A stretch of DNA of 64,000 bases from a virus. The DNA is taken from the IMG/VR virus record IMGVR_UViG_3300027741_000027, positions 64,001 through 128,000 of that record; one strand, written 5' to 3'. The position numbers were made by a program, and so were the translations under genes. Of this stretch, positions 1 through 64,000 are shown piece by piece (the first letter of the stretch is position 1; every line of letters begins with the position of its first letter). Below the pieces are notes generated by a model. The model saw only the letters and a list, made by a program, of their open reading frames with translations, was not told the DNA's origin and searched no databases.

Positions 1-336
1 AGTCTTATTCTTCTTAATCTTTTCGGTAATTGAATTACCAATATCAAGGCCAAGACCACCAGCAAGATCAAGAGTACGAATAACAATATCCGCAAGCTCC
101 TCTGTAAAATCCTGCTCCTGCTGTGCAGTCATGTAATTAAAGTTTGGCCCTTCAATACCTTCATATTCCTCACGATGAACCTTAAGGGCTTCGCTCACTT
201 CGTCACCAATAAGGGCGAGCTTAACTGGAACAATGGCAAAAGGACTAATATCCTCAATATGCCAAAAACCCTTCTCATCTGAAATCTCGCAAACTTCTGC
301 GGACAACTCATTAATCTTCTTACCTAACTTTGACAT
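1..336 (-). CDS. MazG-like nucleotide pyrophosphohydrolase (3' end truncated by window)
   Basis: Not in the ORF track. Manual translation from ATG 336: MSKLGKKINELSAEV...KLALIGDEVSEALKVHR...DFTEELADIVIRTLDLAGG. The ExxE and EELAD motifs match the MazG/NTP-PPase family. Start overlaps the stop of 336..626. Confidence 0.85.
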   Translation of the reverse strand, partial: MSKLGKKINELSAEVCEISDEKGFWHIEDISPFAIVPVKLALIGDEVSEALKVHREEYEGIEGPNFNYMTAQQEQDFTEELADIVIRTLDLAGGLGLDIGNSITEKIKKNKT

Positions 337-626
337 TACTTTCCTTCCATGGGCAAGGGTTGCCCATAGTGTAGCTGATTAAAATTCAAATCATCTGGGG
401 CAATTGGCTCCAGATCATCGCCCCGAAGGGCATCCATTACTTTACGAACTAAATAAGGATCATCGACAGCATCATGATCCCTATCTGTCAGTCTCCATCC
501 CCCATCAATGCGATAAACATAACCTTGCTGATCGCATTCTTCATTACCGTCAATATAAGCCTCATCCATATAAGGATCGTAGGCCCAATGATGGTAAATT
601 TTGTGCTGTTCGGGAATTTCCTTCAT
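336..626 (-). CDS. hypothetical protein
   Basis: 96 aa ORF, translationally coupled to neighbours. Confidence 0.7.
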   Translation of the reverse strand: MKEIPEQHKIYHHWAYDPYMDEAYIDGNEECDQQGYVYRIDGGWRLTDRDHDAVDDPYLVRKVMDALRGDDLEPIAPDDLNFNQLHYGQPLPMEGK

Positions 627-627
627 A

Positions 628-864
628 CTAATTATTTGCTAGCTTTTCAGCCTTTTCATAATTAGCCATAGACAAATGACGAAGGCCAGTTGACTTAACT
701 AGTTCATCAAACATCTTACCACATGTCGTACACTTGTAATAATACGTGCGCGTAGTAAGAGTGTAATCGTATTTTTTGGCCGTATGAAAATCTTGAGAAT
801 GTAGAGTTAAACCCTCGCCACACTCAAGACAATTAAACTTATCATTAGGCATATTAACTCGCAA
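628..864 (-). CDS. small Zn-ribbon protein
   Basis: CLECGE...CTTCGK pairs. Confidence 0.65.
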   Translation of the reverse strand: MRVNMPNDKFNCLECGEGLTLHSQDFHTAKKYDYTLTTRTYYYKCTTCGKMFDELVKSTGLRHLSMANYEKAEKLANN

Positions 865-998
865 TCAGTTGGGATTCTAATACATACTTGTAACTGTGAA
901 AATCCTTTGAACCACAATTTTGACAAATGGCAACGCCATCTCTAATTTTCAGTCCACAATCTCCACAGTTAACAATCTTAATTGACTTAGGAGGATTC

Positions 999-1283
999 TT
1001 AGGCATTTGGATCTACTACAAGCTCCTCAACTACGGGTTGAGTTGCATCAATGGCATCCACAATATCCTGAGCTTCCTTAGAAAACTTGGTCCTAGACGC
1101 TGCAATCTTGCGAATAAAGTCAATCTGAGACTCTGAAGAAACATAAGTCAAATCAGTGCCACTGGAATCAGAAATCTGAGACTCTAAATCAGCGATCCTC
1201 TGATAAGCCCTAACTAATTCTTCAGCCTTAGTTGAGTTCTGAGACTCTAAAAAGCGAATGGTTTGTTCTGTAGCAACATCCAT
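999..1283 (-). CDS. hypothetical protein
   Basis: 94 aa, start overlaps stop of 1283..1594. Confidence 0.7.
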   Translation of the reverse strand: MDVATEQTIRFLESQNSTKAEELVRAYQRIADLESQISDSSGTDLTYVSSESQIDFIRKIAASRTKFSKEAQDIVDAIDATQPVVEELVVDPNA

Positions 1284-1594
1284 TACTTCTTGATCTCCTC
1301 AATGGTCTTAGCAACCTTGTCAACCTCATCCTGACTTGTAGGAATTACGATGTTAGAGCCTTCGGGAAGCTCATTAGCTGCGTCAGTAGCCTTCTGGAAA
1401 AACTCCAAAGCCTGACTGCGAGTAAGCTGAAAACGGTAGCTGCCGCTGGGTACGCGCAGGGGATTACCATCTGGTCCCTGAATTGGGAATGTCATTCCGG
1501 CAACAAAAACAAGCTCAAGAACGCCTTCCTTGCCAGCCTCTACGTCAACATTGCCAACGCTAGCTCCAACCAACTCTACTGTTGTATCAAACAC
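1283..1594 (-). CDS. hypothetical protein
   Basis: 103 aa ORF with strong codon bias (GCT/GGT/AAG). Confidence 0.75.
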   Translation of the reverse strand: MFDTTVELVGASVGNVDVEAGKEGVLELVFVAGMTFPIQGPDGNPLRVPSGSYRFQLTRSQALEFFQKATDAANELPEGSNIVIPTSQDEVDKVAKTIEEIKK

Positions 1595-1663
1595 TATATT
1601 TCTCTTTTCTTTGTTAATTTGTACTCAACTGAGTGCGTATAATGTAGCAGATAATTATTTGAT

Positions 1664-1696
1664 TTGCAAATCGGTCAAAAGTGTGTATACTGACCG
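1664..1696 (+). promoter_or_regulatory. sigma70-type promoter with overlapping inverted repeat
   Basis: TTGCAA-N16-TATACT; CGGTCA (1672-1677) and TGACCG (1691-1696) flank the -10 box. Confidence 0.55.
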
Positions 1697-1736
1697 TGTG
1701 CTACAAAGCACTCCATATAATAAAGGAGCGATTTAA

Positions 1737-1928
1737 ATGAAAAAGAAGAATGTTGCATTTAAGGACAAGGGTCCCAAAGATGATGGTAGTCGCTGGCTTG
1801 TCATTGGCGAGGACGGACGACCTGTATATCAAGGCAAGGGTGTCAAGAAGTCTGATGCAGAGATGCTTGCTAGTCATCTAGTACAATCTGCTACACTTGA
1901 GATGATTGTACCTCCGACAGAAGGTTAA
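1737..1928 (+). CDS. hypothetical protein
   Basis: AAGGAG RBS upstream; 63 aa. Confidence 0.75.
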   Translation: MKKKNVAFKDKGPKDDGSRWLVIGEDGRPVYQGKGVKKSDAEMLASHLVQSATLEMIVPPTEG

Positions 1929-1930
1929 TA

Positions 1931-2350
1931 ATGCAAACATTTGTACCATATGATGATTTTGAGCTTTGTGCCATGACGCTTGATAATAAGCGCCTTAATA
2001 AACAACGCATTGAGTCATTTCAAATCCTACGCGCTATTACTGATGATACTTACGGTTGGCAAAGTCACCCTGCTACAAATATGTGGCGTGGTTATGTTGG
2101 CGGCCTTGTATCTTACAGTCTTGCAATATGTCGTGAATGGCGTTTGCGTGATGGTGCTGACAATACTGACCTTGAGGGTCGCATTGCAGCATTTGGTGCA
2201 GATGACAGGCTTCCAGCATGGTGGGGTGATGAGCGTGTGCATGAATCGCACCGCTCTAACCTCTACCATAAGGAACCAACTTGGTATGAGCAGTTTTGGA
2301 TTAATCTGCCAGAGCTACCATACTTCTGGCCAACTAAAGAAGGCTACTGA
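1931..2350 (+). CDS. pyrimidine dimer DNA glycosylase / endonuclease V family (MSMEG_6728-like)
   Basis: MQTFVPY...LDNKRLNKQRIESFQIL...GWQSHPATNMWRGY...LPAWWGDERVHESHRSNL...LPYFWP signature. Confidence 0.9.
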   Translation: MQTFVPYDDFELCAMTLDNKRLNKQRIESFQILRAITDDTYGWQSHPATNMWRGYVGGLVSYSLAICREWRLRDGADNTDLEGRIAAFGADDRLPAWWGDERVHESHRSNLYHKEPTWYEQFWINLPELPYFWPTKEGY

Positions 2351-5300
2351 GTCCAGTCAGAAGGAATTGTAAGGTCGCCCGGATCATCTGGGTGTTCTAT
2401 TTTACATATTGGGCACCAAGGGTATGTTTCTTCCTGTAGGTTGCCCAGTTCTTCTGCTGTAAAATCAGTCATATACATTTGGGTCAAAAGGTCGTGCTTG
2501 CCCTCTTCGTGGTCGAAACGCTCTGATTCTTTAATGTCTTCTGCAATAGAGTTATAGATTTGAGGCCAATCGACCTTAGATTCATCAATGATGCTTGCTG
2601 TTTCATCTGCCCTTGGATCCATGCCAAAAATTTCATCAAAGCCTTCAGTAAGAGCCTGACCACCTTCGCTCATATGTTCCCGTCCCGTTGGGCGCTCATC
2701 ATAAGGAATATCATTCCATTCTTGAGCGTCTTCTAAAGCTTGTTTATTATGAGGGGCGATGACCGCCTGTGTTGCCCAAATAGCAAACTCGTTAAGCGGA
2801 GTAAAGTTCTTAACCATTTCCCTTGATTGCATGTAATGATTGTATTCATTGTCAATCATTACTTTGGTATTCCAAGTTTCCCAATTGGTTGAACCCTGAT
2901 GATCTGCTGTTTTTCCAATTCTAAGCCATTGTCCGTTATATGACTGCCACCATTTGCCTTCACCGTCTAACATAACGATTCGATTATCAATTTGAACTGG
3001 CGTGTTAATTGGAACCCCGGTTTCTAAACCGTAATCTTGCTCTTGCTGCTGTGGAATTTCAACCTGTGGCTTAGGCTCATTTTCCCACGCCGGATCAACC
3101 CTGCGCCAATAGTTTTTTGCATCATTAGGATCCATTAACCCTTTTTCAAAAATATCTTGCTTTCTTTGTTCAAATTGAACATCTCTTTTAGTTGGGAGCG
3201 GTTGTTTTCTGCCGAATAACTCTTCATATTCTTGTGCAAATTCGGGATCAGATAAATCGGGCGCAATGATATTTTCATTTTCATCAAATTCCATTAATTC
3301 ATGACCGGTCAAAAGATTGTCAATGCCTAGGGCGCCTCCCATTTCACTGCCAAAGCTATATTTGCCTTCACTGTCAGCGGTCATTCCAAGGACTTTAATC
3401 ATTTTATTGGGATCATTATCAAAAAAATTTAACAGCCTTTCTTCGTCGCCCTCTTTAAACGCCATATTTAAATTATTCATATGACCGCCATTTTCAATAA
3501 GTTTTTCAATAAGAAACACAACTAGATCTAAACTAATGTCATTAGCTATTTCGTGTTGCGTTTTGTGGGGCAGATTATTTGGATCCAATGTAATTGTTTC
3601 ACTTGAAGTTTGAACGCCTTGGGCCATTGCTGCGTCTAGTCCCGCCCACCAACTCATAATTGCCGCCTCGGTGTTTTTAGCCACCCAACCAGAAACTGGC
3701 TTAGAAACATAAAACGGATTTTGGTTTTGAGATAAAACTAGTTTTTGACGTTCGTATTTCTCCCTATCTTTTTTTAAAGTATTTGGGCGTTTGATGTAAT
3801 CTCTATGTAACTTTGGAGGTTTTTGCTTACGGAATTTATTTCGAATAGACCAAGAGAAACTAGTCTCGCCCGGATTTTCCTCGCTATACGGCGTGTTCCC
3901 TCTTTCAAGAAGCGTTTCATCAGAGGGCATTTCTGCATCAATGACAGACCAATTTTCTAATTTTGGAACGTCAAATCTTCTTTCTATTTTTCTCTTCTTT
4001 AAAAGTCGCTCAGCTTGCTCGGGACCTAATTTTTCTTTTATGCGTTCTACTTCAACCGGCGACCATTGTTTAAACTTATCGGTTCGGTAATCTCTTATTC
4101 TTTGAACCATGTCATTGGCAATACCTACTTTAATTGTTGATCCAGATTGAAATGCATAAACATAATATTGATCATTAAAATCTACCGCTCTTTTTGTAAA
4201 CATAGCGTCGCGATCATCTAAATTTGATCTAAATCTTTGTTCTAGAATAGTTGATCGCCTTGAACCTGATTGCGACAACAATTCTTTTTCGCTATCAGTC
4301 ATTGGCAGATTGGGGAATTTTTCAATTATCTTTTGTTCTAATTTTGCCATAAAATCATCATAATCAAAATTAGAAATAGAGCCTCCCTGTGCTTCTCTTT
4401 CTTCCTCAACTAAATTTTTAATTATAATCGGCAACCTTTCATTGTACGCTTTTTGTAATTTAGGATTTTTTAACTTTTCTTCGTTGCGGACTTTTATTTT
4501 AGACAAATCAGCAGTAAGCGTTCGATATAAAGAACTTTGTTCATTTATACCCATCTCTTGATATCTTCTTTTAAGAACATTTCTAATTTGTTCTTCAACT
4601 TGAGGACGACTTAAAGTCAAAACGCCATTATGCTTTTTTATATCCGCATTAACTATTTCTTTTACTAATTGAGAAACGTTGTTTTCTCTCATAAATTTAA
4701 TTTCTTCTTTAGTCCTAGCTCTTTTCAATCCCTGACTGAAATTGTCATGCATTTGACGGAACCTTGTTTTTAAAATATAAAATTCATTTTCGTTTAATCC
4801 GAGAGACTCGGCAAATACCCTTGACAAAATTTTAACTGATAATGGGGCAAAAGACGCATTACTTTGACTACGCATGTTTTCTAAATACTTTGAAATAATC
4901 TGTCTGACCGATTTTGTGGTAACGAGACTGTACAGATTTTCTAAATACTTGATTTCATCCTTATTAAAATAAGGGCTTCCATCTTCATTTTTTAATAGCT
5001 TTACATCATTAATATTTTGCCCATGACTGATGTTAGACATTTTTTCAAAGAAAATGTTTTTTGCGTTGCTATTAGCGCTTGTTATAAATTTCCAAGACCC
5101 CGCCCTAATGCCAGCCTTATCATTACGACCATTTAATTCATACCATTTCATGGCAGACTCTTGGTCATCAACGTCCTCTTGGGTATATCCTTCAGGATAC
5201 GCCTGAGGATATTCTTGAGACAATTCATTGAAATTCCACAGGGTTTGTTGATTAGGGTTAATTTCTTGATTTTGAATTTGACCTTGTTCTAACACCGAAC

Positions 5301-6696
5301 TTGCTTCTGGTTGATTATTTAAACCTAATTCTTGACCAAATTCACCAGAAAACATTTGATCAAAATTTTCATCGCTAATATTAAAGTTAGACTGCAACCA
5401 TTCTTTACCATACTCACCAAGATCTGGAGCCTTACCGCCATTGTTAGCCATAACGCCAATAAAATATGCAATAAGATCAGGAGTAATTCCGGCACTATTG
5501 GCCATAGGAATAGATTCGCACATGTGAAGAACTTTTTCTTCCTCTCCCTGTTCATTTTTAATTACAGGGAGCGTTTTTCCTTTTTGTTCTCCAATGGGAG
5601 AGGTCTGAATCATGCAGTCATCTCTGCACCAGTTAATAATCCGCGCTTCAATAACTTCAGCCGTCTTTTTCTTCATTTCGGGACTGACATAATGAATGAT
5701 CTCGCCCTGTTCATCTGCGGATCGAACAATTTTTCTATTGCGCCCATATGGAGTTGTATGATAAAACTGGTTTAGATGCTGCGGACTAAATTGTTGATCA
5801 AAAAACAGTGTTGATTGTCCTCCGGGACCTTCAATAGGAATTTCTCGCAATTCGTCTGGATCGGTATGCCATTGCCATTCCGGATTATTTTTAAATTGTT
5901 TTCTGTTCTGTTGTTTGTATCCCTGTTGGCGCGTTTTAAATCCATTTCCGGTAATGCCAACTTTAATTGCTACTGGAGAAGTAATAACATAAAGAATATG
6001 CGGACGGTCATCCATTGGAATTTTCTTTTGTGCCTTACCCCCAACAATTGTTTTTTGAAAATAATTCCAAACTAATTTTGGATCTGTATCAGGGTCAATG
6101 TATTCTATACGCTCGCTGGGGTCTTCAACTTCTTCTTTGTTGTATTTATGCATAGCCTCGTTATATTTTTCAATGCAACCTTCAAAGATATTTTTAAAAC
6201 GTTGATAATCTCCGTCATGAAGACTTTCATACAAACCGTTGCCCCAACCTTCAGGAAAAGCAGGTTGAAATCCGGTTTCATACATATCGGTATCTATCTC
6301 TTCAGCAATAAACATTACAAAGTTTGCTAGAGCTTTGTCTCTCCATCTTTTAACTCCCTTGGCAACGGGATTTTCCCATTCATAATCATCTTCAGAAGAA
6401 GAATGAGTAGATCCAGCCCTAATTCCAGCCTTATCATCCCTAAAAGGATCAAGAGGGAAGTTCTTAATAGGCTCTGATACACTATTGGGCCAATCACAAA
6501 GGGGGCAGCGACCATCAACAAGGTTGTTCTGATTGCAAGTTTTGCAAGGAGTGTCAGATTCCTTGCCCTTGCCTTCAGGGTATCCTCCGCCGGGGCGGGC
6601 TACATTTGGATAATGGTCGGGCTGAACAGCTTTGCCGGATGAATCATCTTCTCCCCAATCGGAGTCCGGCTTATGACTAAAATTCCAAAGGCTCAT
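2344..6696 (-). CDS. 1450 aa modular protein with two GIY-YIG-like (T5orf172) domains and Zn ribbons
   Basis: LYVITSPVAIKVGIT...R..GY and YVYAFQSGSTIKVGIA...R..DY; CKTC/CPLC at the N-terminus, CPIC at the C-terminus. Confidence 0.7.
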   Translation of the reverse strand: MSLWNFSHKPDSDWGEDDSSGKAVQPDHYPNVARPGGGYPEGKGKESDTPCKTCNQNNLVDGRCPLCDWPNSVSEPIKNFPLDPFRDDKAGIRAGSTHSSSEDDYEWENPVAKGVKRWRDKALANFVMFIAEEIDTDMYETGFQPAFPEGWGNGLYESLHDGDYQRFKNIFEGCIEKYNEAMHKYNKEEVEDPSERIEYIDPDTDPKLVWNYFQKTIVGGKAQKKIPMDDRPHILYVITSPVAIKVGITGNGFKTRQQGYKQQNRKQFKNNPEWQWHTDPDELREIPIEGPGGQSTLFFDQQFSPQHLNQFYHTTPYGRNRKIVRSADEQGEIIHYVSPEMKKKTAEVIEARIINWCRDDCMIQTSPIGEQKGKTLPVIKNEQGEEEKVLHMCESIPMANSAGITPDLIAYFIGVMANNGGKAPDLGEYGKEWLQSNFNISDENFDQMFSGEFGQELGLNNQPEASSVLEQGQIQNQEINPNQQTLWNFNELSQEYPQAYPEGYTQEDVDDQESAMKWYELNGRNDKAGIRAGSWKFITSANSNAKNIFFEKMSNISHGQNINDVKLLKNEDGSPYFNKDEIKYLENLYSLVTTKSVRQIISKYLENMRSQSNASFAPLSVKILSRVFAESLGLNENEFYILKTRFRQMHDNFSQGLKRARTKEEIKFMRENNVSQLVKEIVNADIKKHNGVLTLSRPQVEEQIRNVLKRRYQEMGINEQSSLYRTLTADLSKIKVRNEEKLKNPKLQKAYNERLPIIIKNLVEEEREAQGGSISNFDYDDFMAKLEQKIIEKFPNLPMTDSEKELLSQSGSRRSTILEQRFRSNLDDRDAMFTKRAVDFNDQYYVYAFQSGSTIKVGIANDMVQRIRDYRTDKFKQWSPVEVERIKEKLGPEQAERLLKKRKIERRFDVPKLENWSVIDAEMPSDETLLERGNTPYSEENPGETSFSWSIRNKFRKQKPPKLHRDYIKRPNTLKKDREKYERQKLVLSQNQNPFYVSKPVSGWVAKNTEAAIMSWWAGLDAAMAQGVQTSSETITLDPNNLPHKTQHEIANDISLDLVVFLIEKLIENGGHMNNLNMAFKEGDEERLLNFFDNDPNKMIKVLGMTADSEGKYSFGSEMGGALGIDNLLTGHELMEFDENENIIAPDLSDPEFAQEYEELFGRKQPLPTKRDVQFEQRKQDIFEKGLMDPNDAKNYWRRVDPAWENEPKPQVEIPQQQEQDYGLETGVPINTPVQIDNRIVMLDGEGKWWQSYNGQWLRIGKTADHQGSTNWETWNTKVMIDNEYNHYMQSREMVKNFTPLNEFAIWATQAVIAPHNKQALEDAQEWNDIPYDERPTGREHMSEGGQALTEGFDEIFGMDPRADETASIIDESKVDWPQIYNSIAEDIKESERFDHEEGKHDLLTQMYMTDFTAEELGNLQEETYPWCPICKIEHPDDPGDLTIPSDWTQ

Positions 6697-6714
6697 GTAA
6701 ATTAAGGGCGGGGA

Positions 6715-6743
6715 TTGAGACGTTCGATAGGATCTGCTAAACT
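6715..6743 (+). promoter_or_regulatory. sigma70-type promoter of the thyX operon
   Basis: TTGAGA-N17-TAAACT with extended -10 TG. Confidence 0.65.
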
Positions 6744-6771
6744 ACAATGACTGTTAACTAGAAAGGGCATT

Positions 6772-7038
6772 ATGTTCAGACGTTTTATTAATTATATCAA
6801 AAATCGTGGACTTTGTTTTACCTCAGCGTCTCCGTCTAACAAAGTACTTCTTGCAATTTGTTCCGACCTTGACGTTGCACGTATTACGACTCCATATGGC
6901 GACGACCTAATAGATGGCATTGATAATATCGTTGCCGGTCTTACAGCGGCTTACAAGAGCGCTCAGGACAAGGGTGATGATGTTGTAATGGCAGAGATTC
7001 ACAGCATTAAGCATGAGATTATGAAGCAGGCAGCATGA
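6772..7038 (+). CDS. hypothetical protein
   Basis: 88 aa, GAAAGG RBS, ATGA overlap with thyX. Confidence 0.7.
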   Translation: MFRRFINYIKNRGLCFTSASPSNKVLLAICSDLDVARITTPYGDDLIDGIDNIVAGLTAAYKSAQDKGDDVVMAEIHSIKHEIMKQAA

Positions 7039-7709
7039 TCAAGGTATTTCCCCCGCACGGGTGGGTAGATCTAGAAATGCACAGTGGGTCAGACCTAAGT
7101 GTAGTTAATGCCGCCAAGGTATCATTTGCCAAGCAATCAGATGGATTTGGCGAGGACGAAAAGCGAGTGCTTAACTTCCTGCTTAGGGAAAAGCATGGCA
7201 GCCCATTTGAGCATAACTTCTTCAAGTTTCATGTACGCGCTCCCATCTTTGTTGTTCGTGAATGGCAAAGACATCGCATTGGATTTTCATACAATGAGGA
7301 GTCGGGGCGCTACAGCGAGCTAAGGCCAGATTTTTATGTGCCAGAGGAAGCTCGTATTCAGGAAGGTCGCCCCGGAGCATATGTATTTGAAGATGGCGAT
7401 GATGCGCAAACAGAGCAGATTCGTACCGCTGTAATGATGAACTCTAAAAACGCATTTAAATACTATGAGGATCTGCTAAACTCTGGCATTGCAAAAGAGC
7501 AAGCAAGGATTGTATTGCCGCTTAATACATATACAGAGTTTTACTTCAGTTGTAATGCAAGAAGTCTTATGAACTTCTTAGAGCTTCGTATGTCATCTCA
7601 TGCAATGTATGAGATTAGAAAATACGCTGAAGCGATTTATAAACTTTGGAAAGATGCTATGCCGCATACTGCGGAGGCATTTGAGACACATGGGTTTATT
7701 GCCCCCTAA
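7035..7709 (+). CDS. thyX: FAD-dependent thymidylate synthase ThyX
   Basis: HGSPFEH, APIFVVREWQRHRIGFSYNEESGRY (RHRxxxxxxxS motif), EQARIVLP, NARSLMNFLELR. Confidence 0.97.
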   Translation: MIKVFPPHGWVDLEMHSGSDLSVVNAAKVSFAKQSDGFGEDEKRVLNFLLREKHGSPFEHNFFKFHVRAPIFVVREWQRHRIGFSYNEESGRYSELRPDFYVPEEARIQEGRPGAYVFEDGDDAQTEQIRTAVMMNSKNAFKYYEDLLNSGIAKEQARIVLPLNTYTEFYFSCNARSLMNFLELRMSSHAMYEIRKYAEAIYKLWKDAMPHTAEAFETHGFIAP

Positions 7710-7722
7710 CAAAGGAGAACTA

Positions 7723-7989
7723 ATGGAAATTAAGAAGATTGATCGTTCTGAATTAGAAGGATTTGCAGAGCTTATAAAACCAGCAAGGCGCACAGAAAGT
7801 ATTTGCGCTTGCAGTGAAATTTTGTCTACGCCATCGGCTCAAGCAAAAATTCTTGACGCCCTTGCTCATAATGCACAAAGGCTTTCAAAACTTGGTGCAG
7901 AAACGCATGATGATTATTATGCCAATAACGCAGAAGAAAACAGGAAATTGTGGAAGGAACTTCGCATTGCATTTGGGCTAGATAATTAA
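7723..7989 (+). CDS. hypothetical protein (Cys-containing)
   Basis: AAGGAG RBS at 7712 places the start at ATG 7723 rather than 7600. Confidence 0.7.
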   Translation: MEIKKIDRSELEGFAELIKPARRTESICACSEILSTPSAQAKILDALAHNAQRLSKLGAETHDDYYANNAEENRKLWKELRIAFGLDN

Positions 7990-8101
7990 AGCTATATTTT
8001 AACTGACTTAGCAAGGTTAATTTATACACATAGCGCATTGGAACAACCGTCCGGGGATTGCTCTGGCAGGCCAATGGCACAAAGAAAGTAAAAGGAAATA
8101 T

Positions 8102-9046
8102 ATGTCTTATCCATATAACGCTCTAGCCGTACTCGGTGGATTTGGTGTTACACTAAGCCAAACAACCATTGCTAAGGATACCGTAACAGTCACATCTGGT
8201 ATCTATGATGATCGTAATGTTCTAAGTGATGCATCGTATGTTTATGTTGCAGGTGCAGCCGTTTCAACAGCGGCGATTACTCTTGCAGCCACTGGTTACA
8301 AGCGTATCGACCTCGTTGTTTATGAAACATCAACAGCTAATACCAAGGGTTTCAAGGTTGTAACAGGTACTGCGGTTTTGGCCGCAGCCACCGCCGTTGC
8401 TCCACAGCCTACTAATACTCAGGTTGCCATTGCACAGATTCCTGTCACTGCCGCAGCTATTGGTAGTCCGATTGATGCACGTTGTTTCCCATCATACATT
8501 GCCGTTCGTGCGTTTAATCGCTCGCAGGCAGTTCGTATTGGTGGTCAGAAGGTTCTTACGGGAGCTAGTAGCTACATTGATACTGATGATCCAAAGGTTC
8601 GTAAAGAGCTTGCTTATCACTCATCGATTGGTGCGGTTTATACTACCGGACCCGTTTCAAACTCTGGTAATGGTGTTTCAGTAAGAAATAACACTGGCCT
8701 TAAGGTCACATTGACTTACTCCTCACCTAACTTCACTGCTGCTGTTGCCGCTGGTGAAATTTTTAACCGTGAGACCTCTACTATTACTACCGTTACAGGT
8801 GCAAATGCTACTACTACTGGCCTTGTTGCCGGAACAGGTAACCTTCGTGCCGACATTGTTTGGGTTGACAACTATGACGCTTCCGTTGGTGTAACAGCAG
8901 GAACTGCTGCTGCTACCGGAACTCAGGTTGTTCCATTCTCAAGCGTACCTGCTAATAAGACCCCGATTGCTGTTATTATTTACCCAGCAGCGGCTTCTGC
9001 TGCATCTGATGCGACTGTCATTGACATTCGTCCATTAAACAGCTAG
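8102..9046 (+). CDS. putative virion structural protein with duplicated domain
   Basis: A/T/V/G-rich. Two copies of R[IA]D[LI]V..G.A...P...[IA]A.I....ID.R; highly expressed codon usage. Confidence 0.6.
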   Translation: MSYPYNALAVLGGFGVTLSQTTIAKDTVTVTSGIYDDRNVLSDASYVYVAGAAVSTAAITLAATGYKRIDLVVYETSTANTKGFKVVTGTAVLAAATAVAPQPTNTQVAIAQIPVTAAAIGSPIDARCFPSYIAVRAFNRSQAVRIGGQKVLTGASSYIDTDDPKVRKELAYHSSIGAVYTTGPVSNSGNGVSVRNNTGLKVTLTYSSPNFTAAVAAGEIFNRETSTITTVTGANATTTGLVAGTGNLRADIVWVDNYDASVGVTAGTAAATGTQVVPFSSVPANKTPIAVIIYPAAASAASDATVIDIRPLNS

Positions 9047-9065
9047 CAGTTAGCATTAACTAATG

Positions 9066-9100
9066 ATAAGGGCCGCTATATGCGGCCCTTATTTATTTTT
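9066..9100. terminator. bidirectional rho-independent terminator
   Basis: ATAAGGGCCGC-TATAT-GCGGCCCTTAT perfect 11 bp stem plus T tract, between convergent genes. Confidence 0.85.
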
Positions 9101-9242
9101 GCTTAATATGCCAAGCCTTGCATTTGCGGCATTTGAAAAAATCCCATCTGCCAATATGATTAAATGCTTCATAAGCGGCAGCATAAGCGGACGCATATTT
9201 AATTCCGCACTTGCGGCCTTTAAATGCTTGGATGATGCCCAT
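9093..9242 (-). CDS. 49 aa small Zn-binding protein (not in ORF track)
   Basis: MGIIQAFKGRKCGIKYASAYAAAYEAFNHIGRWDFFKCRKCKAWHIKQK; C...C-x2-C-x3-H pattern typical of small phage proteins. Confidence 0.6.
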   Translation of the reverse strand: MGIIQAFKGRKCGIKYASAYAAAYEAFNHIGRWDFFKCRKCKAWHIKQK

Positions 9243-18207: not shown

Positions 18208-18282
18208 CTTTTAGCCGGGATTCTCACCCTGTCTACGATCAGTCTAGCAAATCGAATGTAAAGGAAGGGTAAAACTATGAAA

Positions 18283-18501
18283 CTATTTACTTTTGTAATT
18301 GACTGCTTCTGCAAACACTCCATCGCCGTCCCAAAGACTAATGAGGAAGGCATATTTCCACAGACAAAGCACAAAGCTACGAACTACATAATCACCATCA
18401 TTACTTTTTTGACGATAGAGTGTCACTCCTACGTTTCGCATAATTTGATGATTTTCATGCCAACGAACTTGCAATTCTTTATTTTTGATGTTGAATTTCA
18501 T
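18283..18501 (-). CDS. hypothetical protein
   Basis: Start refined to MKFNIK, ATGA overlap with the upstream gene. Confidence 0.6.
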   Translation of the reverse strand: MKFNIKNKELQVRWHENHQIMRNVGVTLYRQKSNDGDYVVRSFVLCLWKYAFLISLWDGDGVFAEAVNYKSK

Positions 18502-18812
18502 TTGTTTACCGATTTGTGAAGTGTGGTCAAGACGACCCATTTGTTTTCTTTTTTATCAAAAACAACAGGGCAAACTATATGACCTCTGTTTAATAAAAGA
18601 TAATGGGAAGTAGAACGCCGACCTCTGACCCAGCTTGGTTTCTTTTCTTTTGGCACAATAATAACATTGCGAAGATAGCCGGTACGCTTGATCCCCATAT
18701 GAGAGATTTCATTTATGATTCTCTCTTGATCTAAGCTCACGGGCAAGACTCTACCATAGTATCGCTCAATGGCGTGATGTGTAAATATAAGTTGTTCAGG
18801 TTTGACTTGCAT
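18498..18812 (-). CDS. DUF4258/RelE-like (BECR-fold) protein
   Basis: IFTHHAIERY...R at the N-terminus and VCPVVFD...WVVLTTL at the C-terminus. Confidence 0.5.
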   Translation of the reverse strand: MQVKPEQLIFTHHAIERYYGRVLPVSLDQERIINEISHMGIKRTGYLRNVIIVPKEKKPSWVRGRRSTSHYLLLNRGHIVCPVVFDKKENKWVVLTTLHKSVNK

Positions 18813-18827
18813 TACTTTTTATAAAAC

Positions 18828-19028
18828 CTATCCTATGAATGACACTAGCAGGGCCGTAGATGCCATAGACCAAACTATAGCGATTCCTATGCGGTGCCTA
18901 GTGTGCTTACAGAACCCGCGAGCGTAGTAGCCACCCAATGCGGCTAGACCCTCAAAGCCAAGATGCAAAATATAATCAACTAATAATTTATTTATAGCCC
19001 ATCTCCTTCTTATCCCAATATTCATCAT
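18828..19028 (-). CDS. small membrane protein
   Basis: Two hydrophobic segments. Confidence 0.45.
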   Translation of the reverse strand: MMNIGIRRRWAINKLLVDYILHLGFEGLAALGGYYARGFCKHTRHRIGIAIVWSMASTALLVSFIG

Positions 19029-19115
19029 GGCTTCTGAAATAGTTATCTATGGCCCAATAATATGTTTTATTAGCGATCCGCGCTATCTTTTGATAAACTT
19101 TTCGTTTAATATATA

Positions 19116-19352
19116 TCATATAAAATATCCAAGTGCCTTCTGAACCTTGTCGTCCCATCCGTAGTCAATCCTTCGCCCGTAATGCTCTCTAAGCGCATCA
19201 CGCTTCTCAGGCATATTAACATAGACGTTACAAGCCTTTAGAGACTCTGAATGATTGCCAGCCACATATGCCGGGTCGAAGATGACTTCATCATCATCAT
19301 CAACGACAATCCAGCGATCAGAAGGGTATTTATTTCCTGTTACAACTCTCAT
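19116..19352 (-). CDS. hypothetical protein
   Basis: 78 aa, coupled. Confidence 0.65.
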   Translation of the reverse strand: MRVVTGNKYPSDRWIVVDDDDEVIFDPAYVAGNHSESLKACNVYVNMPEKRDALREHYGRRIDYGWDDKVQKALGYFI

Positions 19353-19518
19353 CTTTAAACTTTACTAATTCGATATTTATTGTGATGATTGGTAGGCCGA
19401 TTTCAAGCCCGGTGTATTTGGTGCCGCGCTTAGTGTCGAACCTGTAGCTCCTGAGCATTAAGCCAAACTGCCAGCCAATTGCAGAGTCAATCCAAACTGT
19501 ATATTTTCCAATACTCAT
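19330..19518 (-). CDS. hypothetical protein
   Basis: 62 aa. Confidence 0.55.
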   Translation of the reverse strand: MSIGKYTVWIDSAIGWQFGLMLRSYRFDTKRGTKYTGLEIGLPIITINIELVKFKDESCNRK

Positions 19519-19654
19519 TTTTTATTTGGCTTCCATCTACGAAACGGGTTACAAATAATTATGCAAGGGCAGCTATCATATTCTTTGTTATCGCCAAAAG
19601 CGGAAAAGGTTGTACCGACGTACCAGAACCTATTATCAAATAAAAATTTACGCA

Positions 19655-19873
19655 TCACGCCTCCACAACTCTTGAGAGGGAGGCGGCTTCGGCATCACGA
19701 AGGATGGCAAGCTGCTCCTGAGCTACCTCTACAAGCATAGCTGCGTGTTGGATCTCCTTAGAGTCCATCAGGCTCTCAGCACCGGACAGATGAACTGAAT
19801 CACTGTCGTCCATGTAAGCGATGGCCCTAAGACCGAAATCGCCAACTACTTCTACTTTGATTAGGTAATCCAT
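19655..19873 (-). CDS. hypothetical protein
   Basis: Start refined to MDYLIK (AAGGAG RBS). Confidence 0.7.
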   Translation of the reverse strand: MDYLIKVEVVGDFGLRAIAYMDDSDSVHLSGAESLMDSKEIQHAAMLVEVAQEQLAILRDAEAASLSRVVEA

Positions 19874-20094
19874 TGTTAGTTCTCCTTTGATTCGATTGCG
19901 TAAGAACACTGTAGCAGGTTCTCAGGCGTTCATAGATTTGGGTGCATGATCTTTATTAGAAAGCAATACAACGCTGCGATTACTTTATTCATCATCTTCG
20001 TCATTGTTTCTACTTAGCAAGATCAACACAAGCGTCATAATTGTTACATAAAGTATGGTTAAACCTGCTGCCATTGTGACAAAGTGCATTTCGA

Positions 20095-20313
20095 TCACTC
20101 CTCTTCATTCTTGCAATGAGCGCACCACGGACGGTCGCAATCAGCAATTCTTATTGTATTACCATTTGTGCGTAGTGGGCTTACCCACCAATCAACATCA
20201 GATTCATTTTCCCATACTTCGATAGCATCGTCTGTCGTTGCATAAGGGCCATAGACGGTAATCCCATTCAAGGGATCGCCAACTACTACCACCACTCCAT
20301 TTGTATCAGTCAT
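20095..20313 (-). CDS. hypothetical protein
   Basis: 72 aa, C-terminal CDRPWCAHC. Confidence 0.7.
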   Translation of the reverse strand: MTDTNGVVVVVGDPLNGITVYGPYATTDDAIEVWENESDVDWWVSPLRTNGNTIRIADCDRPWCAHCKNEEE

Positions 20314-20563
20314 TACTTTCTACCTTCCATGTAAAGCCAGCCTGATCGAGGTAGGTATCACCACGACGTAGGGCCAGCAGAGCGCTATTAATAATTGCGG
20401 CACGATCAACTGCGTAGACCTCAGGATCATCGTCCTCGTCCACGTTCAGCAACAGCAGAGTCTCTTCTGCTGCATCAGCAACAACTGACAGGAACTCGTC
20501 ATCGCCATGAAAAACGTATCCGCCTTCTGCCCCGTCATTGCTATAAAAAACAAGCTCAGTCAT
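20306..20563 (-). CDS. hypothetical acidic protein
   Basis: 85 aa, coupled. Confidence 0.7.
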   Translation of the reverse strand: MTELVFYSNDGAEGGYVFHGDDEFLSVVADAAEETLLLLNVDEDDDPEVYAVDRAAIINSALLALRRGDTYLDQAGFTWKVESND

Positions 20564-20798
20564 TTTCTTTTTTATTCTCCAATATTCCTTCTACAGTATC
20601 AATCACTGATTGCAATGATTGTGTTTTATTGATTTTAGCTTTCGCTACGTTGAGCCTAGCAAATCCTTCATAGCTATTCAAGTTCTGAATAGCGAACGTC
20701 AGATCCTCTAGGCCGTTCTCTACGCTTTTGTGAATGCCGTACAGGACAACCTCCATCTCGTCAATCACATCTTGTATTTCGTGCTTTTCGTAACTCAA
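20556..20798 (-). CDS. hypothetical protein
   Basis: 80 aa, TTG start with AAGGA RBS. Confidence 0.65.
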   Translation of the reverse strand: MSYEKHEIQDVIDEMEVVLYGIHKSVENGLEDLTFAIQNLNSYEGFARLNVAKAKINKTQSLQSVIDTVEGILENKKEND

Positions 20799-20968
20799 TT
20801 TTTTCCTTTAGCTTCTCTGGTGTCCAATTTTTATACTCAAAAAGAGCGTTGATGCGCTCTTTTTCTTTTGCTTTATCTGATTTCTTTTTATTAGCCATAA
20901 ACGGTGACGGCGACTACCCCCTTTGACAGAAAATAGTCGCCGCATTGTTTAACTATTGCGTCAAATGC

Positions 20969-21658
20969 TTACCATGCAGTGAAGATGTCTTCATAATCCT
21001 GCTGCAACGTTGAGAGGCTCAACTGCTGCTGCGGCTTATATCCAGCAAGCGCAATCGTATCTTCTCGCGTAACAGCCCTTTCTTCGTCCAACTTAGTCAG
21101 ATTTACAAAAGTGCCATTATTGACTCTATCCCTAATCGTAGAAAAAGCACTGCTTCTAGGATTGTCGGTATTAGAATAATCACAATTATCATGCAAGAGG
21201 TCAGCAAGATCGCCAGCAATCACGGTGTCATTATTAGCAAAATAATTGTTAATAAACTCTTCACGCTTCATTCTTTCTAGCTTGCGAGCAGGCTTACGAT
21301 TACTAGACTTTTCATCAATGTATACCTTTAGATCTTCCTCAAAAACGTGAAGCCTTCCATTAACTTTAATGTTGCGTAAAACTCCACGATTTGCATAACG
21401 CTCAATAGTTTTTTTACTTCTATTCGCCTTTTCAGCCGCCTTTTCGTAATCACAAACACTGAGCGGTTCGTGTGACCGATTGATAATCGCATCAATCCTG
21501 TCAGACAAAGTTTCACTAGCCGACTGATCTAGCAAACCCCTCTTGGTCAAAATATCATTCATATTTTTTGCAAAATAAGTTTTCTGTTCCTCTGTCAGAA
21601 CATCAATAACTTTTATCTCAATGGTTGTCAAAACATCATCTACATCTGAGTAATTCAT
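20969..21658 (-). CDS. DNA-binding protein with excisionase/MerR-like HTH (HTH_17)
   Basis: CDYEKAAEKANRSKKTIERYANRGVLRNIKVNGRLHVFEEDLKVYI; AAGGAG RBS. Confidence 0.75.
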   Translation of the reverse strand: MNYSDVDDVLTTIEIKVIDVLTEEQKTYFAKNMNDILTKRGLLDQSASETLSDRIDAIINRSHEPLSVCDYEKAAEKANRSKKTIERYANRGVLRNIKVNGRLHVFEEDLKVYIDEKSSNRKPARKLERMKREEFINNYFANNDTVIAGDLADLLHDNCDYSNTDNPRSSAFSTIRDRVNNGTFVNLTKLDEERAVTREDTIALAGYKPQQQLSLSTLQQDYEDIFTAW

Positions 21659-21688
21659 TGTGTCTCCTTATACTTTTATATTAATTGA

Positions 21689-21910
21689 TTATGCTTGATC
21701 CCAAGCGGGCCAATCATAAGTCTCAGCGATATCAAGGGCGGCTGCTTCAACACCATCGTTCGTCACAGGTTGCCAATCTGTAGTGTCCACTACAGTCTCA
21801 GCCTTGTTCAGTTCGATGTTTTGAGTTTCCAGCAGAACCCTGTCTACCTCGCCCGTCTCAGTGTTTACAAATACTGATACAGGAACTGTGTATTGCACTA
21901 CGACTTCCAT
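21689..21910 (-). CDS. hypothetical protein, paralog of 17928..18146
   Basis: Clear sequence similarity to the paralog; own promoter at 21941. Confidence 0.8.
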   Translation of the reverse strand: MEVVVQYTVPVSVFVNTETGEVDRVLLETQNIELNKAETVVDTTDWQPVTNDGVEAAALDIAETYDWPAWDQA

Positions 21911-21975
21911 CACTTCTCCCTCTGTTGGTTTGTAATAACTACTCTAGCAAACTGATGGTAAAGAACAGGCAAAAC

Positions 21976-22248
21976 CTATTCAGTGTCCAGAGCGTGAATC
22001 TCTGTAAGCCGCTCTGCGATCTTATCAAGATCCTTTGGTGTCTCTTCGATAGGAAGAAACGGATCGTCATGGTCAATAATTGTTAGAATAAGTTTCTCAT
22101 CATCTGAGGCTGTATCAACAATAAAGTTTGCTGTCTTGCCGATGATCGAAACTTCTCCTGAGTCAGTCACCTTAGCTTCGTATGGTGTCATCATGGAAAT
22201 ATATCCTGCCACCATGTTGTCCACTACTTCCTGATTAGTCATTGTCAT
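21976..22248 (-). CDS. hypothetical protein
   Basis: 90 aa, coupled. Confidence 0.7.
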   Translation of the reverse strand: MTMTNQEVVDNMVAGYISMMTPYEAKVTDSGEVSIIGKTANFIVDTASDDEKLILTIIDHDDPFLPIEETPKDLDKIAERLTEIHALDTE

Positions 22249-22474
22249 ATCTTTCTTCCATTAGGTCAAGCCCGAACCTGAGTAGCAGCTTCGATGCAGC
22301 AATGAGTTTAGCAGACTTATCAAGCTCTGCCTCTGCTAGCTCAGGATCAATCGTTAGCATACTCTTGGCGAATTCATTTCTTTGAACAACACCGCGATTG
22401 ATTTCTTTTGTCGCGGTGTTGAGTGCGCCTAGCACATCGTCAAGCCTAGTATCCGTATGCGCAATAATTGTCAC
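22235..22474 (-). CDS. hypothetical coiled-coil protein
   Basis: 79 aa, coupled. Confidence 0.7.
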   Translation of the reverse strand: MTIIAHTDTRLDDVLGALNTATKEINRGVVQRNEFAKSMLTIDPELAEAELDKSAKLIAASKLLLRFGLDLMEERYDND

Positions 22475-22653
22475 TTGCCATCCCTCACAGGATCGTGCTT
22501 AGGTGGCTTGGTACCCATAAACGCCGGGTGCATCGTGCGAGCCACAGGGCGCGGCACATCAAGCATATGATTCTGCTTGTAGATCGTTACAGGTTGGCCC
22601 GCCATCTGCGCATGATCCAGAGCGGCCTTCCACTGATTCATAAAATCACTCAT
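22471..22653 (-). CDS. hypothetical protein
   Basis: 60 aa, AAGGA RBS. Confidence 0.65.
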   Translation of the reverse strand: MSDFMNQWKAALDHAQMAGQPVTIYKQNHMLDVPRPVARTMHPAFMGTKPPKHDPVRDGK

Positions 22654-22667
22654 TTGTTTTCCTTTGT

Positions 22668-23030
22668 TTAGTACCTGAATAGGTAGTTGTTGCCTTGAAA
22701 TTCTACATCGGTGTAATCATAACGAAGTTCGTCTGCTGCTGCCGACCAATCAATATGAGTGGCAGGCCAAGTTGTTTCGTCATCAATGGCTCCGATATCG
22801 TGAGCAAATTCTTTGGCGTAATCCTCAAAATAATCTTCATCAATAAAATATACGCTATCCCGATCTGCTTCTTCTAGCGTGATGCCCATATCAGATTCAA
22901 GCTCAATAAGCTCATTAAGCTCTTCTTGCAGATTTTCTTTTTCGAGAGGAAGAAGGGTGTTTTCTTCTACATTATTTTGTAGAAGCTCAGTAAGTTCTAC
23001 CTTGCGATTAAGTAGTGCATTAATATCCAT
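22668..23030 (-). CDS. ArdA-like acidic antirestriction / DNA-mimic protein
   Basis: FEDYAKEFAHDIGAI...HIDWSAAADELRYDYT...YLFR resembles the ArdA C-terminal domain; very acidic. Confidence 0.55.
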   Translation of the reverse strand: MDINALLNRKVELTELLQNNVEENTLLPLEKENLQEELNELIELESDMGITLEEADRDSVYFIDEDYFEDYAKEFAHDIGAIDDETTWPATHIDWSAAADELRYDYTDVEFQGNNYLFRY

Positions 23031-23094
23031 TACGATCTCCTTAGTTGGTTGTTGCAATCAGCATAGCAAATCAAGGGTAAAGACTTAGTAAAAC

Positions 23095-23310
23095 CTAATC
23101 CTTGTCCTCGCTAAAGTCAGGAAGCGGATCCGCAAAGTGAGTCATGTACATATCCACTGCCTGCTTGACCTGATTGTAAAGACTAGCAGCATGAGGTTCT
23201 ACAAAAGCATCATACTTTTCATTCCACTCAATGCCTTCATCCTGAGCCTGCTGGAAATAACTATCGCTAACATAATCTTCGATAGCTTTGTAAATATTAT
23301 TGTCAGTCAT
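23095..23310 (-). CDS. hypothetical protein
   Basis: Start refined to MTDNN (GAGGGG RBS). Confidence 0.7.
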   Translation of the reverse strand: MTDNNIYKAIEDYVSDSYFQQAQDEGIEWNEKYDAFVEPHAASLYNQVKQAVDMYMTHFADPLPDFSEDKD

Positions 23311-23551
23311 TCTTGTCCCCCTCTGATTTAATATTGAATGGAATGGTTGTCTCTGCATCTGTAATAAAACTAATCTCAGCCCATTCGATTGAATCCTCGT
23401 TATAGATTCCGACAATTCGGGCTACGTCATCGTTGTCGTCTGTGTGCTGCTCTACGGCCTCCTGAAAGCTGCTGTAAGGGCCGTACTGCCCTAGCGTATC
23501 GGGATTGTCAGAAGCAGGGCCATTGAGCAATAGAGCGTATACTTTCATCAT
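23303..23551 (-). CDS. hypothetical protein
   Basis: 82 aa, AGGAG RBS. Confidence 0.7.
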   Translation of the reverse strand: MMKVYALLLNGPASDNPDTLGQYGPYSSFQEAVEQHTDDNDDVARIVGIYNEDSIEWAEISFITDAETTIPFNIKSEGDKND

Positions 23552-23560
23552 TGTCTCCTA

Positions 23561-24157
23561 TCAAGTGTGAACGTCACAGGTAAGGATAGCAAGCCCGAAG
23601 TCCTCGCCATCAGTTAGGTCAAAGGTACGCGCCGTGTAAGGCGAAAACTGATAAGCATTAAAGAACGGCGGAGTAAAATACTTATCATTAAGCTGCTCAT
23701 AAACCCTAGCAAGGTTAGGACGAACCGATAGCCTCCAAGAATCAATGCCATCATCGGTGCCTGCGTAGCTAGCTGCAAGAGCCTCACGAATAGTTTGGGC
23801 AGCTTCATCAGTAGATTTAAACTTATACTGATAATTATGATCGCCCTCAGTCAGAACGCGAAGATCGTTGCCGATATCCCAATACATACAATTGTATGCA
23901 GACTTCATAGCGGCATCGTAGTCCCAGCTATCACGATCATCAACCCAAGAGTCAAAGCCGCCGCGATAGGTGTCATCACTAATCACTGCCTCGCCATCCT
24001 TGACGGCTAGGGCAAGAGGTGTGTACCAATTGTTATCGTCAAACTTATGCTCAACATAAGAACTAAATGCACCATGTTCAATTGCAAAGATACGTCCGTC
24101 CTGAACAATGTCGTCAGTGTCATCAATGTTAATAAGAAAATGCTGTAGAGCGTGAAT
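23561..24157 (-). CDS. hypothetical protein with probable ATT start codon
   Basis: Frame is open 59 codons upstream of the track's GTG (23986); AGGAGG RBS 8 nt before ATT 24157; in-frame TAG just upstream. Confidence 0.6.
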   Translation of the reverse strand: MHALQHFLINIDDTDDIVQDGRIFAIEHGAFSSYVEHKFDDNNWYTPLALAVKDGEAVISDDTYRGGFDSWVDDRDSWDYDAAMKSAYNCMYWDIGNDLRVLTEGDHNYQYKFKSTDEAAQTIREALAASYAGTDDGIDSWRLSVRPNLARVYEQLNDKYFTPPFFNAYQFSPYTARTFDLTDGEDFGLAILTCDVHT

Positions 24158-24237
24158 TGTAATCGCCTCCTATGGCGGTCTGTTTAGTCAGTAGATACAA
24201 CTTAGCAGTTTCGCTTTTGTCTTGGGTAAAGGTTTGG

Positions 24238-24423
24238 TTAAGACTTGCTCAACTTACGTTCGATGTACCTAACGAGAATATCAGCGTTAGCGATATCGCC
24301 CTCCATGTATTTAATCATCTCGTCGTTGTTGTCCTGAGTTTCTAGCGTATTTTGCAACTCCTCCGCATAACTATTTGCGATGCGGATAATTTCTTCTGCA
24401 ATATCATTCTCAATACTAATCAT
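24238..24423 (-). CDS. hypothetical protein
   Basis: Start refined to MISIE, ATGA overlap. Confidence 0.65.
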   Translation of the reverse strand: MISIENDIAEEIIRIANSYAEELQNTLETQDNNDEMIKYMEGDIANADILVRYIERKLSKS

Positions 24424-24803
24424 ACTTCCATCTCCTCGCAATTACAATCCCAATCCATATCCTCGCCGCAATCATCGCAAAGGCTATCATCCTCCTGTGG
24501 ATCAAAGTCAATCGTGAGGGTCTTGACCCTATTGCGATTGTCAAACTCTGCGTACACAGGGTACACACCGTCACCGTACAAGGTGCCACAGGCGATAGCA
24601 AGGTTCTCAAGCTGTCCGTAACCATTGCTACTCAGAGTTGCGTTGCAGCAACCATCGTAATTCATTTCGTATGATGAACTTGGCTTATTCTTAGTGCTAG
24701 TGTCAAATTCTTTTACAAAGTCTGCATTGATGTAGCAGGGGTCAATAATCATAATCTGGCCTGAGTCTACCGCGACCTGACCGATAAGTGTCTTTGTAGT
24801 CAT
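24420..24803 (-). CDS. DUF4241-like protein
   Basis: IGQVAVDSGQIMIIDPCY ... GTLYGDGVYPVYA; C-terminal CxxC...CxC. Confidence 0.7.
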   Translation of the reverse strand: MTTKTLIGQVAVDSGQIMIIDPCYINADFVKEFDTSTKNKPSSSYEMNYDGCCNATLSSNGYGQLENLAIACGTLYGDGVYPVYAEFDNRNRVKTLTIDFDPQEDDSLCDDCGEDMDWDCNCEEMEV

Positions 24804-24885
24804 TGTGTTTCTCCTTGTTTTGTGTTCAACAACTGAATACAACATAGCAAACCGTTTCACCGCTTGGGTAAAGACTTGGCAAAAC

Positions 24886-25194
24886 CTACGTTCCCCGAAT
24901 GGTGGCACCCTTTAGAGGCCAACCCTGACACACCTTCACAGTGACATTCTTTCCAACTGGATTATTTGCTGTAAAAGTAAACAGGACTGTATCACCCTTG
25001 CCGCAACCCTTGAATCCAACAAATATAGAATCGCGGTCAATAAGTTTTACATTAGTAAATCCATTGGTCACAAGGGTATTCTCTGCCACCCTCTGATCTG
25101 CAAACTGTCCAAACGCACAACCCGCAAACAAAACAAAAACAATAGCTACGAGGGTTCCAACCCATGTATATTTATCTTTGATATTTCTTTTCAT
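24886..25194 (-). CDS. membrane-anchored protein
   Basis: N-terminal hydrophobic helix; GC.KGD and VC.GW motifs. Confidence 0.7.
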   Translation of the reverse strand: MKRNIKDKYTWVGTLVAIVFVLFAGCAFGQFADQRVAENTLVTNGFTNVKLIDRDSIFVGFKGCGKGDTVLFTFTANNPVGKNVTVKVCQGWPLKGATIRGT

Positions 25195-25619
25195 TAGTAA
25201 AGGTGTCCTGATCTAGAGAATGGGTCTTGCATGATCTTAGCTCGCATCTTCTCAAGATCAGCAAGGTCGTTGTGAGAGCGTTCTGCCCTGTGATTAGTCA
25301 GTTGGTCTTGGATATAGCGCAGCTTGGACACGGTATGCGGCCTAGCGTCAGTGGAATACCTATCGGGGACGCTCACGGTCATGCGAGGGTCACGGATAAC
25401 AGACTCAACCCGTTCAGACCACTCCTGTTCCTCCTGAGACTTCTTATTGGCCTTAGCAGCGTGAGCCGCTTGGATTCCAGTGATGGTAACAGGGGCAGAA
25501 GTGCCTGTGATTACTTTTTCTTCTGTATGTTCGGGACAGTTGAGAGGTAAACGACCGCGCTGTGCGGCTCTCTGCCACTCATGGTTCCCTGCTTGGCAAT
25601 GCAATGTTTTCATAGTCAT
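25194..25619 (-). CDS. hypothetical protein with N-terminal Zn site
   Basis: C-QAGNH...C-PEH; own promoter at 25626. Confidence 0.7.
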   Translation of the reverse strand: MTMKTLHCQAGNHEWQRAAQRGRLPLNCPEHTEEKVITGTSAPVTITGIQAAHAAKANKKSQEEQEWSERVESVIRDPRMTVSVPDRYSTDARPHTVSKLRYIQDQLTNHRAERSHNDLADLEKMRAKIMQDPFSRSGHLY

Positions 25620-25754
25620 AAGTTTACCTTAGCACACTTGATTACTTTTTAAGTAAAGACTTAGTAAAGGAAGGGAGGACGCAGCGGGGGAGTATTGTCT
25701 TTTATATCCGAAGCCAATGGGGACGGGCATTGGCTGGAGTCCTCAATATATTAC

Positions 25755-26741
25755 TTAAGCGTTAAGGACGAGTTCAAAGCCCCTCTGCTTAAGTGCGTTG
25801 TCATCGAAGCTACGCGCCATTTGTGAGCCACGCTTAGTCATCTTGCGACCGTAATCGGCATACTCTGCGATTGCGTTAGCTGCGCACCACTTGCTGCCCG
25901 GTGCGTTGCCTGTAGTGTCGCCATTGACGCCTTCGCCCCTGTAGATCGCCATGATTGCATTCTTTGCAACTGAGCGATTAGTTACAGCACGATCACCCAT
26001 GCTGCCCTCAACAGGGTAAAGCTCATCAAGAACAGAGCGCAGACGGCCCTCTGAAAAAGAAGTCAGAGCCAACTGATCGCCAAGATCCTTAAATTGCTTG
26101 TAATAGTCAATGGTAATACCCATGACGTTACGAGCCTCATGGAGCTTTGCATTAATATTACCTGTGTGACGTACAGTGTAGGTGCGCTTACCCTGCTTGG
26201 CCCTGCTTACAGCCCAACCAAGAGTGTTTGCGCAAACAATACGAATTGGGCTAACAGACACAAGGCAAGCAGACTTACCATCGTGAGCATTAGCAATAAA
26301 TACATATTGCCCAACATCGTCACCTGCAACCTGAATGTAATCAGGCATCTTGCACAGTACCCATACCTTCTTACCTGCGTACAGGGAACCTGCGGTTTCG
26401 TACATCATATCTGTGCCAATAAGATTGTCCATGAAAGCAAATGCCTCATGGTTCTGAATTGGCTTGTAACGCTCTGTTACGACACCCATTACATCGTTGG
26501 TATCCTCACGGACGTTCATCCAAAGATTGTCTACCTTTGGGTACGTTGTGATGTTCTGACCACCGACGTTGGTAATAATTTCCTGATGAACAGGGCGCTG
26601 AATGATGTTCCAATCAAGACCTGAAAGCTCTAGTGCTTCCTTGATCGAACCGGGGTACTGATCTAGTACGTTACCAAGACCATGCCACGGCATTTCGCGT
26701 ACCGAGAACATCTGATCTTTGTCTGTAATTCCGTGTGCCAT
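25755..26741 (-). CDS. DUF932 / phage-plasmid LGT_TIGR03299-like protein
   Basis: MAH...MFSVREMPWHGLG, V..RYKPIQNHEAFAFMD, ETAGSL..GKKVW, NAHDG, SPIRIVCANTL, HTGN. Confidence 0.9.
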   Translation of the reverse strand: MAHGITDKDQMFSVREMPWHGLGNVLDQYPGSIKEALELSGLDWNIIQRPVHQEIITNVGGQNITTYPKVDNLWMNVREDTNDVMGVVTERYKPIQNHEAFAFMDNLIGTDMMYETAGSLYAGKKVWVLCKMPDYIQVAGDDVGQYVFIANAHDGKSACLVSVSPIRIVCANTLGWAVSRAKQGKRTYTVRHTGNINAKLHEARNVMGITIDYYKQFKDLGDQLALTSFSEGRLRSVLDELYPVEGSMGDRAVTNRSVAKNAIMAIYRGEGVNGDTTGNAPGSKWCAANAIAEYADYGRKMTKRGSQMARSFDDNALKQRGFELVLNA

Positions 26742-26896
26742 TTGCTGCTCCTTTGTTTTGTTGTATTCAACTGCTGAACAGGAGTGTAGCAGCTATTTCA
26801 TCATTGAAGAGGATTTTACCAAGATTTTACCTTTCGATATGATTCTGGCTTGATTAATCTTATTAAAATAAGAAAAACAAATCTTTAATTAATACA

Positions 26897-27052
26897 ATGA
26901 GTTTATTGAGAATAGACAACCAGCTAAAAAGAGTTTGGATTCTCAATAAAAGAATTCATCACGGAGCAGTTGGATTCGTTATGTTTGTTGCGGGAATTGC
27001 CTTAATGCAGAATGATTGGCACGATTTTCCGTGGCTTCGTGATAATGATTGA
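26897..27052 (+). CDS. 51 aa membrane protein (not in ORF track)
   Basis: MSLLRIDNQLKRVWILNKRIHHGAVGFVMFVAGIALMQNDWHDFPWLRDND; one TM helix. Confidence 0.55.
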   Translation: MSLLRIDNQLKRVWILNKRIHHGAVGFVMFVAGIALMQNDWHDFPWLRDND

Positions 27053-27080
27053 GATTCCGAACCTTAAATAGTAGATACCT

Positions 27081-27509
27081 ATGTTATTAGCATCATTTTC
27101 AAGCTTTATGGGGCAACCCACCCCTCTCGTCATCTTTGAATTGATCGGCGCAAGCTTGGGATCTTATGCTCTTTTTTCTTATATTAAAAATATCAATGTA
27201 AAATCACAATTAACGGCAAAAGATACAATAATTGAAACCAATCAACAAACTATAGTATCATATGGAGAAAGATTAGATTCTTTGGAAGCTCAAGTCAAAG
27301 CCCTTGAGAAAGAAAACAATTTTCTTAAGACCGAATTAACTAATTGGGAAGAAAAATATAGGTCGCTTGAGAGCTTTGCCGCTCCGCAACTAGGCGAAAA
27401 ATTAATTAAGATGTTCGAACAACAAGAGGATTTGTTAAGTAAAATGGTGTGTGCATTAGAAGGAATCCAAGCTAAAATTGATTCCTTTGATGAACAGCAG
27501 AGTGAGTAA
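27081..27509 (+). CDS. membrane-anchored coiled-coil protein
   Basis: N-terminal TM segment then heptad-rich helix. Confidence 0.7.
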   Translation: MLLASFSSFMGQPTPLVIFELIGASLGSYALFSYIKNINVKSQLTAKDTIIETNQQTIVSYGERLDSLEAQVKALEKENNFLKTELTNWEEKYRSLESFAAPQLGEKLIKMFEQQEDLLSKMVCALEGIQAKIDSFDEQQSE

Positions 27510-30500
27510 TGTGGGATTTCTCTTTTCAAAAAGAATCTACGGATAATCATGATTGGACACCGGGGCGACTCGGTGCCGGATATATCCACGCTAGAACGAA
27601 TACCCCAGATTCGTTCAACCTGCTTGACTATAGCATACGCACATGGTCAGTAGGCCCAGACTATACAGATGACATTGACCGCGAGTACCAGCGTATTCGC
27701 GCTACTGATCTTGTCGTATTTAAGTTTTATATTACACCTACAGGTGGTATCCATGATCGTGGCGAAGGTTTTAAGAATAGAACCGGCAAGTCAGATCGTT
27801 CTGTAATTGCCTTTCTTCATCGTAAAGATAATCGTTTTTATGATGGACGCAATGATATTAAGACAAGCGCAACAGAAGATAGCGCACTGCACTTTAATCA
27901 TTATACAGGTGAGCCTTGCTACTGCGGATTTGGTCAGACGCATGGCTTAGAGAAGGAAGCCAATCTAAAGTATAAAGATATTAAACGAGGCGAGCTTCCA
28001 GAAAGCTATTATATGAATTTGGAAGGCGAAAATGGCAGGGTTTTTCGAGATTATGTTGTTGCTTTAGCCGAAGGCGGAGAGGTTGTAGGCGCTGGAGGTA
28101 ATACAGAAACAATAGAGGCGATTCCCGGAATCAAAAAAGTTATTCCGTGGATTGTCGGTCAAATGAAAAAAGGAACTCTTAATTTTGAATCGGGTCGTCG
28201 CAGCACCAGACCCGGTTTTGAGCGCGTTGTTTCTGAAAGAAACTTTGAATTTTGGTCGCCGGGACGCCTTGAAAATATTGCTGATTTATTTAATGCCGAA
28301 GGATCTCCTTATCAAAACAAACTTGTAGAGTGTCCAGAGTGCAAGGGAAAAGGAGAAAAGTGGAATACGGAGGTTGAAGCTCATGTAATGTGCGATAGAT
28401 GCATGGCACACAAAACTGCGCCAAGTAATCAAAAAGAAAACTTGATGGAGCTACCTCCAGACGAAATAGAAACAAGAGCTAAACGCCATCGAAATTGGGT
28501 TAGAGAGCGCGAAGCAGAAGCTATGCGCAAAGCCGATGTTAAAAATCAAGAGAGGGTTTACGAATTTACTGATCCAGACCATAAAGGCTGGTTTGTTACA
28601 AGACTTAATCCTGATGCTGGTGAGGCTAAACGAGTTGGCATTGAGCAAGGCAATTGTTTTCAACAGGAGGCGCAGGGCTATCAAAGGTCAGTTGCAGAGG
28701 GCGATTTAACTGTTTATGTATTAAGGGATCCTAAAGGGTTGGGTCATGCGCTATGGGCTTATGACCGCGATGGCAAAATCGCGGTTATGGAAGATTCTAG
28801 TAAACTTTATAACAAACGAGGCAAAGGTTGGGTAGGTTATGAAGTAAATAATCAATGGATTCGAAATATGATTAATGAAGCCAGTGATGCCTTAGGTATG
28901 CAAAAAAGATACCACAAAGATAATTATGATGTTCAACTGCCCGATGTTTTAACAGTAGATCAATTTTTAATTCAATTTTCAAACGATGATTCGGATGCAT
29001 ATAAACAATTAGTTGCAAAATCCGCAGATGAACAAGATATTGATGCGGATATGGTTTCGGAAGTTATAAAAGGTCGCGTTGATTGGAGGTCCATTGTCGG
29101 AGATTTGTTTAACGGGCCAACTACCGGAAACCTATCTGATGAACAAATCCCTTTTAATGATTTTATAAAAATTATGGATGGTGATGATCGTCTTATCTTT
29201 GCTTTGGATCAATTTGTTCAAGAAGCAGATAGAAGAATATCAGACCCAGAAGTAGAAGCCAATCAGCGCAATCAAGATCATGTAAATGATTATAAAGAGT
29301 GGAAAAAAATTCACACTCATCCATATACTGGCGAATATACACACCCAGAAACATGGGCAAATACCGCTTGGCACAAAAATGACTATGAAGAATTTCGTGA
29401 AAATTTCAGTGACAGTCCGTGGGCTTTTTCACTTCCTGATTGGGACACATTTATTTCTGAGTGGGGCGGCAAACTTCCAGCAAGTTTAAATCCTGCTTAT
29501 CGAAAAGGCAAACCTGTAATTGAAACCAGTGCTTGCAAAAAATGTGGTGGGTCTGGTCGTCTTATTACTCCAAATGGTTATGTCACTTGTGATAAATGTT
29601 GGGGTGATGGTGATGAACGAAATAAAGTTGTATTTCCTGATCCAGAATCAGATGCCGCCAAGTGTCAGTCCTGTGCAGGATCAGGCGTCGATCAAAGCAA
29701 AGTTCAACACCTTAAACAACAGGTTGAGCAATTAAAAGCAGATGGTGTTCATGACCGTCTTATTGTTGAATTTGAAAGAACTTTAGGAAGAAAAGATTTA
29801 CAAAATACTGATTTGCGTTGCGGGGCTTGTAATGGCACGGGCAAAAACAAGCCTGCCGCAAAGCTCATGGAAGAGGGTTCAGGGCAACTTAAATTTGGTA
29901 AAAAGAAACAAGACAATTACATTGTTCACTTTGATTCTATTACAGGCAAGCCATGCACCTGTGGATTTGGTGCATATAGGAATACCAATGAAGATGGCGA
30001 GCGATTCTTTAAAGAAGCATCAGGTTACAAGTTTAAAGAAATTACAAAGAGTCCGCCTTCATTTCTTCAAAATGAAGAGGGTCAAGCCCTCATTGAGTAT
30101 TTAACATCTCTTATTAAGGGTGTTGGCGAGAATCCTCAACCCATACTAGAGGGAGCTAAAACTCTTGTTCCGTGGATTGTTAAACAGTTCAAAGAAGGCA
30201 ATCTTACTTACAATCCAAACGAAGATCGATCATATTATACGGGCATTGAAAGAGTGTATCCGGGTGGAAATACACCAATTGATTTTGATGAGTTAGAGTT
30301 CATAGTTAATTATGTTAATGCAAGCGAAGGCCCATATAGACAAAATGTTGATTGGATGTCTTTTGATTTTATTGACCTAATACGTCAGGGGATGAGGCAT
30401 CATGAGTGGGTTAAAGAAAAAGAAAAAGACGCTAAGTTTTTAGCAAATCAAAACACCGTTTATACATTTGATGACTCTAACCTTGAATGGGTTGGTTGGA

Positions 30501-33500
30501 CTGTTGCTAAATTAGAAGACGAAAATGAAGTTGAGCAAGAAGGAATAAGGCAGGGCAATTGTATTAAAGACGAAGAAAGCGGTTATTTAGAAGCTTTTGA
30601 TAAAGGTTATCTTGATCTTTATGTATTGAGAGATACATTTGGAGGCAGTCATGCAATTTGGGGATATAACACAGACGATGGTTCTGTGGCATTTATGGAG
30701 GATTCTTCTAAAAGATATGCAGAAGAGAGAAGGCGAACTGACTTTCCTTACTACAAGGTAAATGTCCCATTTATTCGTGAAATGATTTCTACTGCTAATC
30801 AAGCACTTGGTTTAGATGATGACTACGATAATGGTAGTTATAATTATAATAGAGGTGAAACTGGTGAAGATTGTTACGATAGAAATAGGGAGCATTGGAG
30901 GCCAGAGCGGGAAGAAGAGGAAGAGGAGGAAGAGGAGGAAAAGGAAGCACTTGAAATTCAATTGTCAGATGTAACAAGTTTTGCAGAATACGAAGCTCAA
31001 TATGGCGAGGACAATAATTGTTGGGAGCTTGCAGCAAGGGAGGCACAAGATGAAGGTCTTATTATTGGCGATGATACACAGATTTATCCCGGCTCAATTC
31101 ATTGGGATGATATAGCCTATGAATACTTTAATACTCCAAGAGACTTTCAAACCAACTTAGATTTGTTGAACAAATGGGCCGCAGTTTTTCATAATCAATT
31201 TCAGATTGGAGATTTTTACGAAGAGTGTCAAAGGTATTTAGAAACAGCAGATCTTGATGAAGAAGACGATGCAGAAATACAGGCTTACCAAGAGTGGGTT
31301 AAATTACACACAAATCCGCTTACGGGTAAATTTCAAGATCCTAGAGGAATTTCGCCAAGTAATTTAGATAGATTAAGAAGGCAAGAAGAAGAAAACGTTT
31401 GGGGATTCTCTGTTCCAAGCGATGAAGATTTAGCATCATTTAACGGCATTCTTCCTGCGGGCTTAAATCCACAAAACAGAAGAGGCGAGCCATTACATAC
31501 AAAAATTCAATGCCTGTCTTGCGGTGGAGCTGGAGGAGATCCTAATACTGGCGCAACGTGTCGGGCCTGTAATGGAACGGGTATGATGCAGGCTAGAGCC
31601 ACAATGCCCGATTGGGAAACAAGATTGAAAAATCGGGGCGAGAACGGTGGAATTCCAAACCCCGCAGCAATGATTCATGAAGAGCCATCAGGTCAATTGT
31701 TTATGGCAAAGAAAAAGTGGGACATGACCCCTCTTAGTTTTACCGACCAATTGAAACTTCACTTATCAACGATTGAAGCTAAGGTTTCTCATGATCTTAG
31801 CTGGGTAGCTGGTGGTCGCGGTCGCGGCCTTATGCTCAATAGCGGTAAACTTATCACTTGGCCAGTGAACAAGAAAGGCGAGCCGCAGCATCCTGATATG
31901 TATGAATACCTTACAGGACACAAATTGCCTGAGACTCATTCCGTACATGATTTTACAGAAGGCATCCCATTTGATATTAATGAAGATGGATCGGTCAATT
32001 GGTTCTCTAAGGATACATCGCCTGATCTTATTGCTGATATCTCCAAGATTGATTATCGACTTAAAACTTCCGCAATTGATCCTTGTTGGAGAACGGGGGA
32101 ATGCGCAGCCTTTGCTCTTGCAGCACACGATTTAACAGGTTGGCCAATCTTTAAAATTGACGAAAGACCAAACGGTGGGGCGTGGCACTTTATGGTTCAG
32201 ACACCAAACGGCGACTTTTTAGATGGCGATGGAATTAGAAGAGGAGAGGAAATTTTAGCTGAGCATAGCGAGGCTGCCGAAGAACTTGCAAAGACCCATG
32301 ACATCTATCCTTCCAGCAGAGAAGAAGTAGTGGCTTATGGTTCAAATGTAATAGAGAAGGCAAAAGAAGCCACACCTATTATTCAAAACATGTTGAAATC
32401 TTCTAAAACTTATGAAGGGTTTGATGTTCATTTCCACCCTTACACGGGCGAGCCATGCACTTGCGCTTATGGTCAATCACCAAACAACAGACGCACAGCA
32501 TCACAGGCTGTTCGTAAAGTAAAGAATCAAGATCAGAAGCATATGCGCAGTGAAAAAGGTCAAGCCATTCTTGATTATCTACATAAACTTATTTCAGGTC
32601 ACGGTCTGAGTGAGCAAGGTGAATTCGGGCGAGGTCCGGCTCCCGGTCTTGAAGGCATGGTGCCATGGATTGTAAAACAAATCAAAACAGAAGACATTAA
32701 ACCGTTTACTTATGACGATGGAGAAGTGTATGGTCTTGGTCGCTTTTCAACTATGGAATTTAGCTCTGTTCAACAGGCGAAGATGGCACTTGCTGGTAAA
32801 CATGAATCATTGATTAGTGTTCAGCAGAATTACGAATCAGATTATTGGAAGACAAGGTTAGAAAGCTTTGGGTATCAAGTAGATGATACCTACGGAGCAG
32901 TTGATAACCCTGACATTGATGCTGTAGTAATTAACTGCGATATTGTTGGTCCTAATGACCTTATTGATCTTTTAAAGAAGATTCCTGAGGGTACGCCCAC
33001 TTGGATTGGTGGATCAGATGCAATATTGGAACAAATCGGTGCAACGGAAGACGCAGAAGAATATTTGAAGGACTTACTCAAAAGAAACAAAATTAATTCT
33101 CGCAAAATTTACATCACGACGACAATGTATAGAGCAGTGCAAGCAATAGACGACACTGTTAGAGAAGAAAACCCAGACCTATCTAATTTTGAATTACCAG
33201 ATAAGTATTACGCCAAGATCAAACCAGAGGATTGGGCAAATTGGTTTAATGCATCCAACGCACCTGCTCGTCGCAGCAGGACAGAAAAGGAAGTCAGGGC
33301 CGCATTTAATAGGTCAGAGAAATACATTCAGTATCGCATCGAACGGGGAAACAAAACAATTAATGGTGATATTAATTCTCCTATGTATAACGATGATTTG
33401 TTAGGACTTATGGCCGATCAACTAAAAGTTGATGAACGCGATCTTCGTGAGAATATGATGACTACATATAGAGAAATGCAGGCCGATAATGCCATAGATA

Positions 33501-35023
33501 CAATCGATGGTACCGTGCCTGAAGAGAACATGAAGGACTTTCTTAATAGATTAACTAAAAAGTTTGAGATTAATCTCAATGATATGTCAGTGGCGCAAGT
33601 TTCAGACGCTGTACATAGGCATAAAAGATACCTTTATGAATTACAAACTATTGAAGGCCTTAAGAAACAATTTGCTGATAAATTAAACGACCCAGAAAGC
33701 GTTGTTTATAGAGTCCAAGATCCATTCTTTAAAGGTTGGACCGTTCATCAATTAAAATCCATGGAAGACGCCGGACTTGAAAGTGAAGTATTAGGTCATT
33801 GCATTGGCAGCGATGAACAAAAGTATGCACAGGGCATTGAAAATGATGTTATTGCTGCTTATTCTTTAAGAGATGAAAACGGCATTCCTAAGTTTACATG
33901 GCATTATAACCCTGATGGATCATTTGCTCACGCTCAGGGTAAGTCTAAAGACTCCTACGCTAGATTTAGAGATATTGTAACAGAATTTAATGAGGCAATG
34001 GGACTTGATGATGCAAATGGTGGCGAAGGCTCGGAAGATAATTCTTGGTTCCAAGATTTTGAAGACGAAACATTACACACACTTCAAATGCCAGACCCAG
34101 AATCAATAGAAGAATATATGGCGCAAATAGACCATCTTGAAGAGGCGGCTGAGGAGTATGCAGATCAACTTGGGGAAACATTAGCAGACGATTGCGATAT
34201 TGAACGCGGAGACCCAGAATGGAATCTTATTGCAGACGAATTTTTTGAAGAGTCGCATATAAATGTTGGAACGTATCAACTTATTAATGCTTTGATGAGT
34301 GAATTTGCGCCACCTTATCATTTGCGAGATTTTGTCACGGCAGCAAATAAAATATTTGATAGAAACAAAGAAGGATTTATCAGAGATGGGGAATTGATGG
34401 GACTTGAAGAAAGATCAGATGATGATTTCTTTGACACCTATCCAATATGTAGATTTTATGATACATGGCGCAGAATGCACACCAATCCAAAAACAAATAA
34501 GGTGGAAAAACCAATTACTCTTTGGCGAGAAGAAGCATACATGCAAAGATTTAAACCAGATGAAGCGCCAGAAATTTCATATCAAGAATTACCATACAAC
34601 AGAATTGGCATTCACGATGAAGATATCGCTCCGGACATGCCAAATTATTGGGATGCAAGCGGCGGCGTAAGAATGATGCCTGCAAGTATGAACCCTCAAT
34701 ACGCGCCTAACGCTGTAACATGCGCAAAATGCAATGGTCGTGGTTATATAGGTTCATTAAATTGTGATAAGTGTAATACCAGAGGTTGGTACATTGAAGA
34801 AAACCCAGTCGAAAGAGAGCCGGGTGCAGAATGTCAAAATTGTGGTGGCTCAGGCAGAATTCAAATTACTGATGACCGTGGTGTTGTAACGGAAAACTGC
34901 GCAAATTGTAATGGTACAGGAAAAACAGCATCTTTAACAATAAAAGAAAAGGCTGCCGCTTGGGACCAGCCACTAACTAAATTAACCTATGCACAGGCTA
35001 AATATATAAATGGAAAACTTTAA
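27509..35023 (+). CDS. 2504 aa modular polyprotein: three repeat units each with a PcfJ-like domain and CxxCxGxG Zn fingers, plus a papain-like domain
   Basis: Three HFxxxTGxPCxCxxG motifs, three VPWIVxQxK, three GWxVxxL...ExxxxGNC/HC...YxLRD, three HTxPxT, three xPAxxNP, many CxxCxGxG. Confidence 0.8.
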   Translation: MWDFSFQKESTDNHDWTPGRLGAGYIHARTNTPDSFNLLDYSIRTWSVGPDYTDDIDREYQRIRATDLVVFKFYITPTGGIHDRGEGFKNRTGKSDRSVIAFLHRKDNRFYDGRNDIKTSATEDSALHFNHYTGEPCYCGFGQTHGLEKEANLKYKDIKRGELPESYYMNLEGENGRVFRDYVVALAEGGEVVGAGGNTETIEAIPGIKKVIPWIVGQMKKGTLNFESGRRSTRPGFERVVSERNFEFWSPGRLENIADLFNAEGSPYQNKLVECPECKGKGEKWNTEVEAHVMCDRCMAHKTAPSNQKENLMELPPDEIETRAKRHRNWVREREAEAMRKADVKNQERVYEFTDPDHKGWFVTRLNPDAGEAKRVGIEQGNCFQQEAQGYQRSVAEGDLTVYVLRDPKGLGHALWAYDRDGKIAVMEDSSKLYNKRGKGWVGYEVNNQWIRNMINEASDALGMQKRYHKDNYDVQLPDVLTVDQFLIQFSNDDSDAYKQLVAKSADEQDIDADMVSEVIKGRVDWRSIVGDLFNGPTTGNLSDEQIPFNDFIKIMDGDDRLIFALDQFVQEADRRISDPEVEANQRNQDHVNDYKEWKKIHTHPYTGEYTHPETWANTAWHKNDYEEFRENFSDSPWAFSLPDWDTFISEWGGKLPASLNPAYRKGKPVIETSACKKCGGSGRLITPNGYVTCDKCWGDGDERNKVVFPDPESDAAKCQSCAGSGVDQSKVQHLKQQVEQLKADGVHDRLIVEFERTLGRKDLQNTDLRCGACNGTGKNKPAAKLMEEGSGQLKFGKKKQDNYIVHFDSITGKPCTCGFGAYRNTNEDGERFFKEASGYKFKEITKSPPSFLQNEEGQALIEYLTSLIKGVGENPQPILEGAKTLVPWIVKQFKEGNLTYNPNEDRSYYTGIERVYPGGNTPIDFDELEFIVNYVNASEGPYRQNVDWMSFDFIDLIRQGMRHHEWVKEKEKDAKFLANQNTVYTFDDSNLEWVGWTVAKLEDENEVEQEGIRQGNCIKDEESGYLEAFDKGYLDLYVLRDTFGGSHAIWGYNTDDGSVAFMEDSSKRYAEERRRTDFPYYKVNVPFIREMISTANQALGLDDDYDNGSYNYNRGETGEDCYDRNREHWRPEREEEEEEEEEEKEALEIQLSDVTSFAEYEAQYGEDNNCWELAAREAQDEGLIIGDDTQIYPGSIHWDDIAYEYFNTPRDFQTNLDLLNKWAAVFHNQFQIGDFYEECQRYLETADLDEEDDAEIQAYQEWVKLHTNPLTGKFQDPRGISPSNLDRLRRQEEENVWGFSVPSDEDLASFNGILPAGLNPQNRRGEPLHTKIQCLSCGGAGGDPNTGATCRACNGTGMMQARATMPDWETRLKNRGENGGIPNPAAMIHEEPSGQLFMAKKKWDMTPLSFTDQLKLHLSTIEAKVSHDLSWVAGGRGRGLMLNSGKLITWPVNKKGEPQHPDMYEYLTGHKLPETHSVHDFTEGIPFDINEDGSVNWFSKDTSPDLIADISKIDYRLKTSAIDPCWRTGECAAFALAAHDLTGWPIFKIDERPNGGAWHFMVQTPNGDFLDGDGIRRGEEILAEHSEAAEELAKTHDIYPSSREEVVAYGSNVIEKAKEATPIIQNMLKSSKTYEGFDVHFHPYTGEPCTCAYGQSPNNRRTASQAVRKVKNQDQKHMRSEKGQAILDYLHKLISGHGLSEQGEFGRGPAPGLEGMVPWIVKQIKTEDIKPFTYDDGEVYGLGRFSTMEFSSVQQAKMALAGKHESLISVQQNYESDYWKTRLESFGYQVDDTYGAVDNPDIDAVVINCDIVGPNDLIDLLKKIPEGTPTWIGGSDAILEQIGATEDAEEYLKDLLKRNKINSRKIYITTTMYRAVQAIDDTVREENPDLSNFELPDKYYAKIKPEDWANWFNASNAPARRSRTEKEVRAAFNRSEKYIQYRIERGNKTINGDINSPMYNDDLLGLMADQLKVDERDLRENMMTTYREMQADNAIDTIDGTVPEENMKDFLNRLTKKFEINLNDMSVAQVSDAVHRHKRYLYELQTIEGLKKQFADKLNDPESVVYRVQDPFFKGWTVHQLKSMEDAGLESEVLGHCIGSDEQKYAQGIENDVIAAYSLRDENGIPKFTWHYNPDGSFAHAQGKSKDSYARFRDIVTEFNEAMGLDDANGGEGSEDNSWFQDFEDETLHTLQMPDPESIEEYMAQIDHLEEAAEEYADQLGETLADDCDIERGDPEWNLIADEFFEESHINVGTYQLINALMSEFAPPYHLRDFVTAANKIFDRNKEGFIRDGELMGLEERSDDDFFDTYPICRFYDTWRRMHTNPKTNKVEKPITLWREEAYMQRFKPDEAPEISYQELPYNRIGIHDEDIAPDMPNYWDASGGVRMMPASMNPQYAPNAVTCAKCNGRGYIGSLNCDKCNTRGWYIEENPVEREPGAECQNCGGSGRIQITDDRGVVTENCANCNGTGKTASLTIKEKAAAWDQPLTKLTYAQAKYINGKL

Positions 35024-35152
35024 ACTATCAGAGGTTTTGTTTTGGGGATCATTACCCTTTAGGGTTTTGTTCTCTGTAATTAGGGACGAATACGAATTTT
35101 GGACTGTAGTCAAGGGTTATACTCTTGACAAGCCTTTAAAGAACTCTAAGTT

Positions 35153-36652
35153 CTAAGTTCCAAACGGTCTTGGTTTCGTATCAGGATCGCGGCGCTCTGT
35201 TCCCTCATCAGGTTTATTTTTTGTTTTTGGTGGAGCAATATCAGTCATATCTAAAAAACATCTGACATGCGTAGGTGTTTTTGGACCACCTGACAATGGG
35301 AAGATTGCTTCAACGTATGCAAGTGCAGGATTTGCGTTACGTTCTTGAACATAAACCTCGCCAACTGATCCCGCTGGCACCTCTACAAACTTACCTACGC
35401 CGATAGCATTACTTGGCCCTTCAGTTTCACCAATAACAGATTTAGCTAGTGTAATTGTGTCACCGCTTTTATAATTATACCAACCGGGTGTGGCAGCCAT
35501 CCTATGACCATTATAAGTATTTGACCAAATGCTACCAAATGGATTTCTTTCACTTGGTTGGCGAGCATGAGGAACAGACACAGTACCGGGAGGCGATGCT
35601 TGACCGTAAGGTGATTCACCGGGCCTAGTATACTGCTGCTGTTGACGTTGCTGCTCTTTAAGTTGTTCTAATGGCGGAGTTTGTATCTTTTTCCGTGGCT
35701 CAAATCCTAAGAATCTTTCTTCTTCTGGAGTTAATTGAGTCTCAGGACGATCATATTGTTGAGGCGCAAGTGGGCCAAGCCTTTGCTCAAGCAGTTCATC
35801 AGGAGACACAGCACCAACATCTTCTGGTTTAAATGGTGTAAGCTGTCGAATACCACGCGCACCCTCAGGAACAGAGGGAACGATACCACCGGGTGTGCCA
35901 CCGGGTCCAACTTGGCCGGGTGGTAGAGCAAATGGGCTAGGCTCACCAACAGGGCCAACTGGTGCCTGTGGTGGAAGCTCAGTAACCATTGCCTCTTCAA
36001 CCTGTTGCACTGGTAGCATCTTAGATAAAAAGTAAAGTGCTAGAACGTGAGAGCATGGGCGACCTTCATAAATCTTCCATTGACGAGTACGTTGCCAAGC
36101 AAACTGCTGCCACTTGCATTCACAATGCCATCCTGTAATGACGGGCGAAGCAGGGTCTTGGCGCATGATGGTTGATTCATAAGTTCCATGATCGCCAATA
36201 ACAGTACCAACAACATGATCTTGGTCATTAATTATAACTGTTACATGGCCTGTATTGACTAGTCGCTTTGCTTTCTCAACAAGGTCGTTCCAGTTATCTT
36301 GGCGCTCAATAACGCGCTCGCGCTGTCTAGCATTAAGTCCTTCATCTTCATCAGCAAAACCTCTGCTTGGTTGCTCTTGCTCAGTTCTTTCTTTATCAAG
36401 AATTTCAGCAGGGTCGCCTTCAGCAAAGTGAAAGGTTGCCCGCTTGTATCCAAAACCCTCTAGTTGGGCAGCTACAATCTTTTCAGCAAGGATCTTATCA
36501 AGGGTGCTTCCCTCTTTAGCCATGACTACAGCATCGCCGGGTTTACCCTCCCACCATTCAACAATTGAATTGCCGATCTTCTGAGTGCGAGCAGGTAGGG
36601 GTTTAACAGAGGCAATAACTTCGCGGATGTATGAAACGTCTTTATTCATCAC
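35153..36652 (-). CDS. SWIM Zn-finger-containing modular protein
   Basis: WHCECKW...GRPCSHVLALY (CxC...CxH); Pro/Gly-rich linker. Confidence 0.7.
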   Translation of the reverse strand: MMNKDVSYIREVIASVKPLPARTQKIGNSIVEWWEGKPGDAVVMAKEGSTLDKILAEKIVAAQLEGFGYKRATFHFAEGDPAEILDKERTEQEQPSRGFADEDEGLNARQRERVIERQDNWNDLVEKAKRLVNTGHVTVIINDQDHVVGTVIGDHGTYESTIMRQDPASPVITGWHCECKWQQFAWQRTRQWKIYEGRPCSHVLALYFLSKMLPVQQVEEAMVTELPPQAPVGPVGEPSPFALPPGQVGPGGTPGGIVPSVPEGARGIRQLTPFKPEDVGAVSPDELLEQRLGPLAPQQYDRPETQLTPEEERFLGFEPRKKIQTPPLEQLKEQQRQQQQYTRPGESPYGQASPPGTVSVPHARQPSERNPFGSIWSNTYNGHRMAATPGWYNYKSGDTITLAKSVIGETEGPSNAIGVGKFVEVPAGSVGEVYVQERNANPALAYVEAIFPLSGGPKTPTHVRCFLDMTDIAPPKTKNKPDEGTERRDPDTKPRPFGT

Positions 36653-37230
36653 TGATTAACTGTTCGTTTCCTGTAGTAAGTCAAGCCCTTGCTTTTAAGC
36701 AGGCTACGATCCCTTGTAATTGTTTTATTTAGCAAACGTGCAATATTCCTCGGTTTATAATTAATAACCTCTACAGACACGTTTACGTTGCCCCAACGAG
36801 TTGGTTCGTTTCTTGAGTAATCGTGGTTGTGAATATGACCATGCACATGAATCTTTAGCTCATCCTCGGACTTAAACAGCTTAGGATAATGGTCAAAGCT
36901 AATCTCATACTGCCTGTATTCCATTTTAAATGGTTTAACAACTTCAAAGCCTAGCTTGTCGTAATCATATTTACGTTTATCATGATTGCCAAGAATAATA
37001 TATTTTTTGCCAGTGAGTTTTGGAGCGACCTCTGACTTGAAATAATGAAAGTATTCATCGCCTCCCATCATCAGATCGCCCAAGTGAAGAATTACATCGT
37101 TCTCTTTTACCTTTTTGCGCCAATGAGCAATCATTAGTTCTTCATGATACTTGGGCCTGTCGCAATACTTAACAATGTTTTTATGACCGAAGTGAGTATC
37201 GGATATTACATAAAAAGGAAATTTAATCAA
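36649..37230 (-). CDS. calcineurin-like metallophosphoesterase
   Basis: SDTHFGH, LHLGD, GNHD, HYP, HGHIH. Confidence 0.9.
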   Translation of the reverse strand: MIKFPFYVISDTHFGHKNIVKYCDRPKYHEELMIAHWRKKVKENDVILHLGDLMMGGDEYFHYFKSEVAPKLTGKKYIILGNHDKRKYDYDKLGFEVVKPFKMEYRQYEISFDHYPKLFKSEDELKIHVHGHIHNHDYSRNEPTRWGNVNVSVEVINYKPRNIARLLNKTITRDRSLLKSKGLTYYRKRTVNQ

Positions 37231-39895
37231 TGTTATATTGTTTCATGATGCCATGAATCTGATCAATTAGGCCGCGCTCTTCAATCATCTTATACGAAAT
37301 GTTAGATGGGGAGAAGTCGCCCTTGCCCTGTTCCATGTCATTCTTTCTTCTTCTATGAAGTTGATTATAGTATTGAACTGCTTTGAATGGTTCGTAGCGA
37401 ATAAGTCCCTCCATCTTATCAGCATTCTCAAGAGCAATCGTATGAACTTCATTCATTTCTTTAATTACATTGCGAGAGCGTTCCTTCTCTGGAGGAACAA
37501 TCCAAGTGTCAGTTGACAGATCATATGCTGACCTAAGACCGGGCTTGTAAAGATCGGTTTTCTCAAAACCCTCTGCAACTACATAGCATTGTAGTGGGTG
37601 ACCGGTACCCGGAACAGGAATGTTATCGCACTCGTCCATCATAATAGCAATCATCTCTGCCCTTGACCACTCAGGAAACTTATCGGCATTAACAAACAGT
37701 GAAACATCAAAGTCTGATGCGGGTGAATACTGATACGTTGTAAGGCTACCTGTAACAATTAGCTCAAGCCAATCTTCCATGTGAGTATAACCATTGTGAT
37801 CTAATGCTTCAATAATAAAATTAGTTACCCAGCTATTGATCTCTGGGCGCAAAACGGGGTTAGGGGCATAAGCGTCATCCCAAACCTTTGGATCAAGCTG
37901 ATCGCTAACTTCATCAAGGATGTTAGCTTTCCTTCTAAACCATTTAAGGAAGCGCTTACCAAATCGACCTAATTGATTATCATAATTTTCAGGATCGCTC
38001 CATGGAACAATTTTGTCTGCTTTTGGACCGAGGGTGCTGTTTTCCCATTGCTCTGTAGCAATTTCGTTCCATACATTGCGTATTTGTTCTCCTTCTGTTT
38101 CTCCGGGAACCTCAATGCCTTCACGCTCTCGCATTTCAATACGCCTTTGCACATCTCTCTCTTGATCTTCCGTTGGAGCAATAGGACCAAATAACTTATT
38201 TTGATCAAGATTGGGTTTAGCTGGATCAGGTTCATTAGGATCAATATAGTTGTGACCCAGAAGCTGATCTGCATAACGAAACTCAGGAACTCTTGCCCAT
38301 TGCTGAGCTTCTGAAAGGTAGCTGTTAGGATCGTAATAACGAGCTTCAAACTCTGGATAAAGTTGTTCTTTAATATAATCATTTACTTCAGCTACAAAAT
38401 CATCGTAATACGATCTGTCTCGATACATCATGCGGTCAGGAGTAAATTCATCTGCCTTTTTTGCAAGCTCGGGTAATTTATCAATTGAACCAGTTGTTGA
38501 TCCCCATTGCCTTAAACTTTTAAATGCATAGTCAATAATTTCTTCCCAATTATCACGACGAATGAATTCTCTATCGTATTTAGTGCAATAGCCTTCGCCA
38601 TCGGGATCATGCAAGTATCCATGTTCTTGATCATCTGGGAAATAATCTTCCCAATTGCGGGTAGGTGTAACTTTTTCATGTTGATATTCAGAGTTGCCGT
38701 AATCAATGTTCTCTTCGTCAAAGTCTTGTGGATTAATCCAAATTTGTAACTCTTGCACGGTTTTTGGCGCTGGAATCCAAATTTCTTGAACGGTGCGCTC
38801 ATAACCCGGAGGATTATCCATGCTAATCAACCAGTCGCCAACCATCTCACGATACTTAGGCACAAGCATTTTATTTTCTTTGCCTTGAATCTGCACAACA
38901 TTGCCACCATCAGGGGTAACTCTTGTCAAATGATTAGCGAGAGTCTCATCTGATAACTCATCCCTACTACGACCTTCAAGAAAAGCGCGAACGACTTGCA
39001 CTAGTGGTTTATACTCAAGGTTATTGGCTTCGCAAAGGTTAGTTAGAAATTTTCCAAATTCCTCATTGCTAACGCCAGTGTCTTTATAAGCTTTAATTGC
39101 CGCCCAATCATGACCAACAAAATTAATTAATTTAATGTCTCGTTTAAGTTCTTTAAGAACTGCCTCATTACGTTTGGCTGTTTCTAAAGCATTAGGATCA
39201 TGCCTGTCGGGTTCGTCAGTATATTCGTCATCTTCCCATTGATAATCATATCCTACTTCGACAGGATCAATTTCAATGGTTCCATGAGGTTGATTCTTAG
39301 GATCACGCAAAGAATAAATAAGCGTGTGGCCATTTTGAATTTGACCGCCATATCCGCCAACGCAATGACCCATAGCTTCACCCTCTTGTTTAGCCTCGTT
39401 AGCGTTAGTGATTTGTCGAATAGTCCAACCGTCATCAAGCTTGGCTACAACGGTGCCACCCTCTGTTTGAGCCTCATCCATCTTTGATGCAAGCTCGGCA
39501 TCCCATTCTGCCATTTTAGAAATAACATCTTCATAAGTAAGTTGCATAATATCCACGCCACGACGAGTGGGTGAATTAGAGGCAAACCAGTCAGCTAAAT
39601 GAGGAAGAAAAGCAGGATAAGCATTAAGCTCCTCGGGCTGGATTCGGCCCTTCTTTAATTCTCTCCAAATCCACGGAGCTAAAGGGTCAAGTTTTTCATT
39701 ACCTTCAACCTTCTTTTCAAGCCATTGAAATGCCATTTGCCCTTCTTCGCTTTTGAAGAATTTATCTTCGCGTTCACGAAGCCAATCGAGCTTTGCCCCT
39801 GCTTCTCTTTGAAGAGGTTGCGGAGTATATGGATCTTGGAACTTTCCAAATCCACAACGGCATGGTTCGCCGTTTGCGTTAAGATGAGGTTTCAT
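37223..39895 (-). CDS. PcfJ-like domain fused to a Pol-beta-type nucleotidyltransferase
   Basis: EGEAMGHCVGGY...IYSLRDPKNQPHGTIEI; C-terminal VTGSLTTYQYSPASDFDVSL (GS...DxD). Confidence 0.8.
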   Translation of the reverse strand: MKPHLNANGEPCRCGFGKFQDPYTPQPLQREAGAKLDWLREREDKFFKSEEGQMAFQWLEKKVEGNEKLDPLAPWIWRELKKGRIQPEELNAYPAFLPHLADWFASNSPTRRGVDIMQLTYEDVISKMAEWDAELASKMDEAQTEGGTVVAKLDDGWTIRQITNANEAKQEGEAMGHCVGGYGGQIQNGHTLIYSLRDPKNQPHGTIEIDPVEVGYDYQWEDDEYTDEPDRHDPNALETAKRNEAVLKELKRDIKLINFVGHDWAAIKAYKDTGVSNEEFGKFLTNLCEANNLEYKPLVQVVRAFLEGRSRDELSDETLANHLTRVTPDGGNVVQIQGKENKMLVPKYREMVGDWLISMDNPPGYERTVQEIWIPAPKTVQELQIWINPQDFDEENIDYGNSEYQHEKVTPTRNWEDYFPDDQEHGYLHDPDGEGYCTKYDREFIRRDNWEEIIDYAFKSLRQWGSTTGSIDKLPELAKKADEFTPDRMMYRDRSYYDDFVAEVNDYIKEQLYPEFEARYYDPNSYLSEAQQWARVPEFRYADQLLGHNYIDPNEPDPAKPNLDQNKLFGPIAPTEDQERDVQRRIEMREREGIEVPGETEGEQIRNVWNEIATEQWENSTLGPKADKIVPWSDPENYDNQLGRFGKRFLKWFRRKANILDEVSDQLDPKVWDDAYAPNPVLRPEINSWVTNFIIEALDHNGYTHMEDWLELIVTGSLTTYQYSPASDFDVSLFVNADKFPEWSRAEMIAIMMDECDNIPVPGTGHPLQCYVVAEGFEKTDLYKPGLRSAYDLSTDTWIVPPEKERSRNVIKEMNEVHTIALENADKMEGLIRYEPFKAVQYYNQLHRRRKNDMEQGKGDFSPSNISYKMIEERGLIDQIHGIMKQYNID

Positions 39896-41831
39896 TAGCT
39901 AACTTAGTTTTCTTTCCTTCAGCGTCAAGGAGGTTAATCCTCTTAACACTAAACTCTGGGTATTGATAATACCATAATGTCAAAATATGATTTACTGTGT
40001 AAGGCATAGTGGTCATGGTTGTAATGTTTACTGTGCCGCCCGGTTCATACATACCTTCCACAATGCCTGCGGGTGTAAACTTGCCGGGGATATCTGATGT
40101 GCGCTGGCCGGGGTGACCGACTGTAACCGTGTCTGCTGGGATATCGTAAATAAACGGAATAGGATCTGTAAGAACATCCTTAGGCTCTCTGGCCGCCATA
40201 TGAACCCATGTCTTGCCATCTACATTAACCCAACCACGACGACGAAGCACAGTGGCCTCCCAATCATGCGCAATGTGAGTCTCTAAGTAAGGGTGATGCC
40301 TTTTAACCTGATGCTCTAATGCAGAAAACACTCCACGGTTTCTAACTGCTGAATAGATCATCCTTAGCTTTTCATCCCTGACAGCAGCATAGCCAACGGG
40401 TGAGCCATGAAGATACGCTACATAAAACATATCGTCATCAGTGTAGCCAAACGCTCTAGTATATTTATCAAATGGGCCGTCAACCCTTGCAGCTTCTGTC
40501 ATGCCATAGACTGGCATCGTAGTTGGCTGCTGCTCAGTGAAGTGTGGTGGGTTAGTTTGATCCATGTCAAGCTCTGGAAATTTACCATCCTCAAGAACCT
40601 CGCCATCATCGCCATGCTCTTCCCTGCGATGCTCGCTAAACAAATGCCAATCGGGAAAAATCTCATCGCAGATAGGACACTTATGAACACCAAGCTCAGT
40701 CTCTGAATTGATTGGCGTATCGTCCTCTGCTTCGCCCTCTACAGGATTCATTGGTGGTCTTTTATCACTAGGTATACCAAGATCCTCCTGCTCCATTGTC
40801 TCATTGCGCTGAATAAGGTTATTTGAAGAACCGTAAAGTCTAATGCCCTGATCGCCTGCCCACTCAAATAACTGGGGTAAGACGGTTGTGTAAGCAGGAT
40901 TGATACGAGCCTTCTTGCCAATGATTTCAATGGTGCCATAAAGGGGTTTACCCTCGGCCTCTAAAGCAAGGACTGCATGAGAGGTTTTACCCATGTATAA
41001 ATGATTATTAGCCCAAACGTAGTTAAGCACTACAGGGCGCTTGGCTGGCTCTAAGCTCTTGCTTACGACTTGACCATGAATATCCTTAAGACCATTCCAC
41101 TTCCAACCAACCTGATCAGAGTAATCTTTAAAGATACGAGCCATTGACTTGAGGTTTACATTAGAGTAAACATCCCATGTTGCTTCATTATTAGATACGG
41201 TAACTGAACCGCTAGCCATTGGGCCAGAATGATCATTGCCGATATTTAAATGACGGGCAAGATCATCATGGTTAAACGTATCTTCTGGAGAGATTTCTAA
41301 TGATCCATTAGCATAAAAGAAGTTGTATGTACGAACGGGATCATCAGAACCATCAATGGCTGGTTCATCATGCCAATACTGCTGATCGTTGTCGCTTTGC
41401 CTCTGTGGTTCTTCACCGGGGAACGCATCGCTTGTCAAGCTGTCGTTAGAGACCTTTAAAGCGGTCTCTAAGTTATTAAAAATAAGATTAGCTCTCTTAC
41501 TAAAGATCTGAGTTCTTTTATTTAAAACGGGCTTATATGGCTTGTAACCATCATTGCTGGCATAAACAGGATTCCCTGAATGATTGCCAGTGATATCAAG
41601 AATATATGACTCATCTGGACTAAGCCAAGCAAAGTGTCCATTACGTTTACCAATAAAGCCGCCAAGCCTCTGTTGAAGCCAAGCGGCAGTAACATAACAT
41701 TGGCCGCCGCCCACTGACGCATTCTTAATCCATCGTGGGTAGCGAGTATCATCCGCCCAAGCCTGCGCAGCCGCAACCTTAAAGGCATCAATCTCACCCG
41801 GCGTAATTAATTTTGGATTCCAGTCCATCAC
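39879..41831 (-). CDS. 650 aa modular protein: YunG/papain-like domain, C2H2 Zn finger, GNAT-like domain
   Basis: GQCYVTA...GH...LDITG; CPICDEIF...HRREEH; YVAY..G.PVGYA....SAVRNRGVFSAL. Confidence 0.6.
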   Translation of the reverse strand: MMDWNPKLITPGEIDAFKVAAAQAWADDTRYPRWIKNASVGGGQCYVTAAWLQQRLGGFIGKRNGHFAWLSPDESYILDITGNHSGNPVYASNDGYKPYKPVLNKRTQIFSKRANLIFNNLETALKVSNDSLTSDAFPGEEPQRQSDNDQQYWHDEPAIDGSDDPVRTYNFFYANGSLEISPEDTFNHDDLARHLNIGNDHSGPMASGSVTVSNNEATWDVYSNVNLKSMARIFKDYSDQVGWKWNGLKDIHGQVVSKSLEPAKRPVVLNYVWANNHLYMGKTSHAVLALEAEGKPLYGTIEIIGKKARINPAYTTVLPQLFEWAGDQGIRLYGSSNNLIQRNETMEQEDLGIPSDKRPPMNPVEGEAEDDTPINSETELGVHKCPICDEIFPDWHLFSEHRREEHGDDGEVLEDGKFPELDMDQTNPPHFTEQQPTTMPVYGMTEAARVDGPFDKYTRAFGYTDDDMFYVAYLHGSPVGYAAVRDEKLRMIYSAVRNRGVFSALEHQVKRHHPYLETHIAHDWEATVLRRRGWVNVDGKTWVHMAAREPKDVLTDPIPFIYDIPADTVTVGHPGQRTSDIPGKFTPAGIVEGMYEPGGTVNITTMTTMPYTVNHILTLWYYQYPEFSVKRINLLDAEGKKTKLANETSS

Positions 41832-42028
41832 ATATTATCTATGCGTTTTTGATGCGTGGCTAGTGCCATCTCTAGTTCTTGCTCATCACAAACGGGGCAT
41901 AAAAACACAGGAAGGCCTTTATTATTAAATACCTCGCTTTGAGTTACCTCTGTAGGAAGGCGTACAAGCTCGCGTGGATCACGCGCTTCACGCTTACGAC
42001 TAGACTTACAACCATTACATGTTGGCAC
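41828..42028 (-). CDS. small Zn-binding protein
   Basis: GAGGAGG RBS before GTG 42028; CNGC...CPVC. Confidence 0.65.
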   Translation of the reverse strand: MPTCNGCKSSRKREARDPRELVRLPTEVTQSEVFNNKGLPVFLCPVCDEQELEMALATHQKRIDNM

Positions 42029-42257
42029 GACTTGCCTCCTCACAGCCGACTCCACAAGTGAAGCCTTTACCAAACTTTCTAGCCGGTCTAAGACATTTCG
42101 TGCAGCGATTCTCACCATTAGTGCAGCGAGCATACTTAGAATAAGGCGCTGCATAAACTTTGCCCCCGCAGGGACAATCAACTTCGTTTTTAATTGGTTT
42201 ATCATTATGAATAACCTTAGTGATTCTTTGTCCTCTACCGTCCTGACTCATCTTCAT
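42015..42257 (-). CDS. Cys-rich small protein
   Basis: CPCGG...C...CTKC...C...C; coupled to the upstream stop. Confidence 0.55.
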   Translation of the reverse strand: MKMSQDGRGQRITKVIHNDKPIKNEVDCPCGGKVYAAPYSKYARCTNGENRCTKCLRPARKFGKGFTCGVGCEEASRANM

Positions 42258-42756
42258 CCTTATTTTCTTTTTGATTATACAATTCTTCTAATTGCTCTGC
42301 AACGTATTCATCAAAAATGCTGCTGGCAACACTAATAATTTCAGCCTCAATCATATTCATCTTTTCAATATCAAAATACTCACCGACAACGGAAACCTTA
42401 TAATAATCTTTTTCGTCGTCAGTTTTCTTGTTGAGAGAAAACATCATAAAGGCTTCGCCGGATAAAGCTAGGTCTGTTGCTTTGCGAATTGCATCAATAT
42501 ATTCCTCTGCTGTGCTACCGCCGTCATGAAGAACTTCAAAGTGCGATTCAAAAACCCACTTGTCTCTTTCTCCAGCATAGTTTGGATGACCTTCGTCCCA
42601 TGTAATAAAAATCATTGGGAATCCATCGTCTACTTTGCGATCCTTTACCCAGCCGGTAGAACCTGCTGATACACCACGATAAAAATCGGTATCAGCAAAC
42701 TCGCCCTTCAACTGAACATAGGAGTCGATTAAGATTTTATTTTTTGAATCAGACAT
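42235..42756 (-). CDS. hypothetical protein
   Basis: Start refined to MSDSK, overlapping the upstream stop. Confidence 0.7.
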   Translation of the reverse strand: MSDSKNKILIDSYVQLKGEFADTDFYRGVSAGSTGWVKDRKVDDGFPMIFITWDEGHPNYAGERDKWVFESHFEVLHDGGSTAEEYIDAIRKATDLALSGEAFMMFSLNKKTDDEKDYYKVSVVGEYFDIEKMNMIEAEIISVASSIFDEYVAEQLEELYNQKENKDEDESGR

Positions 42757-43009
42757 CAGCAAACCTCTTAGCAACTTCAGAAATGCTATTGACTTCTTCT
42801 TTTTTAATTGACATAAATGCCTTAAGAGGGCCATCAATCCTACGAGTCATAACATAAAGAAATGTGCTAATCGACAATCCCTTTGTAACCTTAAAAGGCC
42901 AAAGTAATCCAGCAAAGGTCATAAGGAATACGTCAATGTCTGTTTTAATAGCATTAGCCAATCCCTTAAAAACGCTCTTGGCAAAATCCTTAAAATTTAC
43001 CTCATGCAT
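42749..43009 (-). CDS. hypothetical protein
   Basis: 86 aa, coupled. Confidence 0.6.
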   Translation of the reverse strand: MHEVNFKDFAKSVFKGLANAIKTDIDVFLMTFAGLLWPFKVTKGLSISTFLYVMTRRIDGPLKAFMSIKKEEVNSISEVAKRFADV

Positions 43010-43260
43010 CGGTAAACCTCATCTCTAGCTTCTTCAATAAGCCTAGTCGCCTGCAAATTGTTGCTATGAATCAAAGCTTCATCTAGCTTGCGATAAATGC
43101 CTTCAAGGTCAAGGTCTGAAGTTGCAGCAATACGCTCTGCCCGCTCAATAACCTTGCCTAGATCTTCATCATCCTCAATTAGCTTTAGTTGACTAGCAAT
43201 AGTCGCCGCCTGCTTAAACGCCGACTCTTTAACAAAATCTGTGCCTTCAAGTTTACTCAT
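42997..43260 (-). CDS. hypothetical protein
   Basis: Start refined to MSKLE (GAGGA RBS). Confidence 0.7.
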   Translation of the reverse strand: MSKLEGTDFVKESAFKQAATIASQLKLIEDDEDLGKVIERAERIAATSDLDLEGIYRKLDEALIHSNNLQATRLIEEARDEVYRCMR

Positions 43261-43501
43261 CTGTTTCCTCGTTTTCTTCATCTGCAATGATAGCAAGATT
43301 AATATAATTTTCAACCTTAGCAACCGCACCCTGTAGTGCCTTTGTCATAGGACTAGGTTGTGGGCGATTGTTAAGCTTACGATACTGCTCTGATAGGTCC
43401 ATTGTCTCGTTCTGATAATAAGCTGACGACAGTGCCGCCCGCATAATCTCAAGATCAGAAAGAAGAACTGATACCTGTGGGATTTCATCTATTTTACTCA
43501 C
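43253..43501 (-). CDS. hypothetical protein
   Basis: 82 aa, coupled. Confidence 0.7.
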   Translation of the reverse strand: MSKIDEIPQVSVLLSDLEIMRAALSSAYYQNETMDLSEQYRKLNNRPQPSPMTKALQGAVAKVENYINLAIIADEENEETDE

Positions 43502-44133
43502 GAACCTATTGCCTTCATAACTTTGTCATTAATAATTTCATCAGCGATACGATTAAAACAATTTCTTACAGTTCCACGAAGCTCATCTCTAGTGCCATTG
43601 TTATCAATGACTAGATCCCAATTGGCATCTAAATCTTGTTCAGAAGCATGACCTGTCTTATCGTCCCGTGTATTCCTGCGTACCTTCCAGATCTCGCCAC
43701 CGGACTGAACTACGCGAGTAATTTCATTTTGATAACGAACATCAGGGATCACAAGAACGTCAGCATTGCGAATAACACCACTAGCCATTAGCCTAGGAAA
43801 ACTAGGATCTGGGATAACAGCATCAACCCAAAAATCCTCACCGAACATATTCCTATGAGCCTCCGTTCCGTAATTCTGTAGGAACTGACGACCAGAAATC
43901 ATACCAAAAGGCGACTTAACCTGACCTGACTCTTTGATCCTATCCATCTTTGCAATCAGTTTAGCATCATTATCATCTGGACCCCCAAGGCCCAAAGCCA
44001 AGGCAGCAGAAACCTTAAGGGCATCTGCAAAACCTTGACGTTGAAACTTAATCGTTGGGAATTCTTCTAAAAGAATTTGATAGATGGTGTCCTTACCACT
44101 ACGCGATGAGCCATGAATACCAATAATCTTCAT
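43498..44133 (-). CDS. deoxynucleoside monophosphate kinase
   Basis: IIGIHGSSRSGKDT P-loop, FADALK, RQFLQNYGTEAHR...FWV, DVRYQNE, HASE. Confidence 0.9.
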   Translation of the reverse strand: MKIIGIHGSSRSGKDTIYQILLEEFPTIKFQRQGFADALKVSAALALGLGGPDDNDAKLIAKMDRIKESGQVKSPFGMISGRQFLQNYGTEAHRNMFGEDFWVDAVIPDPSFPRLMASGVIRNADVLVIPDVRYQNEITRVVQSGGEIWKVRRNTRDDKTGHASEQDLDANWDLVIDNNGTRDELRGTVRNCFNRIADEIINDKVMKAIGS

Positions 44134-44333
44134 TATCGAACGGTATCCTCTACATCCGTAGGCTCAGAGGCATTATTAACATGCATGTAAAGATCAACGT
44201 GCATCTTTGCAACAAGCTCAATAAGAGCCTTAAGATCCTCCATAGTCTTGTGCATCCTAGCATCAAGGCTACCAAGCATATCGCTTACATACTGCGGGTC
44301 AATTTCTGTAATCTCATCATTTGTTTTACTCAT
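44133..44333 (-). CDS. hypothetical protein
   Basis: Start refined to MSKTN via ATGAGTAA overlap. Confidence 0.65.
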   Translation of the reverse strand: MSKTNDEITEIDPQYVSDMLGSLDARMHKTMEDLKALIELVAKMHVDLYMHVNNASEPTDVEDTVR

Positions 44334-44586
44334 TGTTTGCTCCATACTTTTGTTCAATTAACTGATCTACGCGAGCCTGAGCAAGTTCCTGTAGATCGGC
44401 GTCAAGCTTTTGCTGCTTCTCTTTGCGAAGTGCAGCAACCTGCTCGGCAGTCCAATCCTCGGGAATTGACCACTTCTCTGACTGCGAAAAGTGATAATCC
44501 TCAGAATACTCAAACTTAATGATTTGTACCTTACCGCCAACTGAAGAAGATACTGTAATCTCCAGCGGCGTGGCCTCGGCACTCAT
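44326..44586 (-). CDS. hypothetical protein
   Basis: 86 aa, coupled. Confidence 0.7.
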   Translation of the reverse strand: MSAEATPLEITVSSSVGGKVQIIKFEYSEDYHFSQSEKWSIPEDWTAEQVAALRKEKQQKLDADLQELAQARVDQLIEQKYGANNE

Positions 44587-44756
44587 GCTCTTGTAACGCT
44601 TACAGCGTACTTTTCACGCTGCGCAATATACGTAATGCTGTCCGCAATCTCATTTGCGACAACATCCGAAATTGGAGCGCCTGACATATCATAAACCACG
44701 ACGCAAACTGACTGCTTGCGTGTATGTGGATTGTCCTTCTTCTTTACTTTACTCAT
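44583..44756 (-). CDS. hypothetical protein
   Basis: Start refined to MSKVK via overlap. Confidence 0.65.
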   Translation of the reverse strand: MSKVKKKDNPHTRKQSVCVVVYDMSGAPISDVVANEIADSITYIAQREKYAVSVTRA

Positions 44757-46029
44757 AACGGGTATCTCCGTAATACAGCACACCATTAACATAGGTGGCT
44801 AGATCGATTTTAAATTTACCATCTGGCCAAACTCGCGCAGTTGCGAAACCATTTAACCAGTCAGGAGCCACAGCGTAGCCAAGGCCTCCTTCAACACGAC
44901 ACATACAACCTGTTTCAACACCAGTAATCGTTGAAGGTTTACCATCAATGTCATGCTTAGTCTTATAGACTAGGCTCTGACGATGAGTATGACCAACAAC
45001 AGTACTATAACCAAGATGCTCAAGTGTTGCCAACGCAGATGCGCCAGAACCCTTACGAGCTACCCAACCATGCCTTGCAGCAAGATAAGGCGACACCTGA
45101 TACTGAGCATGCTTCCAATCACCATCAGGGCGAATGAACTCAATACCAAGCTCATCAAGACGCAGCAAATGCTCTACATCAAGAAGAGGATTTTCGGGAA
45201 TTTCATTACGGCCAACGCCACGGCGAATACCATAAAAATCCCTAAGGTTATCAATGACAGCCCTACGAAGGCGATAGTCATGATTACCTTCAAGTTTAAC
45301 CCAATTAGTAGACTCGCTGCTTTCTACATAATCACGAAGAATCTGATAACCGATATCGATGCATTCCTGAACACTTGAATCTTGCTCAGGGGTATCAGGG
45401 TGACGGCTAATCGTAGGTAGATCAATCGTATCACCAATTAGAACGCCACGACTAGGCTGATAATCAGCAAGCCACTGACAGAACTTCTCATGAAGGTCTT
45501 GATCATGGAAAGGAGCCTGCTGGTCACCAACAAAGACGACAAGCTCGGGCTTACCCTCACCCTTTTTAAATAGACCCTTAGACTTCTTGATCTGAGGCCT
45601 CTTGTAGTCGCTAGGAATACGAGCAGGGATAATTGCATCAAACGGTTCAATGCGAGTAAGCGTAATCCTAGCCTGCTTTGTTACGCCATCAGCGGTTTCC
45701 CTAATCGTAAAAGTGGGCTTCTCAATCTGCCATTCATTAGGATCAAGATTATGACTGGCAACTAATTCTTCAATGTCGTAAGTGTCATTGTAAACACTAG
45801 TTACAATGATTGCGCGATCTTGATCAACCTTAGTATAAGGCTGCTCAAAGCCAGAATCGGGTTTAATAACACCCCAACGCTTAATTGCCCTACGGACACT
45901 AGCCTCAGAAGTTTTAATTCCTAATTCTTTTTTAATTTTACGAGCAAGCTGAGTATTGCTAAGACCTTCTAAGGTCCACGCTTTAATCTTCGCTTGATGT
46001 GGATCCAGCGGACTGTTCTTTTGATTCAT
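44749..46029 (-). CDS. N-terminal HTH plus calcineurin-like metallophosphoesterase
   Basis: GLSNTQLARKI...SEASVRRAIKR HTH; GDQQ, GDTID, GNHD, HG, GHTH motifs. Confidence 0.85.
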   Translation of the reverse strand: MNQKNSPLDPHQAKIKAWTLEGLSNTQLARKIKKELGIKTSEASVRRAIKRWGVIKPDSGFEQPYTKVDQDRAIIVTSVYNDTYDIEELVASHNLDPNEWQIEKPTFTIRETADGVTKQARITLTRIEPFDAIIPARIPSDYKRPQIKKSKGLFKKGEGKPELVVFVGDQQAPFHDQDLHEKFCQWLADYQPSRGVLIGDTIDLPTISRHPDTPEQDSSVQECIDIGYQILRDYVESSESTNWVKLEGNHDYRLRRAVIDNLRDFYGIRRGVGRNEIPENPLLDVEHLLRLDELGIEFIRPDGDWKHAQYQVSPYLAARHGWVARKGSGASALATLEHLGYSTVVGHTHRQSLVYKTKHDIDGKPSTITGVETGCMCRVEGGLGYAVAPDWLNGFATARVWPDGKFKIDLATYVNGVLYYGDTRYE

Positions 46030-48256
46030 CCTCTAATTCCTCTGTTACAAAACTGTAACTTTTCTTGTTTTTTGCCTTAGGTAGAGCATGAACAGTTTCA
46101 GTCTCATTTTCTATCCTAGACCTTGTAGGTGCAAGTTTAGCATGTTCATCATCAATATTCAAATCACTTGCAGATTTTGTTGCAGTTGAAGCTGGCTTGG
46201 GCATACCGGGTCTACGCTCAAAACTTGCAGGAGGAGCAAACCCATTGCCAATGTTAGAATCGTTGCCAGCGACTGGAGGTGGGCCACCACCGGGTACACC
46301 AGCAGGACCGCCACCAGTTGGGCCAAGACCTTCAGGCATACCGGGCATTACAATACCGCCACCGGCTCCACCGGGAAGTCCACCAGCAGGGCCACCGGGC
46401 ATGCCGCCGGGACCGCCTGCACCAGCAGGGCCACCCTCTGCGCCACCGGGCGCAGGTTGCTGTGGTGCTGCCTCGCCCATAACGGTGCGAACCTCTGCAT
46501 CAAGATCGGGCGGAATTGGAAGGTTGGCTCTATCAAGAGCCTTCCAAGTCTCAACCTTAGCCTGCTGCTGATTAATAGTCTTATACATAAGCTCTTCGTT
46601 GTATTCATCAACAAGCTCACGAATATCATACTTAACGCCAATCATAAGTTTTTGATCGGGGATTGGCAGACCCATTGCGCGAAGGCTCTGGAAGAACTGA
46701 CGCTGCGTTGCTTCATCACGAAGGTCAAGGGTCTGGAACTCAAGATCAGGAATAAGAAGTTTATGCTTAGTGACAATGTGCTTATTGCCATCTTCATCAT
46801 ATTCAACAACTTCTTCCATAACTGGTACACGATGAAGGCCGCGCTTTTCGTATTCCCAATGCTCCTGTGCCTCAGCAACAACATAAGCGCGATCCATGTA
46901 ATGCTTCTTAAGATAACCTTGGAAGGTACGAAGGATCTGATTAAGGAATTCTGCCTGTAATGCAGATGATGCATAGGGCTGTGAAGATGAGCCAGCAGAA
47001 AGCAATGATGGGTTGACACCAAAGATCTGCATGATACGACGCTCAATACGGTCAAAGTCATCACCAAGGCGCGGCATCTGCTCACGACCAAATACATTTT
47101 CTACCTCAAGGCCAAAGTGATGAACAAGAAGGCGGAAATCAGATGACAGGGCAATATCCATATCATCACGGAAAGCATCAAGCTCATCTGGGCCGGGGAC
47201 CCAAGGACCTTGACCATCGCCAAGTTCCATAATGCCAAGGCGGGCAAGAATCAGAGGCGAGTAAAGGCGCTCTGCAATTGCGTCCTGTGATGCAAGAAGC
47301 TTCTCTTCATGAATAAGAGTACGAAGGCCACGAAGTAGAATTGGGGTACCGTGATCATCCCAATCAGTAAGAGTGTTAGCAACCTGTTTAAGAAGCACAT
47401 CAGAAATTGGAATATGCTCATTGCGCCTAAGGTAAGGAATAAGCTCGGGATAATTCATTTCAAGCTGTGCAAACTCCTTAGCAGGAGATTTAGTCTGTGC
47501 AAGCTTCTTAAGATAATCAGGTGGGACAATCTTCATCTGGCGAGAACCAAGAAGAGGGAAGTTTTCAATAACAACATCTTCTGGGTTTAGAAGTTCTTCG
47601 CGCTCCCAAATGCCTAGATCTTCATCAAAAGAGCCAAGGGGGAATGCTTCACCAACTGTCCAATACTCACGGCCAAGCGATACCAAAAACTCAGGATAAT
47701 CAAGCTGATCAAGGAATAGATCCTCATAAAATCTTTGAAGTTTCTTATCTTTTGAATCAAGCTCCATGCCAACAAGCGGGAAACGAGTAAAGATGTCAAT
47801 AAGGATAGGAACTAGATAATGAGTTGCATAAAAGAGGCGAAGCCACTTGTGGAGCTTGTGCCTATGACCTTCGTCTGCAATATTCCATGGAAGACCATTT
47901 AGATCCCAAAATTCAAGCGGATCATAGAAACGAGGGATGGCAGAATAAACGTCTCCGCCGCCACCAGATGATGCAACACGGCGACCAAGGCGGCGGCTAT
48001 CGCCCATTGCCCTCATAAGCTCATTATTTTGCTCAATTTCAGAAACAGTTTGAGATACTTGAGTTTTACCTACACGACCGCGAGTTTGACCATAAGCTTG
48101 ATCACCAATAGCAGCTTTAAGCGGGCCGCCTGTAGCAGTAGCCATTTCATGCATTGTGGCTGCTGCGAGTTTAGCGCGAGCAGGGTTCTTTGGAAGAGCC
48201 ACGCCGCGTTTCTTGAGATTTTCTACCTGCGCATTTAACTTGTCTGTATTATCCAT
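45983..48256 (-). CDS. portal protein (cluster C / Bxz1-like)
   Basis: RFYDPLEFW, LFYATHYLVP..IDIFTRFPLVG, GREYWTVGEAFPLGSF, EELLNPEDV, QDAIAERLYSPLILARLG recalled from large actinophage portals; Gly/Pro-rich tail. Confidence 0.8.
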   Translation of the reverse strand: MDNTDKLNAQVENLKKRGVALPKNPARAKLAAATMHEMATATGGPLKAAIGDQAYGQTRGRVGKTQVSQTVSEIEQNNELMRAMGDSRRLGRRVASSGGGGDVYSAIPRFYDPLEFWDLNGLPWNIADEGHRHKLHKWLRLFYATHYLVPILIDIFTRFPLVGMELDSKDKKLQRFYEDLFLDQLDYPEFLVSLGREYWTVGEAFPLGSFDEDLGIWEREELLNPEDVVIENFPLLGSRQMKIVPPDYLKKLAQTKSPAKEFAQLEMNYPELIPYLRRNEHIPISDVLLKQVANTLTDWDDHGTPILLRGLRTLIHEEKLLASQDAIAERLYSPLILARLGIMELGDGQGPWVPGPDELDAFRDDMDIALSSDFRLLVHHFGLEVENVFGREQMPRLGDDFDRIERRIMQIFGVNPSLLSAGSSSQPYASSALQAEFLNQILRTFQGYLKKHYMDRAYVVAEAQEHWEYEKRGLHRVPVMEEVVEYDEDGNKHIVTKHKLLIPDLEFQTLDLRDEATQRQFFQSLRAMGLPIPDQKLMIGVKYDIRELVDEYNEELMYKTINQQQAKVETWKALDRANLPIPPDLDAEVRTVMGEAAPQQPAPGGAEGGPAGAGGPGGMPGGPAGGLPGGAGGGIVMPGMPEGLGPTGGGPAGVPGGGPPPVAGNDSNIGNGFAPPASFERRPGMPKPASTATKSASDLNIDDEHAKLAPTRSRIENETETVHALPKAKNKKSYSFVTEELEDESKEQSAGSTSSED

Positions 48257-48325
48257 ACTATTTAAGGGCTTGTTGTGACCCTTCTTCCTGTTCTACACAA
48301 TAGCAGGTTTAATATTAAATTGCAA

Positions 48326-49144
48326 TTACTCTACTGATTCGGTGTGCGTATCTTCTTTACCGAACGGTTCGTTGCTAACAAGGTAACGAACGCGAGTACG
48401 ACCGGCGCTCATAAACCCATGATTGCATTTGCCCTCGGGATGGGTTTCGCAACCTTTAGGACAATCAGTTTGCTTAAGAAGCTCTTTAGCTTCGTCTTCA
48501 TTGCCGCCTGCAAGAGCTTCAAATACAGCTTGAGCGGCATGAGGTGAAGGCTTATCGCCTTGAGACGAAGTTTTATCTGGCCCATGACCAACAGCGCTAG
48601 GGGCAGTTTCAAGAACTTCACCGATGGGTTTATTGCCGGGTGTAGTACCCGGAGCATCAGCTAAAGGGACGGGATTAGCAAAAGGTTGAGAATTTAAATC
48701 ACTTGATTTTTTGCTATGCTTATCGCATTTTTCGCATGAACCCGGAGCGCAAGGTTTAGTACCGGGAACACGCTTATAGCCTTCCCAACACTCGCATTTA
48801 TTTTTGCTTTGGTATTTATTACCATTGTAACGATCATAAATATCTTGTAAACAATTTTCGCAACCTCTACCCTGACAATTGGCGCAAGAGCTAAACTCGC
48901 ACTGCTCGCAACCAGCGCCTTGACAATAAGGACAATTAGGATCGCCCGGTGGTGGGGGTGGCGCTGCTGCCGCAGGTCCCGAATCGCGTTTAGGATGAGG
49001 GCGAAAATGCTGATCCTCAGGAGTGTAAGGATCAAGATCGGCTCGCCCAACCTCTAAATCAGCCCTTTTAAGAAGAAAGGGAAGGCCCTCATGGCGAGCA
49101 ATAGCCTTTTCAATATCGTAATTATCATCAGCAAAATGCTGCAT
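48326..49144 (-). CDS. Cys-rich modular protein
   Basis: CxxCxGxGC repeats, CWEGYKRVPGTKPCAPGSC motif, C-terminal C...GC..HPEGKC.HG. Confidence 0.75.
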   Translation of the reverse strand: MQHFADDNYDIEKAIARHEGLPFLLKRADLEVGRADLDPYTPEDQHFRPHPKRDSGPAAAAPPPPPGDPNCPYCQGAGCEQCEFSSCANCQGRGCENCLQDIYDRYNGNKYQSKNKCECWEGYKRVPGTKPCAPGSCEKCDKHSKKSSDLNSQPFANPVPLADAPGTTPGNKPIGEVLETAPSAVGHGPDKTSSQGDKPSPHAAQAVFEALAGGNEDEAKELLKQTDCPKGCETHPEGKCNHGFMSAGRTRVRYLVSNEPFGKEDTHTESVE

Positions 49145-49189
49145 AATTATTTACCTTTAATGCAAATGCAATCTCCGCCGCAAGGACAA

Positions 49190-51880
49190 TTACTTCCACT
49201 CATCTGGATCTTCCTCTTCTCCGCGCTCAAAGCGCTCAAGCTGTTCATCAGTTGGCCCATCAAGCTCATCAAATGAGTCAGGCTCGTCTGATTCTTCTTC
49301 ATCATGCTCATGAACAACTTCAACCCTATCGCCTTCGTCATCGCCGCGCTCAATGATTTCTTCCATATCTTCTTCTGGGGCAATTTCAGGCTCTGTGGCT
49401 TCGGCATCTAATTCATCGCCGCCATCTTCCCTAAACATTCTAATGTATTCCTGAGCGGCGTCAGGATCGCCCTGAGCTACGCCTCGTTCAATCTCGGCTG
49501 GAATATCGGGTTGAGGGTAGTTATTTGGATCAAACTCATGTAATGAAAAAGCTAATTCCTGAGCCTGCTGAAGCAAACCGCTTCTTACAAGCTGACGAAT
49601 AGCCTGCATATTTCCGCCCTCTGCCTGATCAAGAGCCTTTGCAATGTCTGGATACTCATTAGCAAGAGCATCAAGAATCATGCGGCCCGGACGACCCGGA
49701 TCCCACATTGCAGATTGCTTTTCAGCAAGCGCCTGTGGAAGTGAAACGTTAGTTACAGGATTAGCTTGGTTTTTATTAGGAAAAGTTTCTGCTGCCTTAG
49801 TTTCTTCTTGAATGTTTCTAGTTGCTTCAAATCCCGCCGAATCATGATCGCGCTTATTGGGTAACGTTTGACGTTCCCAAACATCATTATCGTACTTTTT
49901 TACAGTATCAAATGTATCCTCTTGATAATCAGGCTTATCTTTAATATCCATGTGACGAGTAGGATGAGGAGAATTGTCGCCCTCTGTCTTAATTGGCTTT
50001 AGATTACCATCTGGATTAGTAGCATTAGGCTTCCACTTCTTCTTGTCTATTTTAGGAGAAGGACCGCCTAAAGCTGATTCATCGCCTTTTGGGAGGGATT
50101 CGCGACCCTCCGTGGAGTCGCCGGTTTCAGGTTTAGCAGCAGTTACGCTAGAGAAAGTTTTAACCTTCATTGCGCCGGGAGCAACATCCTTAGCATTTTT
50201 ATTTCCTTCAAATGCGGCTTGAGTCTGAGCGCCAAATGTACCGTCAGCGCGAAGTCCACGATCCTGCTGAAACTGCTGAAGAGCGGCCTGAGTTTGATTG
50301 CCAAAAGTACCGTCAGCACCTTCCTTACCAAGATCATAACCCGAATGAAGAAGGTGAGTCTGAATATTCTTAACCTGATTTCCAGCATCGCCTACGCCAT
50401 AAGTGCCTTGCTCAGGAGTGAATGTAAAACCGGTTCCCTTAGCAGGTGAAGCAGGTGATGTTTGACCCTGAGCGGCTGGAGCCTGACCCTGAGCGGCTGG
50501 AGCCTGACCCTGTTGAGCAAGCAATTTAGTATTAATATCAAAAGTACCGTTAACGTTAGGAACAACAGCTTTCTGCACCAGTTCAGGATTCGACCAATCT
50601 AAGTTATCGTAAGTACCGGGTTTTGCCTGTGCAAGCTGATTAAAAAGAGCATATGGTTGATTAATTAATCCTGCATAATTTTCTGGCTTTCTAAGATCTG
50701 CAAATCCGGGATTTTCTATTAAAGCGTCGTGAACACCAGAATCTCCAGTTGCATAAGAACCAAGAACATCACTATAATCGTTTAAATCTAATCCGCCGCC
50801 ATAAGTTCTTGTTTCAGGATCGTAAACATCGTATGGACTGCGATTTGATTCCCAATCGCCTTCATAAGACATTTTGCGAGCGGCTTCTTTAAGATAAAGA
50901 GCGCGAGCCATTGCAGGAGTAATAGAAGAACTCTTTTCAAGATTTTCAAGATTGTTAAGCTCTTTAGCGCGAGCCTGAGCCTTTTCTTTAGAATCAAATG
51001 GGCCAGCAGCCTTTTCGTCGCCATCTTCAATTACAAAAAATTTGTCGCCCTTCTTCTCTACTTTATGAGCAGCGGCTTCCTTATTGCGAAGGTTTCCGCC
51101 GTCTTCTTGATCCTCATCCTGAATCTGCTTTTTAAGCCATGGTGAAACCTGCGAATGCTCATCAGCAAGTTGAACCTCATCCTGTGCTTTAAGGTGCTCG
51201 GGACGATCCTTAGAAGCAGTTCTAAAATGCTGATTGAACCACTGCTCAATAGCTTTCATTACAGAATCAACATCATAAGATGTTACATTGGCTAAAATTG
51301 TATCTTTGTCCTGATCAATGTGATATTTGGCAGTTTCATAAGCCTCAGAAGGAATCTGCTCTGCTGGAGTGCCGGGAGCAACTTCTTCAGGATGCATACG
51401 AACAAACTTAGTTGTGGCTTCGTCCCAAATAGGGTCATTAGAAGTTTTCTTTGATGATGTATAATCCCAATCATCACCAATATAAGGCATTTCGTATTTA
51501 TCAATAAATGGACCGTCATCCTCTGGATAATCATCTGAGTCGTCATCGCACTGCTCGCAACCATGACCGCCACAATTTTCGCACATTGGAGCTTCATCAG
51601 CAGGAGGCGTAGGACCAAATGCAGCCCTTACAGTTGCGCTGACTGCCTTGGCAATCTTCTCAGCGTCTCCGCCATACTCATTAGCTACATCGGCAGCCAT
51701 ATTAGCAATGTCCTGCTCTACAAGAGCAAGGCGGCCATTAAATTCTTTCTCAGATGAAGCCTGACGAAGGAAACTCGCAAAGGTATCATTAAAACGCTTA
51801 TTAGCAACTGCTACAGCCTGACGAGTAGCGACTTTATCGCCTTCGTCAAACATCTCAATATGTTCAAATAGTCCGCTCAT
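49190..51880 (-). CDS. 896 aa head-region modular protein with internal peptidoglycan-binding domain
   Basis: GDAGNQVKNIQTHL...GADGTFGNQTQAALQQFQQDRGLRADGTFGAQT (PG_binding_1); acidic C-terminus. Confidence 0.75.
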   Translation of the reverse strand: MSGLFEHIEMFDEGDKVATRQAVAVANKRFNDTFASFLRQASSEKEFNGRLALVEQDIANMAADVANEYGGDAEKIAKAVSATVRAAFGPTPPADEAPMCENCGGHGCEQCDDDSDDYPEDDGPFIDKYEMPYIGDDWDYTSSKKTSNDPIWDEATTKFVRMHPEEVAPGTPAEQIPSEAYETAKYHIDQDKDTILANVTSYDVDSVMKAIEQWFNQHFRTASKDRPEHLKAQDEVQLADEHSQVSPWLKKQIQDEDQEDGGNLRNKEAAAHKVEKKGDKFFVIEDGDEKAAGPFDSKEKAQARAKELNNLENLEKSSSITPAMARALYLKEAARKMSYEGDWESNRSPYDVYDPETRTYGGGLDLNDYSDVLGSYATGDSGVHDALIENPGFADLRKPENYAGLINQPYALFNQLAQAKPGTYDNLDWSNPELVQKAVVPNVNGTFDINTKLLAQQGQAPAAQGQAPAAQGQTSPASPAKGTGFTFTPEQGTYGVGDAGNQVKNIQTHLLHSGYDLGKEGADGTFGNQTQAALQQFQQDRGLRADGTFGAQTQAAFEGNKNAKDVAPGAMKVKTFSSVTAAKPETGDSTEGRESLPKGDESALGGPSPKIDKKKWKPNATNPDGNLKPIKTEGDNSPHPTRHMDIKDKPDYQEDTFDTVKKYDNDVWERQTLPNKRDHDSAGFEATRNIQEETKAAETFPNKNQANPVTNVSLPQALAEKQSAMWDPGRPGRMILDALANEYPDIAKALDQAEGGNMQAIRQLVRSGLLQQAQELAFSLHEFDPNNYPQPDIPAEIERGVAQGDPDAAQEYIRMFREDGGDELDAEATEPEIAPEEDMEEIIERGDDEGDRVEVVHEHDEEESDEPDSFDELDGPTDEQLERFERGEEEDPDEWK
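50463..50512. repeat. 21 bp coding tandem repeat (x2.4)
   Basis: TGACCCTGAGCGGCTGGAGCC twice plus a partial copy; encodes QGQAPAA linker. Confidence 0.9.
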
Positions 51881-52049
51881 TATATTTAAATACTAGTTTC
51901 TTTGTAATTGGATCGTAGGCGTCAAGCTCATAAACCACTATACATCTTGGACAAACAACTGCCTTTGGCGGAAATTCGACACACATATTCACCCATTTGA
52001 CTCCGCACACACAGCGCATCAGGTATTCTGATGTTAGTGAGCGGTGCAT
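51864..52049 (-). CDS. small Zn-ribbon protein
   Basis: CVCG...CPRC; start may be the internal Met. Confidence 0.55.
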   Translation of the reverse strand: MHRSLTSEYLMRCVCGVKWVNMCVEFPPKAVVCPRCIVVYELDAYDPITKKLVFKYNERTI

Positions 52050-52993
52050 TATAGGAAAAGTGAGTCGTCGCCAATTTTGTCGTAATCAGTGAATTCTTTA
52101 GCTGATGCCTCCTTGTGCATTTCTTCTTTTACTTCTACAAACATTGCACGACGCTGTTCTTCAACGCGAGCAAGCCACACCTTCTCATACTTCTCACGAA
52201 CATCATCATCGGCAGCCGCTGTCTTAGAGCGGATCCAATTTGAAGCGAGAGAACGGACTGTACCTGAGTCCGCAAGTGTCTCATTGTCAAGTCCAGCGGT
52301 AAAGGCCTCTGGGCCTTCATCCATAAGTTTTGCATAATCGGTTGAATTGGCTTCAACAATCATTTCGTTAATTGACTGATCTAGCCAAGTTGCTTCGCGG
52401 CCACCAGTAGGTCCACCCTGCTCAACAGCTTGCATGCTGAAAGGAGCAGGAGCTTCGTAAGCTGAAGTATGGCCTTCTTCAAGAGCGCGAATAACATCGC
52501 CGATCTCTTCCATCTCATAATTAGCTTGAGTGATAACATTAGCAACGCGAGCAAGGTCAGTATCAGAAAGACCTGAGTCAATAAATAGCGAAGCCTCAAC
52601 CTTAATTGCATCAAGGTCACGAACGCGATCTTCAATTGTCTTAGCATCAAATACTGAAACGGAAGATTCTACCTTCTTTTCAAGCTCTGCAATTTCATCC
52701 TTCTCTTCTTCTTCCTCTTCTTTAGAAAAAGTAAGCTTGCTAACAGGAAGTGAAGAAATACGACCATTCTCAAAACGAATAGTTACTTCATCTTCCCAAA
52801 GGCCCTTAACGCGGCCAAGAACCTTGCCCTTAAGTCCGTTAGGAGTTACAACGTGAGTAGCGCCCTCTGCTGATGCAAGGTGGGCAGCTTCTTCTTCTAT
52901 GAACATATCCTCTGAAACAGAGGCGACAATTTTTCCATCTTGATAAGTGTAAACACTACCATTTTTGAAAATATAAGTGGGTTCTGAATTCAT
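52049..52993 (-). CDS. hypothetical head-region protein
   Basis: 314 aa acidic, between TerL and portal. Confidence 0.75.
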   Translation of the reverse strand: MNSEPTYIFKNGSVYTYQDGKIVASVSEDMFIEEEAAHLASAEGATHVVTPNGLKGKVLGRVKGLWEDEVTIRFENGRISSLPVSKLTFSKEEEEEEKDEIAELEKKVESSVSVFDAKTIEDRVRDLDAIKVEASLFIDSGLSDTDLARVANVITQANYEMEEIGDVIRALEEGHTSAYEAPAPFSMQAVEQGGPTGGREATWLDQSINEMIVEANSTDYAKLMDEGPEAFTAGLDNETLADSGTVRSLASNWIRSKTAAADDDVREKYEKVWLARVEEQRRAMFVEVKEEMHKEASAKEFTDYDKIGDDSLFL

Positions 52994-53030
52994 CTCAATG
53001 ATTACAATGTTGTTACAGTATATTTTCTAG

Positions 53031-55082
53031 TTATCTATTTGGAAGTCTTCTTGAAACTGGTTTTCCACCAATAGAACGCCTAGTAGGTGATACGGGGTTT
53101 TGCTTTCTTCCCATTGAACCAGAAAAATATTGTTCACCTTGCCTTTGCCCGTAAAAATGAGCTATTTGACCGGGCGTAGCGCTATCCCTGCCGCCCATGG
53201 CATAACCTCCGGGCGATCCCATGCGCATACTTTGACCAAGGTCTGCCCTTGTTTGATTAGCCATAGAATCACCAATACAGGCTTCCACAACTTCCATCAT
53301 TGCATCTGCAATATCTTTAGTTTGAATGGGGCCGACTTCTTGTTTTTCAACTCTTGGAACCCTCGCAGATTTAATTTCTTGAAGGAATTTAAGTTCAAGA
53401 TTGGCGTATTGACAATCGGCAGTATCGTATGGAGCATGAATTTTATTTTGATTAACAGCAGTTTTAAATACTTCTGCTCTGTGCCAATTACCTAACGAAG
53501 TGGCGGTTTTTTCAAATACTCTAGTACTTATTCCTTGATTACGTAAAGTTTTACGAAGATAAGAAATAGGCCAAGAACTTTGATGTTGATCCATTGTTAA
53601 TTGTTCAGGACGAAATATTCCACACAATTGAACAACTTCTTCTAATATTGGTTCCCAATCAATAGTTGAATCATCAAAATCAGCAGGATTCCACCTTTGA
53701 ATAATATCAAATATTACATGCTCCTCTTGTTTGTCATCTATATTAAACATTTCAGTGTGACCAAGGGCAAATCCAAAACCGGCAGTAGTAGACGATGGAT
53801 CTAGATGAGCAAAATACTGATAATCATAACTAGTACTATTTCGATTAGTTTTTAAAGGTTCATATATCAAACCATCATCGTTTTGACCAATTGGAACGCC
53901 CTTAAACATACGATCAACTTTAGCGGCATCAAGATATGAGTCAATGACTTCAGCAAAGTTTGCGCGTCTCTCAACCTTGAATTTTTCATGATCTTGACGT
54001 TCATCTTCTCGCATCTGAATAATGGCTTGACGATCTTCATTAGTATAAAAGAATTCATCAGAGCCTTCTACGCGCTTATTAACATCCCAATCAGGAGATA
54101 CAGTAACGCACTTTTTAGGACCAATGTATAGTGGGTCTTCCCACCAACCATCAAACAATGCCCAAGAAGGAAGTTTAATACCAAGCGTCATGGGCGACAT
54201 GGCATTGCCATTTTCAGTAGCCATAGCATTCTCATAACGTTCATAAAACTTGCCAACTTTAGAATAAGGCGATGAGTTAGCAAAGATCATGCCAGCAGTA
54301 CCAAACTGCGCAAGGGCAGGAATAGCAGCAGCATATACTTCATTATCAGATTGGTCAGAGTCGCCCTGCATAAAGTGAGCAAATTCGTCGAATGCAAAAA
54401 CCATAGTGGCAGAACCACGAATTGTACGAGAGTTAGCTGGAAGTGCCTTACCACGGATTGTAGCGGTGTCTCGCATGACCTTGCGGCCCTGACGTTTCCA
54501 ACTAGAAATTTTGCGAAGGTCGGCTTCAGTATAAAGACTAAATTCAAGCTCTTGCATTTTGTTGATATAGCGCTGAACCGCCATGCAGGAGTTAATCATG
54601 CCCGAAACGTCGGCGTATTGCTGATCCTTAGCCTGATCTTGAGCGGCAGCGATTACAGAAAAGTAAATTTCCTTATCTGCGTCAATACCATAATGAGCAT
54701 TGGGATCTTGCAGTTGAAGGGTGTCATATATTTTTTTAGATATAGAAAGTCCTGTAATGAAACCCTTTGAACAACGACGACCACCAACAAGGACAATTTC
54801 CCTGAAGTGCTTGTATCCGTTATCTTTGCACCACTGAATTCGCTCTCTGATATTAGGAGAAATTTCAATGTTATCGCCCATGCTACCTCCGGCAATCCAG
54901 AGGTCAAGAATGCGCTCTTCTTCGTTTGTTAAATCCTCAAGAAAAAACAACTTAAGAAGAAGACGCTGCCTAGGATATAAGATTCTTCCGCAAAACTCCT
55001 TACTTTCGGCAAATTCTGTAATGCCGACATGCCTGCGATTGAAATTAGCTTCTAACTGACCGATTAAGTCTAGTTCGCTCAT
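53031..55082 (-). CDS. terL: terminase large subunit
   Basis: Walker A-like VGGRRCSKG, Walker B FAFDEFAHF, coupling motif ANSSP, nuclease HLDPS...DQHQS...KDIADA. Confidence 0.92.
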   Translation of the reverse strand: MSELDLIGQLEANFNRRHVGITEFAESKEFCGRILYPRQRLLLKLFFLEDLTNEEERILDLWIAGGSMGDNIEISPNIRERIQWCKDNGYKHFREIVLVGGRRCSKGFITGLSISKKIYDTLQLQDPNAHYGIDADKEIYFSVIAAAQDQAKDQQYADVSGMINSCMAVQRYINKMQELEFSLYTEADLRKISSWKRQGRKVMRDTATIRGKALPANSRTIRGSATMVFAFDEFAHFMQGDSDQSDNEVYAAAIPALAQFGTAGMIFANSSPYSKVGKFYERYENAMATENGNAMSPMTLGIKLPSWALFDGWWEDPLYIGPKKCVTVSPDWDVNKRVEGSDEFFYTNEDRQAIIQMREDERQDHEKFKVERRANFAEVIDSYLDAAKVDRMFKGVPIGQNDDGLIYEPLKTNRNSTSYDYQYFAHLDPSSTTAGFGFALGHTEMFNIDDKQEEHVIFDIIQRWNPADFDDSTIDWEPILEEVVQLCGIFRPEQLTMDQHQSSWPISYLRKTLRNQGISTRVFEKTATSLGNWHRAEVFKTAVNQNKIHAPYDTADCQYANLELKFLQEIKSARVPRVEKQEVGPIQTKDIADAMMEVVEACIGDSMANQTRADLGQSMRMGSPGGYAMGGRDSATPGQIAHFYGQRQGEQYFSGSMGRKQNPVSPTRRSIGGKPVSRRLPNR

Positions 55083-55465
55083 CCCTTAGACTTTTCTTTT
55101 TGACCAAGGTAAGCCTCGCCCTTCTTATTGGCCTGCTTAACTTCCCAATACTTACGCTCATGGTCAAATCCATCTTTATTAAATGAATGACCTGCGACCT
55201 TACCAACGATTTCTACAATTGGTGGTTCGCCATGAAAACAGGGTGTTGGATCAAGAGTTGCAAGGATACCCATTTCTTCGGCAAGTCTAGTAATAACTTC
55301 GTCCCTAAGTTGATCCAAAACCTCTGGGGTATTAGGACGACTAGCATACTTGCGCTGAAGGCTGCCAATAATTTTGCCCACTTGACCAACCTCAATGTCG
55401 CTAAGATCTTGAGCAAATCCCGCTAATTGTTCTGTACTTTTAATAATGTCATCTGTTTGTGACAT
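55079..55465 (-). CDS. hypothetical protein directly upstream of TerL
   Basis: 128 aa, ATGA overlap with terL; a small-terminase role is possible but unsupported. Confidence 0.7.
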   Translation of the reverse strand: MSQTDDIIKSTEQLAGFAQDLSDIEVGQVGKIIGSLQRKYASRPNTPEVLDQLRDEVITRLAEEMGILATLDPTPCFHGEPPIVEIVGKVAGHSFNKDGFDHERKYWEVKQANKKGEAYLGQKEKSKG

Positions 55466-55503
55466 AACTTTCCTTTACTGTGATTAATTTATAAAAATTA
55501 ATA

Positions 55504-56418
55504 TTATGCAATATCAATATAAGTAGGACGAATTGATAAAGAGTGCTGAGTAACTGACGCGGCAGCGCTCCATTTAAATTGAGCGGTTATTGTAGAACCA
55601 GCAGTTCCACCCTCTACTCCTATTGTAAATGGAAATGTAGAAGAATTATAAGTAATTAATGATGACCTGAACCCGGAAAAATAACCATTTGCTGGTGACG
55701 ATTGTAACCACTCATTGTCAACCGATGCGTTATTATTACCAACTGCAAAAGACATACCAATATTGCTAGCACTGGTTGTAGTTCCTGACGCAAAAGATTC
55801 TATTCTGAAAACCGCCCCGGTCACAGTCTGTGTAGATAAAATACTTGGAATTTGAATAGTAATTCCATTACTACTAGGATTAGCGTAAACGCTTGAGGTA
55901 GTATTTAATGCTGCCGAAGTAGTAATTAAAGAAGATTGTTTCCAAGATCCTCCAACAAATTCCCATCTACTAGCGGAATTAGTATATCTCATTTTCCAAA
56001 CCCAATTTGGAGAACTTGTACTGTCAGTTAAATTAACTGTATATCCATCAAACAAATTTGAAGTAGGAAGAGTGGTTGAAAGTACAGGAAGAATTCCCGC
56101 CTTAAGTTTAGTTTCTGTTACAGCATTGTCTGCAAGCTTTGCCGTGGTTACACCTGTCGAACCAGATGTATAAGTTTCAAGTTTTGCAGTTGTTACAGCA
56201 CCGTCTGCAATTTTTGTCGTGGTTATTCCGGTTGTAGAATTTGTGCTATCTTCAATAGCACTATTTGTAATTTTAGCGCCGTGACCTAAGGCGCCTGTGT
56301 GATCATGAGCGTCAACAATATCCCAATTAGCTGCTAATTGAATATAATCAAACTTGTTTGATGCTCCCCAAGTTTGCAATTGAAGATTTGTTGTTTTACT
56401 TCCGGGTGCTGTAGCCAT
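55504..56418 (-). CDS. tail fibre / minor tail-like protein
   Basis: N-terminal anchor ...DAHDHT; repeated xVTTAKL units. Confidence 0.65.
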   Translation of the reverse strand: MATAPGSKTTNLQLQTWGASNKFDYIQLAANWDIVDAHDHTGALGHGAKITNSAIEDSTNSTTGITTTKIADGAVTTAKLETYTSGSTGVTTAKLADNAVTETKLKAGILPVLSTTLPTSNLFDGYTVNLTDSTSSPNWVWKMRYTNSASRWEFVGGSWKQSSLITTSAALNTTSSVYANPSSNGITIQIPSILSTQTVTGAVFRIESFASGTTTSASNIGMSFAVGNNNASVDNEWLQSSPANGYFSGFRSSLITYNSSTFPFTIGVEGGTAGSTITAQFKWSAAASVTQHSLSIRPTYIDIA

Positions 56419-56465
56419 AAAATTCCTTTAACCTTTATTTATTATAATAGCAGTATTGATTTAAA

Positions 56466-57590
56466 TTATTCGTATTTGCCCAAATATGTTGCGGCAAAAT
56501 TAATACTTTTAGCAGTAAAAATTGTATAATCAGACGTTTGCGGCTCAAGTTTAATTCTGTACCACAAAGATAAATATTGACCCTGATCCATATTAACAAT
56601 GCCATTAACATTGACTGGGTAGCTATCGCCAGAATATTCAAACCCGCCAGTTCCAATTGCTATATTTGTATTATCTTGTCCGGCGGCAGTATTTGAGGTA
56701 AGAGGGTCCGTATCAAATGCATTTGCTCTAATTAAAACAGACATGGCATTATTTTTACCGGGCTGTTGATCGTGATTGAGAGTAGCACTATTCGATTCTG
56801 TCATACTAATAGATAATGAAGCAGATACTGCATAAATGCCCTTTTTAAGAATTTTAATTTTTCCGTTACTTTGAGCCATGTCGTTATAGCCCGTTGACAC
56901 GACACTTGTTACAAATTGATTGTTAGGATCTAAAAATTGTCGCGCCAAAGGAACAGAGGCTCCGCCGCTCCACGTTCCGGAGCCATTAGAACCCGTTTTA
57001 TCGCTGGCAACCCAAAAGGTTCCACCGGAAGTAGATGCATTTACTCCAACTATTTTATAATAACCATTATACTGTACATTTACAGTATCAGGAGAATTTT
57101 GATCACTTCTGCTGATACCTGTAATTGAAATAATTTCGCCAACGGCGGGATGTTCACTCTTTGCAGTGATCCCAGCGGCGCTATTTAAATCACTGAGGGT
57201 GTAAGTGTATTGAACGTATCCGGTGGTTGGAGAGCCGTTTACTGTGCCAGAATTTACCCCAGTAATAGCAAACCCTTTATAATTTGTTAAATCATAAGAC
57301 GATAATGTTAATTTACAATACGGATTAACGGCGGTTTTTTCAGAAGTAACTGCATTATTTTTAAGAGCTTTACCGTCAATACTGTTATCAGCAAAAGCAA
57401 AAGAAGCAAGCTTAGACTGAGGAATAGTTCCATCTTTAATTCCAGTATTACCATCAATTTGAACGCCATTGCCCGGAGAATGATCATGCTGATCAAGGGC
57501 AATAAAATTAGAAGCAAGCTGCTTATAATCATAAATATCAGTTCCAGAATTCCAAGCTGTTAAAGCCATGTTAGGAGTAGTAATAGCCAT
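56466..57590 (-). CDS. tail fibre / minor tail-like protein
   Basis: Same N-terminal anchor (DQHDHSPGNG), GTIPQSKL/NAVTSEK repeats, C-terminal beta-sandwich. Confidence 0.65.
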   Translation of the reverse strand: MAITTPNMALTAWNSGTDIYDYKQLASNFIALDQHDHSPGNGVQIDGNTGIKDGTIPQSKLASFAFADNSIDGKALKNNAVTSEKTAVNPYCKLTLSSYDLTNYKGFAITGVNSGTVNGSPTTGYVQYTYTLSDLNSAAGITAKSEHPAVGEIISITGISRSDQNSPDTVNVQYNGYYKIVGVNASTSGGTFWVASDKTGSNGSGTWSGGASVPLARQFLDPNNQFVTSVVSTGYNDMAQSNGKIKILKKGIYAVSASLSISMTESNSATLNHDQQPGKNNAMSVLIRANAFDTDPLTSNTAAGQDNTNIAIGTGGFEYSGDSYPVNVNGIVNMDQGQYLSLWYRIKLEPQTSDYTIFTAKSINFAATYLGKYE

Positions 57591-57592
57591 AA

Positions 57593-58954
57593 TTACACCA
57601 AATAATTCATGTCGCAGTTGCCAATACCGCGAGCCTGCTTAGGCTCAATGCTGCCGGTAGTGCCATCCGTGTACTGACAAGCCCACAGATAGGGCTTGGC
57701 AATTGCTGGGACGTTTGCTTGAGGATTCTTTGTATAGGCTGCATGCCAATATTTAAGAGGGTTACGAGTGTGATCTGCGGGCCATTTGGTAATAGAGCTA
57801 TTAATATATGGGCCGCCGCTATAAAGTACGCGAACTGTGTAGCCAAAACGATAACAAGACTCTACAAAGTCAGCAACCCATTTATCGCCGTTCTTGCCCT
57901 CAAACTTAGGATCTTCCCAATCAAGAACAAGGCGGTCGCCGGGATTAAGCTTACCAGCCGCCTTAATAGCATCAGTAAAATTCTTTGCCTCTGCTACAGG
58001 ACCATTATTGCTTGGACGAGCAAAATGATAAACAAAGCGAGTAAGGCCAACATGACCTGCTTCACGAAAACGAGCAGTAAATGCCTGATCTTTGAAAGTA
58101 GCCCCCTCTGATGCTTTTAAAACAATAAGTGGATAACCACCAAGTTTATATTGAGGGGCATTAAAAGAATCGTCTGCATAAATATCAGCAAAATATTTAG
58201 CATTAGGATTTGGCTTGGGCTTAGCAACAACGGGCTTGGGTTTTGGTTTTACCGGGGCTGGAATAGGTGGTTTAGCAGGAGTTGGCTTAGGTTTAGGTTT
58301 AGAAGCACCTGCTTTAACAAGACCATTAAGAACTTTCCAAGTGCCGGGACCAACTACGCCATCGGCTTTGAGACCATAAGCAGCTTGAAATTTGTTGACT
58401 TGCTCTCTTGTACGACCACCAAAACCCGCATTTACGGGATAAAGAGCGGGCCAAAAACCATGCTTTTTAAGAAGTTTTTTCAAAAGGATGACGTAAGGAC
58501 CCTTGTCGTCTTGCTTAATAATAGGAGCGGTTTTATACTTATCAACTCCTGAATAATGACCCTCTTTCCACTTAAAATGCCAAGCCTCAGAAGGAGCATC
58601 ACTCCATTGTTTCTTGAAACCAAAATTAGATCCGTAATTGGCAATAAGTTTTTGAGTTTGATAAGGAACATCAAGAGCAAGACCTAATCCATGATTAGAT
58701 GTACCGGGTTGAGCAGCAAGGTTTCCTCCCGCTTGATATTTTTCCCAAGCGGCGTACTGGCTCCAACGATTAGCCCTCCAATCACCGGGCTTACCAAGAG
58801 GACGATAAGAATCATTAACCTCAACGTTTTGATTATGGACTTCCTTGCAATAACGAGCAAAAGCGTTCCAAGCATCAGCAGCGTCATGGCGAAGGCGACC
58901 CCCGCCAGTGATATTGGTCAATTCACTATCTTTAAGTTTACCGTTAGCACTCAT
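57593..58954 (-). CDS. endolysin: M15 (VanY-like) peptidase + PG-binding + GH25 muramidase
   Basis: DSYRP...AAQPGTSNHGLGLALD...EAWHF; GLKADGVVGPGTW; KASEG...YHFARP...LDWED...QYTDG...CDMN. Confidence 0.9.
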   Translation of the reverse strand: MSANGKLKDSELTNITGGGRLRHDAADAWNAFARYCKEVHNQNVEVNDSYRPLGKPGDWRANRWSQYAAWEKYQAGGNLAAQPGTSNHGLGLALDVPYQTQKLIANYGSNFGFKKQWSDAPSEAWHFKWKEGHYSGVDKYKTAPIIKQDDKGPYVILLKKLLKKHGFWPALYPVNAGFGGRTREQVNKFQAAYGLKADGVVGPGTWKVLNGLVKAGASKPKPKPTPAKPPIPAPVKPKPKPVVAKPKPNPNAKYFADIYADDSFNAPQYKLGGYPLIVLKASEGATFKDQAFTARFREAGHVGLTRFVYHFARPSNNGPVAEAKNFTDAIKAAGKLNPGDRLVLDWEDPKFEGKNGDKWVADFVESCYRFGYTVRVLYSGGPYINSSITKWPADHTRNPLKYWHAAYTKNPQANVPAIAKPYLWACQYTDGTTGSIEPKQARGIGNCDMNYLV

Positions 58955-58981
58955 AATAAGGATTCAATACTTAAGTTACAG

Positions 58982-59242
58982 TTATAGAAGAATTTTAAGA
59001 GCTAGTTCTTGAGTACAACCCGCTTCAAGCATTTTATTAACCTTGTGCCAAGAAAGAGGAAACTCATAAGATTTTCCATTAATGACATCAACATGCTTGG
59101 CCTTTGCAAGGGATTCAGAATCTTCCTTAGAAAATCCAAGAGCCTCAAATGTTGAAACGCGATGATCGGAAAGTTCGTCTTTGTCTGTAGCAGTCGTTGA
59201 CATAACTTCCGTTTCCTCGTTTTGATATAGCTTCTTATTCAT
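58982..59242 (-). CDS. hypothetical protein
   Basis: 86 aa. Confidence 0.65.
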   Translation of the reverse strand: MNKKLYQNEETEVMSTTATDKDELSDHRVSTFEALGFSKEDSESLAKAKHVDVINGKSYEFPLSWHKVNKMLEAGCTQELALKILL

Positions 59243-59272
59243 TAATTGCCGTTCTTTAGTGTTTTAACAAAA

Positions 59273-59716
59273 CTATTTATTCCAAAACCAACGATTCTTA
59301 TTCTTTGGCTTAGTAAAATCAATTGTTGTATTGTAAATATAACCTGAGCCACTAGTACCAGTAGTGTTTGGTGACTTAGGCAATGTAGCAGACTCTTTAA
59401 TAACTTCCTTAGTTGCCTCATCTACATCAACAGGAATATCATTTTTCTTTGTATAAGGATGAAAAGGACTATTTAATTGATCAAAATAATCATCTGGCAT
59501 GAAAGCATCTTTAACGTCAACTTTCTTGCCAATATTACGTTGACGAAAATAGTTAAGCTCCCTTTTAGTTGCCTCTAAAGCAATCGCTTGACTTTCGCCT
59601 TTATGACGAAGTACTCTAAGTTGTTCTTCAAGAAGGGCGACAACATATTCTGCATCCCAATACTGATTTTCAAAACACTTAGCTTGTTTTTTCCAATATT
59701 TCTTATTCTTCTTCAT
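59273..59716 (-). CDS. hypothetical coiled-coil protein
   Basis: Start refined to MKKNKK, overlapping the upstream gene end. Confidence 0.7.
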   Translation of the reverse strand: MKKNKKYWKKQAKCFENQYWDAEYVVALLEEQLRVLRHKGESQAIALEATKRELNYFRQRNIGKKVDVKDAFMPDDYFDQLNSPFHPYTKKNDIPVDVDEATKEVIKESATLPKSPNTTGTSGSGYIYNTTIDFTKPKNKNRWFWNK

Positions 59717-59999
59717 TATTTTCCTTTCTGCAACAACCGTCGCAGCCGTGTATAGATTCAATTTTAGCGGCTCTAGGGCCAACATTACGAGATATCCAAT
59801 TAATATGATCTGGGTCGGGATGACCAACACCATGCTCACAAATCCTTTCCATCATAGCACGATCATCGCGCCAATGAGTGGGCCAATCTTTCATATTATG
59901 ATCAGAGGGATTATGAATAGAGCAACCGTACTTGCTGCAATTTGCGGTTTCCTCATGAGTGTTAACAATTTTTTGTTTTGTGCCAGTAATATACGTCAT
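59703..59999 (-). CDS. His/Cys-rich conserved phage protein, probably leaderless
   Basis: C.IHNPSDH...ERICEHGVGHPDPD; TTGAAA-N17-TATGCT 7 nt before ATG 59999. Confidence 0.75.
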   Translation of the reverse strand: MTYITGTKQKIVNTHEETANCSKYGCSIHNPSDHNMKDWPTHWRDDRAMMERICEHGVGHPDPDHINWISRNVGPRAAKIESIHGCDGCCRKENNEEE

Positions 60000-60089
60000 G
60001 CAAAACAGCATAGCAAAGTCCCAGCTATATTTCAAGCCGGGACCCGCTAGATAAGGATCACCCCCTAGGTAGTAGGAGAAAACCCCCTA

Positions 60090-60296
60090 CTATGCCTTGG
60101 GGGGTAATGCTGAACGAATACCAACTGCTGATGCAAAAGCAATAACAGTTGTAAGGATCTTTTGTGCTGTTGTAGTGGCTGAGCCACCAAGTACGCCAGA
60201 CTGGATAATAAATGTTGCTGCACCAACAGCGATACCAAAGCCAAATGATACTTGTGCCTTGGTAAGATGACGGAGCCAATCAATAAATTTTGCCAT
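60090..60296 (-). CDS. holin-like two-TM protein
   Basis: AAGGAGG RBS before MAKFIDW; two hydrophobic helices; near the endolysin. Confidence 0.55.
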   Translation of the reverse strand: MAKFIDWLRHLTKAQVSFGFGIAVGAATFIIQSGVLGGSATTTAQKILTTVIAFASAVGIRSALPPKA

Positions 60297-60330
60297 ATTA
60301 CCTCCTTTCAAATATTAGTGTCGGGAGTAA

Positions 60331-60403
60331 TGCCACGGACAGGGTTCGAACCTGTATAAAACCGATTATGAGTCGGGTGCCTAAACCATTCAGCCACCAT
60401 GGC
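60331..60403 (-). tRNA. tRNA with CAT anticodon (Ile2 or elongator Met)
   Basis: GCCATGG/CCGTGGC acceptor, CCGA-CTCATAA-TCGG anticodon arm, GGTTCGAAC T-loop. Confidence 0.9.
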
Positions 60404-60406
60404 CAT

Positions 60407-60477
60407 AGTCCCGCCGGGATTTGAACCCAGAATACCACTTTATAAGAATGGCGTGTTTACCACTTACACTACGGGAC
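60407..60477 (-). tRNA. tRNA-Ile(TAT)
   Basis: GTCCCGT/GCGGGAC acceptor, CCATT-CTTATAA-AGTGG anticodon arm, GGTTCAAATCC. Confidence 0.8.
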
Positions 60478-60484
60478 ATTAAAT

Positions 60485-60958
60485 TTAAGCCGTCATTTTA
60501 TTAGCGTACTTAGCCCATTGAACATCAGACCTAGCAACAAGTGACTCAATACTTTCATTGTTAACAATCCAAGAACCGTCATTACTGAATTCGCAATAAA
60601 TGACAGATTCAACAACGCCAAGCAACTGACGACTGCAAGAAATACAGGGCCTAGAACTAGTTGCAAAATTGCCCGTTCTGGTCAAAGTTACAATGCAAAT
60701 GGTGTCTGCATTGTGATGATCTTTAGGAAGATTTAGCAAAGCATGATGTTCGGCATGAACAGAAGCAATAGCCATACCGCCGTCATGCTTATGAGCGCAA
60801 CCCTTAGCTAAAATCTCGCACTTCTTATCACTTTTAAAAACAACTGCTCCGGTTCTATGTCTCTTATGAGTAGAACGCATAGCTTGCTTAGTAGCCTCGT
60901 CCCAAATAGACATTGGAGCATATTCTGTTAATAGACTTGTAGATGGAATGTTTTTCAT
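60485..60958 (-). CDS. cytidine/dCMP deaminase-like protein, probably leaderless
   Basis: HAE ... PCxxC (SRPCISC); TATACT 6 nt before ATG 60958. Confidence 0.85.
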   Translation of the reverse strand: MKNIPSTSLLTEYAPMSIWDEATKQAMRSTHKRHRTGAVVFKSDKKCEILAKGCAHKHDGGMAIASVHAEHHALLNLPKDHHNADTICIVTLTRTGNFATSSRPCISCSRQLLGVVESVIYCEFSNDGSWIVNNESIESLVARSDVQWAKYANKMTA

Positions 60959-60974
60959 ACCATCAGTATAACAC

Positions 60975-61011
60975 AAAACCCCCGGCGGGGCAACCACGAA
61001 CCGGGGGCTTT
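60975..61011 (-). terminator. terminator after tRNA-Met
   Basis: CCCCCGG...CCGGGGG plus TTTT on the minus strand. Confidence 0.7.
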
Positions 61012-61057
61012 ATTATATAATCCCCGGTAAGCTTCAGTGAGAAGCTTATCCGGGGAA

Positions 61058-61129
61058 TAGCGGTGGAGGGAATCGAACCCTCTGCCTCTTGGATATGAAC
61101 CAAGCGAGATACCAGTTCTCCACACCGCG
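61058..61129 (-). tRNA. tRNA-Met(CAT), initiator-like
   Basis: CGCGGTG/CACCGCT with unpaired 1:72, CTTGG-TTCATAT-CCAAG, GGTTCGATTCC. Confidence 0.9.
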
Positions 61130-61135
61130 ATGTAC

Positions 61136-61165
61136 TATTATAACAGAGTTATAATAAATTTTCAA
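61136..61165 (-). promoter_or_regulatory. sigma70 promoter for tRNA-Met with overlapping palindrome
   Basis: TTGAAA-N17-TATAAT; TATTATAAC-AGA-GTTATAATA inverted repeat. Confidence 0.75.
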
Positions 61166-61171
61166 GTCAAA

Positions 61172-61243
61172 CTCCCCGACTAGGATTCGAACCTAGAACC
61201 TAATGATTAACAGTCATTTGCGCTGCCGTTGCGCCATCGGGGA
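61172..61243 (-). tRNA. tRNA-Asn(GTT)
   Basis: TCCCCGA/TCGGGGA acceptor, AATGA-CTGTTAA-TCATT, GGTTCGAATCC. Confidence 0.95.
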
Positions 61244-61246
61244 ATG

Positions 61247-61367
61247 AGGGTCACCTACGCTTTTCCGCTTGCGTATAATGGATCATTGTCTATAAATTAA
61301 TTCCATTTTTTCATTTATAGATTAGGCGGTTTCATCAGTGTCTATTATAACACCAATGGGTGACCCT
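61247..61367 (-). ncRNA. candidate 121 nt multibranch RNA between tRNA-Leu and tRNA-Asn
   Basis: Perfect 9 bp closing stem AGGGTCACC/GGTGACCCT enclosing three hairpins. Confidence 0.5.
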
Positions 61368-61369
61368 AA

Positions 61370-61452
61370 TACTCAGGAAGGGATTCGAACCCTTAAGGCC
61401 GCTTGGCCGGAAGATTTTGAGTCTTCTGTGTATACCGTTCCACCACCTGAGC
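61370..61452 (-). tRNA. tRNA-Leu(CAA)
   Basis: GCTCAGG/CCTGAGT acceptor, GAAGA-CTCAAAA-TCTTC, long variable arm, GGTTCGAATCC. Confidence 0.95.
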
Positions 61453-61502
61453 AAGTTGTTGTATTGTAACAGATGCTGGCAAAAATGCAAAATTTAAATC
61501 GT

Positions 61503-64000
61503 CTATGTTCTACCTTGATAATTAAGCGCCTCATCTTGATAAGTTTGAGCCACAAGTTTAGGTTGTATAGAAAGTTGAATTTCAGCATTAGTTAAAATTA
61601 AATTATCAATTTCTGTTTTAGTAACATTTTCAAAACTATCAATATAAAATGTAGTATTTGTTACATTTAATTTATTAATTAAAAATAAACCATTAAATTT
61701 ATTAGAAATAGAACCATCTGAATTTTGAATTCCAACAATCAATGTTGTATCAAATCCCATTGTATGAGTGCCAGTTATTAATTTAGGATCAAAATCCAGA
61801 TAGCTCTTAATATTGTGATCTGAAACTGTAGTAAACATTACAGTTGTAGAATCTTTATATGTAATTTTATCAATTTTAATTGATTTTTCTAAATTTGTTT
61901 TACTATATAATATTTTTTGATTTGTAGTTTTAATAGTTGTATAATTATATGGTGATTTTTTACTTCTGTTTCGAATTGTTTTACCGGGAGTTAAATTTGA
62001 TGTAAAATTTTGAAATGTGGGGGGATTAGATGATTTATTGATAACAAGATAAGGAAACGTATAATTTGTAATCTTAGAAATTGTTCCTGTGTTTTGATTA
62101 ACAGAGCCAGAAGGAGGATTATTTTCAAATGCAGAAATTGGAATTGTAAAAGTTGTAGTATTAGAATCACCCGTTACTGTTATAGGCAACTCATTTATAT
62201 TAAAATTTGTACCTCCGATTATGTTTTTAATTGTTACCCTTTGACCCGTAATAAGAAAATGGGGGGATCTTGTTACGTAAGTAACAATGCCATTATTAAC
62301 ATTGGCTGAATTAATTAAAATGTTTGACGAGGTTGAATATGGCATTTTAAAATATATGGTTTTTTTATTAGCGGAAATAGAGTCAATTTCTAATCCACTT
62401 TCTGATCCATTAGGAAGAATTGTCTTAGGAAAATTGGACAAATCTGAAGTGTCTTCTCCAAATAATTTATAAATTATTGTTCCTTGCGTCCACGAACTTG
62501 GAACTACGGAGGTGGTTGTGGCAAATGTATCACCTTTGTTAATTGTTATGCTGCCTGTTTTTAATGCAGGGTTTTTATAACGATATATACCCCTTACGTT
62601 ATTCGTTCCCGAATCATCATTTGAAACACTACTTGGAACAGCATAAGCGGTTTCATTACTTGCCCAGTTAAAATACATTGCGTTTTCTATTTTCCAAAAA
62701 GTATTTTGATTAAAATCAATTAATTTTCTAAAACTGGCTTGATAGTCATTACTGTTTAAGTCAGGCCAAGACATGAAAGTATCTATATATCCATTTTGCA
62801 AACTCTCGGTTTTAGCACTATTTATAGCCATTTTATCAGTTGAATAACCGTATTCACTTAAAATTAAATTTGGAAAAGTTAAATTATTTGCTGTTGGAAT
62901 TCCATAATATTGTGGTTTAATAAACAAATTTTTTAATGTAACAAATTGATCTATTAAATCTGTTGCATAGCCCGGATATTTATTAACTCCAAATTTGTCG
63001 TATGCGTATTTACCATTTTTAACTGCAAGAAGCCTCGGATACGTTTTGTTTGGTTGAGTAACTGCATTTGAAACCGCATTTGCCTTTGAATCAACGTCAT
63101 GCATTTCTTTTTTAACTGTTTGAACAAAATCAAGAAAACTAAATTCAAAACCATATGAATAATCTTTTATAGAAGTTTTAATTTTAAGATTGCGATTAGT
63201 TGTAAGAGACAATTGTCTAGGATGAAAAGGCCAATTGGCCCCTCGACTAATTCCAGTTCTTTTTATTGTGTGAATTTTATTATTATTACCAATTTGAAAT
63301 TTAAAATCCGCTGGATAGTTTTTGCCTCCGTAAGCAGCGCTATCACATTCATTCCAAATTTGATAATTAATCATTTTTGGAAAATTAAGTTTGACAGAAA
63401 CGCCCGCTGGCATTGATTTATTTAATGGTTTATCAATTGTAATTTGATTACCATTGATAGAACAAATTCTTGCATCTGGGGGAATGTACGAGTTATTACC
63501 GTCTTGGGCGGTTGATGGTACTGAACCAAAAGCATCGCTCTCTATTGTCATTCCAACAACAATGTTTGAAGTTGTCGGATAACTAGAATTAAAAGTTAAA
63601 TTAATTGTTTGACTGTAAGCGTTTTTATTAACGTTAGAAATTGCGCTGGTTATTGAATTAACAGTGTTATTTAATTCGGTCCAAAAAGTTCCATTAGTAC
63701 CAAATTTTGTTAAAAATATATTCATAAATGCGGCAAAATCATAATAATCACTTGGAAGTGACCCTCCTTTTCTTTTTAAATTAATAAGAAATATTGCAAC
63801 ATCTTTTACACTATTAAATTTAAAAACATCATTTTGATTTATATCAATTTTTTTACTTTTACCATTAATAACATTATTTAATTCATAATCTTGAATTGAA
63901 CCTATGACATAATTATCTAATATTTGAGACAGAGGTTGATTTAAACCAATTTTCCAAGAATTATTTTTAGTTAAACGGTCAGTTGGATCATAACTTGTTA
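61503..64000 (-). CDS. clan GH-A glycoside hydrolase-like protein with beta-rich C-terminal domains (5' end truncated by window)
   Basis: Frame is open from the window end through ATG 63725 (manual translation ...PSDYYDFAAFMNIF); QIWNE and LSEYG catalytic-type motifs; H.L..G..VTI..I.G...FN repeats. Confidence 0.7.
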   Translation of the reverse strand, partial: TSYDPTDRLTKNNSWKIGLNQPLSQILDNYVIGSIQDYELNNVINGKSKKIDINQNDVFKFNSVKDVAIFLINLKRKGGSLPSDYYDFAAFMNIFLTKFGTNGTFWTELNNTVNSITSAISNVNKNAYSQTINLTFNSSYPTTSNIVVGMTIESDAFGSVPSTAQDGNNSYIPPDARICSINGNQITIDKPLNKSMPAGVSVKLNFPKMINYQIWNECDSAAYGGKNYPADFKFQIGNNNKIHTIKRTGISRGANWPFHPRQLSLTTNRNLKIKTSIKDYSYGFEFSFLDFVQTVKKEMHDVDSKANAVSNAVTQPNKTYPRLLAVKNGKYAYDKFGVNKYPGYATDLIDQFVTLKNLFIKPQYYGIPTANNLTFPNLILSEYGYSTDKMAINSAKTESLQNGYIDTFMSWPDLNSNDYQASFRKLIDFNQNTFWKIENAMYFNWASNETAYAVPSSVSNDDSGTNNVRGIYRYKNPALKTGSITINKGDTFATTTSVVPSSWTQGTIIYKLFGEDTSDLSNFPKTILPNGSESGLEIDSISANKKTIYFKMPYSTSSNILINSANVNNGIVTYVTRSPHFLITGQRVTIKNIIGGTNFNINELPITVTGDSNTTTFTIPISAFENNPPSGSVNQNTGTISKITNYTFPYLVINKSSNPPTFQNFTSNLTPGKTIRNRSKKSPYNYTTIKTTNQKILYSKTNLEKSIKIDKITYKDSTTVMFTTVSDHNIKSYLDFDPKLITGTHTMGFDTTLIVGIQNSDGSISNKFNGLFLINKLNVTNTTFYIDSFENVTKTEIDNLILTNAEIQLSIQPKLVAQTYQDEALNYQGRT

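Follow-up and report, generated by a model that had tools for sequence, protein, structure and literature searches.

Tailed phages such as lambda (C/Nu3), Mu (I/Z) and P2 (gpO) have protease-scaffold pairs with a common C-terminus, and in pairs of this type the common element brings protease and scaffold into the procapsid; HK97 gp4 carries a C-terminal targeting signal. The prohead proteases of T4 and the phiKZ-like phages cut after Glu (L/I-x-E, or S/A/G-x-E). According to the published accounts, one prohead protease (gp21 in T4, gp245 in the phiKZ-like SPN3US) processes many head and ejection proteins (PMC5694885, PMC10052503, PMC7411985). The herpesvirus assemblin and scaffold (UL26/UL26.5) have R- and M-sites and share a C-terminal tail that binds the major capsid protein; their cuts follow Ala and precede Ser or Thr, as in YLQA-T and VQA-S (PMC4498786). 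Polyvalent proteins, which are very large, fast-evolving and multi-module and occur in terminase-portal phages, were proposed by Iyer et al. (2017, PMC5512222) to be packaged together with the DNA and enter the host with it, in some cases once a protease has processed them.

We analysed a window of 64,000 nucleotides from a 136-kb phage genome of a lineage related to Bixzunavirus and Stormageddonvirus, using a crude longest-ORF call as the ORF set. The original prediction was that a head-maturation protease cuts the large acidic proteins of this window at linkers of the form [KRH]-x-[AS]-[ASN]. A narrower core, [KR]-[TE]-A-[SA], was real, order-specific and absent from enzymes, and we lean towards the view that the prohead serine protease of this phage recognises it, in a herpesvirus-like layout. 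The features discussed are listed in Table 1.

Table 1. Features of the phage considered in this analysis (window coordinates unless marked as genome coordinates)
Feature	Position	Strand	Description
1450-aa protein	2344..6696	-	T5orf172 (Pfam, ~845-912), N-terminal zinc ribbon; no core motif
647-aa and 304-aa acidic proteins	9220..12077	-	no core motif
Promoter box TTTAC-N6-TTTAC	26815..26830	+	ahead of operon of 51-aa ORF, 142-aa ORF and 2504-aa gene
2504-aa protein	27509..35023	+	three or four PcfJ-like units and DnaJ-type CxxCxGxG zinc fingers
2504-aa unit-border motifs	KEAN 27953-27964, KEAS 30011-30022, RTAS 32492-32503	+	from unit alignment
499-aa protein	35153..36652	-	no core motif; phrog_30974 and phrog_2940
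890-aa protein	37223..39895	-	one PcfJ-like unit, residues 1-217; C-terminal domain 655-887 (phrog_36119)
890-aa REAG, residues 30-33	39797-39808	-	PcfJ-unit linker
650-aa protein	39879..41831	-	no core motif in this genome; C-terminal ~100 aa widely conserved
Portal protein	45983..48256	-	phrog_2833, E=1e-156
Portal RVAS, residues 93-96	47969-47980	-	R-T-A-S at the homologous position in many relatives
272-aa Cys-rich protein (5.9% Cys)	48326..49144	-	tandem CxxC clusters, one KTSS site
896-aa acidic protein	49190..51880	-	N-terminal helical domain, Cys cluster, PG_binding_1, hypervariable remainder
896-aa protein, conserved N-terminal 88-aa helical domain	51617-51880	-	41 aligned relatives of 238-819 aa
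896-aa protein, PG_binding_1	residues 500-556		Pfam match
314-aa very acidic protein	52049..52993 (genome 116049-116993)	-	scaffold-like prohead-core protein, as read here
KEAS, residues 294-297, of 314-aa protein	52103..52114	-	candidate M-site-like cleavage site ~17 aa before C-terminal tail
Tail GDDSLFL of 314-aa protein	52052..52072	-	candidate capsid-interior binding peptide
Predicted prohead protease gene	genome 40844-43390		848-aa protein, protease in N-terminal ~270 residues; phrog_18299

As first written, the motif was too loose. Every cited tetrapeptide was present in the protein stated, but REAG, HTGA, THSS, ITSA and KTAD fall outside the pattern that they were meant to illustrate, and the KEAS example ascribed to a 314-aa protein belongs to the one at 52049-52993, not to the one at 8102-9046. 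The ten named proteins had 38 matches, a raw density (0.426 per 100 aa) equal to that of the remaining 143 ORFs (0.426 per 100 aa). After correction for composition, the window's large proteins had 1.33 times the expected number (P=0.07) and core head proteins 2.16 times (P=3e-5); the observed/expected ratios of enzymes and tail proteins were 0.94 and 1.04. In orthologs from four relatives, 39% of target sites were retained against 40% of background sites, and identity at the sites (0.53) was lower than in the flanks (0.58). About 7 matches of the loose pattern are expected by chance in the 2504-aa protein. The equal raw density, the background-level conservation and this expectation fit an explanation in which there is no motif and the tetrapeptides are chance matches in proteins rich in Ala, Ser, Lys and Glu. 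For the examples cited in the 1450-, 647-, 650- and 499-aa proteins, this explanation stands. As an account of the whole it is very unlikely, and for the narrow core it is largely refuted by an enrichment that was composition-corrected, permutation-controlled, strong, order-specific and limited to head-assembly families, with specific core sites conserved over relatives of 41-64% GC.

The narrow motif was chosen after the data had been seen and was then re-tested on relatives of less than 80% identity and against permuted-order controls. The window's large proteins contained 11 copies of [KR][TE][AS][ASN] against 2.9 expected: six in the 2504-aa protein (0.82 expected), four in the 896-aa protein (KTSN 145, RTAS 220, KEAA 267 and KEAA 331; 0.43 expected) and one in the 272-aa protein. 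None was found in this genome in the 1450-, 890-, 650-, 647-, 499- and 304-aa proteins or the 314-aa protein at 8102-9046, and its enzymes had 0 against 2.2 expected. Among deduplicated relatives below 80% identity, the core motif occurred 48 times in the prohead protease family (3.8 expected, 12.5x), 38 times in the family of the 314-aa protein at 52049-52993 (3.9 expected, 9.7x), 9 times in the 896-aa family (1.8 expected, 4.9x) and 8 times in portals (2.0 expected, 3.9x), counts that overstate independence because they include inherited sites. The control families were TerL (2 vs 2.7 expected), a phosphoesterase (1 vs 1.4), dNMP kinase (0 vs 0.5) and the cement protein (1 vs 1.0). The true residue order ranked top of all 24 permutations for the protease (48 against 25 for the next) and the 314-aa family (38 against 20), and also for the 896-aa family and the portal. 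The core motif stood in 106 distinct sequence contexts, and it therefore persists as its flanks change. Comparison with non-virion proteins, one of the checks proposed at the outset, came out differently for the two patterns: the raw density of the broad motif equalled the background, whereas the narrow core was enriched, with none in the enzymes and about 1x in TerL. A short motif of the K/R-x-A-S type does recur in the head-associated acidic proteins, and in several of them it lies at domain borders, as had been proposed.

The guess that the protease itself lies outside the window was borne out by a gene about 21 kb before it. We read the N-terminal domain of its 848-aa product as this phage's prohead serine protease, of the S77/S78 type, with the fold assumed from family membership. 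Residues ~92-275 matched phrog_18299, 'head maturation protease' (E=4e-18), and phrog_2774 (E=6e-52). The ESM Atlas neighbours were clusters of 'prohead core protein protease' (0.97) and Peptidase_S78/S77 (0.92); a Pfam search gave no match. His109 (VDHHN) and Ser187 (GFSMG), candidate catalytic residues, were invariant in 13 relatives, as were His60, His148 and His213. An AF2 model had a pLDDT of 46 and its Foldseek matches were meaningless, and a profile search against PDB sequences found no match. The gene order protease, cement protein, major capsid protein (genome 38864-43390) was also seen in Gordonia and Mycobacterium relatives. By eye, [KRH]-[ETQ]-A-[SA] stood at the end of the protease domain in around two-thirds of 22 aligned family members, as KEAS 269 in this phage. 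At the C-terminus, a pattern of motif and then tail was conserved at 35 protease loci. This conservation makes the prohead protease the likely reader of the motif.

The same arrangement was found in the 314-aa protein. Members of its family are conserved at 38 related loci, where they lie between TerL and the 896-aa family; the family C-terminus has [KR]-E-A-[AS], then 10-16 residues, then P-D-[DE]-x-L-F-x. The KEAS at residues 294-297 was retained as KEAS or KEAA in the relatives G001-G004, with flank identity down to 0.32-0.41, and a site of this type was found in most of the 38 members. The D-[DE]-x-L-F ending was common to the 314-aa protein and the protease family, including those of cultured Gordonia and Mycobacterium phages. 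The cultured relatives fit this pattern: TinyTim gp97 ends in QRTAG...NDASLFI and RedWattleHog gp13 in ...DSDIFL.

In 11 diverse portals, RTAS, RTAA or KTAA was found at about residue 50-100. The capsid protein had a conserved N-terminal R-x-A-[VI]-[SA]-S after 2-9 variable residues; the residue after Ala is Val or Ile rather than Ser or Ala, which counts against the cut-site reading. In the 896-aa protein, whose N-terminus resembles RedWattleHog gp8 and TinyTim gp88, KEAA 267 was retained in two relatives, ahead of a DUF2188-like segment. RedWattleHog gp9 had 4 core sites against 0.16 expected.

In the 2504-aa and 890-aa proteins, the motif lies in the linker preceding each PcfJ-like unit (PF14284; 30.1 and 41.7 bits, respectively, against a Pfam cut-off of 25). 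The 2504-aa protein is internally similar to the 890-aa protein, and KEAN, KEAS and RTAS of the former and REAG of the latter are not independent, because they occupy homologous positions of one repeated unit. The PcfJ-like family had 3279 representatives at E<=1e-3, and in relatives the giants reach 3500 aa with seven units. The ortholog of the 2504-aa protein in a close relative has only 1322 aa and lacks residues ~130-1385, and the phrog_36119 domain of the 890-aa protein is stand-alone or fused elsewhere in relatives. An AF2 model of the 890-aa protein (pLDDT 84.6) had a knuckle at 1-16, a low-confidence linker at 17-29 and the first helix at 34-41. The unit border falls exactly at the motif, and many homologs begin 4-17 aa before it.

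These PcfJ units bear on the explanation that a genuine motif serves structure or binding instead of cleavage and recurs in acidic, alpha-helical head proteins, for example as a helix N-cap whose small residues precede a Lys-led helix, or as a site of docking or modification. In the model, the first helix begins right after the motif, and stand-alone homologs keep the motif near their own N-terminus with few upstream residues, an arrangement as compatible with a helix N-cap as with a cut site. Order specificity in the PcfJ giants was weak (73 for the true order, 64 for the next best), and some sites, H-K-T-A-A at protease residue 132 among them, are within folded regions that are conserved. 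Against this explanation, the core motif persists in unalignable, indel-rich protease extensions with wholly different flanks, helical enzymes of similar composition are without it, and its positions mirror the known assemblin cut sites, one where the catalytic domain ends and one ~20 aa ahead of the shared C-terminal tail. We consider a structural or binding role in place of cleavage rather unlikely.

Among the window's large proteins, the motif stood in the 2504- and 896-aa proteins, but the 1450-, 647-, 499- and 304-aa proteins and the one at 8102-9046 had neither core enrichment nor a conserved core site; the 650-aa family had a weak excess in relatives (6 vs 0.9) that was not order-specific. 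Of the cargo modules claimed, T5orf172 and PG_binding_1 reached Pfam cut-offs, SWIM was sub-threshold, and GNAT, nucleotidyltransferase and protease-like domains were not found. The 1450-aa protein had a second T5orf172-like segment at ~232 (by eye) and a clear ortholog in close relatives only, with a weak partial match in one divergent relative. Residues 117-208 of the 499-aa protein matched a domain of large Bixzunavirus-type proteins and RedWattleHog gp12, and family searches with the 647- and 304-aa proteins gave no assignment.

These results bear on the proposal that all the large acidic window proteins are concatenated effectors that are packaged in the head and ejected into the host once the prohead protease has cut their linkers. 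Several observations agree with it: the core enrichment in the 2504- and 896-aa proteins; units gained, lost, split and fused among relatives; CxxC...CxxC zinc ribbons almost confined to the large acidic proteins, the protease extension and its 340-aa neighbour; and evolution of the large proteins far faster than that of core genes. Packaging of multidomain proteins is also already published as a general idea (PMC5512222). However, six of the proteins lack the core motif here and their broad-motif sites are unconserved, searches failed to find most of the effector domains claimed, and no giant of the window ends in the putative docking tail. The D-x-L-F tail was found in 0 of 150 PcfJ giants, which weighs against the cut-site reading as well. 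The 2504-aa operon is preceded by a promoter box of early type: TTTAC-N6-TTTAC had 17 matches (0.55 expected), all within 12880-26830, and the other 16 sit in a small-gene cluster. This box counts against both the payload proposal and the cut-site reading. The neighbourhood itself is weak evidence because metabolic genes (phosphoesterases, dNMP kinase, ThyX) are interspersed. Taken for all these proteins, the payload proposal is improbable.

From the enrichment, residue order, conservation, shared tails and domain-border positions, we infer the following course for cleavage by the prohead protease. The D-D-S-(A)-L-F-x tails of the protease and the 314-aa protein would dock both inside the procapsid. 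After assembly, the protease would cut [KR]-E-A|S ~20 aa before the tail and release both proteins, as at the herpesvirus M-site, and would also cut the end of its own catalytic domain, as at the R-site; the bond between Ala and the next Ser/Ala is the most likely one. Additional targets may be the long extension of the protease, the portal close to residue ~93, probably the capsid protein close to its N-terminus, and the 896-aa protein, whose gene is just upstream of the portal gene. In the 2504- and 890-aa proteins, the motif lies in the flexible linker from a small zinc knuckle to the first helix of each unit, and they could be cut into units if they are inside the procapsid. The clearest candidate substrates are assembly proteins (the scaffold-like 314-aa protein, the portal and the protease itself), not effector concatemers. 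It is doubtful that the PcfJ-repeat giants are true viral polyproteins, loaded into the procapsid, cut by an assemblin-like protease at [KR]-[TE]-A|[SA] in the linker ahead of each unit, and passed on to the next host as several separate proteins; if they are, they would be a tailed-phage counterpart of polyprotein processing combined with herpesvirus-style scaffold release. Our search of the literature on this lineage found no cleavage or virion-proteomics data. Motif and tail are shared by cultured relatives that grow on Mycobacterium smegmatis and Gordonia terrae, which would make a test inexpensive. If the prediction holds, it would define a maturation-protease specificity for a large, mostly uncultured lineage related to Bixzunavirus mycobacteriophages and Gordonia Stormageddon-like phages, and annotators could name the scaffold-like protein and predict which unnamed giants are processed head components.

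Like polyvalent proteins, the window giants are very large, fast-evolving and multi-module. Profile searches (Pfam and phrog type) for the signature domains found no MuF, ArdC-N, zincin-like peptidase, methylase or helicase in them; the distinct domains found were only PcfJ repeats with zinc fingers in the 2504-aa protein, T5orf172 in the 1450-aa protein and PG_binding_1 in the 896-aa protein. No polypeptide had at least two distinct effector-type domains from the shared domain pool. The PcfJ giants repeat a single unit, whereas polyvalent proteins mix enzymatic effectors, and PcfJ is not mentioned in the paper that described them (PMC5512222).

As in T4 and SPN3US, one protease and one short consensus are proposed here for capsid protein, scaffold, portal-proximal and internal proteins, and many substrates are large and acidic. 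In contrast, the consensus here ends in Ala rather than Glu, the lineage is a different one, and processing in T4 and SPN3US has mass-spectrometric proof where ours has comparative sequence evidence. Unlike the lambda, Mu and P2 pairs, the common tail is on two unlinked genes, with a conserved candidate cut site just upstream.

The layout most resembles herpesvirus assemblin. A predicted serine protease domain at the N-terminus precedes a scaffold-like extension, candidate sites lie where the catalytic domain ends and ~20 aa from the C-terminus (25-37 in herpesviruses), and protease and scaffold carry the same C-terminal tail, here a candidate capsid-binding element. The protease and 314-aa genes are separate and ~70 kb apart, unlike the nested in-frame herpesvirus genes, and P3/P2 are Lys/Arg and Thr/Glu, whereas herpesvirus P3 is hydrophobic. 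The shared assemblin fold is assumed from family membership, and cleavage is predicted. If the prediction holds, the parallel between phages and herpesviruses would become tighter, extending to a cut after Ala, release and maturation sites, and a capsid-docking tail shared by protease and scaffold.

All tetrapeptides cited in the original prediction, which had placed motifs of the form [KRH]-x-[AS]-[ASN] at domain boundaries of large acidic proteins, were present in the sequence. There were 38 matches in the ten named proteins (0.426 per 100 aa), and the density in the other 143 ORFs was identical. We rejected a reading of "no enrichment" from this raw comparison as confounded, because further acidic head proteins were part of the background and tail fibres have a high content of Ala, Ser and Asn. 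When the expectation for each protein was taken from its own composition, the observed/expected ratio was 2.16 in core head proteins (P = 3e-5), 1.33 in the large proteins of the window (P = 0.07), 0.94 in enzymes and 1.04 in tail proteins (both not significant). In orthologs from four relatives, 39% of target sites were retained versus 40% of background sites, and the sites were conserved no better than their own flanks. Four of the cited motifs, three from the 2504-aa protein (KEAN, KEAS and RTAS) and one from the 890-aa protein (REAG), were one position of a single repeated unit. RQAS 39 of the 896-aa protein was rejected as a conserved site as its basic residue was not retained across 41 relatives, and in the 2504-aa protein, KTSA 118 and KTSA 1519 were rejected as they were not retained in the closest orthologs. 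As a whole, the observation was confirmed in part.

The first lead to a narrower motif came from C-termini. The predicted protease ended in ...VREASTAPATTQADSDDSALFM and the 314-aa protein at 52049-52993 in ...HKEASAKEFTDYDKIGDDSLFL. In 38 relatives of this 314-aa protein, the C-terminus had [KR]-E-A-[AS], 10-16 variable residues and then P-D-[DE]-x-L-F-x; in 35 relatives of the protease, it had ...R-L-P-S-[LM]-x-[RK]-x-A-S, 10-20 residues and then D-S-A-L-F-x. The core motif [KR]-[TE]-A-[SA], defined after inspection of the data, was counted in deduplicated relatives of <80% identity; P-values for these counts overstate independence because the counts still include inherited sites.

Occurrence of the core motif in protein families
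Family	Observed	Expected
Protease	48	3.8
314-aa (52049-52993)	38	3.9
896-aa	9	1.8
Portal	8	2.0
650-aa	6	0.9
TerL (control)	2	2.7
Phosphoesterase (control)	1	1.4
dNMP kinase (control)	0	0.5
Cement protein (control)	1	1.0

In the protease, 314-aa, 896-aa and portal families, the actual residue order exceeded all 23 other orders of the four residue classes. It was not the top order in the 650-aa family, where the excess in relatives was not order-specific. The motif was found in 106 distinct sequence contexts, and R-T-A-[AS] was repeated with unrelated flanks in protease extensions that could not be aligned. These sequence comparisons indicate that the narrower core motif is real in head-assembly proteins.

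The protease itself had been described as not visible in the window, and this was borne out: the gene of the 848-aa protein, whose N-terminal ~270 residues matched head-maturation proteases, lies ahead of the window start. Profile matches and language-model neighbours place this protein among the predicted proteases. A structure model of the domain was unusable (pLDDT 46) and gave only noise in Foldseek; a profile search of PDB sequences with the domain gave no match, nor did the ESM Atlas give a usable match for the 314-aa protein.

Candidate sites recurred at particular positions. KEAS 269 lies where the protease domain ends, and a similar motif stood there in about two-thirds of 22 aligned members, as judged by eye; a conserved candidate site lay about 20 aa ahead of the tail common to the protease and the 314-aa protein. 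Portal residue ~93 had RVAS here and RTAS, RTAA or KTAA in 11 diverse portals. The N-terminus of the capsid protein had 2-9 variable residues and then R-x-A-[VI]-[SA]-S; near the N-terminus of the protease, relatives had KTAS at ~25 and this phage RDAS. Among cultured relatives, TinyTim (Mycobacterium) gp97, its counterpart of the protease, ended in QRTAG...NDASLFI and RedWattleHog (Gordonia) gp13 in ...DSDIFL. There were four RTA[SA] sites in RedWattleHog gp9 (0.16 expected) and three each in RedWattleHog gp12 and TinyTim gp96. The latter two are members of the 1129-aa acidic family, a third family whose C-terminus has an acidic tail rich in Phe (...L-D-L-E-G-T-H-Y-x(5-20)-F-L-F-G-x).

The window covers bases 64,001-128,000 of a genome of 136,021 bp with 40.6% GC; an overlap of 146 bp between the genome ends shows the assembly to be closed. 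IMG/VR has 63 related loci, and whole records of 127-170 kb span 41-64% GC. The portal was ~40% identical to its counterparts in Mycobacterium phages of cluster C (Bixzunavirus) and in Stormageddon-like phages of Gordonia. The genes of the head module were in two blocks. One, at genome 110-119 kb, had the portal, TerL and the scaffold-like protein; the other, at 39-43 kb, had the major capsid, cement and protease (848-aa) proteins and lay 21-25 kb ahead of the window start. Tail genes, a small-gene cluster and the giant proteins were between the two blocks. In RedWattleHog, unlike here, the head genes were contiguous. Phages with portals of 63-96% identity (relatives G001-G004; loci L080-L109) had GC contents from 41% to 64%; the lineage therefore extends over hosts that differ greatly in base composition. 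In the closest relatives, core genes were 80-90% identical, the giant proteins just 25-46%, with a differing number of units.

Positions of the features (window coordinates unless marked genome)
Feature	Position	Strand	Remark
1450-aa protein	2344-6696		
Second 314-aa protein	8102-9046		
647-aa and 304-aa proteins	9220-12077		
TTTRC-N6-TTTAC boxes	12880-26830		
Zinc-ribbon proteins	2344-6696, 9220-11163, 27509-35023, 48326-49144, 49190-51880, genome 40844-44620		
Portal	45983-48256	minus	
314-aa protein, scaffold-like	52049-52993		
TerL	53031-55082		
Lysin-like protein	57593-58954		VanY peptidase, PG_binding_1 and GH25 muramidase domains
Five tRNA genes	60331-61453	minus	Met, Ile (anticodon tat), Met, Asn, Leu
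Major capsid protein	genome 38864-40009		
848-aa protein	genome 40844-43390		predicted N-terminal protease domain
1129-aa acidic protein	genome 44654-48043		

The best cargo-like candidate within the window is the 896-aa protein, which has one PG-binding domain, four core motifs and a conserved N-terminal domain of 88 aa. Members of its family are 238 to 819 aa long, with TinyTim gp88 and RedWattleHog gp8 as counterparts.

The 2504-aa and 890-aa proteins are made up of PcfJ-like units, for which we found 3279 representative homologs. These are 231-3507 aa long, and the unit matched up to seven stretches in one protein. Many homologs start 4-17 aa ahead of the motif position, and [KR]-x-[AS]-[SAG] stood immediately before the first helix in 30 of 42 unit starts. 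In an AF2 model of the unit (pLDDT 84.6), residues 1-16 formed a zinc knuckle and 17-29 a linker modelled with low confidence; REAG (30-33) came next, with the first helix after it. For these two proteins, the predicted coincidence of domain borders and motif therefore holds. Cleavage there is another matter, as the position would equally fit a helix N-cap; weak order specificity (73 versus 64) and the putative docking tail, found in 0 of 150 homologs, also weigh against it. For the 2504-aa protein, so does an operon position behind a TTTAC-N6-TTTAC box, otherwise a mark of the small-gene cluster.

A fold search with the unit model gave no match above Z = 5. A GNAT identity was rejected: residues 145-216 were only weakly like half a GNAT fold (Z 3.5-4.3, E about 1). 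The 2504-aa protein had no match in cultured phage records, and a literature search on PcfJ gave only C. elegans plasmid names. Many PcfJ-family giants (homologs P0002-P0100) had the recurrent context W-x-F-[SA]-K-T-A-[AS], as if a domain regularly ended before the motif, and the 1450-aa protein had a similar S-W-K-F-I-T-S-A. TTTRC-N6-TTTAC boxes numbered 17 versus 0.55 expected, all of them within 12880-26830 and most just upstream of an extended -10-like TGnTAnnAT, and one faces the 2504-aa operon. They likely mark a co-regulated cluster of small genes, which is probably early.

In the other named proteins (1450, 650, 647, 499 and 304 aa, and the second 314-aa protein), the core motif was absent in this phage and broad-motif sites were not conserved. 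As for cargo, PG_binding_1 (and T5orf172) passed the Pfam cut-offs and no other claimed domain did, SWIM being sub-threshold; neither Pfam nor NCBIfam gave a hit for the claimed GNAT, nucleotidyltransferase or protease-like modules, and the NCBIfam search gave nothing further. The 499-aa and 650-aa proteins had no match among PDB sequences. In the whole genome, CxxC-x(2-14)-CxxC zinc ribbons were a module shared by the large acidic proteins, the extended part of the protease and the 340-aa protein encoded next to it; they were almost absent elsewhere, and enzymes and tail proteins had none. DKAGIRAGS was repeated exactly in the 1450-aa protein (residues 88-96 and 526-534), and a T5orf172-like segment followed each copy at a distance of some 140-310 aa, a pattern that suggests an internal two-fold duplication of the protein. 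A 37-aa segment (46% identity) was common to the 647-aa and 304-aa proteins, and the 647-aa protein had a repeated N-x-P-x-V-[EK]-H-P element.

We consider the original interpretation partly supported. An effector-polyprotein payload, limited to the 896-aa and PcfJ-repeat proteins, is a minority possibility. In our literature search, neither virion proteomics nor N-terminal data turned up for phages of cluster C or Bixzunavirus. The solid part is the predicted protease motif and the herpesvirus-like release layout in head-assembly proteins. In herpesviruses, a release site follows the catalytic domain, and a second, maturational site precedes a C-terminal tail by a short distance. This tail is common to protease and scaffold and binds the capsid protein; cleavage is after Ala (PMC4498786). 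The phage motif and tail match this layout at the level of sequence comparison. By this likeness, the 314-aa protein at 52049-52993 can be read as a putative scaffold-like protein of the prohead core and the core motif as the predicted recognition site of the protease; we infer cleavage at the motif, its scissile bond and tail docking alike. That many head proteins are processed at a single consensus is well established for T4 and phiKZ-like phages (PMC5694885, PMC10052503, PMC7411985), and the phage motif system would therefore be a variant on a known theme.

Follow-up and report, generated by a model that had tools for sequence, protein, structure and literature searches.

The giant gene and its setting

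The window analysed here is a 64,000-nucleotide stretch of DNA (positions 64,001 to 128,000 of IMG/VR record IMGVR_UViG_3300027741_000027) from an uncultured phage, whose record spans 136 kb and whose portal is 40% identical to that of cluster C mycobacteriophages. Its plus strand carries a single uninterrupted ORF of 2504 aa (P0001; 27509..35023), the open frame reported by the first-pass annotation. An M-W-D/N-F opening is common to the relatives of this protein and thus settles the start codon. The protein is composed of two kinds of recurrent, unannotated building blocks and a variable slot: three PcfJ-like units are accompanied by an N-domain, a W-domain, a 111-aa cassette, and a 32-aa tail, all of which lie outside any unit. 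Only PcfJ and zinc fingers are recognisable by Pfam among these many domains. Full-length relatives, found on contigs of 101-138 kb, are 985-2619 aa long and have one to three units.

The large size and internal repeats, together with the myovirus-like relatives of the phage, could indicate a virion structural protein (a tape measure, a fibre, or an internal scaffold) whose repeats would set length or valency only. However, the spread in length and unit number among the relatives is unlike a ruler in genomes of similar size, the modules bear enzyme-like conserved polar motifs, and no structurally annotated PHROG is matched. Furthermore, the giant gene lies outside the structural block, on the strand opposite to the terminase-portal block and 11 kb from the portal gene. 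A structural role is consequently regarded as highly improbable.

A candidate sigma-70-like promoter (TTTACC, 17 nt, TATGAT; 26815..26843, plus strand) lies upstream of the operon that would include the giant gene. It contains a TTTRC-N6-TTTAC box, which occurs 17 times in the window against 0.55 expected. At the same position, alignment of the relatives reveals TTGACT-17-TATGAA or TATCAT; in the two relatives checked, the exact box is missing from the plus strand ahead of the operon. The same promoter type heads the small-gene cluster of the phage. The first gene of the operon, a 51-aa ORF with one hydrophobic helix (26897..27052, plus strand), is conserved at the DNA level, and a gene of 50-51 aa is called at this place in relatives. 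In the 142-aa ORF that follows (27081..27509, plus strand), a hydrophobic helix at the N-terminus accompanies a coiled coil; its matches are limited to weak coiled-coil ones. The TAA of this ORF shares one base with the ATG of the giant gene, and in every relative a gene of 133-171 aa abuts the giant gene. Both small ORFs are predicted to encode membrane proteins.

Beyond the giant gene, the minus strand encodes an 890-aa protein (P0002; 37223..39895) in which a canonical PcfJ module, identified by Pfam, is followed by a C-terminal domain (aa 657-886). A G-S-x10-D-x-D pattern is legible in this domain; no nucleotidyltransferase was matched there in Pfam, NCBIfam, or PDB sequences, and the only PHROG match is the unnamed phrog_36119 (E 7e-9). 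Synteny with a metallophosphoesterase gene and this fusion gene is kept in the relatives. Other neighbours encode a DUF932 protein, a SWIM-like protein of 499 aa, two metallophosphoesterases in all, and a dNMP kinase. A literature search returned nothing on DUF932 in leading regions.

Three PcfJ units of two types

The three units start at nt 27890, 29927, and 32429 (aa 128, 807, and 1641). Each opens with H-F-x3-T-G-x-P-C-x-C and continues in the same order, with this His/Cys/Cys N-motif followed by a helical part, an alpha/beta PcfJ core, a helical bundle, and zinc hairpins. In unit 1 (aa 128-806; 27890..29926, plus strand), a zinc ribbon is inserted in the helical part, the core lies at about nt 28547-28921, and the end consists of four CxxCxGxG hairpins and an EEGSGQL..KKK junction. 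Unit 2 (aa 807-1403; 29927..31717, plus strand) has its core at about nt 30452-30826, followed by an acidic linker, the helical bundle, two CxxCxGxG hairpins, and an EEPSGQL..KKK junction, so that EExSGQLxxxKKK stands after units 1 and 2. In unit 3 (aa 1641-2472; 32429..34924, plus strand), the stretch from the PWIV helix to the core (about nt 33692-34018) contains an insert of about 185 aa (nt 32678-33232), and the helical bundle and zinc hairpins come after the core.

The first-pass annotation had described these units as serial homologues, with a fourth copy on the other strand, and both descriptions hold. BLASTP aligns unit 1 with unit 2 at E 3.3e-63 (28% identity over 635 aa), unit 1 with unit 3 at E 4.5e-22, and unit 2 with unit 3 at E 2.6e-20; the N-terminus of the 890-aa protein aligns with unit 2 at E 4.6e-15. 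All four alignments are far above chance. All of the motifs originally listed fall in register in a four-way alignment, including the EAN/EAS/TAS segment, EGxxG...PWIV, HTxPxT, xPAxxNP, and the CxxCxGxG fingers. The proposed loose likeness of the unit 3 insert to cell-wall-binding repeat 2 did not stand, since neither the insert nor its five orthologues matched CW_binding_2 in Pfam at E <= 1.

The assignment of the core to PcfJ (PF14284, named after PcfJ of the Enterococcus faecalis plasmid pCF10) was also upheld. The Pfam profile scores 30.1 bits in the 2504-aa protein (cut-off 25), its strongest segment (aa 2014-2134) lying in unit 3, and 41.7 bits (E 1.3e-10) in the 890-aa protein. Units 1 and 2 alone yield no stretch with this profile; that they are PcfJ-like follows from their BLASTP homology to unit 3 and the 890-aa protein and from fold matches, the model of unit 2 having 21 matches in BFVD at E <= 1e-3 to phage PcfJ-like proteins. 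Each unit's core is thus homologous to PF14284, but here the domain sits inside a much larger conserved module that also comprises the N-motif, the helical part, the bundle, and the hairpins, and there are three copies per chain.

These copies are of two types. Residues conserved across the family comprise E-G..M-G-H-C, a Tyr, S-L-R-D, P-H, and Q-G-K. Unit 3 and the 890-aa protein carry both the near-invariant His and QGK, whereas in units 1 and 2 G-N-C and M-E-D-S replace G-H-C and Q-G-K. The same division is seen in 13 relatives, in which every early unit is of the GNC type without QGK and every last unit is of the GHC type with QGK. Across 157 family proteins, His is found 169 times at this position and Asn 30 times. 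Loss of the His and QGK from units 1 and 2 does not by itself prove a loss of activity.

The module occurs in 2126 representative clusters of metagenomic proteins (50% identity), nearly all of them unannotated. Many of the proteins reach giant size, 2,000-3,500 residues, and contain multiple copies of it; Pfam names almost nothing in them besides PcfJ. In a search of 50,697 cultured-phage records with tblastn, neither the 2504-aa protein nor a short family member gave a match at E <= 1e-5. The family had been presented as undescribed, and a full-text literature search, which retrieved passing mentions of PcfJ only and no paper on its function, is in accord with this. Because the PcfJ family has no known function, membership in it explains no mechanism.

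Some indication of what the core might do comes from its modelled fold. AF2 models were made for two parts of unit 2, aa 807-1180 (pLDDT 78) and aa 1144-1400 (pLDDT 82.5). With the core model, the best 50 rows of a wide VIA search all belong to the GNAT superfamily. The best match, HAT1 (1bob; rmsd 3.1, 106 aligned), has a borderline Z of 8.2, a Z of about 8 being, by the tool's own note, typical of the best chance-level matches. In a second VIA look, the 50 rows shown were all acetyltransferase folds, with 176 chains at Z >= 5, and the best Foldseek matches were SpeG and MYST (E 0.08-0.6). As modelled, the core would superpose on the N-terminal two-thirds of GNAT, HAT1, and MYST domains (Z 5.3-8.2), an overlap of only about 100-110 residues. 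By secondary-structure order only, the family's Q-G-K would be placed at the end of the strand that bears the GNAT pyrophosphate-binding loop, that is, at the place corresponding to GNAT motif A (Q/R-x-x-G-x-G/A). However, the core model shows no evident counterpart to the GNATs' C-terminal strand-helix-strand arm, and the PcfJ His-Cys is located in a loop joining the first two helices, a site that does not correspond to a GNAT catalytic position. The PcfJ profile matched nothing among PDB sequences, GNATs included. The relationship between PcfJ and GNATs is therefore best described as a borderline likeness of modelled folds only. When the second-half model (aa 1144-1400) was compared with the PDB, it retrieved assorted helical repeats (best Z 6.3), none of them informative, and the helical bundle matches no known fold. 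Only the zinc hairpin found counterparts, in anti-TRAP and DnaJ; it superposes on anti-TRAP with an rmsd of 1.0 over 31 residues.

The CxxCxGxG fingers are real, as the first reading had it: Pfam DnaJ_CXXCXGXG matches the 2504-aa protein at E 2.3e-15 (57 bits, cut-off 32.7), identifying zinc hairpins of the DnaJ/anti-TRAP type (PF00684, PF15777), and the four hairpins at the end of unit 1 are as in DnaJ. In contrast to DnaJ (Hsp40), the protein has no J domain and no C-terminal domain by Pfam, and TIGR02349 (DnaJ), with a cut-off of 377 bits, reaches only 23.8. The hairpins are small borrowed modules.

These hairpins bear on the idea that the protein is a nucleic-acid transaction factor, in which the units and hairpins would bind DNA or RNA for genome protection, repair, or the start of replication. 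The hairpins are numerous, PcfJ itself comes from a conjugative plasmid, and the neighbourhood, with its DUF932, SWIM-like, and metallophosphoesterase genes, its nucleotidyltransferase-like fusion, its dNMP kinase, and its conserved synteny, is in keeping with such a function. However, the CxxCxGxG hairpins of DnaJ and anti-TRAP bind proteins, not DNA, and the 2504 residues yielded no nucleic-acid-binding or nuclease domain. In addition, there are strongly acidic stretches within the units, and the variability of the cassette suits conflict more than housekeeping. Even with the further observation that, in CPR bacteria, the sequences upstream of DGR variable regions are listed as having both PcfJ-like and nucleotidyltransferase motifs (PMC5758913), this explanation is distinctly unlikely.

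WPG domains, the cassette slot, and the junctions

The N-domain (aa 1-127; 27509..27889, plus strand), which starts with M-W-D-F, and the W-domain (aa 1404-1521; 31718..32071, plus strand), which ends with K-I-D-Y-R-L-K-T-S, are two copies of a domain designated WPG. Against a WPG profile built from 68 domains of 29 other proteins, hhalign gives the N-domain a probability of 96.6% (E 5.3e-10) and the W-domain one of 98.8% (E 7.5e-17). Direct comparison of the N-domain and W-domain profiles is not significant, and so their kinship is visible only through the 68 intermediate domains. On these profile matches, the two regions are assigned to one undescribed repeat-domain family. The N-domain has no Pfam match, and an Atlas search with it returned unnamed clusters only. 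At BLAST sensitivity both domains are single-copy in this genome, and consequently they are not a tag common to other proteins of the phage. In comparisons with distant relatives, identity is 62-85% for the N-domain, 63-71% for the W-domain, and 42-75% for the C-terminal tail (aa 2473-2504; 34925..35020, plus strand), which contains A-W-D-Q-P.

Between the W-domain and unit 3 lies a slot, occupied here by a cassette with Cys and His residues (aa 1522-1632; 32072..32404, plus strand). Near-identical relatives have 0, 111, or 161 aa of unrelated sequence at this site; across the relatives the content ranges from 8 to 443 aa, and in the closest ones the flanks are 97-100% identical. No homologue of similar length was found for the cassette, and its comparison with the N-terminus of a 650-aa protein is not significant (E 0.38). 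Weak hints (Pfam E 0.12; Atlas 0.90) suggest that it is possibly YunG-like. Relatives and family members carry, as cargo, DUF5661, a 2H phosphoesterase/Acb1-like domain, cREC_REC, Fic, and Lar, and there is among them a weak Tpt1/KptA-like match (E 0.05). The 2504-aa protein itself contains no recognised anti-defence domain, its cassette being an orphan. As judged by comparison among the relatives, the PcfJ units are the conserved framework in this clade, and effector-like variation sits in the cassette region, aa 1521-1641.

The borders between modules have features that could point to packaged cargo. In this scenario, late synthesis of the polyprotein would be followed by its loading into the capsid, with a phage protease cutting it at conserved junctions (K-T/V/I-S, GQL..AKK, and W-D-x) and the products being ejected with the DNA. 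It would then qualify as a polyvalent protein as strictly defined by Iyer et al. 2017 (PMC5512222), where such a model has already been set out. Each relative has 1-4 instances of the motif [KR][TVI]S[AKSN] (shuffle mean 0.3-0.5), and with a single exception these fall at module borders. W-[NDEHRQ]-F marks where family proteins begin and end: in 11 of them it lies within 12 aa of the C-terminus, versus about 1.7 expected. Furthermore, the N-domain, W-domain, and tail are far better conserved than the units, as would be the case for parts that dock to conserved machinery, and the portal gene is not distant. However, the numbers are low and come from relatives that are not independent of one another, and the junction motifs may be just conserved domain ends kept by recombination. 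The location off the terminase-portal block on the other strand and a promoter of the type found at the small-gene cluster also argue against late cargo. No protease domain was found in the protein or its neighbours by Pfam or NCBIfam, and Pfam, PHROG, and NCBIfam gave no match in either to a zincin-like metallopeptidase, another peptidase, MuF, or a T4SS link; a portal-associated domain is likewise missing in and beside the giant gene. Packaged cargo is possible but doubtful.

Proposed role and relation to polyvalent proteins

Taken together, these findings favour a different hypothesis, to which a probability of roughly 45% is assigned. In this model, the 2504-aa protein is a modular protein with a working unit 3 and a strain-specific cassette, and it takes part in host takeover or counter-defence within the newly infected cell. 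Unit 3 would be the working copy because it has kept the near-invariant Glu, His-Cys, Tyr, LRD, and QGK. Given the GNAT/HAT-like topology of the modelled core, the binding of a small group, or its transfer onto a host or phage macromolecule, would be the most likely activity. Units 1 and 2 would be old conserved paralogues that, with the zinc hairpins, may act as binding or scaffold modules, and the cassette would provide the strain-specific activity. Host RNA polymerase would read the gene from the putative sigma-70-like promoter, along with the small-gene cluster and the two predicted membrane proteins, and for this reason the protein would act inside the newly infected cell; the promoter-like motif is the only sign of "early" expression.

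Such a protein would resemble the polyvalent proteins of phages and conjugative elements, such as DarB of phage P1 (Iyer, Burroughs, Anand, de Souza, and Aravind 2017; PMC5512222), which by analogy suggests a part in takeover or counter-defence. Like them, it is a giant multi-domain protein of a mobile element with variable domain content, and domains listed in that work recur in members of the present family (2H phosphoesterase and, as a weak match, an ADP-ribosyltransferase-fold enzyme). PcfJ, DnaJ fingers, and DUF932 go unmentioned there. In addition, the chain described here is mostly repeats of one module rather than disparate enzymes, and its candidate promoter suggests synthesis after entry rather than injection.

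The features new to this analysis are the GNAT-type matches of the core, the two unit types, the WPG repeat domain, the cassette slot, and the promoter/operon setting. A bolder proposal, considered rather unlikely, is that PcfJ is a diverged GNAT-fold His-Cys transferase and that the giants are plug-in arrays of counter-defence effectors, in which WPG and the W-x-F/K-T-S motifs would delimit exchanged, perhaps cleaved, modules, and units 1 and 2 would be pseudo-enzyme decoys or adaptors for an active unit 3. If true, this would be a natural case of tandem arrays of enzyme and pseudo-enzyme.

The protein belongs to an extensive and unstudied family of giant modular phage proteins, which probably act on the host. 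Its grammar is readable, consisting of two kinds of domain, a set of fixed junctions, and a single variable slot, and the cassette site with its near-identical flanks is where new activities should be sought in related phages. Should the core prove to be a transferase and the cassettes effectors, the family would constitute a large untapped source of host-manipulation and counter-defence activities.

Repeated units and conserved domains of the giant protein

A single open frame at 27509-35023 on the plus strand encodes the giant protein P0001 (2504 aa). In the first-pass annotation it had been proposed that this protein carries three serial PcfJ-type units and that a fourth lies in the 890-aa PcfJ fusion protein encoded at 37223-39895 on the minus strand, and both proposals are borne out. 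The claimed unit starts correspond to residues 128, 807, and 1641, and each unit opens with H-F-x3-T-G-x-P-C-x-C. By BLASTP, unit 1 is homologous to unit 2 (E 3.3e-63, 28% over 635 aa) and to unit 3 (E 4.5e-22), unit 2 is homologous to unit 3 (E 2.6e-20), and residues 1-205 of the 890-aa protein match unit 2 (E 4.6e-15); every short motif that had been listed falls into register in the four-way alignment. The core is indeed PcfJ-like, with Pfam family PF14284 scoring above its 25-bit cut-off in both P0001 (30.1 bits, the best stretch lying within unit 3) and the 890-aa protein (41.7 bits), and Pfam also reports the DnaJ-type CxxCxGxG fingers of P0001 (E 2.3e-15). The suggested likeness of the unit 3 insert to cell-wall-binding repeat 2 was not supported, as neither this insert nor five orthologous ones matched that repeat or any other Pfam family.

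A tblastn search with P0001 of 50,697 cultured phage records gave no match. Full-length relatives of 1599-2619 aa, encoded on 101-138 kb contigs, came out of a word-indexed search, and an exhaustive profile search added smaller ones, the shortest of 985 aa. All 13 of the relatives that were examined have, in their early unit or units, G-N-C at the position of the family's His-Cys and no Q-G-K, whereas the last unit has G-H-C and keeps Q-G-K; unit 3 and the 890-aa protein are of this latter, canonical type. An alignment of 38 family sequences has C212, L234, and R235 as invariant residues and W83, G190, W191, E205, H211, Y220, S233, D236, and G259 as near-invariant ones, and in 157 family proteins the position before the invariant Cys is occupied by His in 169 instances and by Asn in 30. 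Because G-N-C without Q-G-K has been kept in the early units across relatives, units 1 and 2 are taken to be an old, maintained paralogue class that has lost two of the most conserved motifs. The 985-aa relative consists of the N-terminal domain, the W-domain (see below), one canonical unit, and the tail, with nothing else; since its only unit is canonical, the G-N-C units are additions.

The most conserved parts of P0001 lie outside the units and had not been set apart in the first-pass annotation; they emerged from the comparison with relatives. Residues 1-127 (the N-domain) are 62-85% identical and residues 1404-1521 (the W-domain) 63-71% identical in relatives that share only 30-44% identity over the units. 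A direct comparison of these two segments was not significant; against a profile of 68 similar segments from 29 other family proteins, however, the first scored with Prob 96.6% (E 5.3e-10) and the second with Prob 98.8% (E 7.5e-17). This "WPG" domain, for which Pfam gave no match, reads W-x-P-G-x-x-G-K-G, T-W, P-H-H, and an F-x-I-x-P-x-G strand, with D-P-R-L at its end, and up to ten copies are present in other giants of 2,000-3,500 aa.

Two short motifs mark the junctions. [KR][TVI]S[AKSN] occurs 1-4 times per relative (shuffle mean, 0.3-0.5), all but one occurrence being at module borders. W-[NDEHRQ]-F stands ahead of WPG domains across the wider family, within 12 residues of the C-terminus in 11 proteins (about 1.7 expected), and within the first 12 residues of 15 proteins, 12 of them from the clade of P0001; P0001 itself has M-W-D-F at its start, W-D-M after unit 2, and W-D-Q in its tail. 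Because these counts are small and the proteins are related to one another, the motifs are treated as real borders and at most as candidate cleavage sites. Many giants of the PcfJ family have W-N/E/Q/D-F a few residues from their C-terminus, and further ones start with the motif; this pattern, drawn from P0018, P0025, P0035, P0064, P0065, P0092, P0116, P0118, P0143, and others, suggests that genes are split and fused exactly there.

Between the W-domain end (..R-L-K-T-S) and unit 3 lies a slot of variable content. In P0001 it holds 119 aa, an 8-aa linker included; in two close relatives, 169 aa of unrelated sequence; in a third, the 8-aa linker alone; and in other relatives, up to 443 aa. Over the 200 residues on each side, the two closest relatives share 97-100% identity with P0001; the slot is a fixed site of recent cassette exchange. 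The P0001 cassette (residues 1522-1632) is an orphan with only weak YunG hints. DUF5661 is found among the cassettes of relatives. Another cassette, starting R-S-L-Y-H-G-T, occupies residues 1037-1235 of the relative P0010 (L003:13109-13705) and residues 1-200 of P0045, another family protein, which it opens right behind M..W-D-F. Its best matches among PDB sequences are RNA 2'-phosphotransferases (Tpt1/KptA, ADP-ribosyltransferase fold) at E 0.05, which can serve as a lead only.

Wider family and predicted folds

At E <= 1e-3, a profile of the four units matched 2126 representative clusters, of which 77 remained at E <= 1e-30. The part common to these matches runs from the N-motif through the PcfJ core; many proteins show up to six matched stretches, and many others are single-module proteins with the N-motif directly behind the start Met. 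Among the 30 top matches, Pfam found PcfJ in 21, single cases of cREC_REC, DUF5661, DnaJ fingers, Lar, and Fic, and almost nothing else; one more family case has a 2H phosphoesterase/Acb1-like domain. All members looked up are unnamed metagenomic proteins, and a full-text literature search returned no paper on the function of PcfJ. One relative, P0011 (L004:10001-14800), can be translated from its locus only with TAG decoded as Gln, and its called gene extends 175 bases into the following one; the gene call probably runs through a true TAG stop and is not evidence of recoding.

The model of unit 2 (residues 807-1180) has a mean pLDDT of 78, with the core above 90 and the N-motif low. When the model was compared with predicted viral structures, PcfJ-like proteins from numerous phages matched at E-values of 5e-6 to 1e-3, those of Listeria LP-064, Brochothrix A9, Bacillus Shbh1, and Acinetobacter ME3 among them. 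When the core (model residues ~176-310) was compared with solved structures, the matches listed were acetyltransferase folds only. Foldseek itself gave a best E-value of 0.08; when its candidates were re-scored, 176 chains reached Z >= 5, the best 50 of the 176 all being acetyltransferase folds, and in a search independent of Foldseek the best 50 matches listed all belonged to the GNAT superfamily. The best of the latter is HAT1 (1bob; rmsd 3.1, 106 aligned) at Z 8.2, a level near 8 being, by the search tool's own caution, typical of models without a true match. Because of this, and because a profile search of PDB sequences with the PcfJ core returned no GNAT, the predicted core is called GNAT-like in topology and at most a candidate homologue. 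The second half of the unit (residues 1144-1400, pLDDT 82.5) is modelled as a beta-hairpin, a helical bundle, and a zinc hairpin. The zinc hairpin superposes on anti-TRAP (rmsd 1.0 over 31 residues) and alone has a counterpart in the structure search, the helical bundle having none.

Gene neighbourhood, expression, and candidate role

The source record, an IMG/VR virus of 136,021 bp of which the window spans bases 64001-128000, is 85% complete by CheckV. The window encodes a portal (phrog_2833, E 1e-156) that shares about 40% identity with the portals of cluster C mycobacteriophages and of 135-kb Gordonia phages, a large terminase, endolysin-like genes, a dNMP kinase, and five tRNAs (Met, Ile(tat), Met, Asn, and Leu(caa); 60331-61453, minus strand). 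A 1450-aa ORF at 2344-6696 (minus strand) has a weak T5orf172/endonuclease-like match near residues 845-912 and, by BLASTP, no module in common with P0001.

Gene order around the giant gene is conserved in all relatives read. The giant gene is preceded by an extended series of small genes on the minus strand and by a DUF932 gene; the latter (here 25755-26741, minus strand, E 1.4e-48) is divergent from the giant operon in the window and in all of these relatives. The plus-strand set of the relatives comprises a 50-51 aa ORF, a coiled-coil ORF of 133-171 aa, and the giant gene. In the window, the 51-aa ORF has one hydrophobic helix, the 142-aa ORF combines a hydrophobic helix at the N-terminus with a coiled coil, and the TAA stop of the latter overlaps the giant ATG by one base. 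Next, on the minus strand of the relatives, come a protein of ~490 aa, a metallophosphoesterase, the PcfJ fusion protein (~800-890 aa), and a protein of ~650 aa.

Such neighbours suggest a role for P0001 in DNA or RNA transactions. Besides DUF932, they include a 499-aa protein (35153-36652, minus strand), conserved in all relatives as the next gene after the giant one, with a SWIM-type C-x-C...C-x-H zinc finger (Pfam E 0.006), a long Pro/Gln-rich linker after it, and matches to phrog_30974 and phrog_2940 (E 5e-17). Two calcineurin-like metallophosphoesterases (36649-37230 and 44749-46029, both minus strand) are also present; the first runs over the stop of the PcfJ fusion gene and keeps its synteny with that gene in relatives. 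The fusion itself may be nucleotidyltransferase-like, as the first-pass annotation had it; a G-S-x10-D-x-D pattern is readable in its C-terminal domain, whose sole match is an unnamed PHROG. None of the domains detected in P0001, however, supports such a role. Adjoining the fusion gene, and conserved in relatives, is a 650-aa protein (39879-41831, minus strand) with a weak YunG match in its N-terminal 125 aa (E 0.0025) and one C2H2-like finger (E 0.004); by eye, two segments may resemble the T-W ... H-H core of the WPG domain, and a stretch near residues 470-540 may resemble GNAT motif A.

The window contains 17 copies of the box TTTRC-N6-TTTAC (0.55 expected). Fourteen of the boxes are minus-strand copies scattered through the small genes at 13-26 kb; two are on the plus strand near 12.9 kb, and one, at 26815 on the plus strand, precedes TATGAT by 17 nt in front of the 51-aa ORF. 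Most of the 17 stand upstream of small minus-strand genes. The boxes (12880-26830) resemble a class of phage promoter whose -35 element is of the TTTAC type; in relatives the box likewise precedes small genes and DUF932. At the giant-operon promoter position, the exact box is absent from relatives, which have TTGACT, 17 nt, and TATGAA or TATCAT instead. Judged by sequence, the promoter-like elements ahead of the giant operon and the small genes are of sigma-70 type; from this we infer that host RNA polymerase reads the operon along with the small-gene cluster, and the operon would most likely be expressed early.

The main rival explanation is a strict polyvalent model in which P0001 would be made late, packaged, cut at its junctions, and ejected with the DNA. 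The junction motifs and the strong conservation of the terminal and WPG domains are in its favor, but the promoter type, the gene position, and the failure to find any peptidase or head-associated domain argue against it. On the best-supported reading, P0001 counts among the giant, modular proteins known as polyvalent (PMC5512222, a paper in which the PcfJ domain is not mentioned) and would be made in the infected cell. In such a protein, the one canonical PcfJ unit would be the active part, the two degenerate units and the zinc hairpins would serve as binding or scaffold parts, and the cassette would be the strain-specific part.
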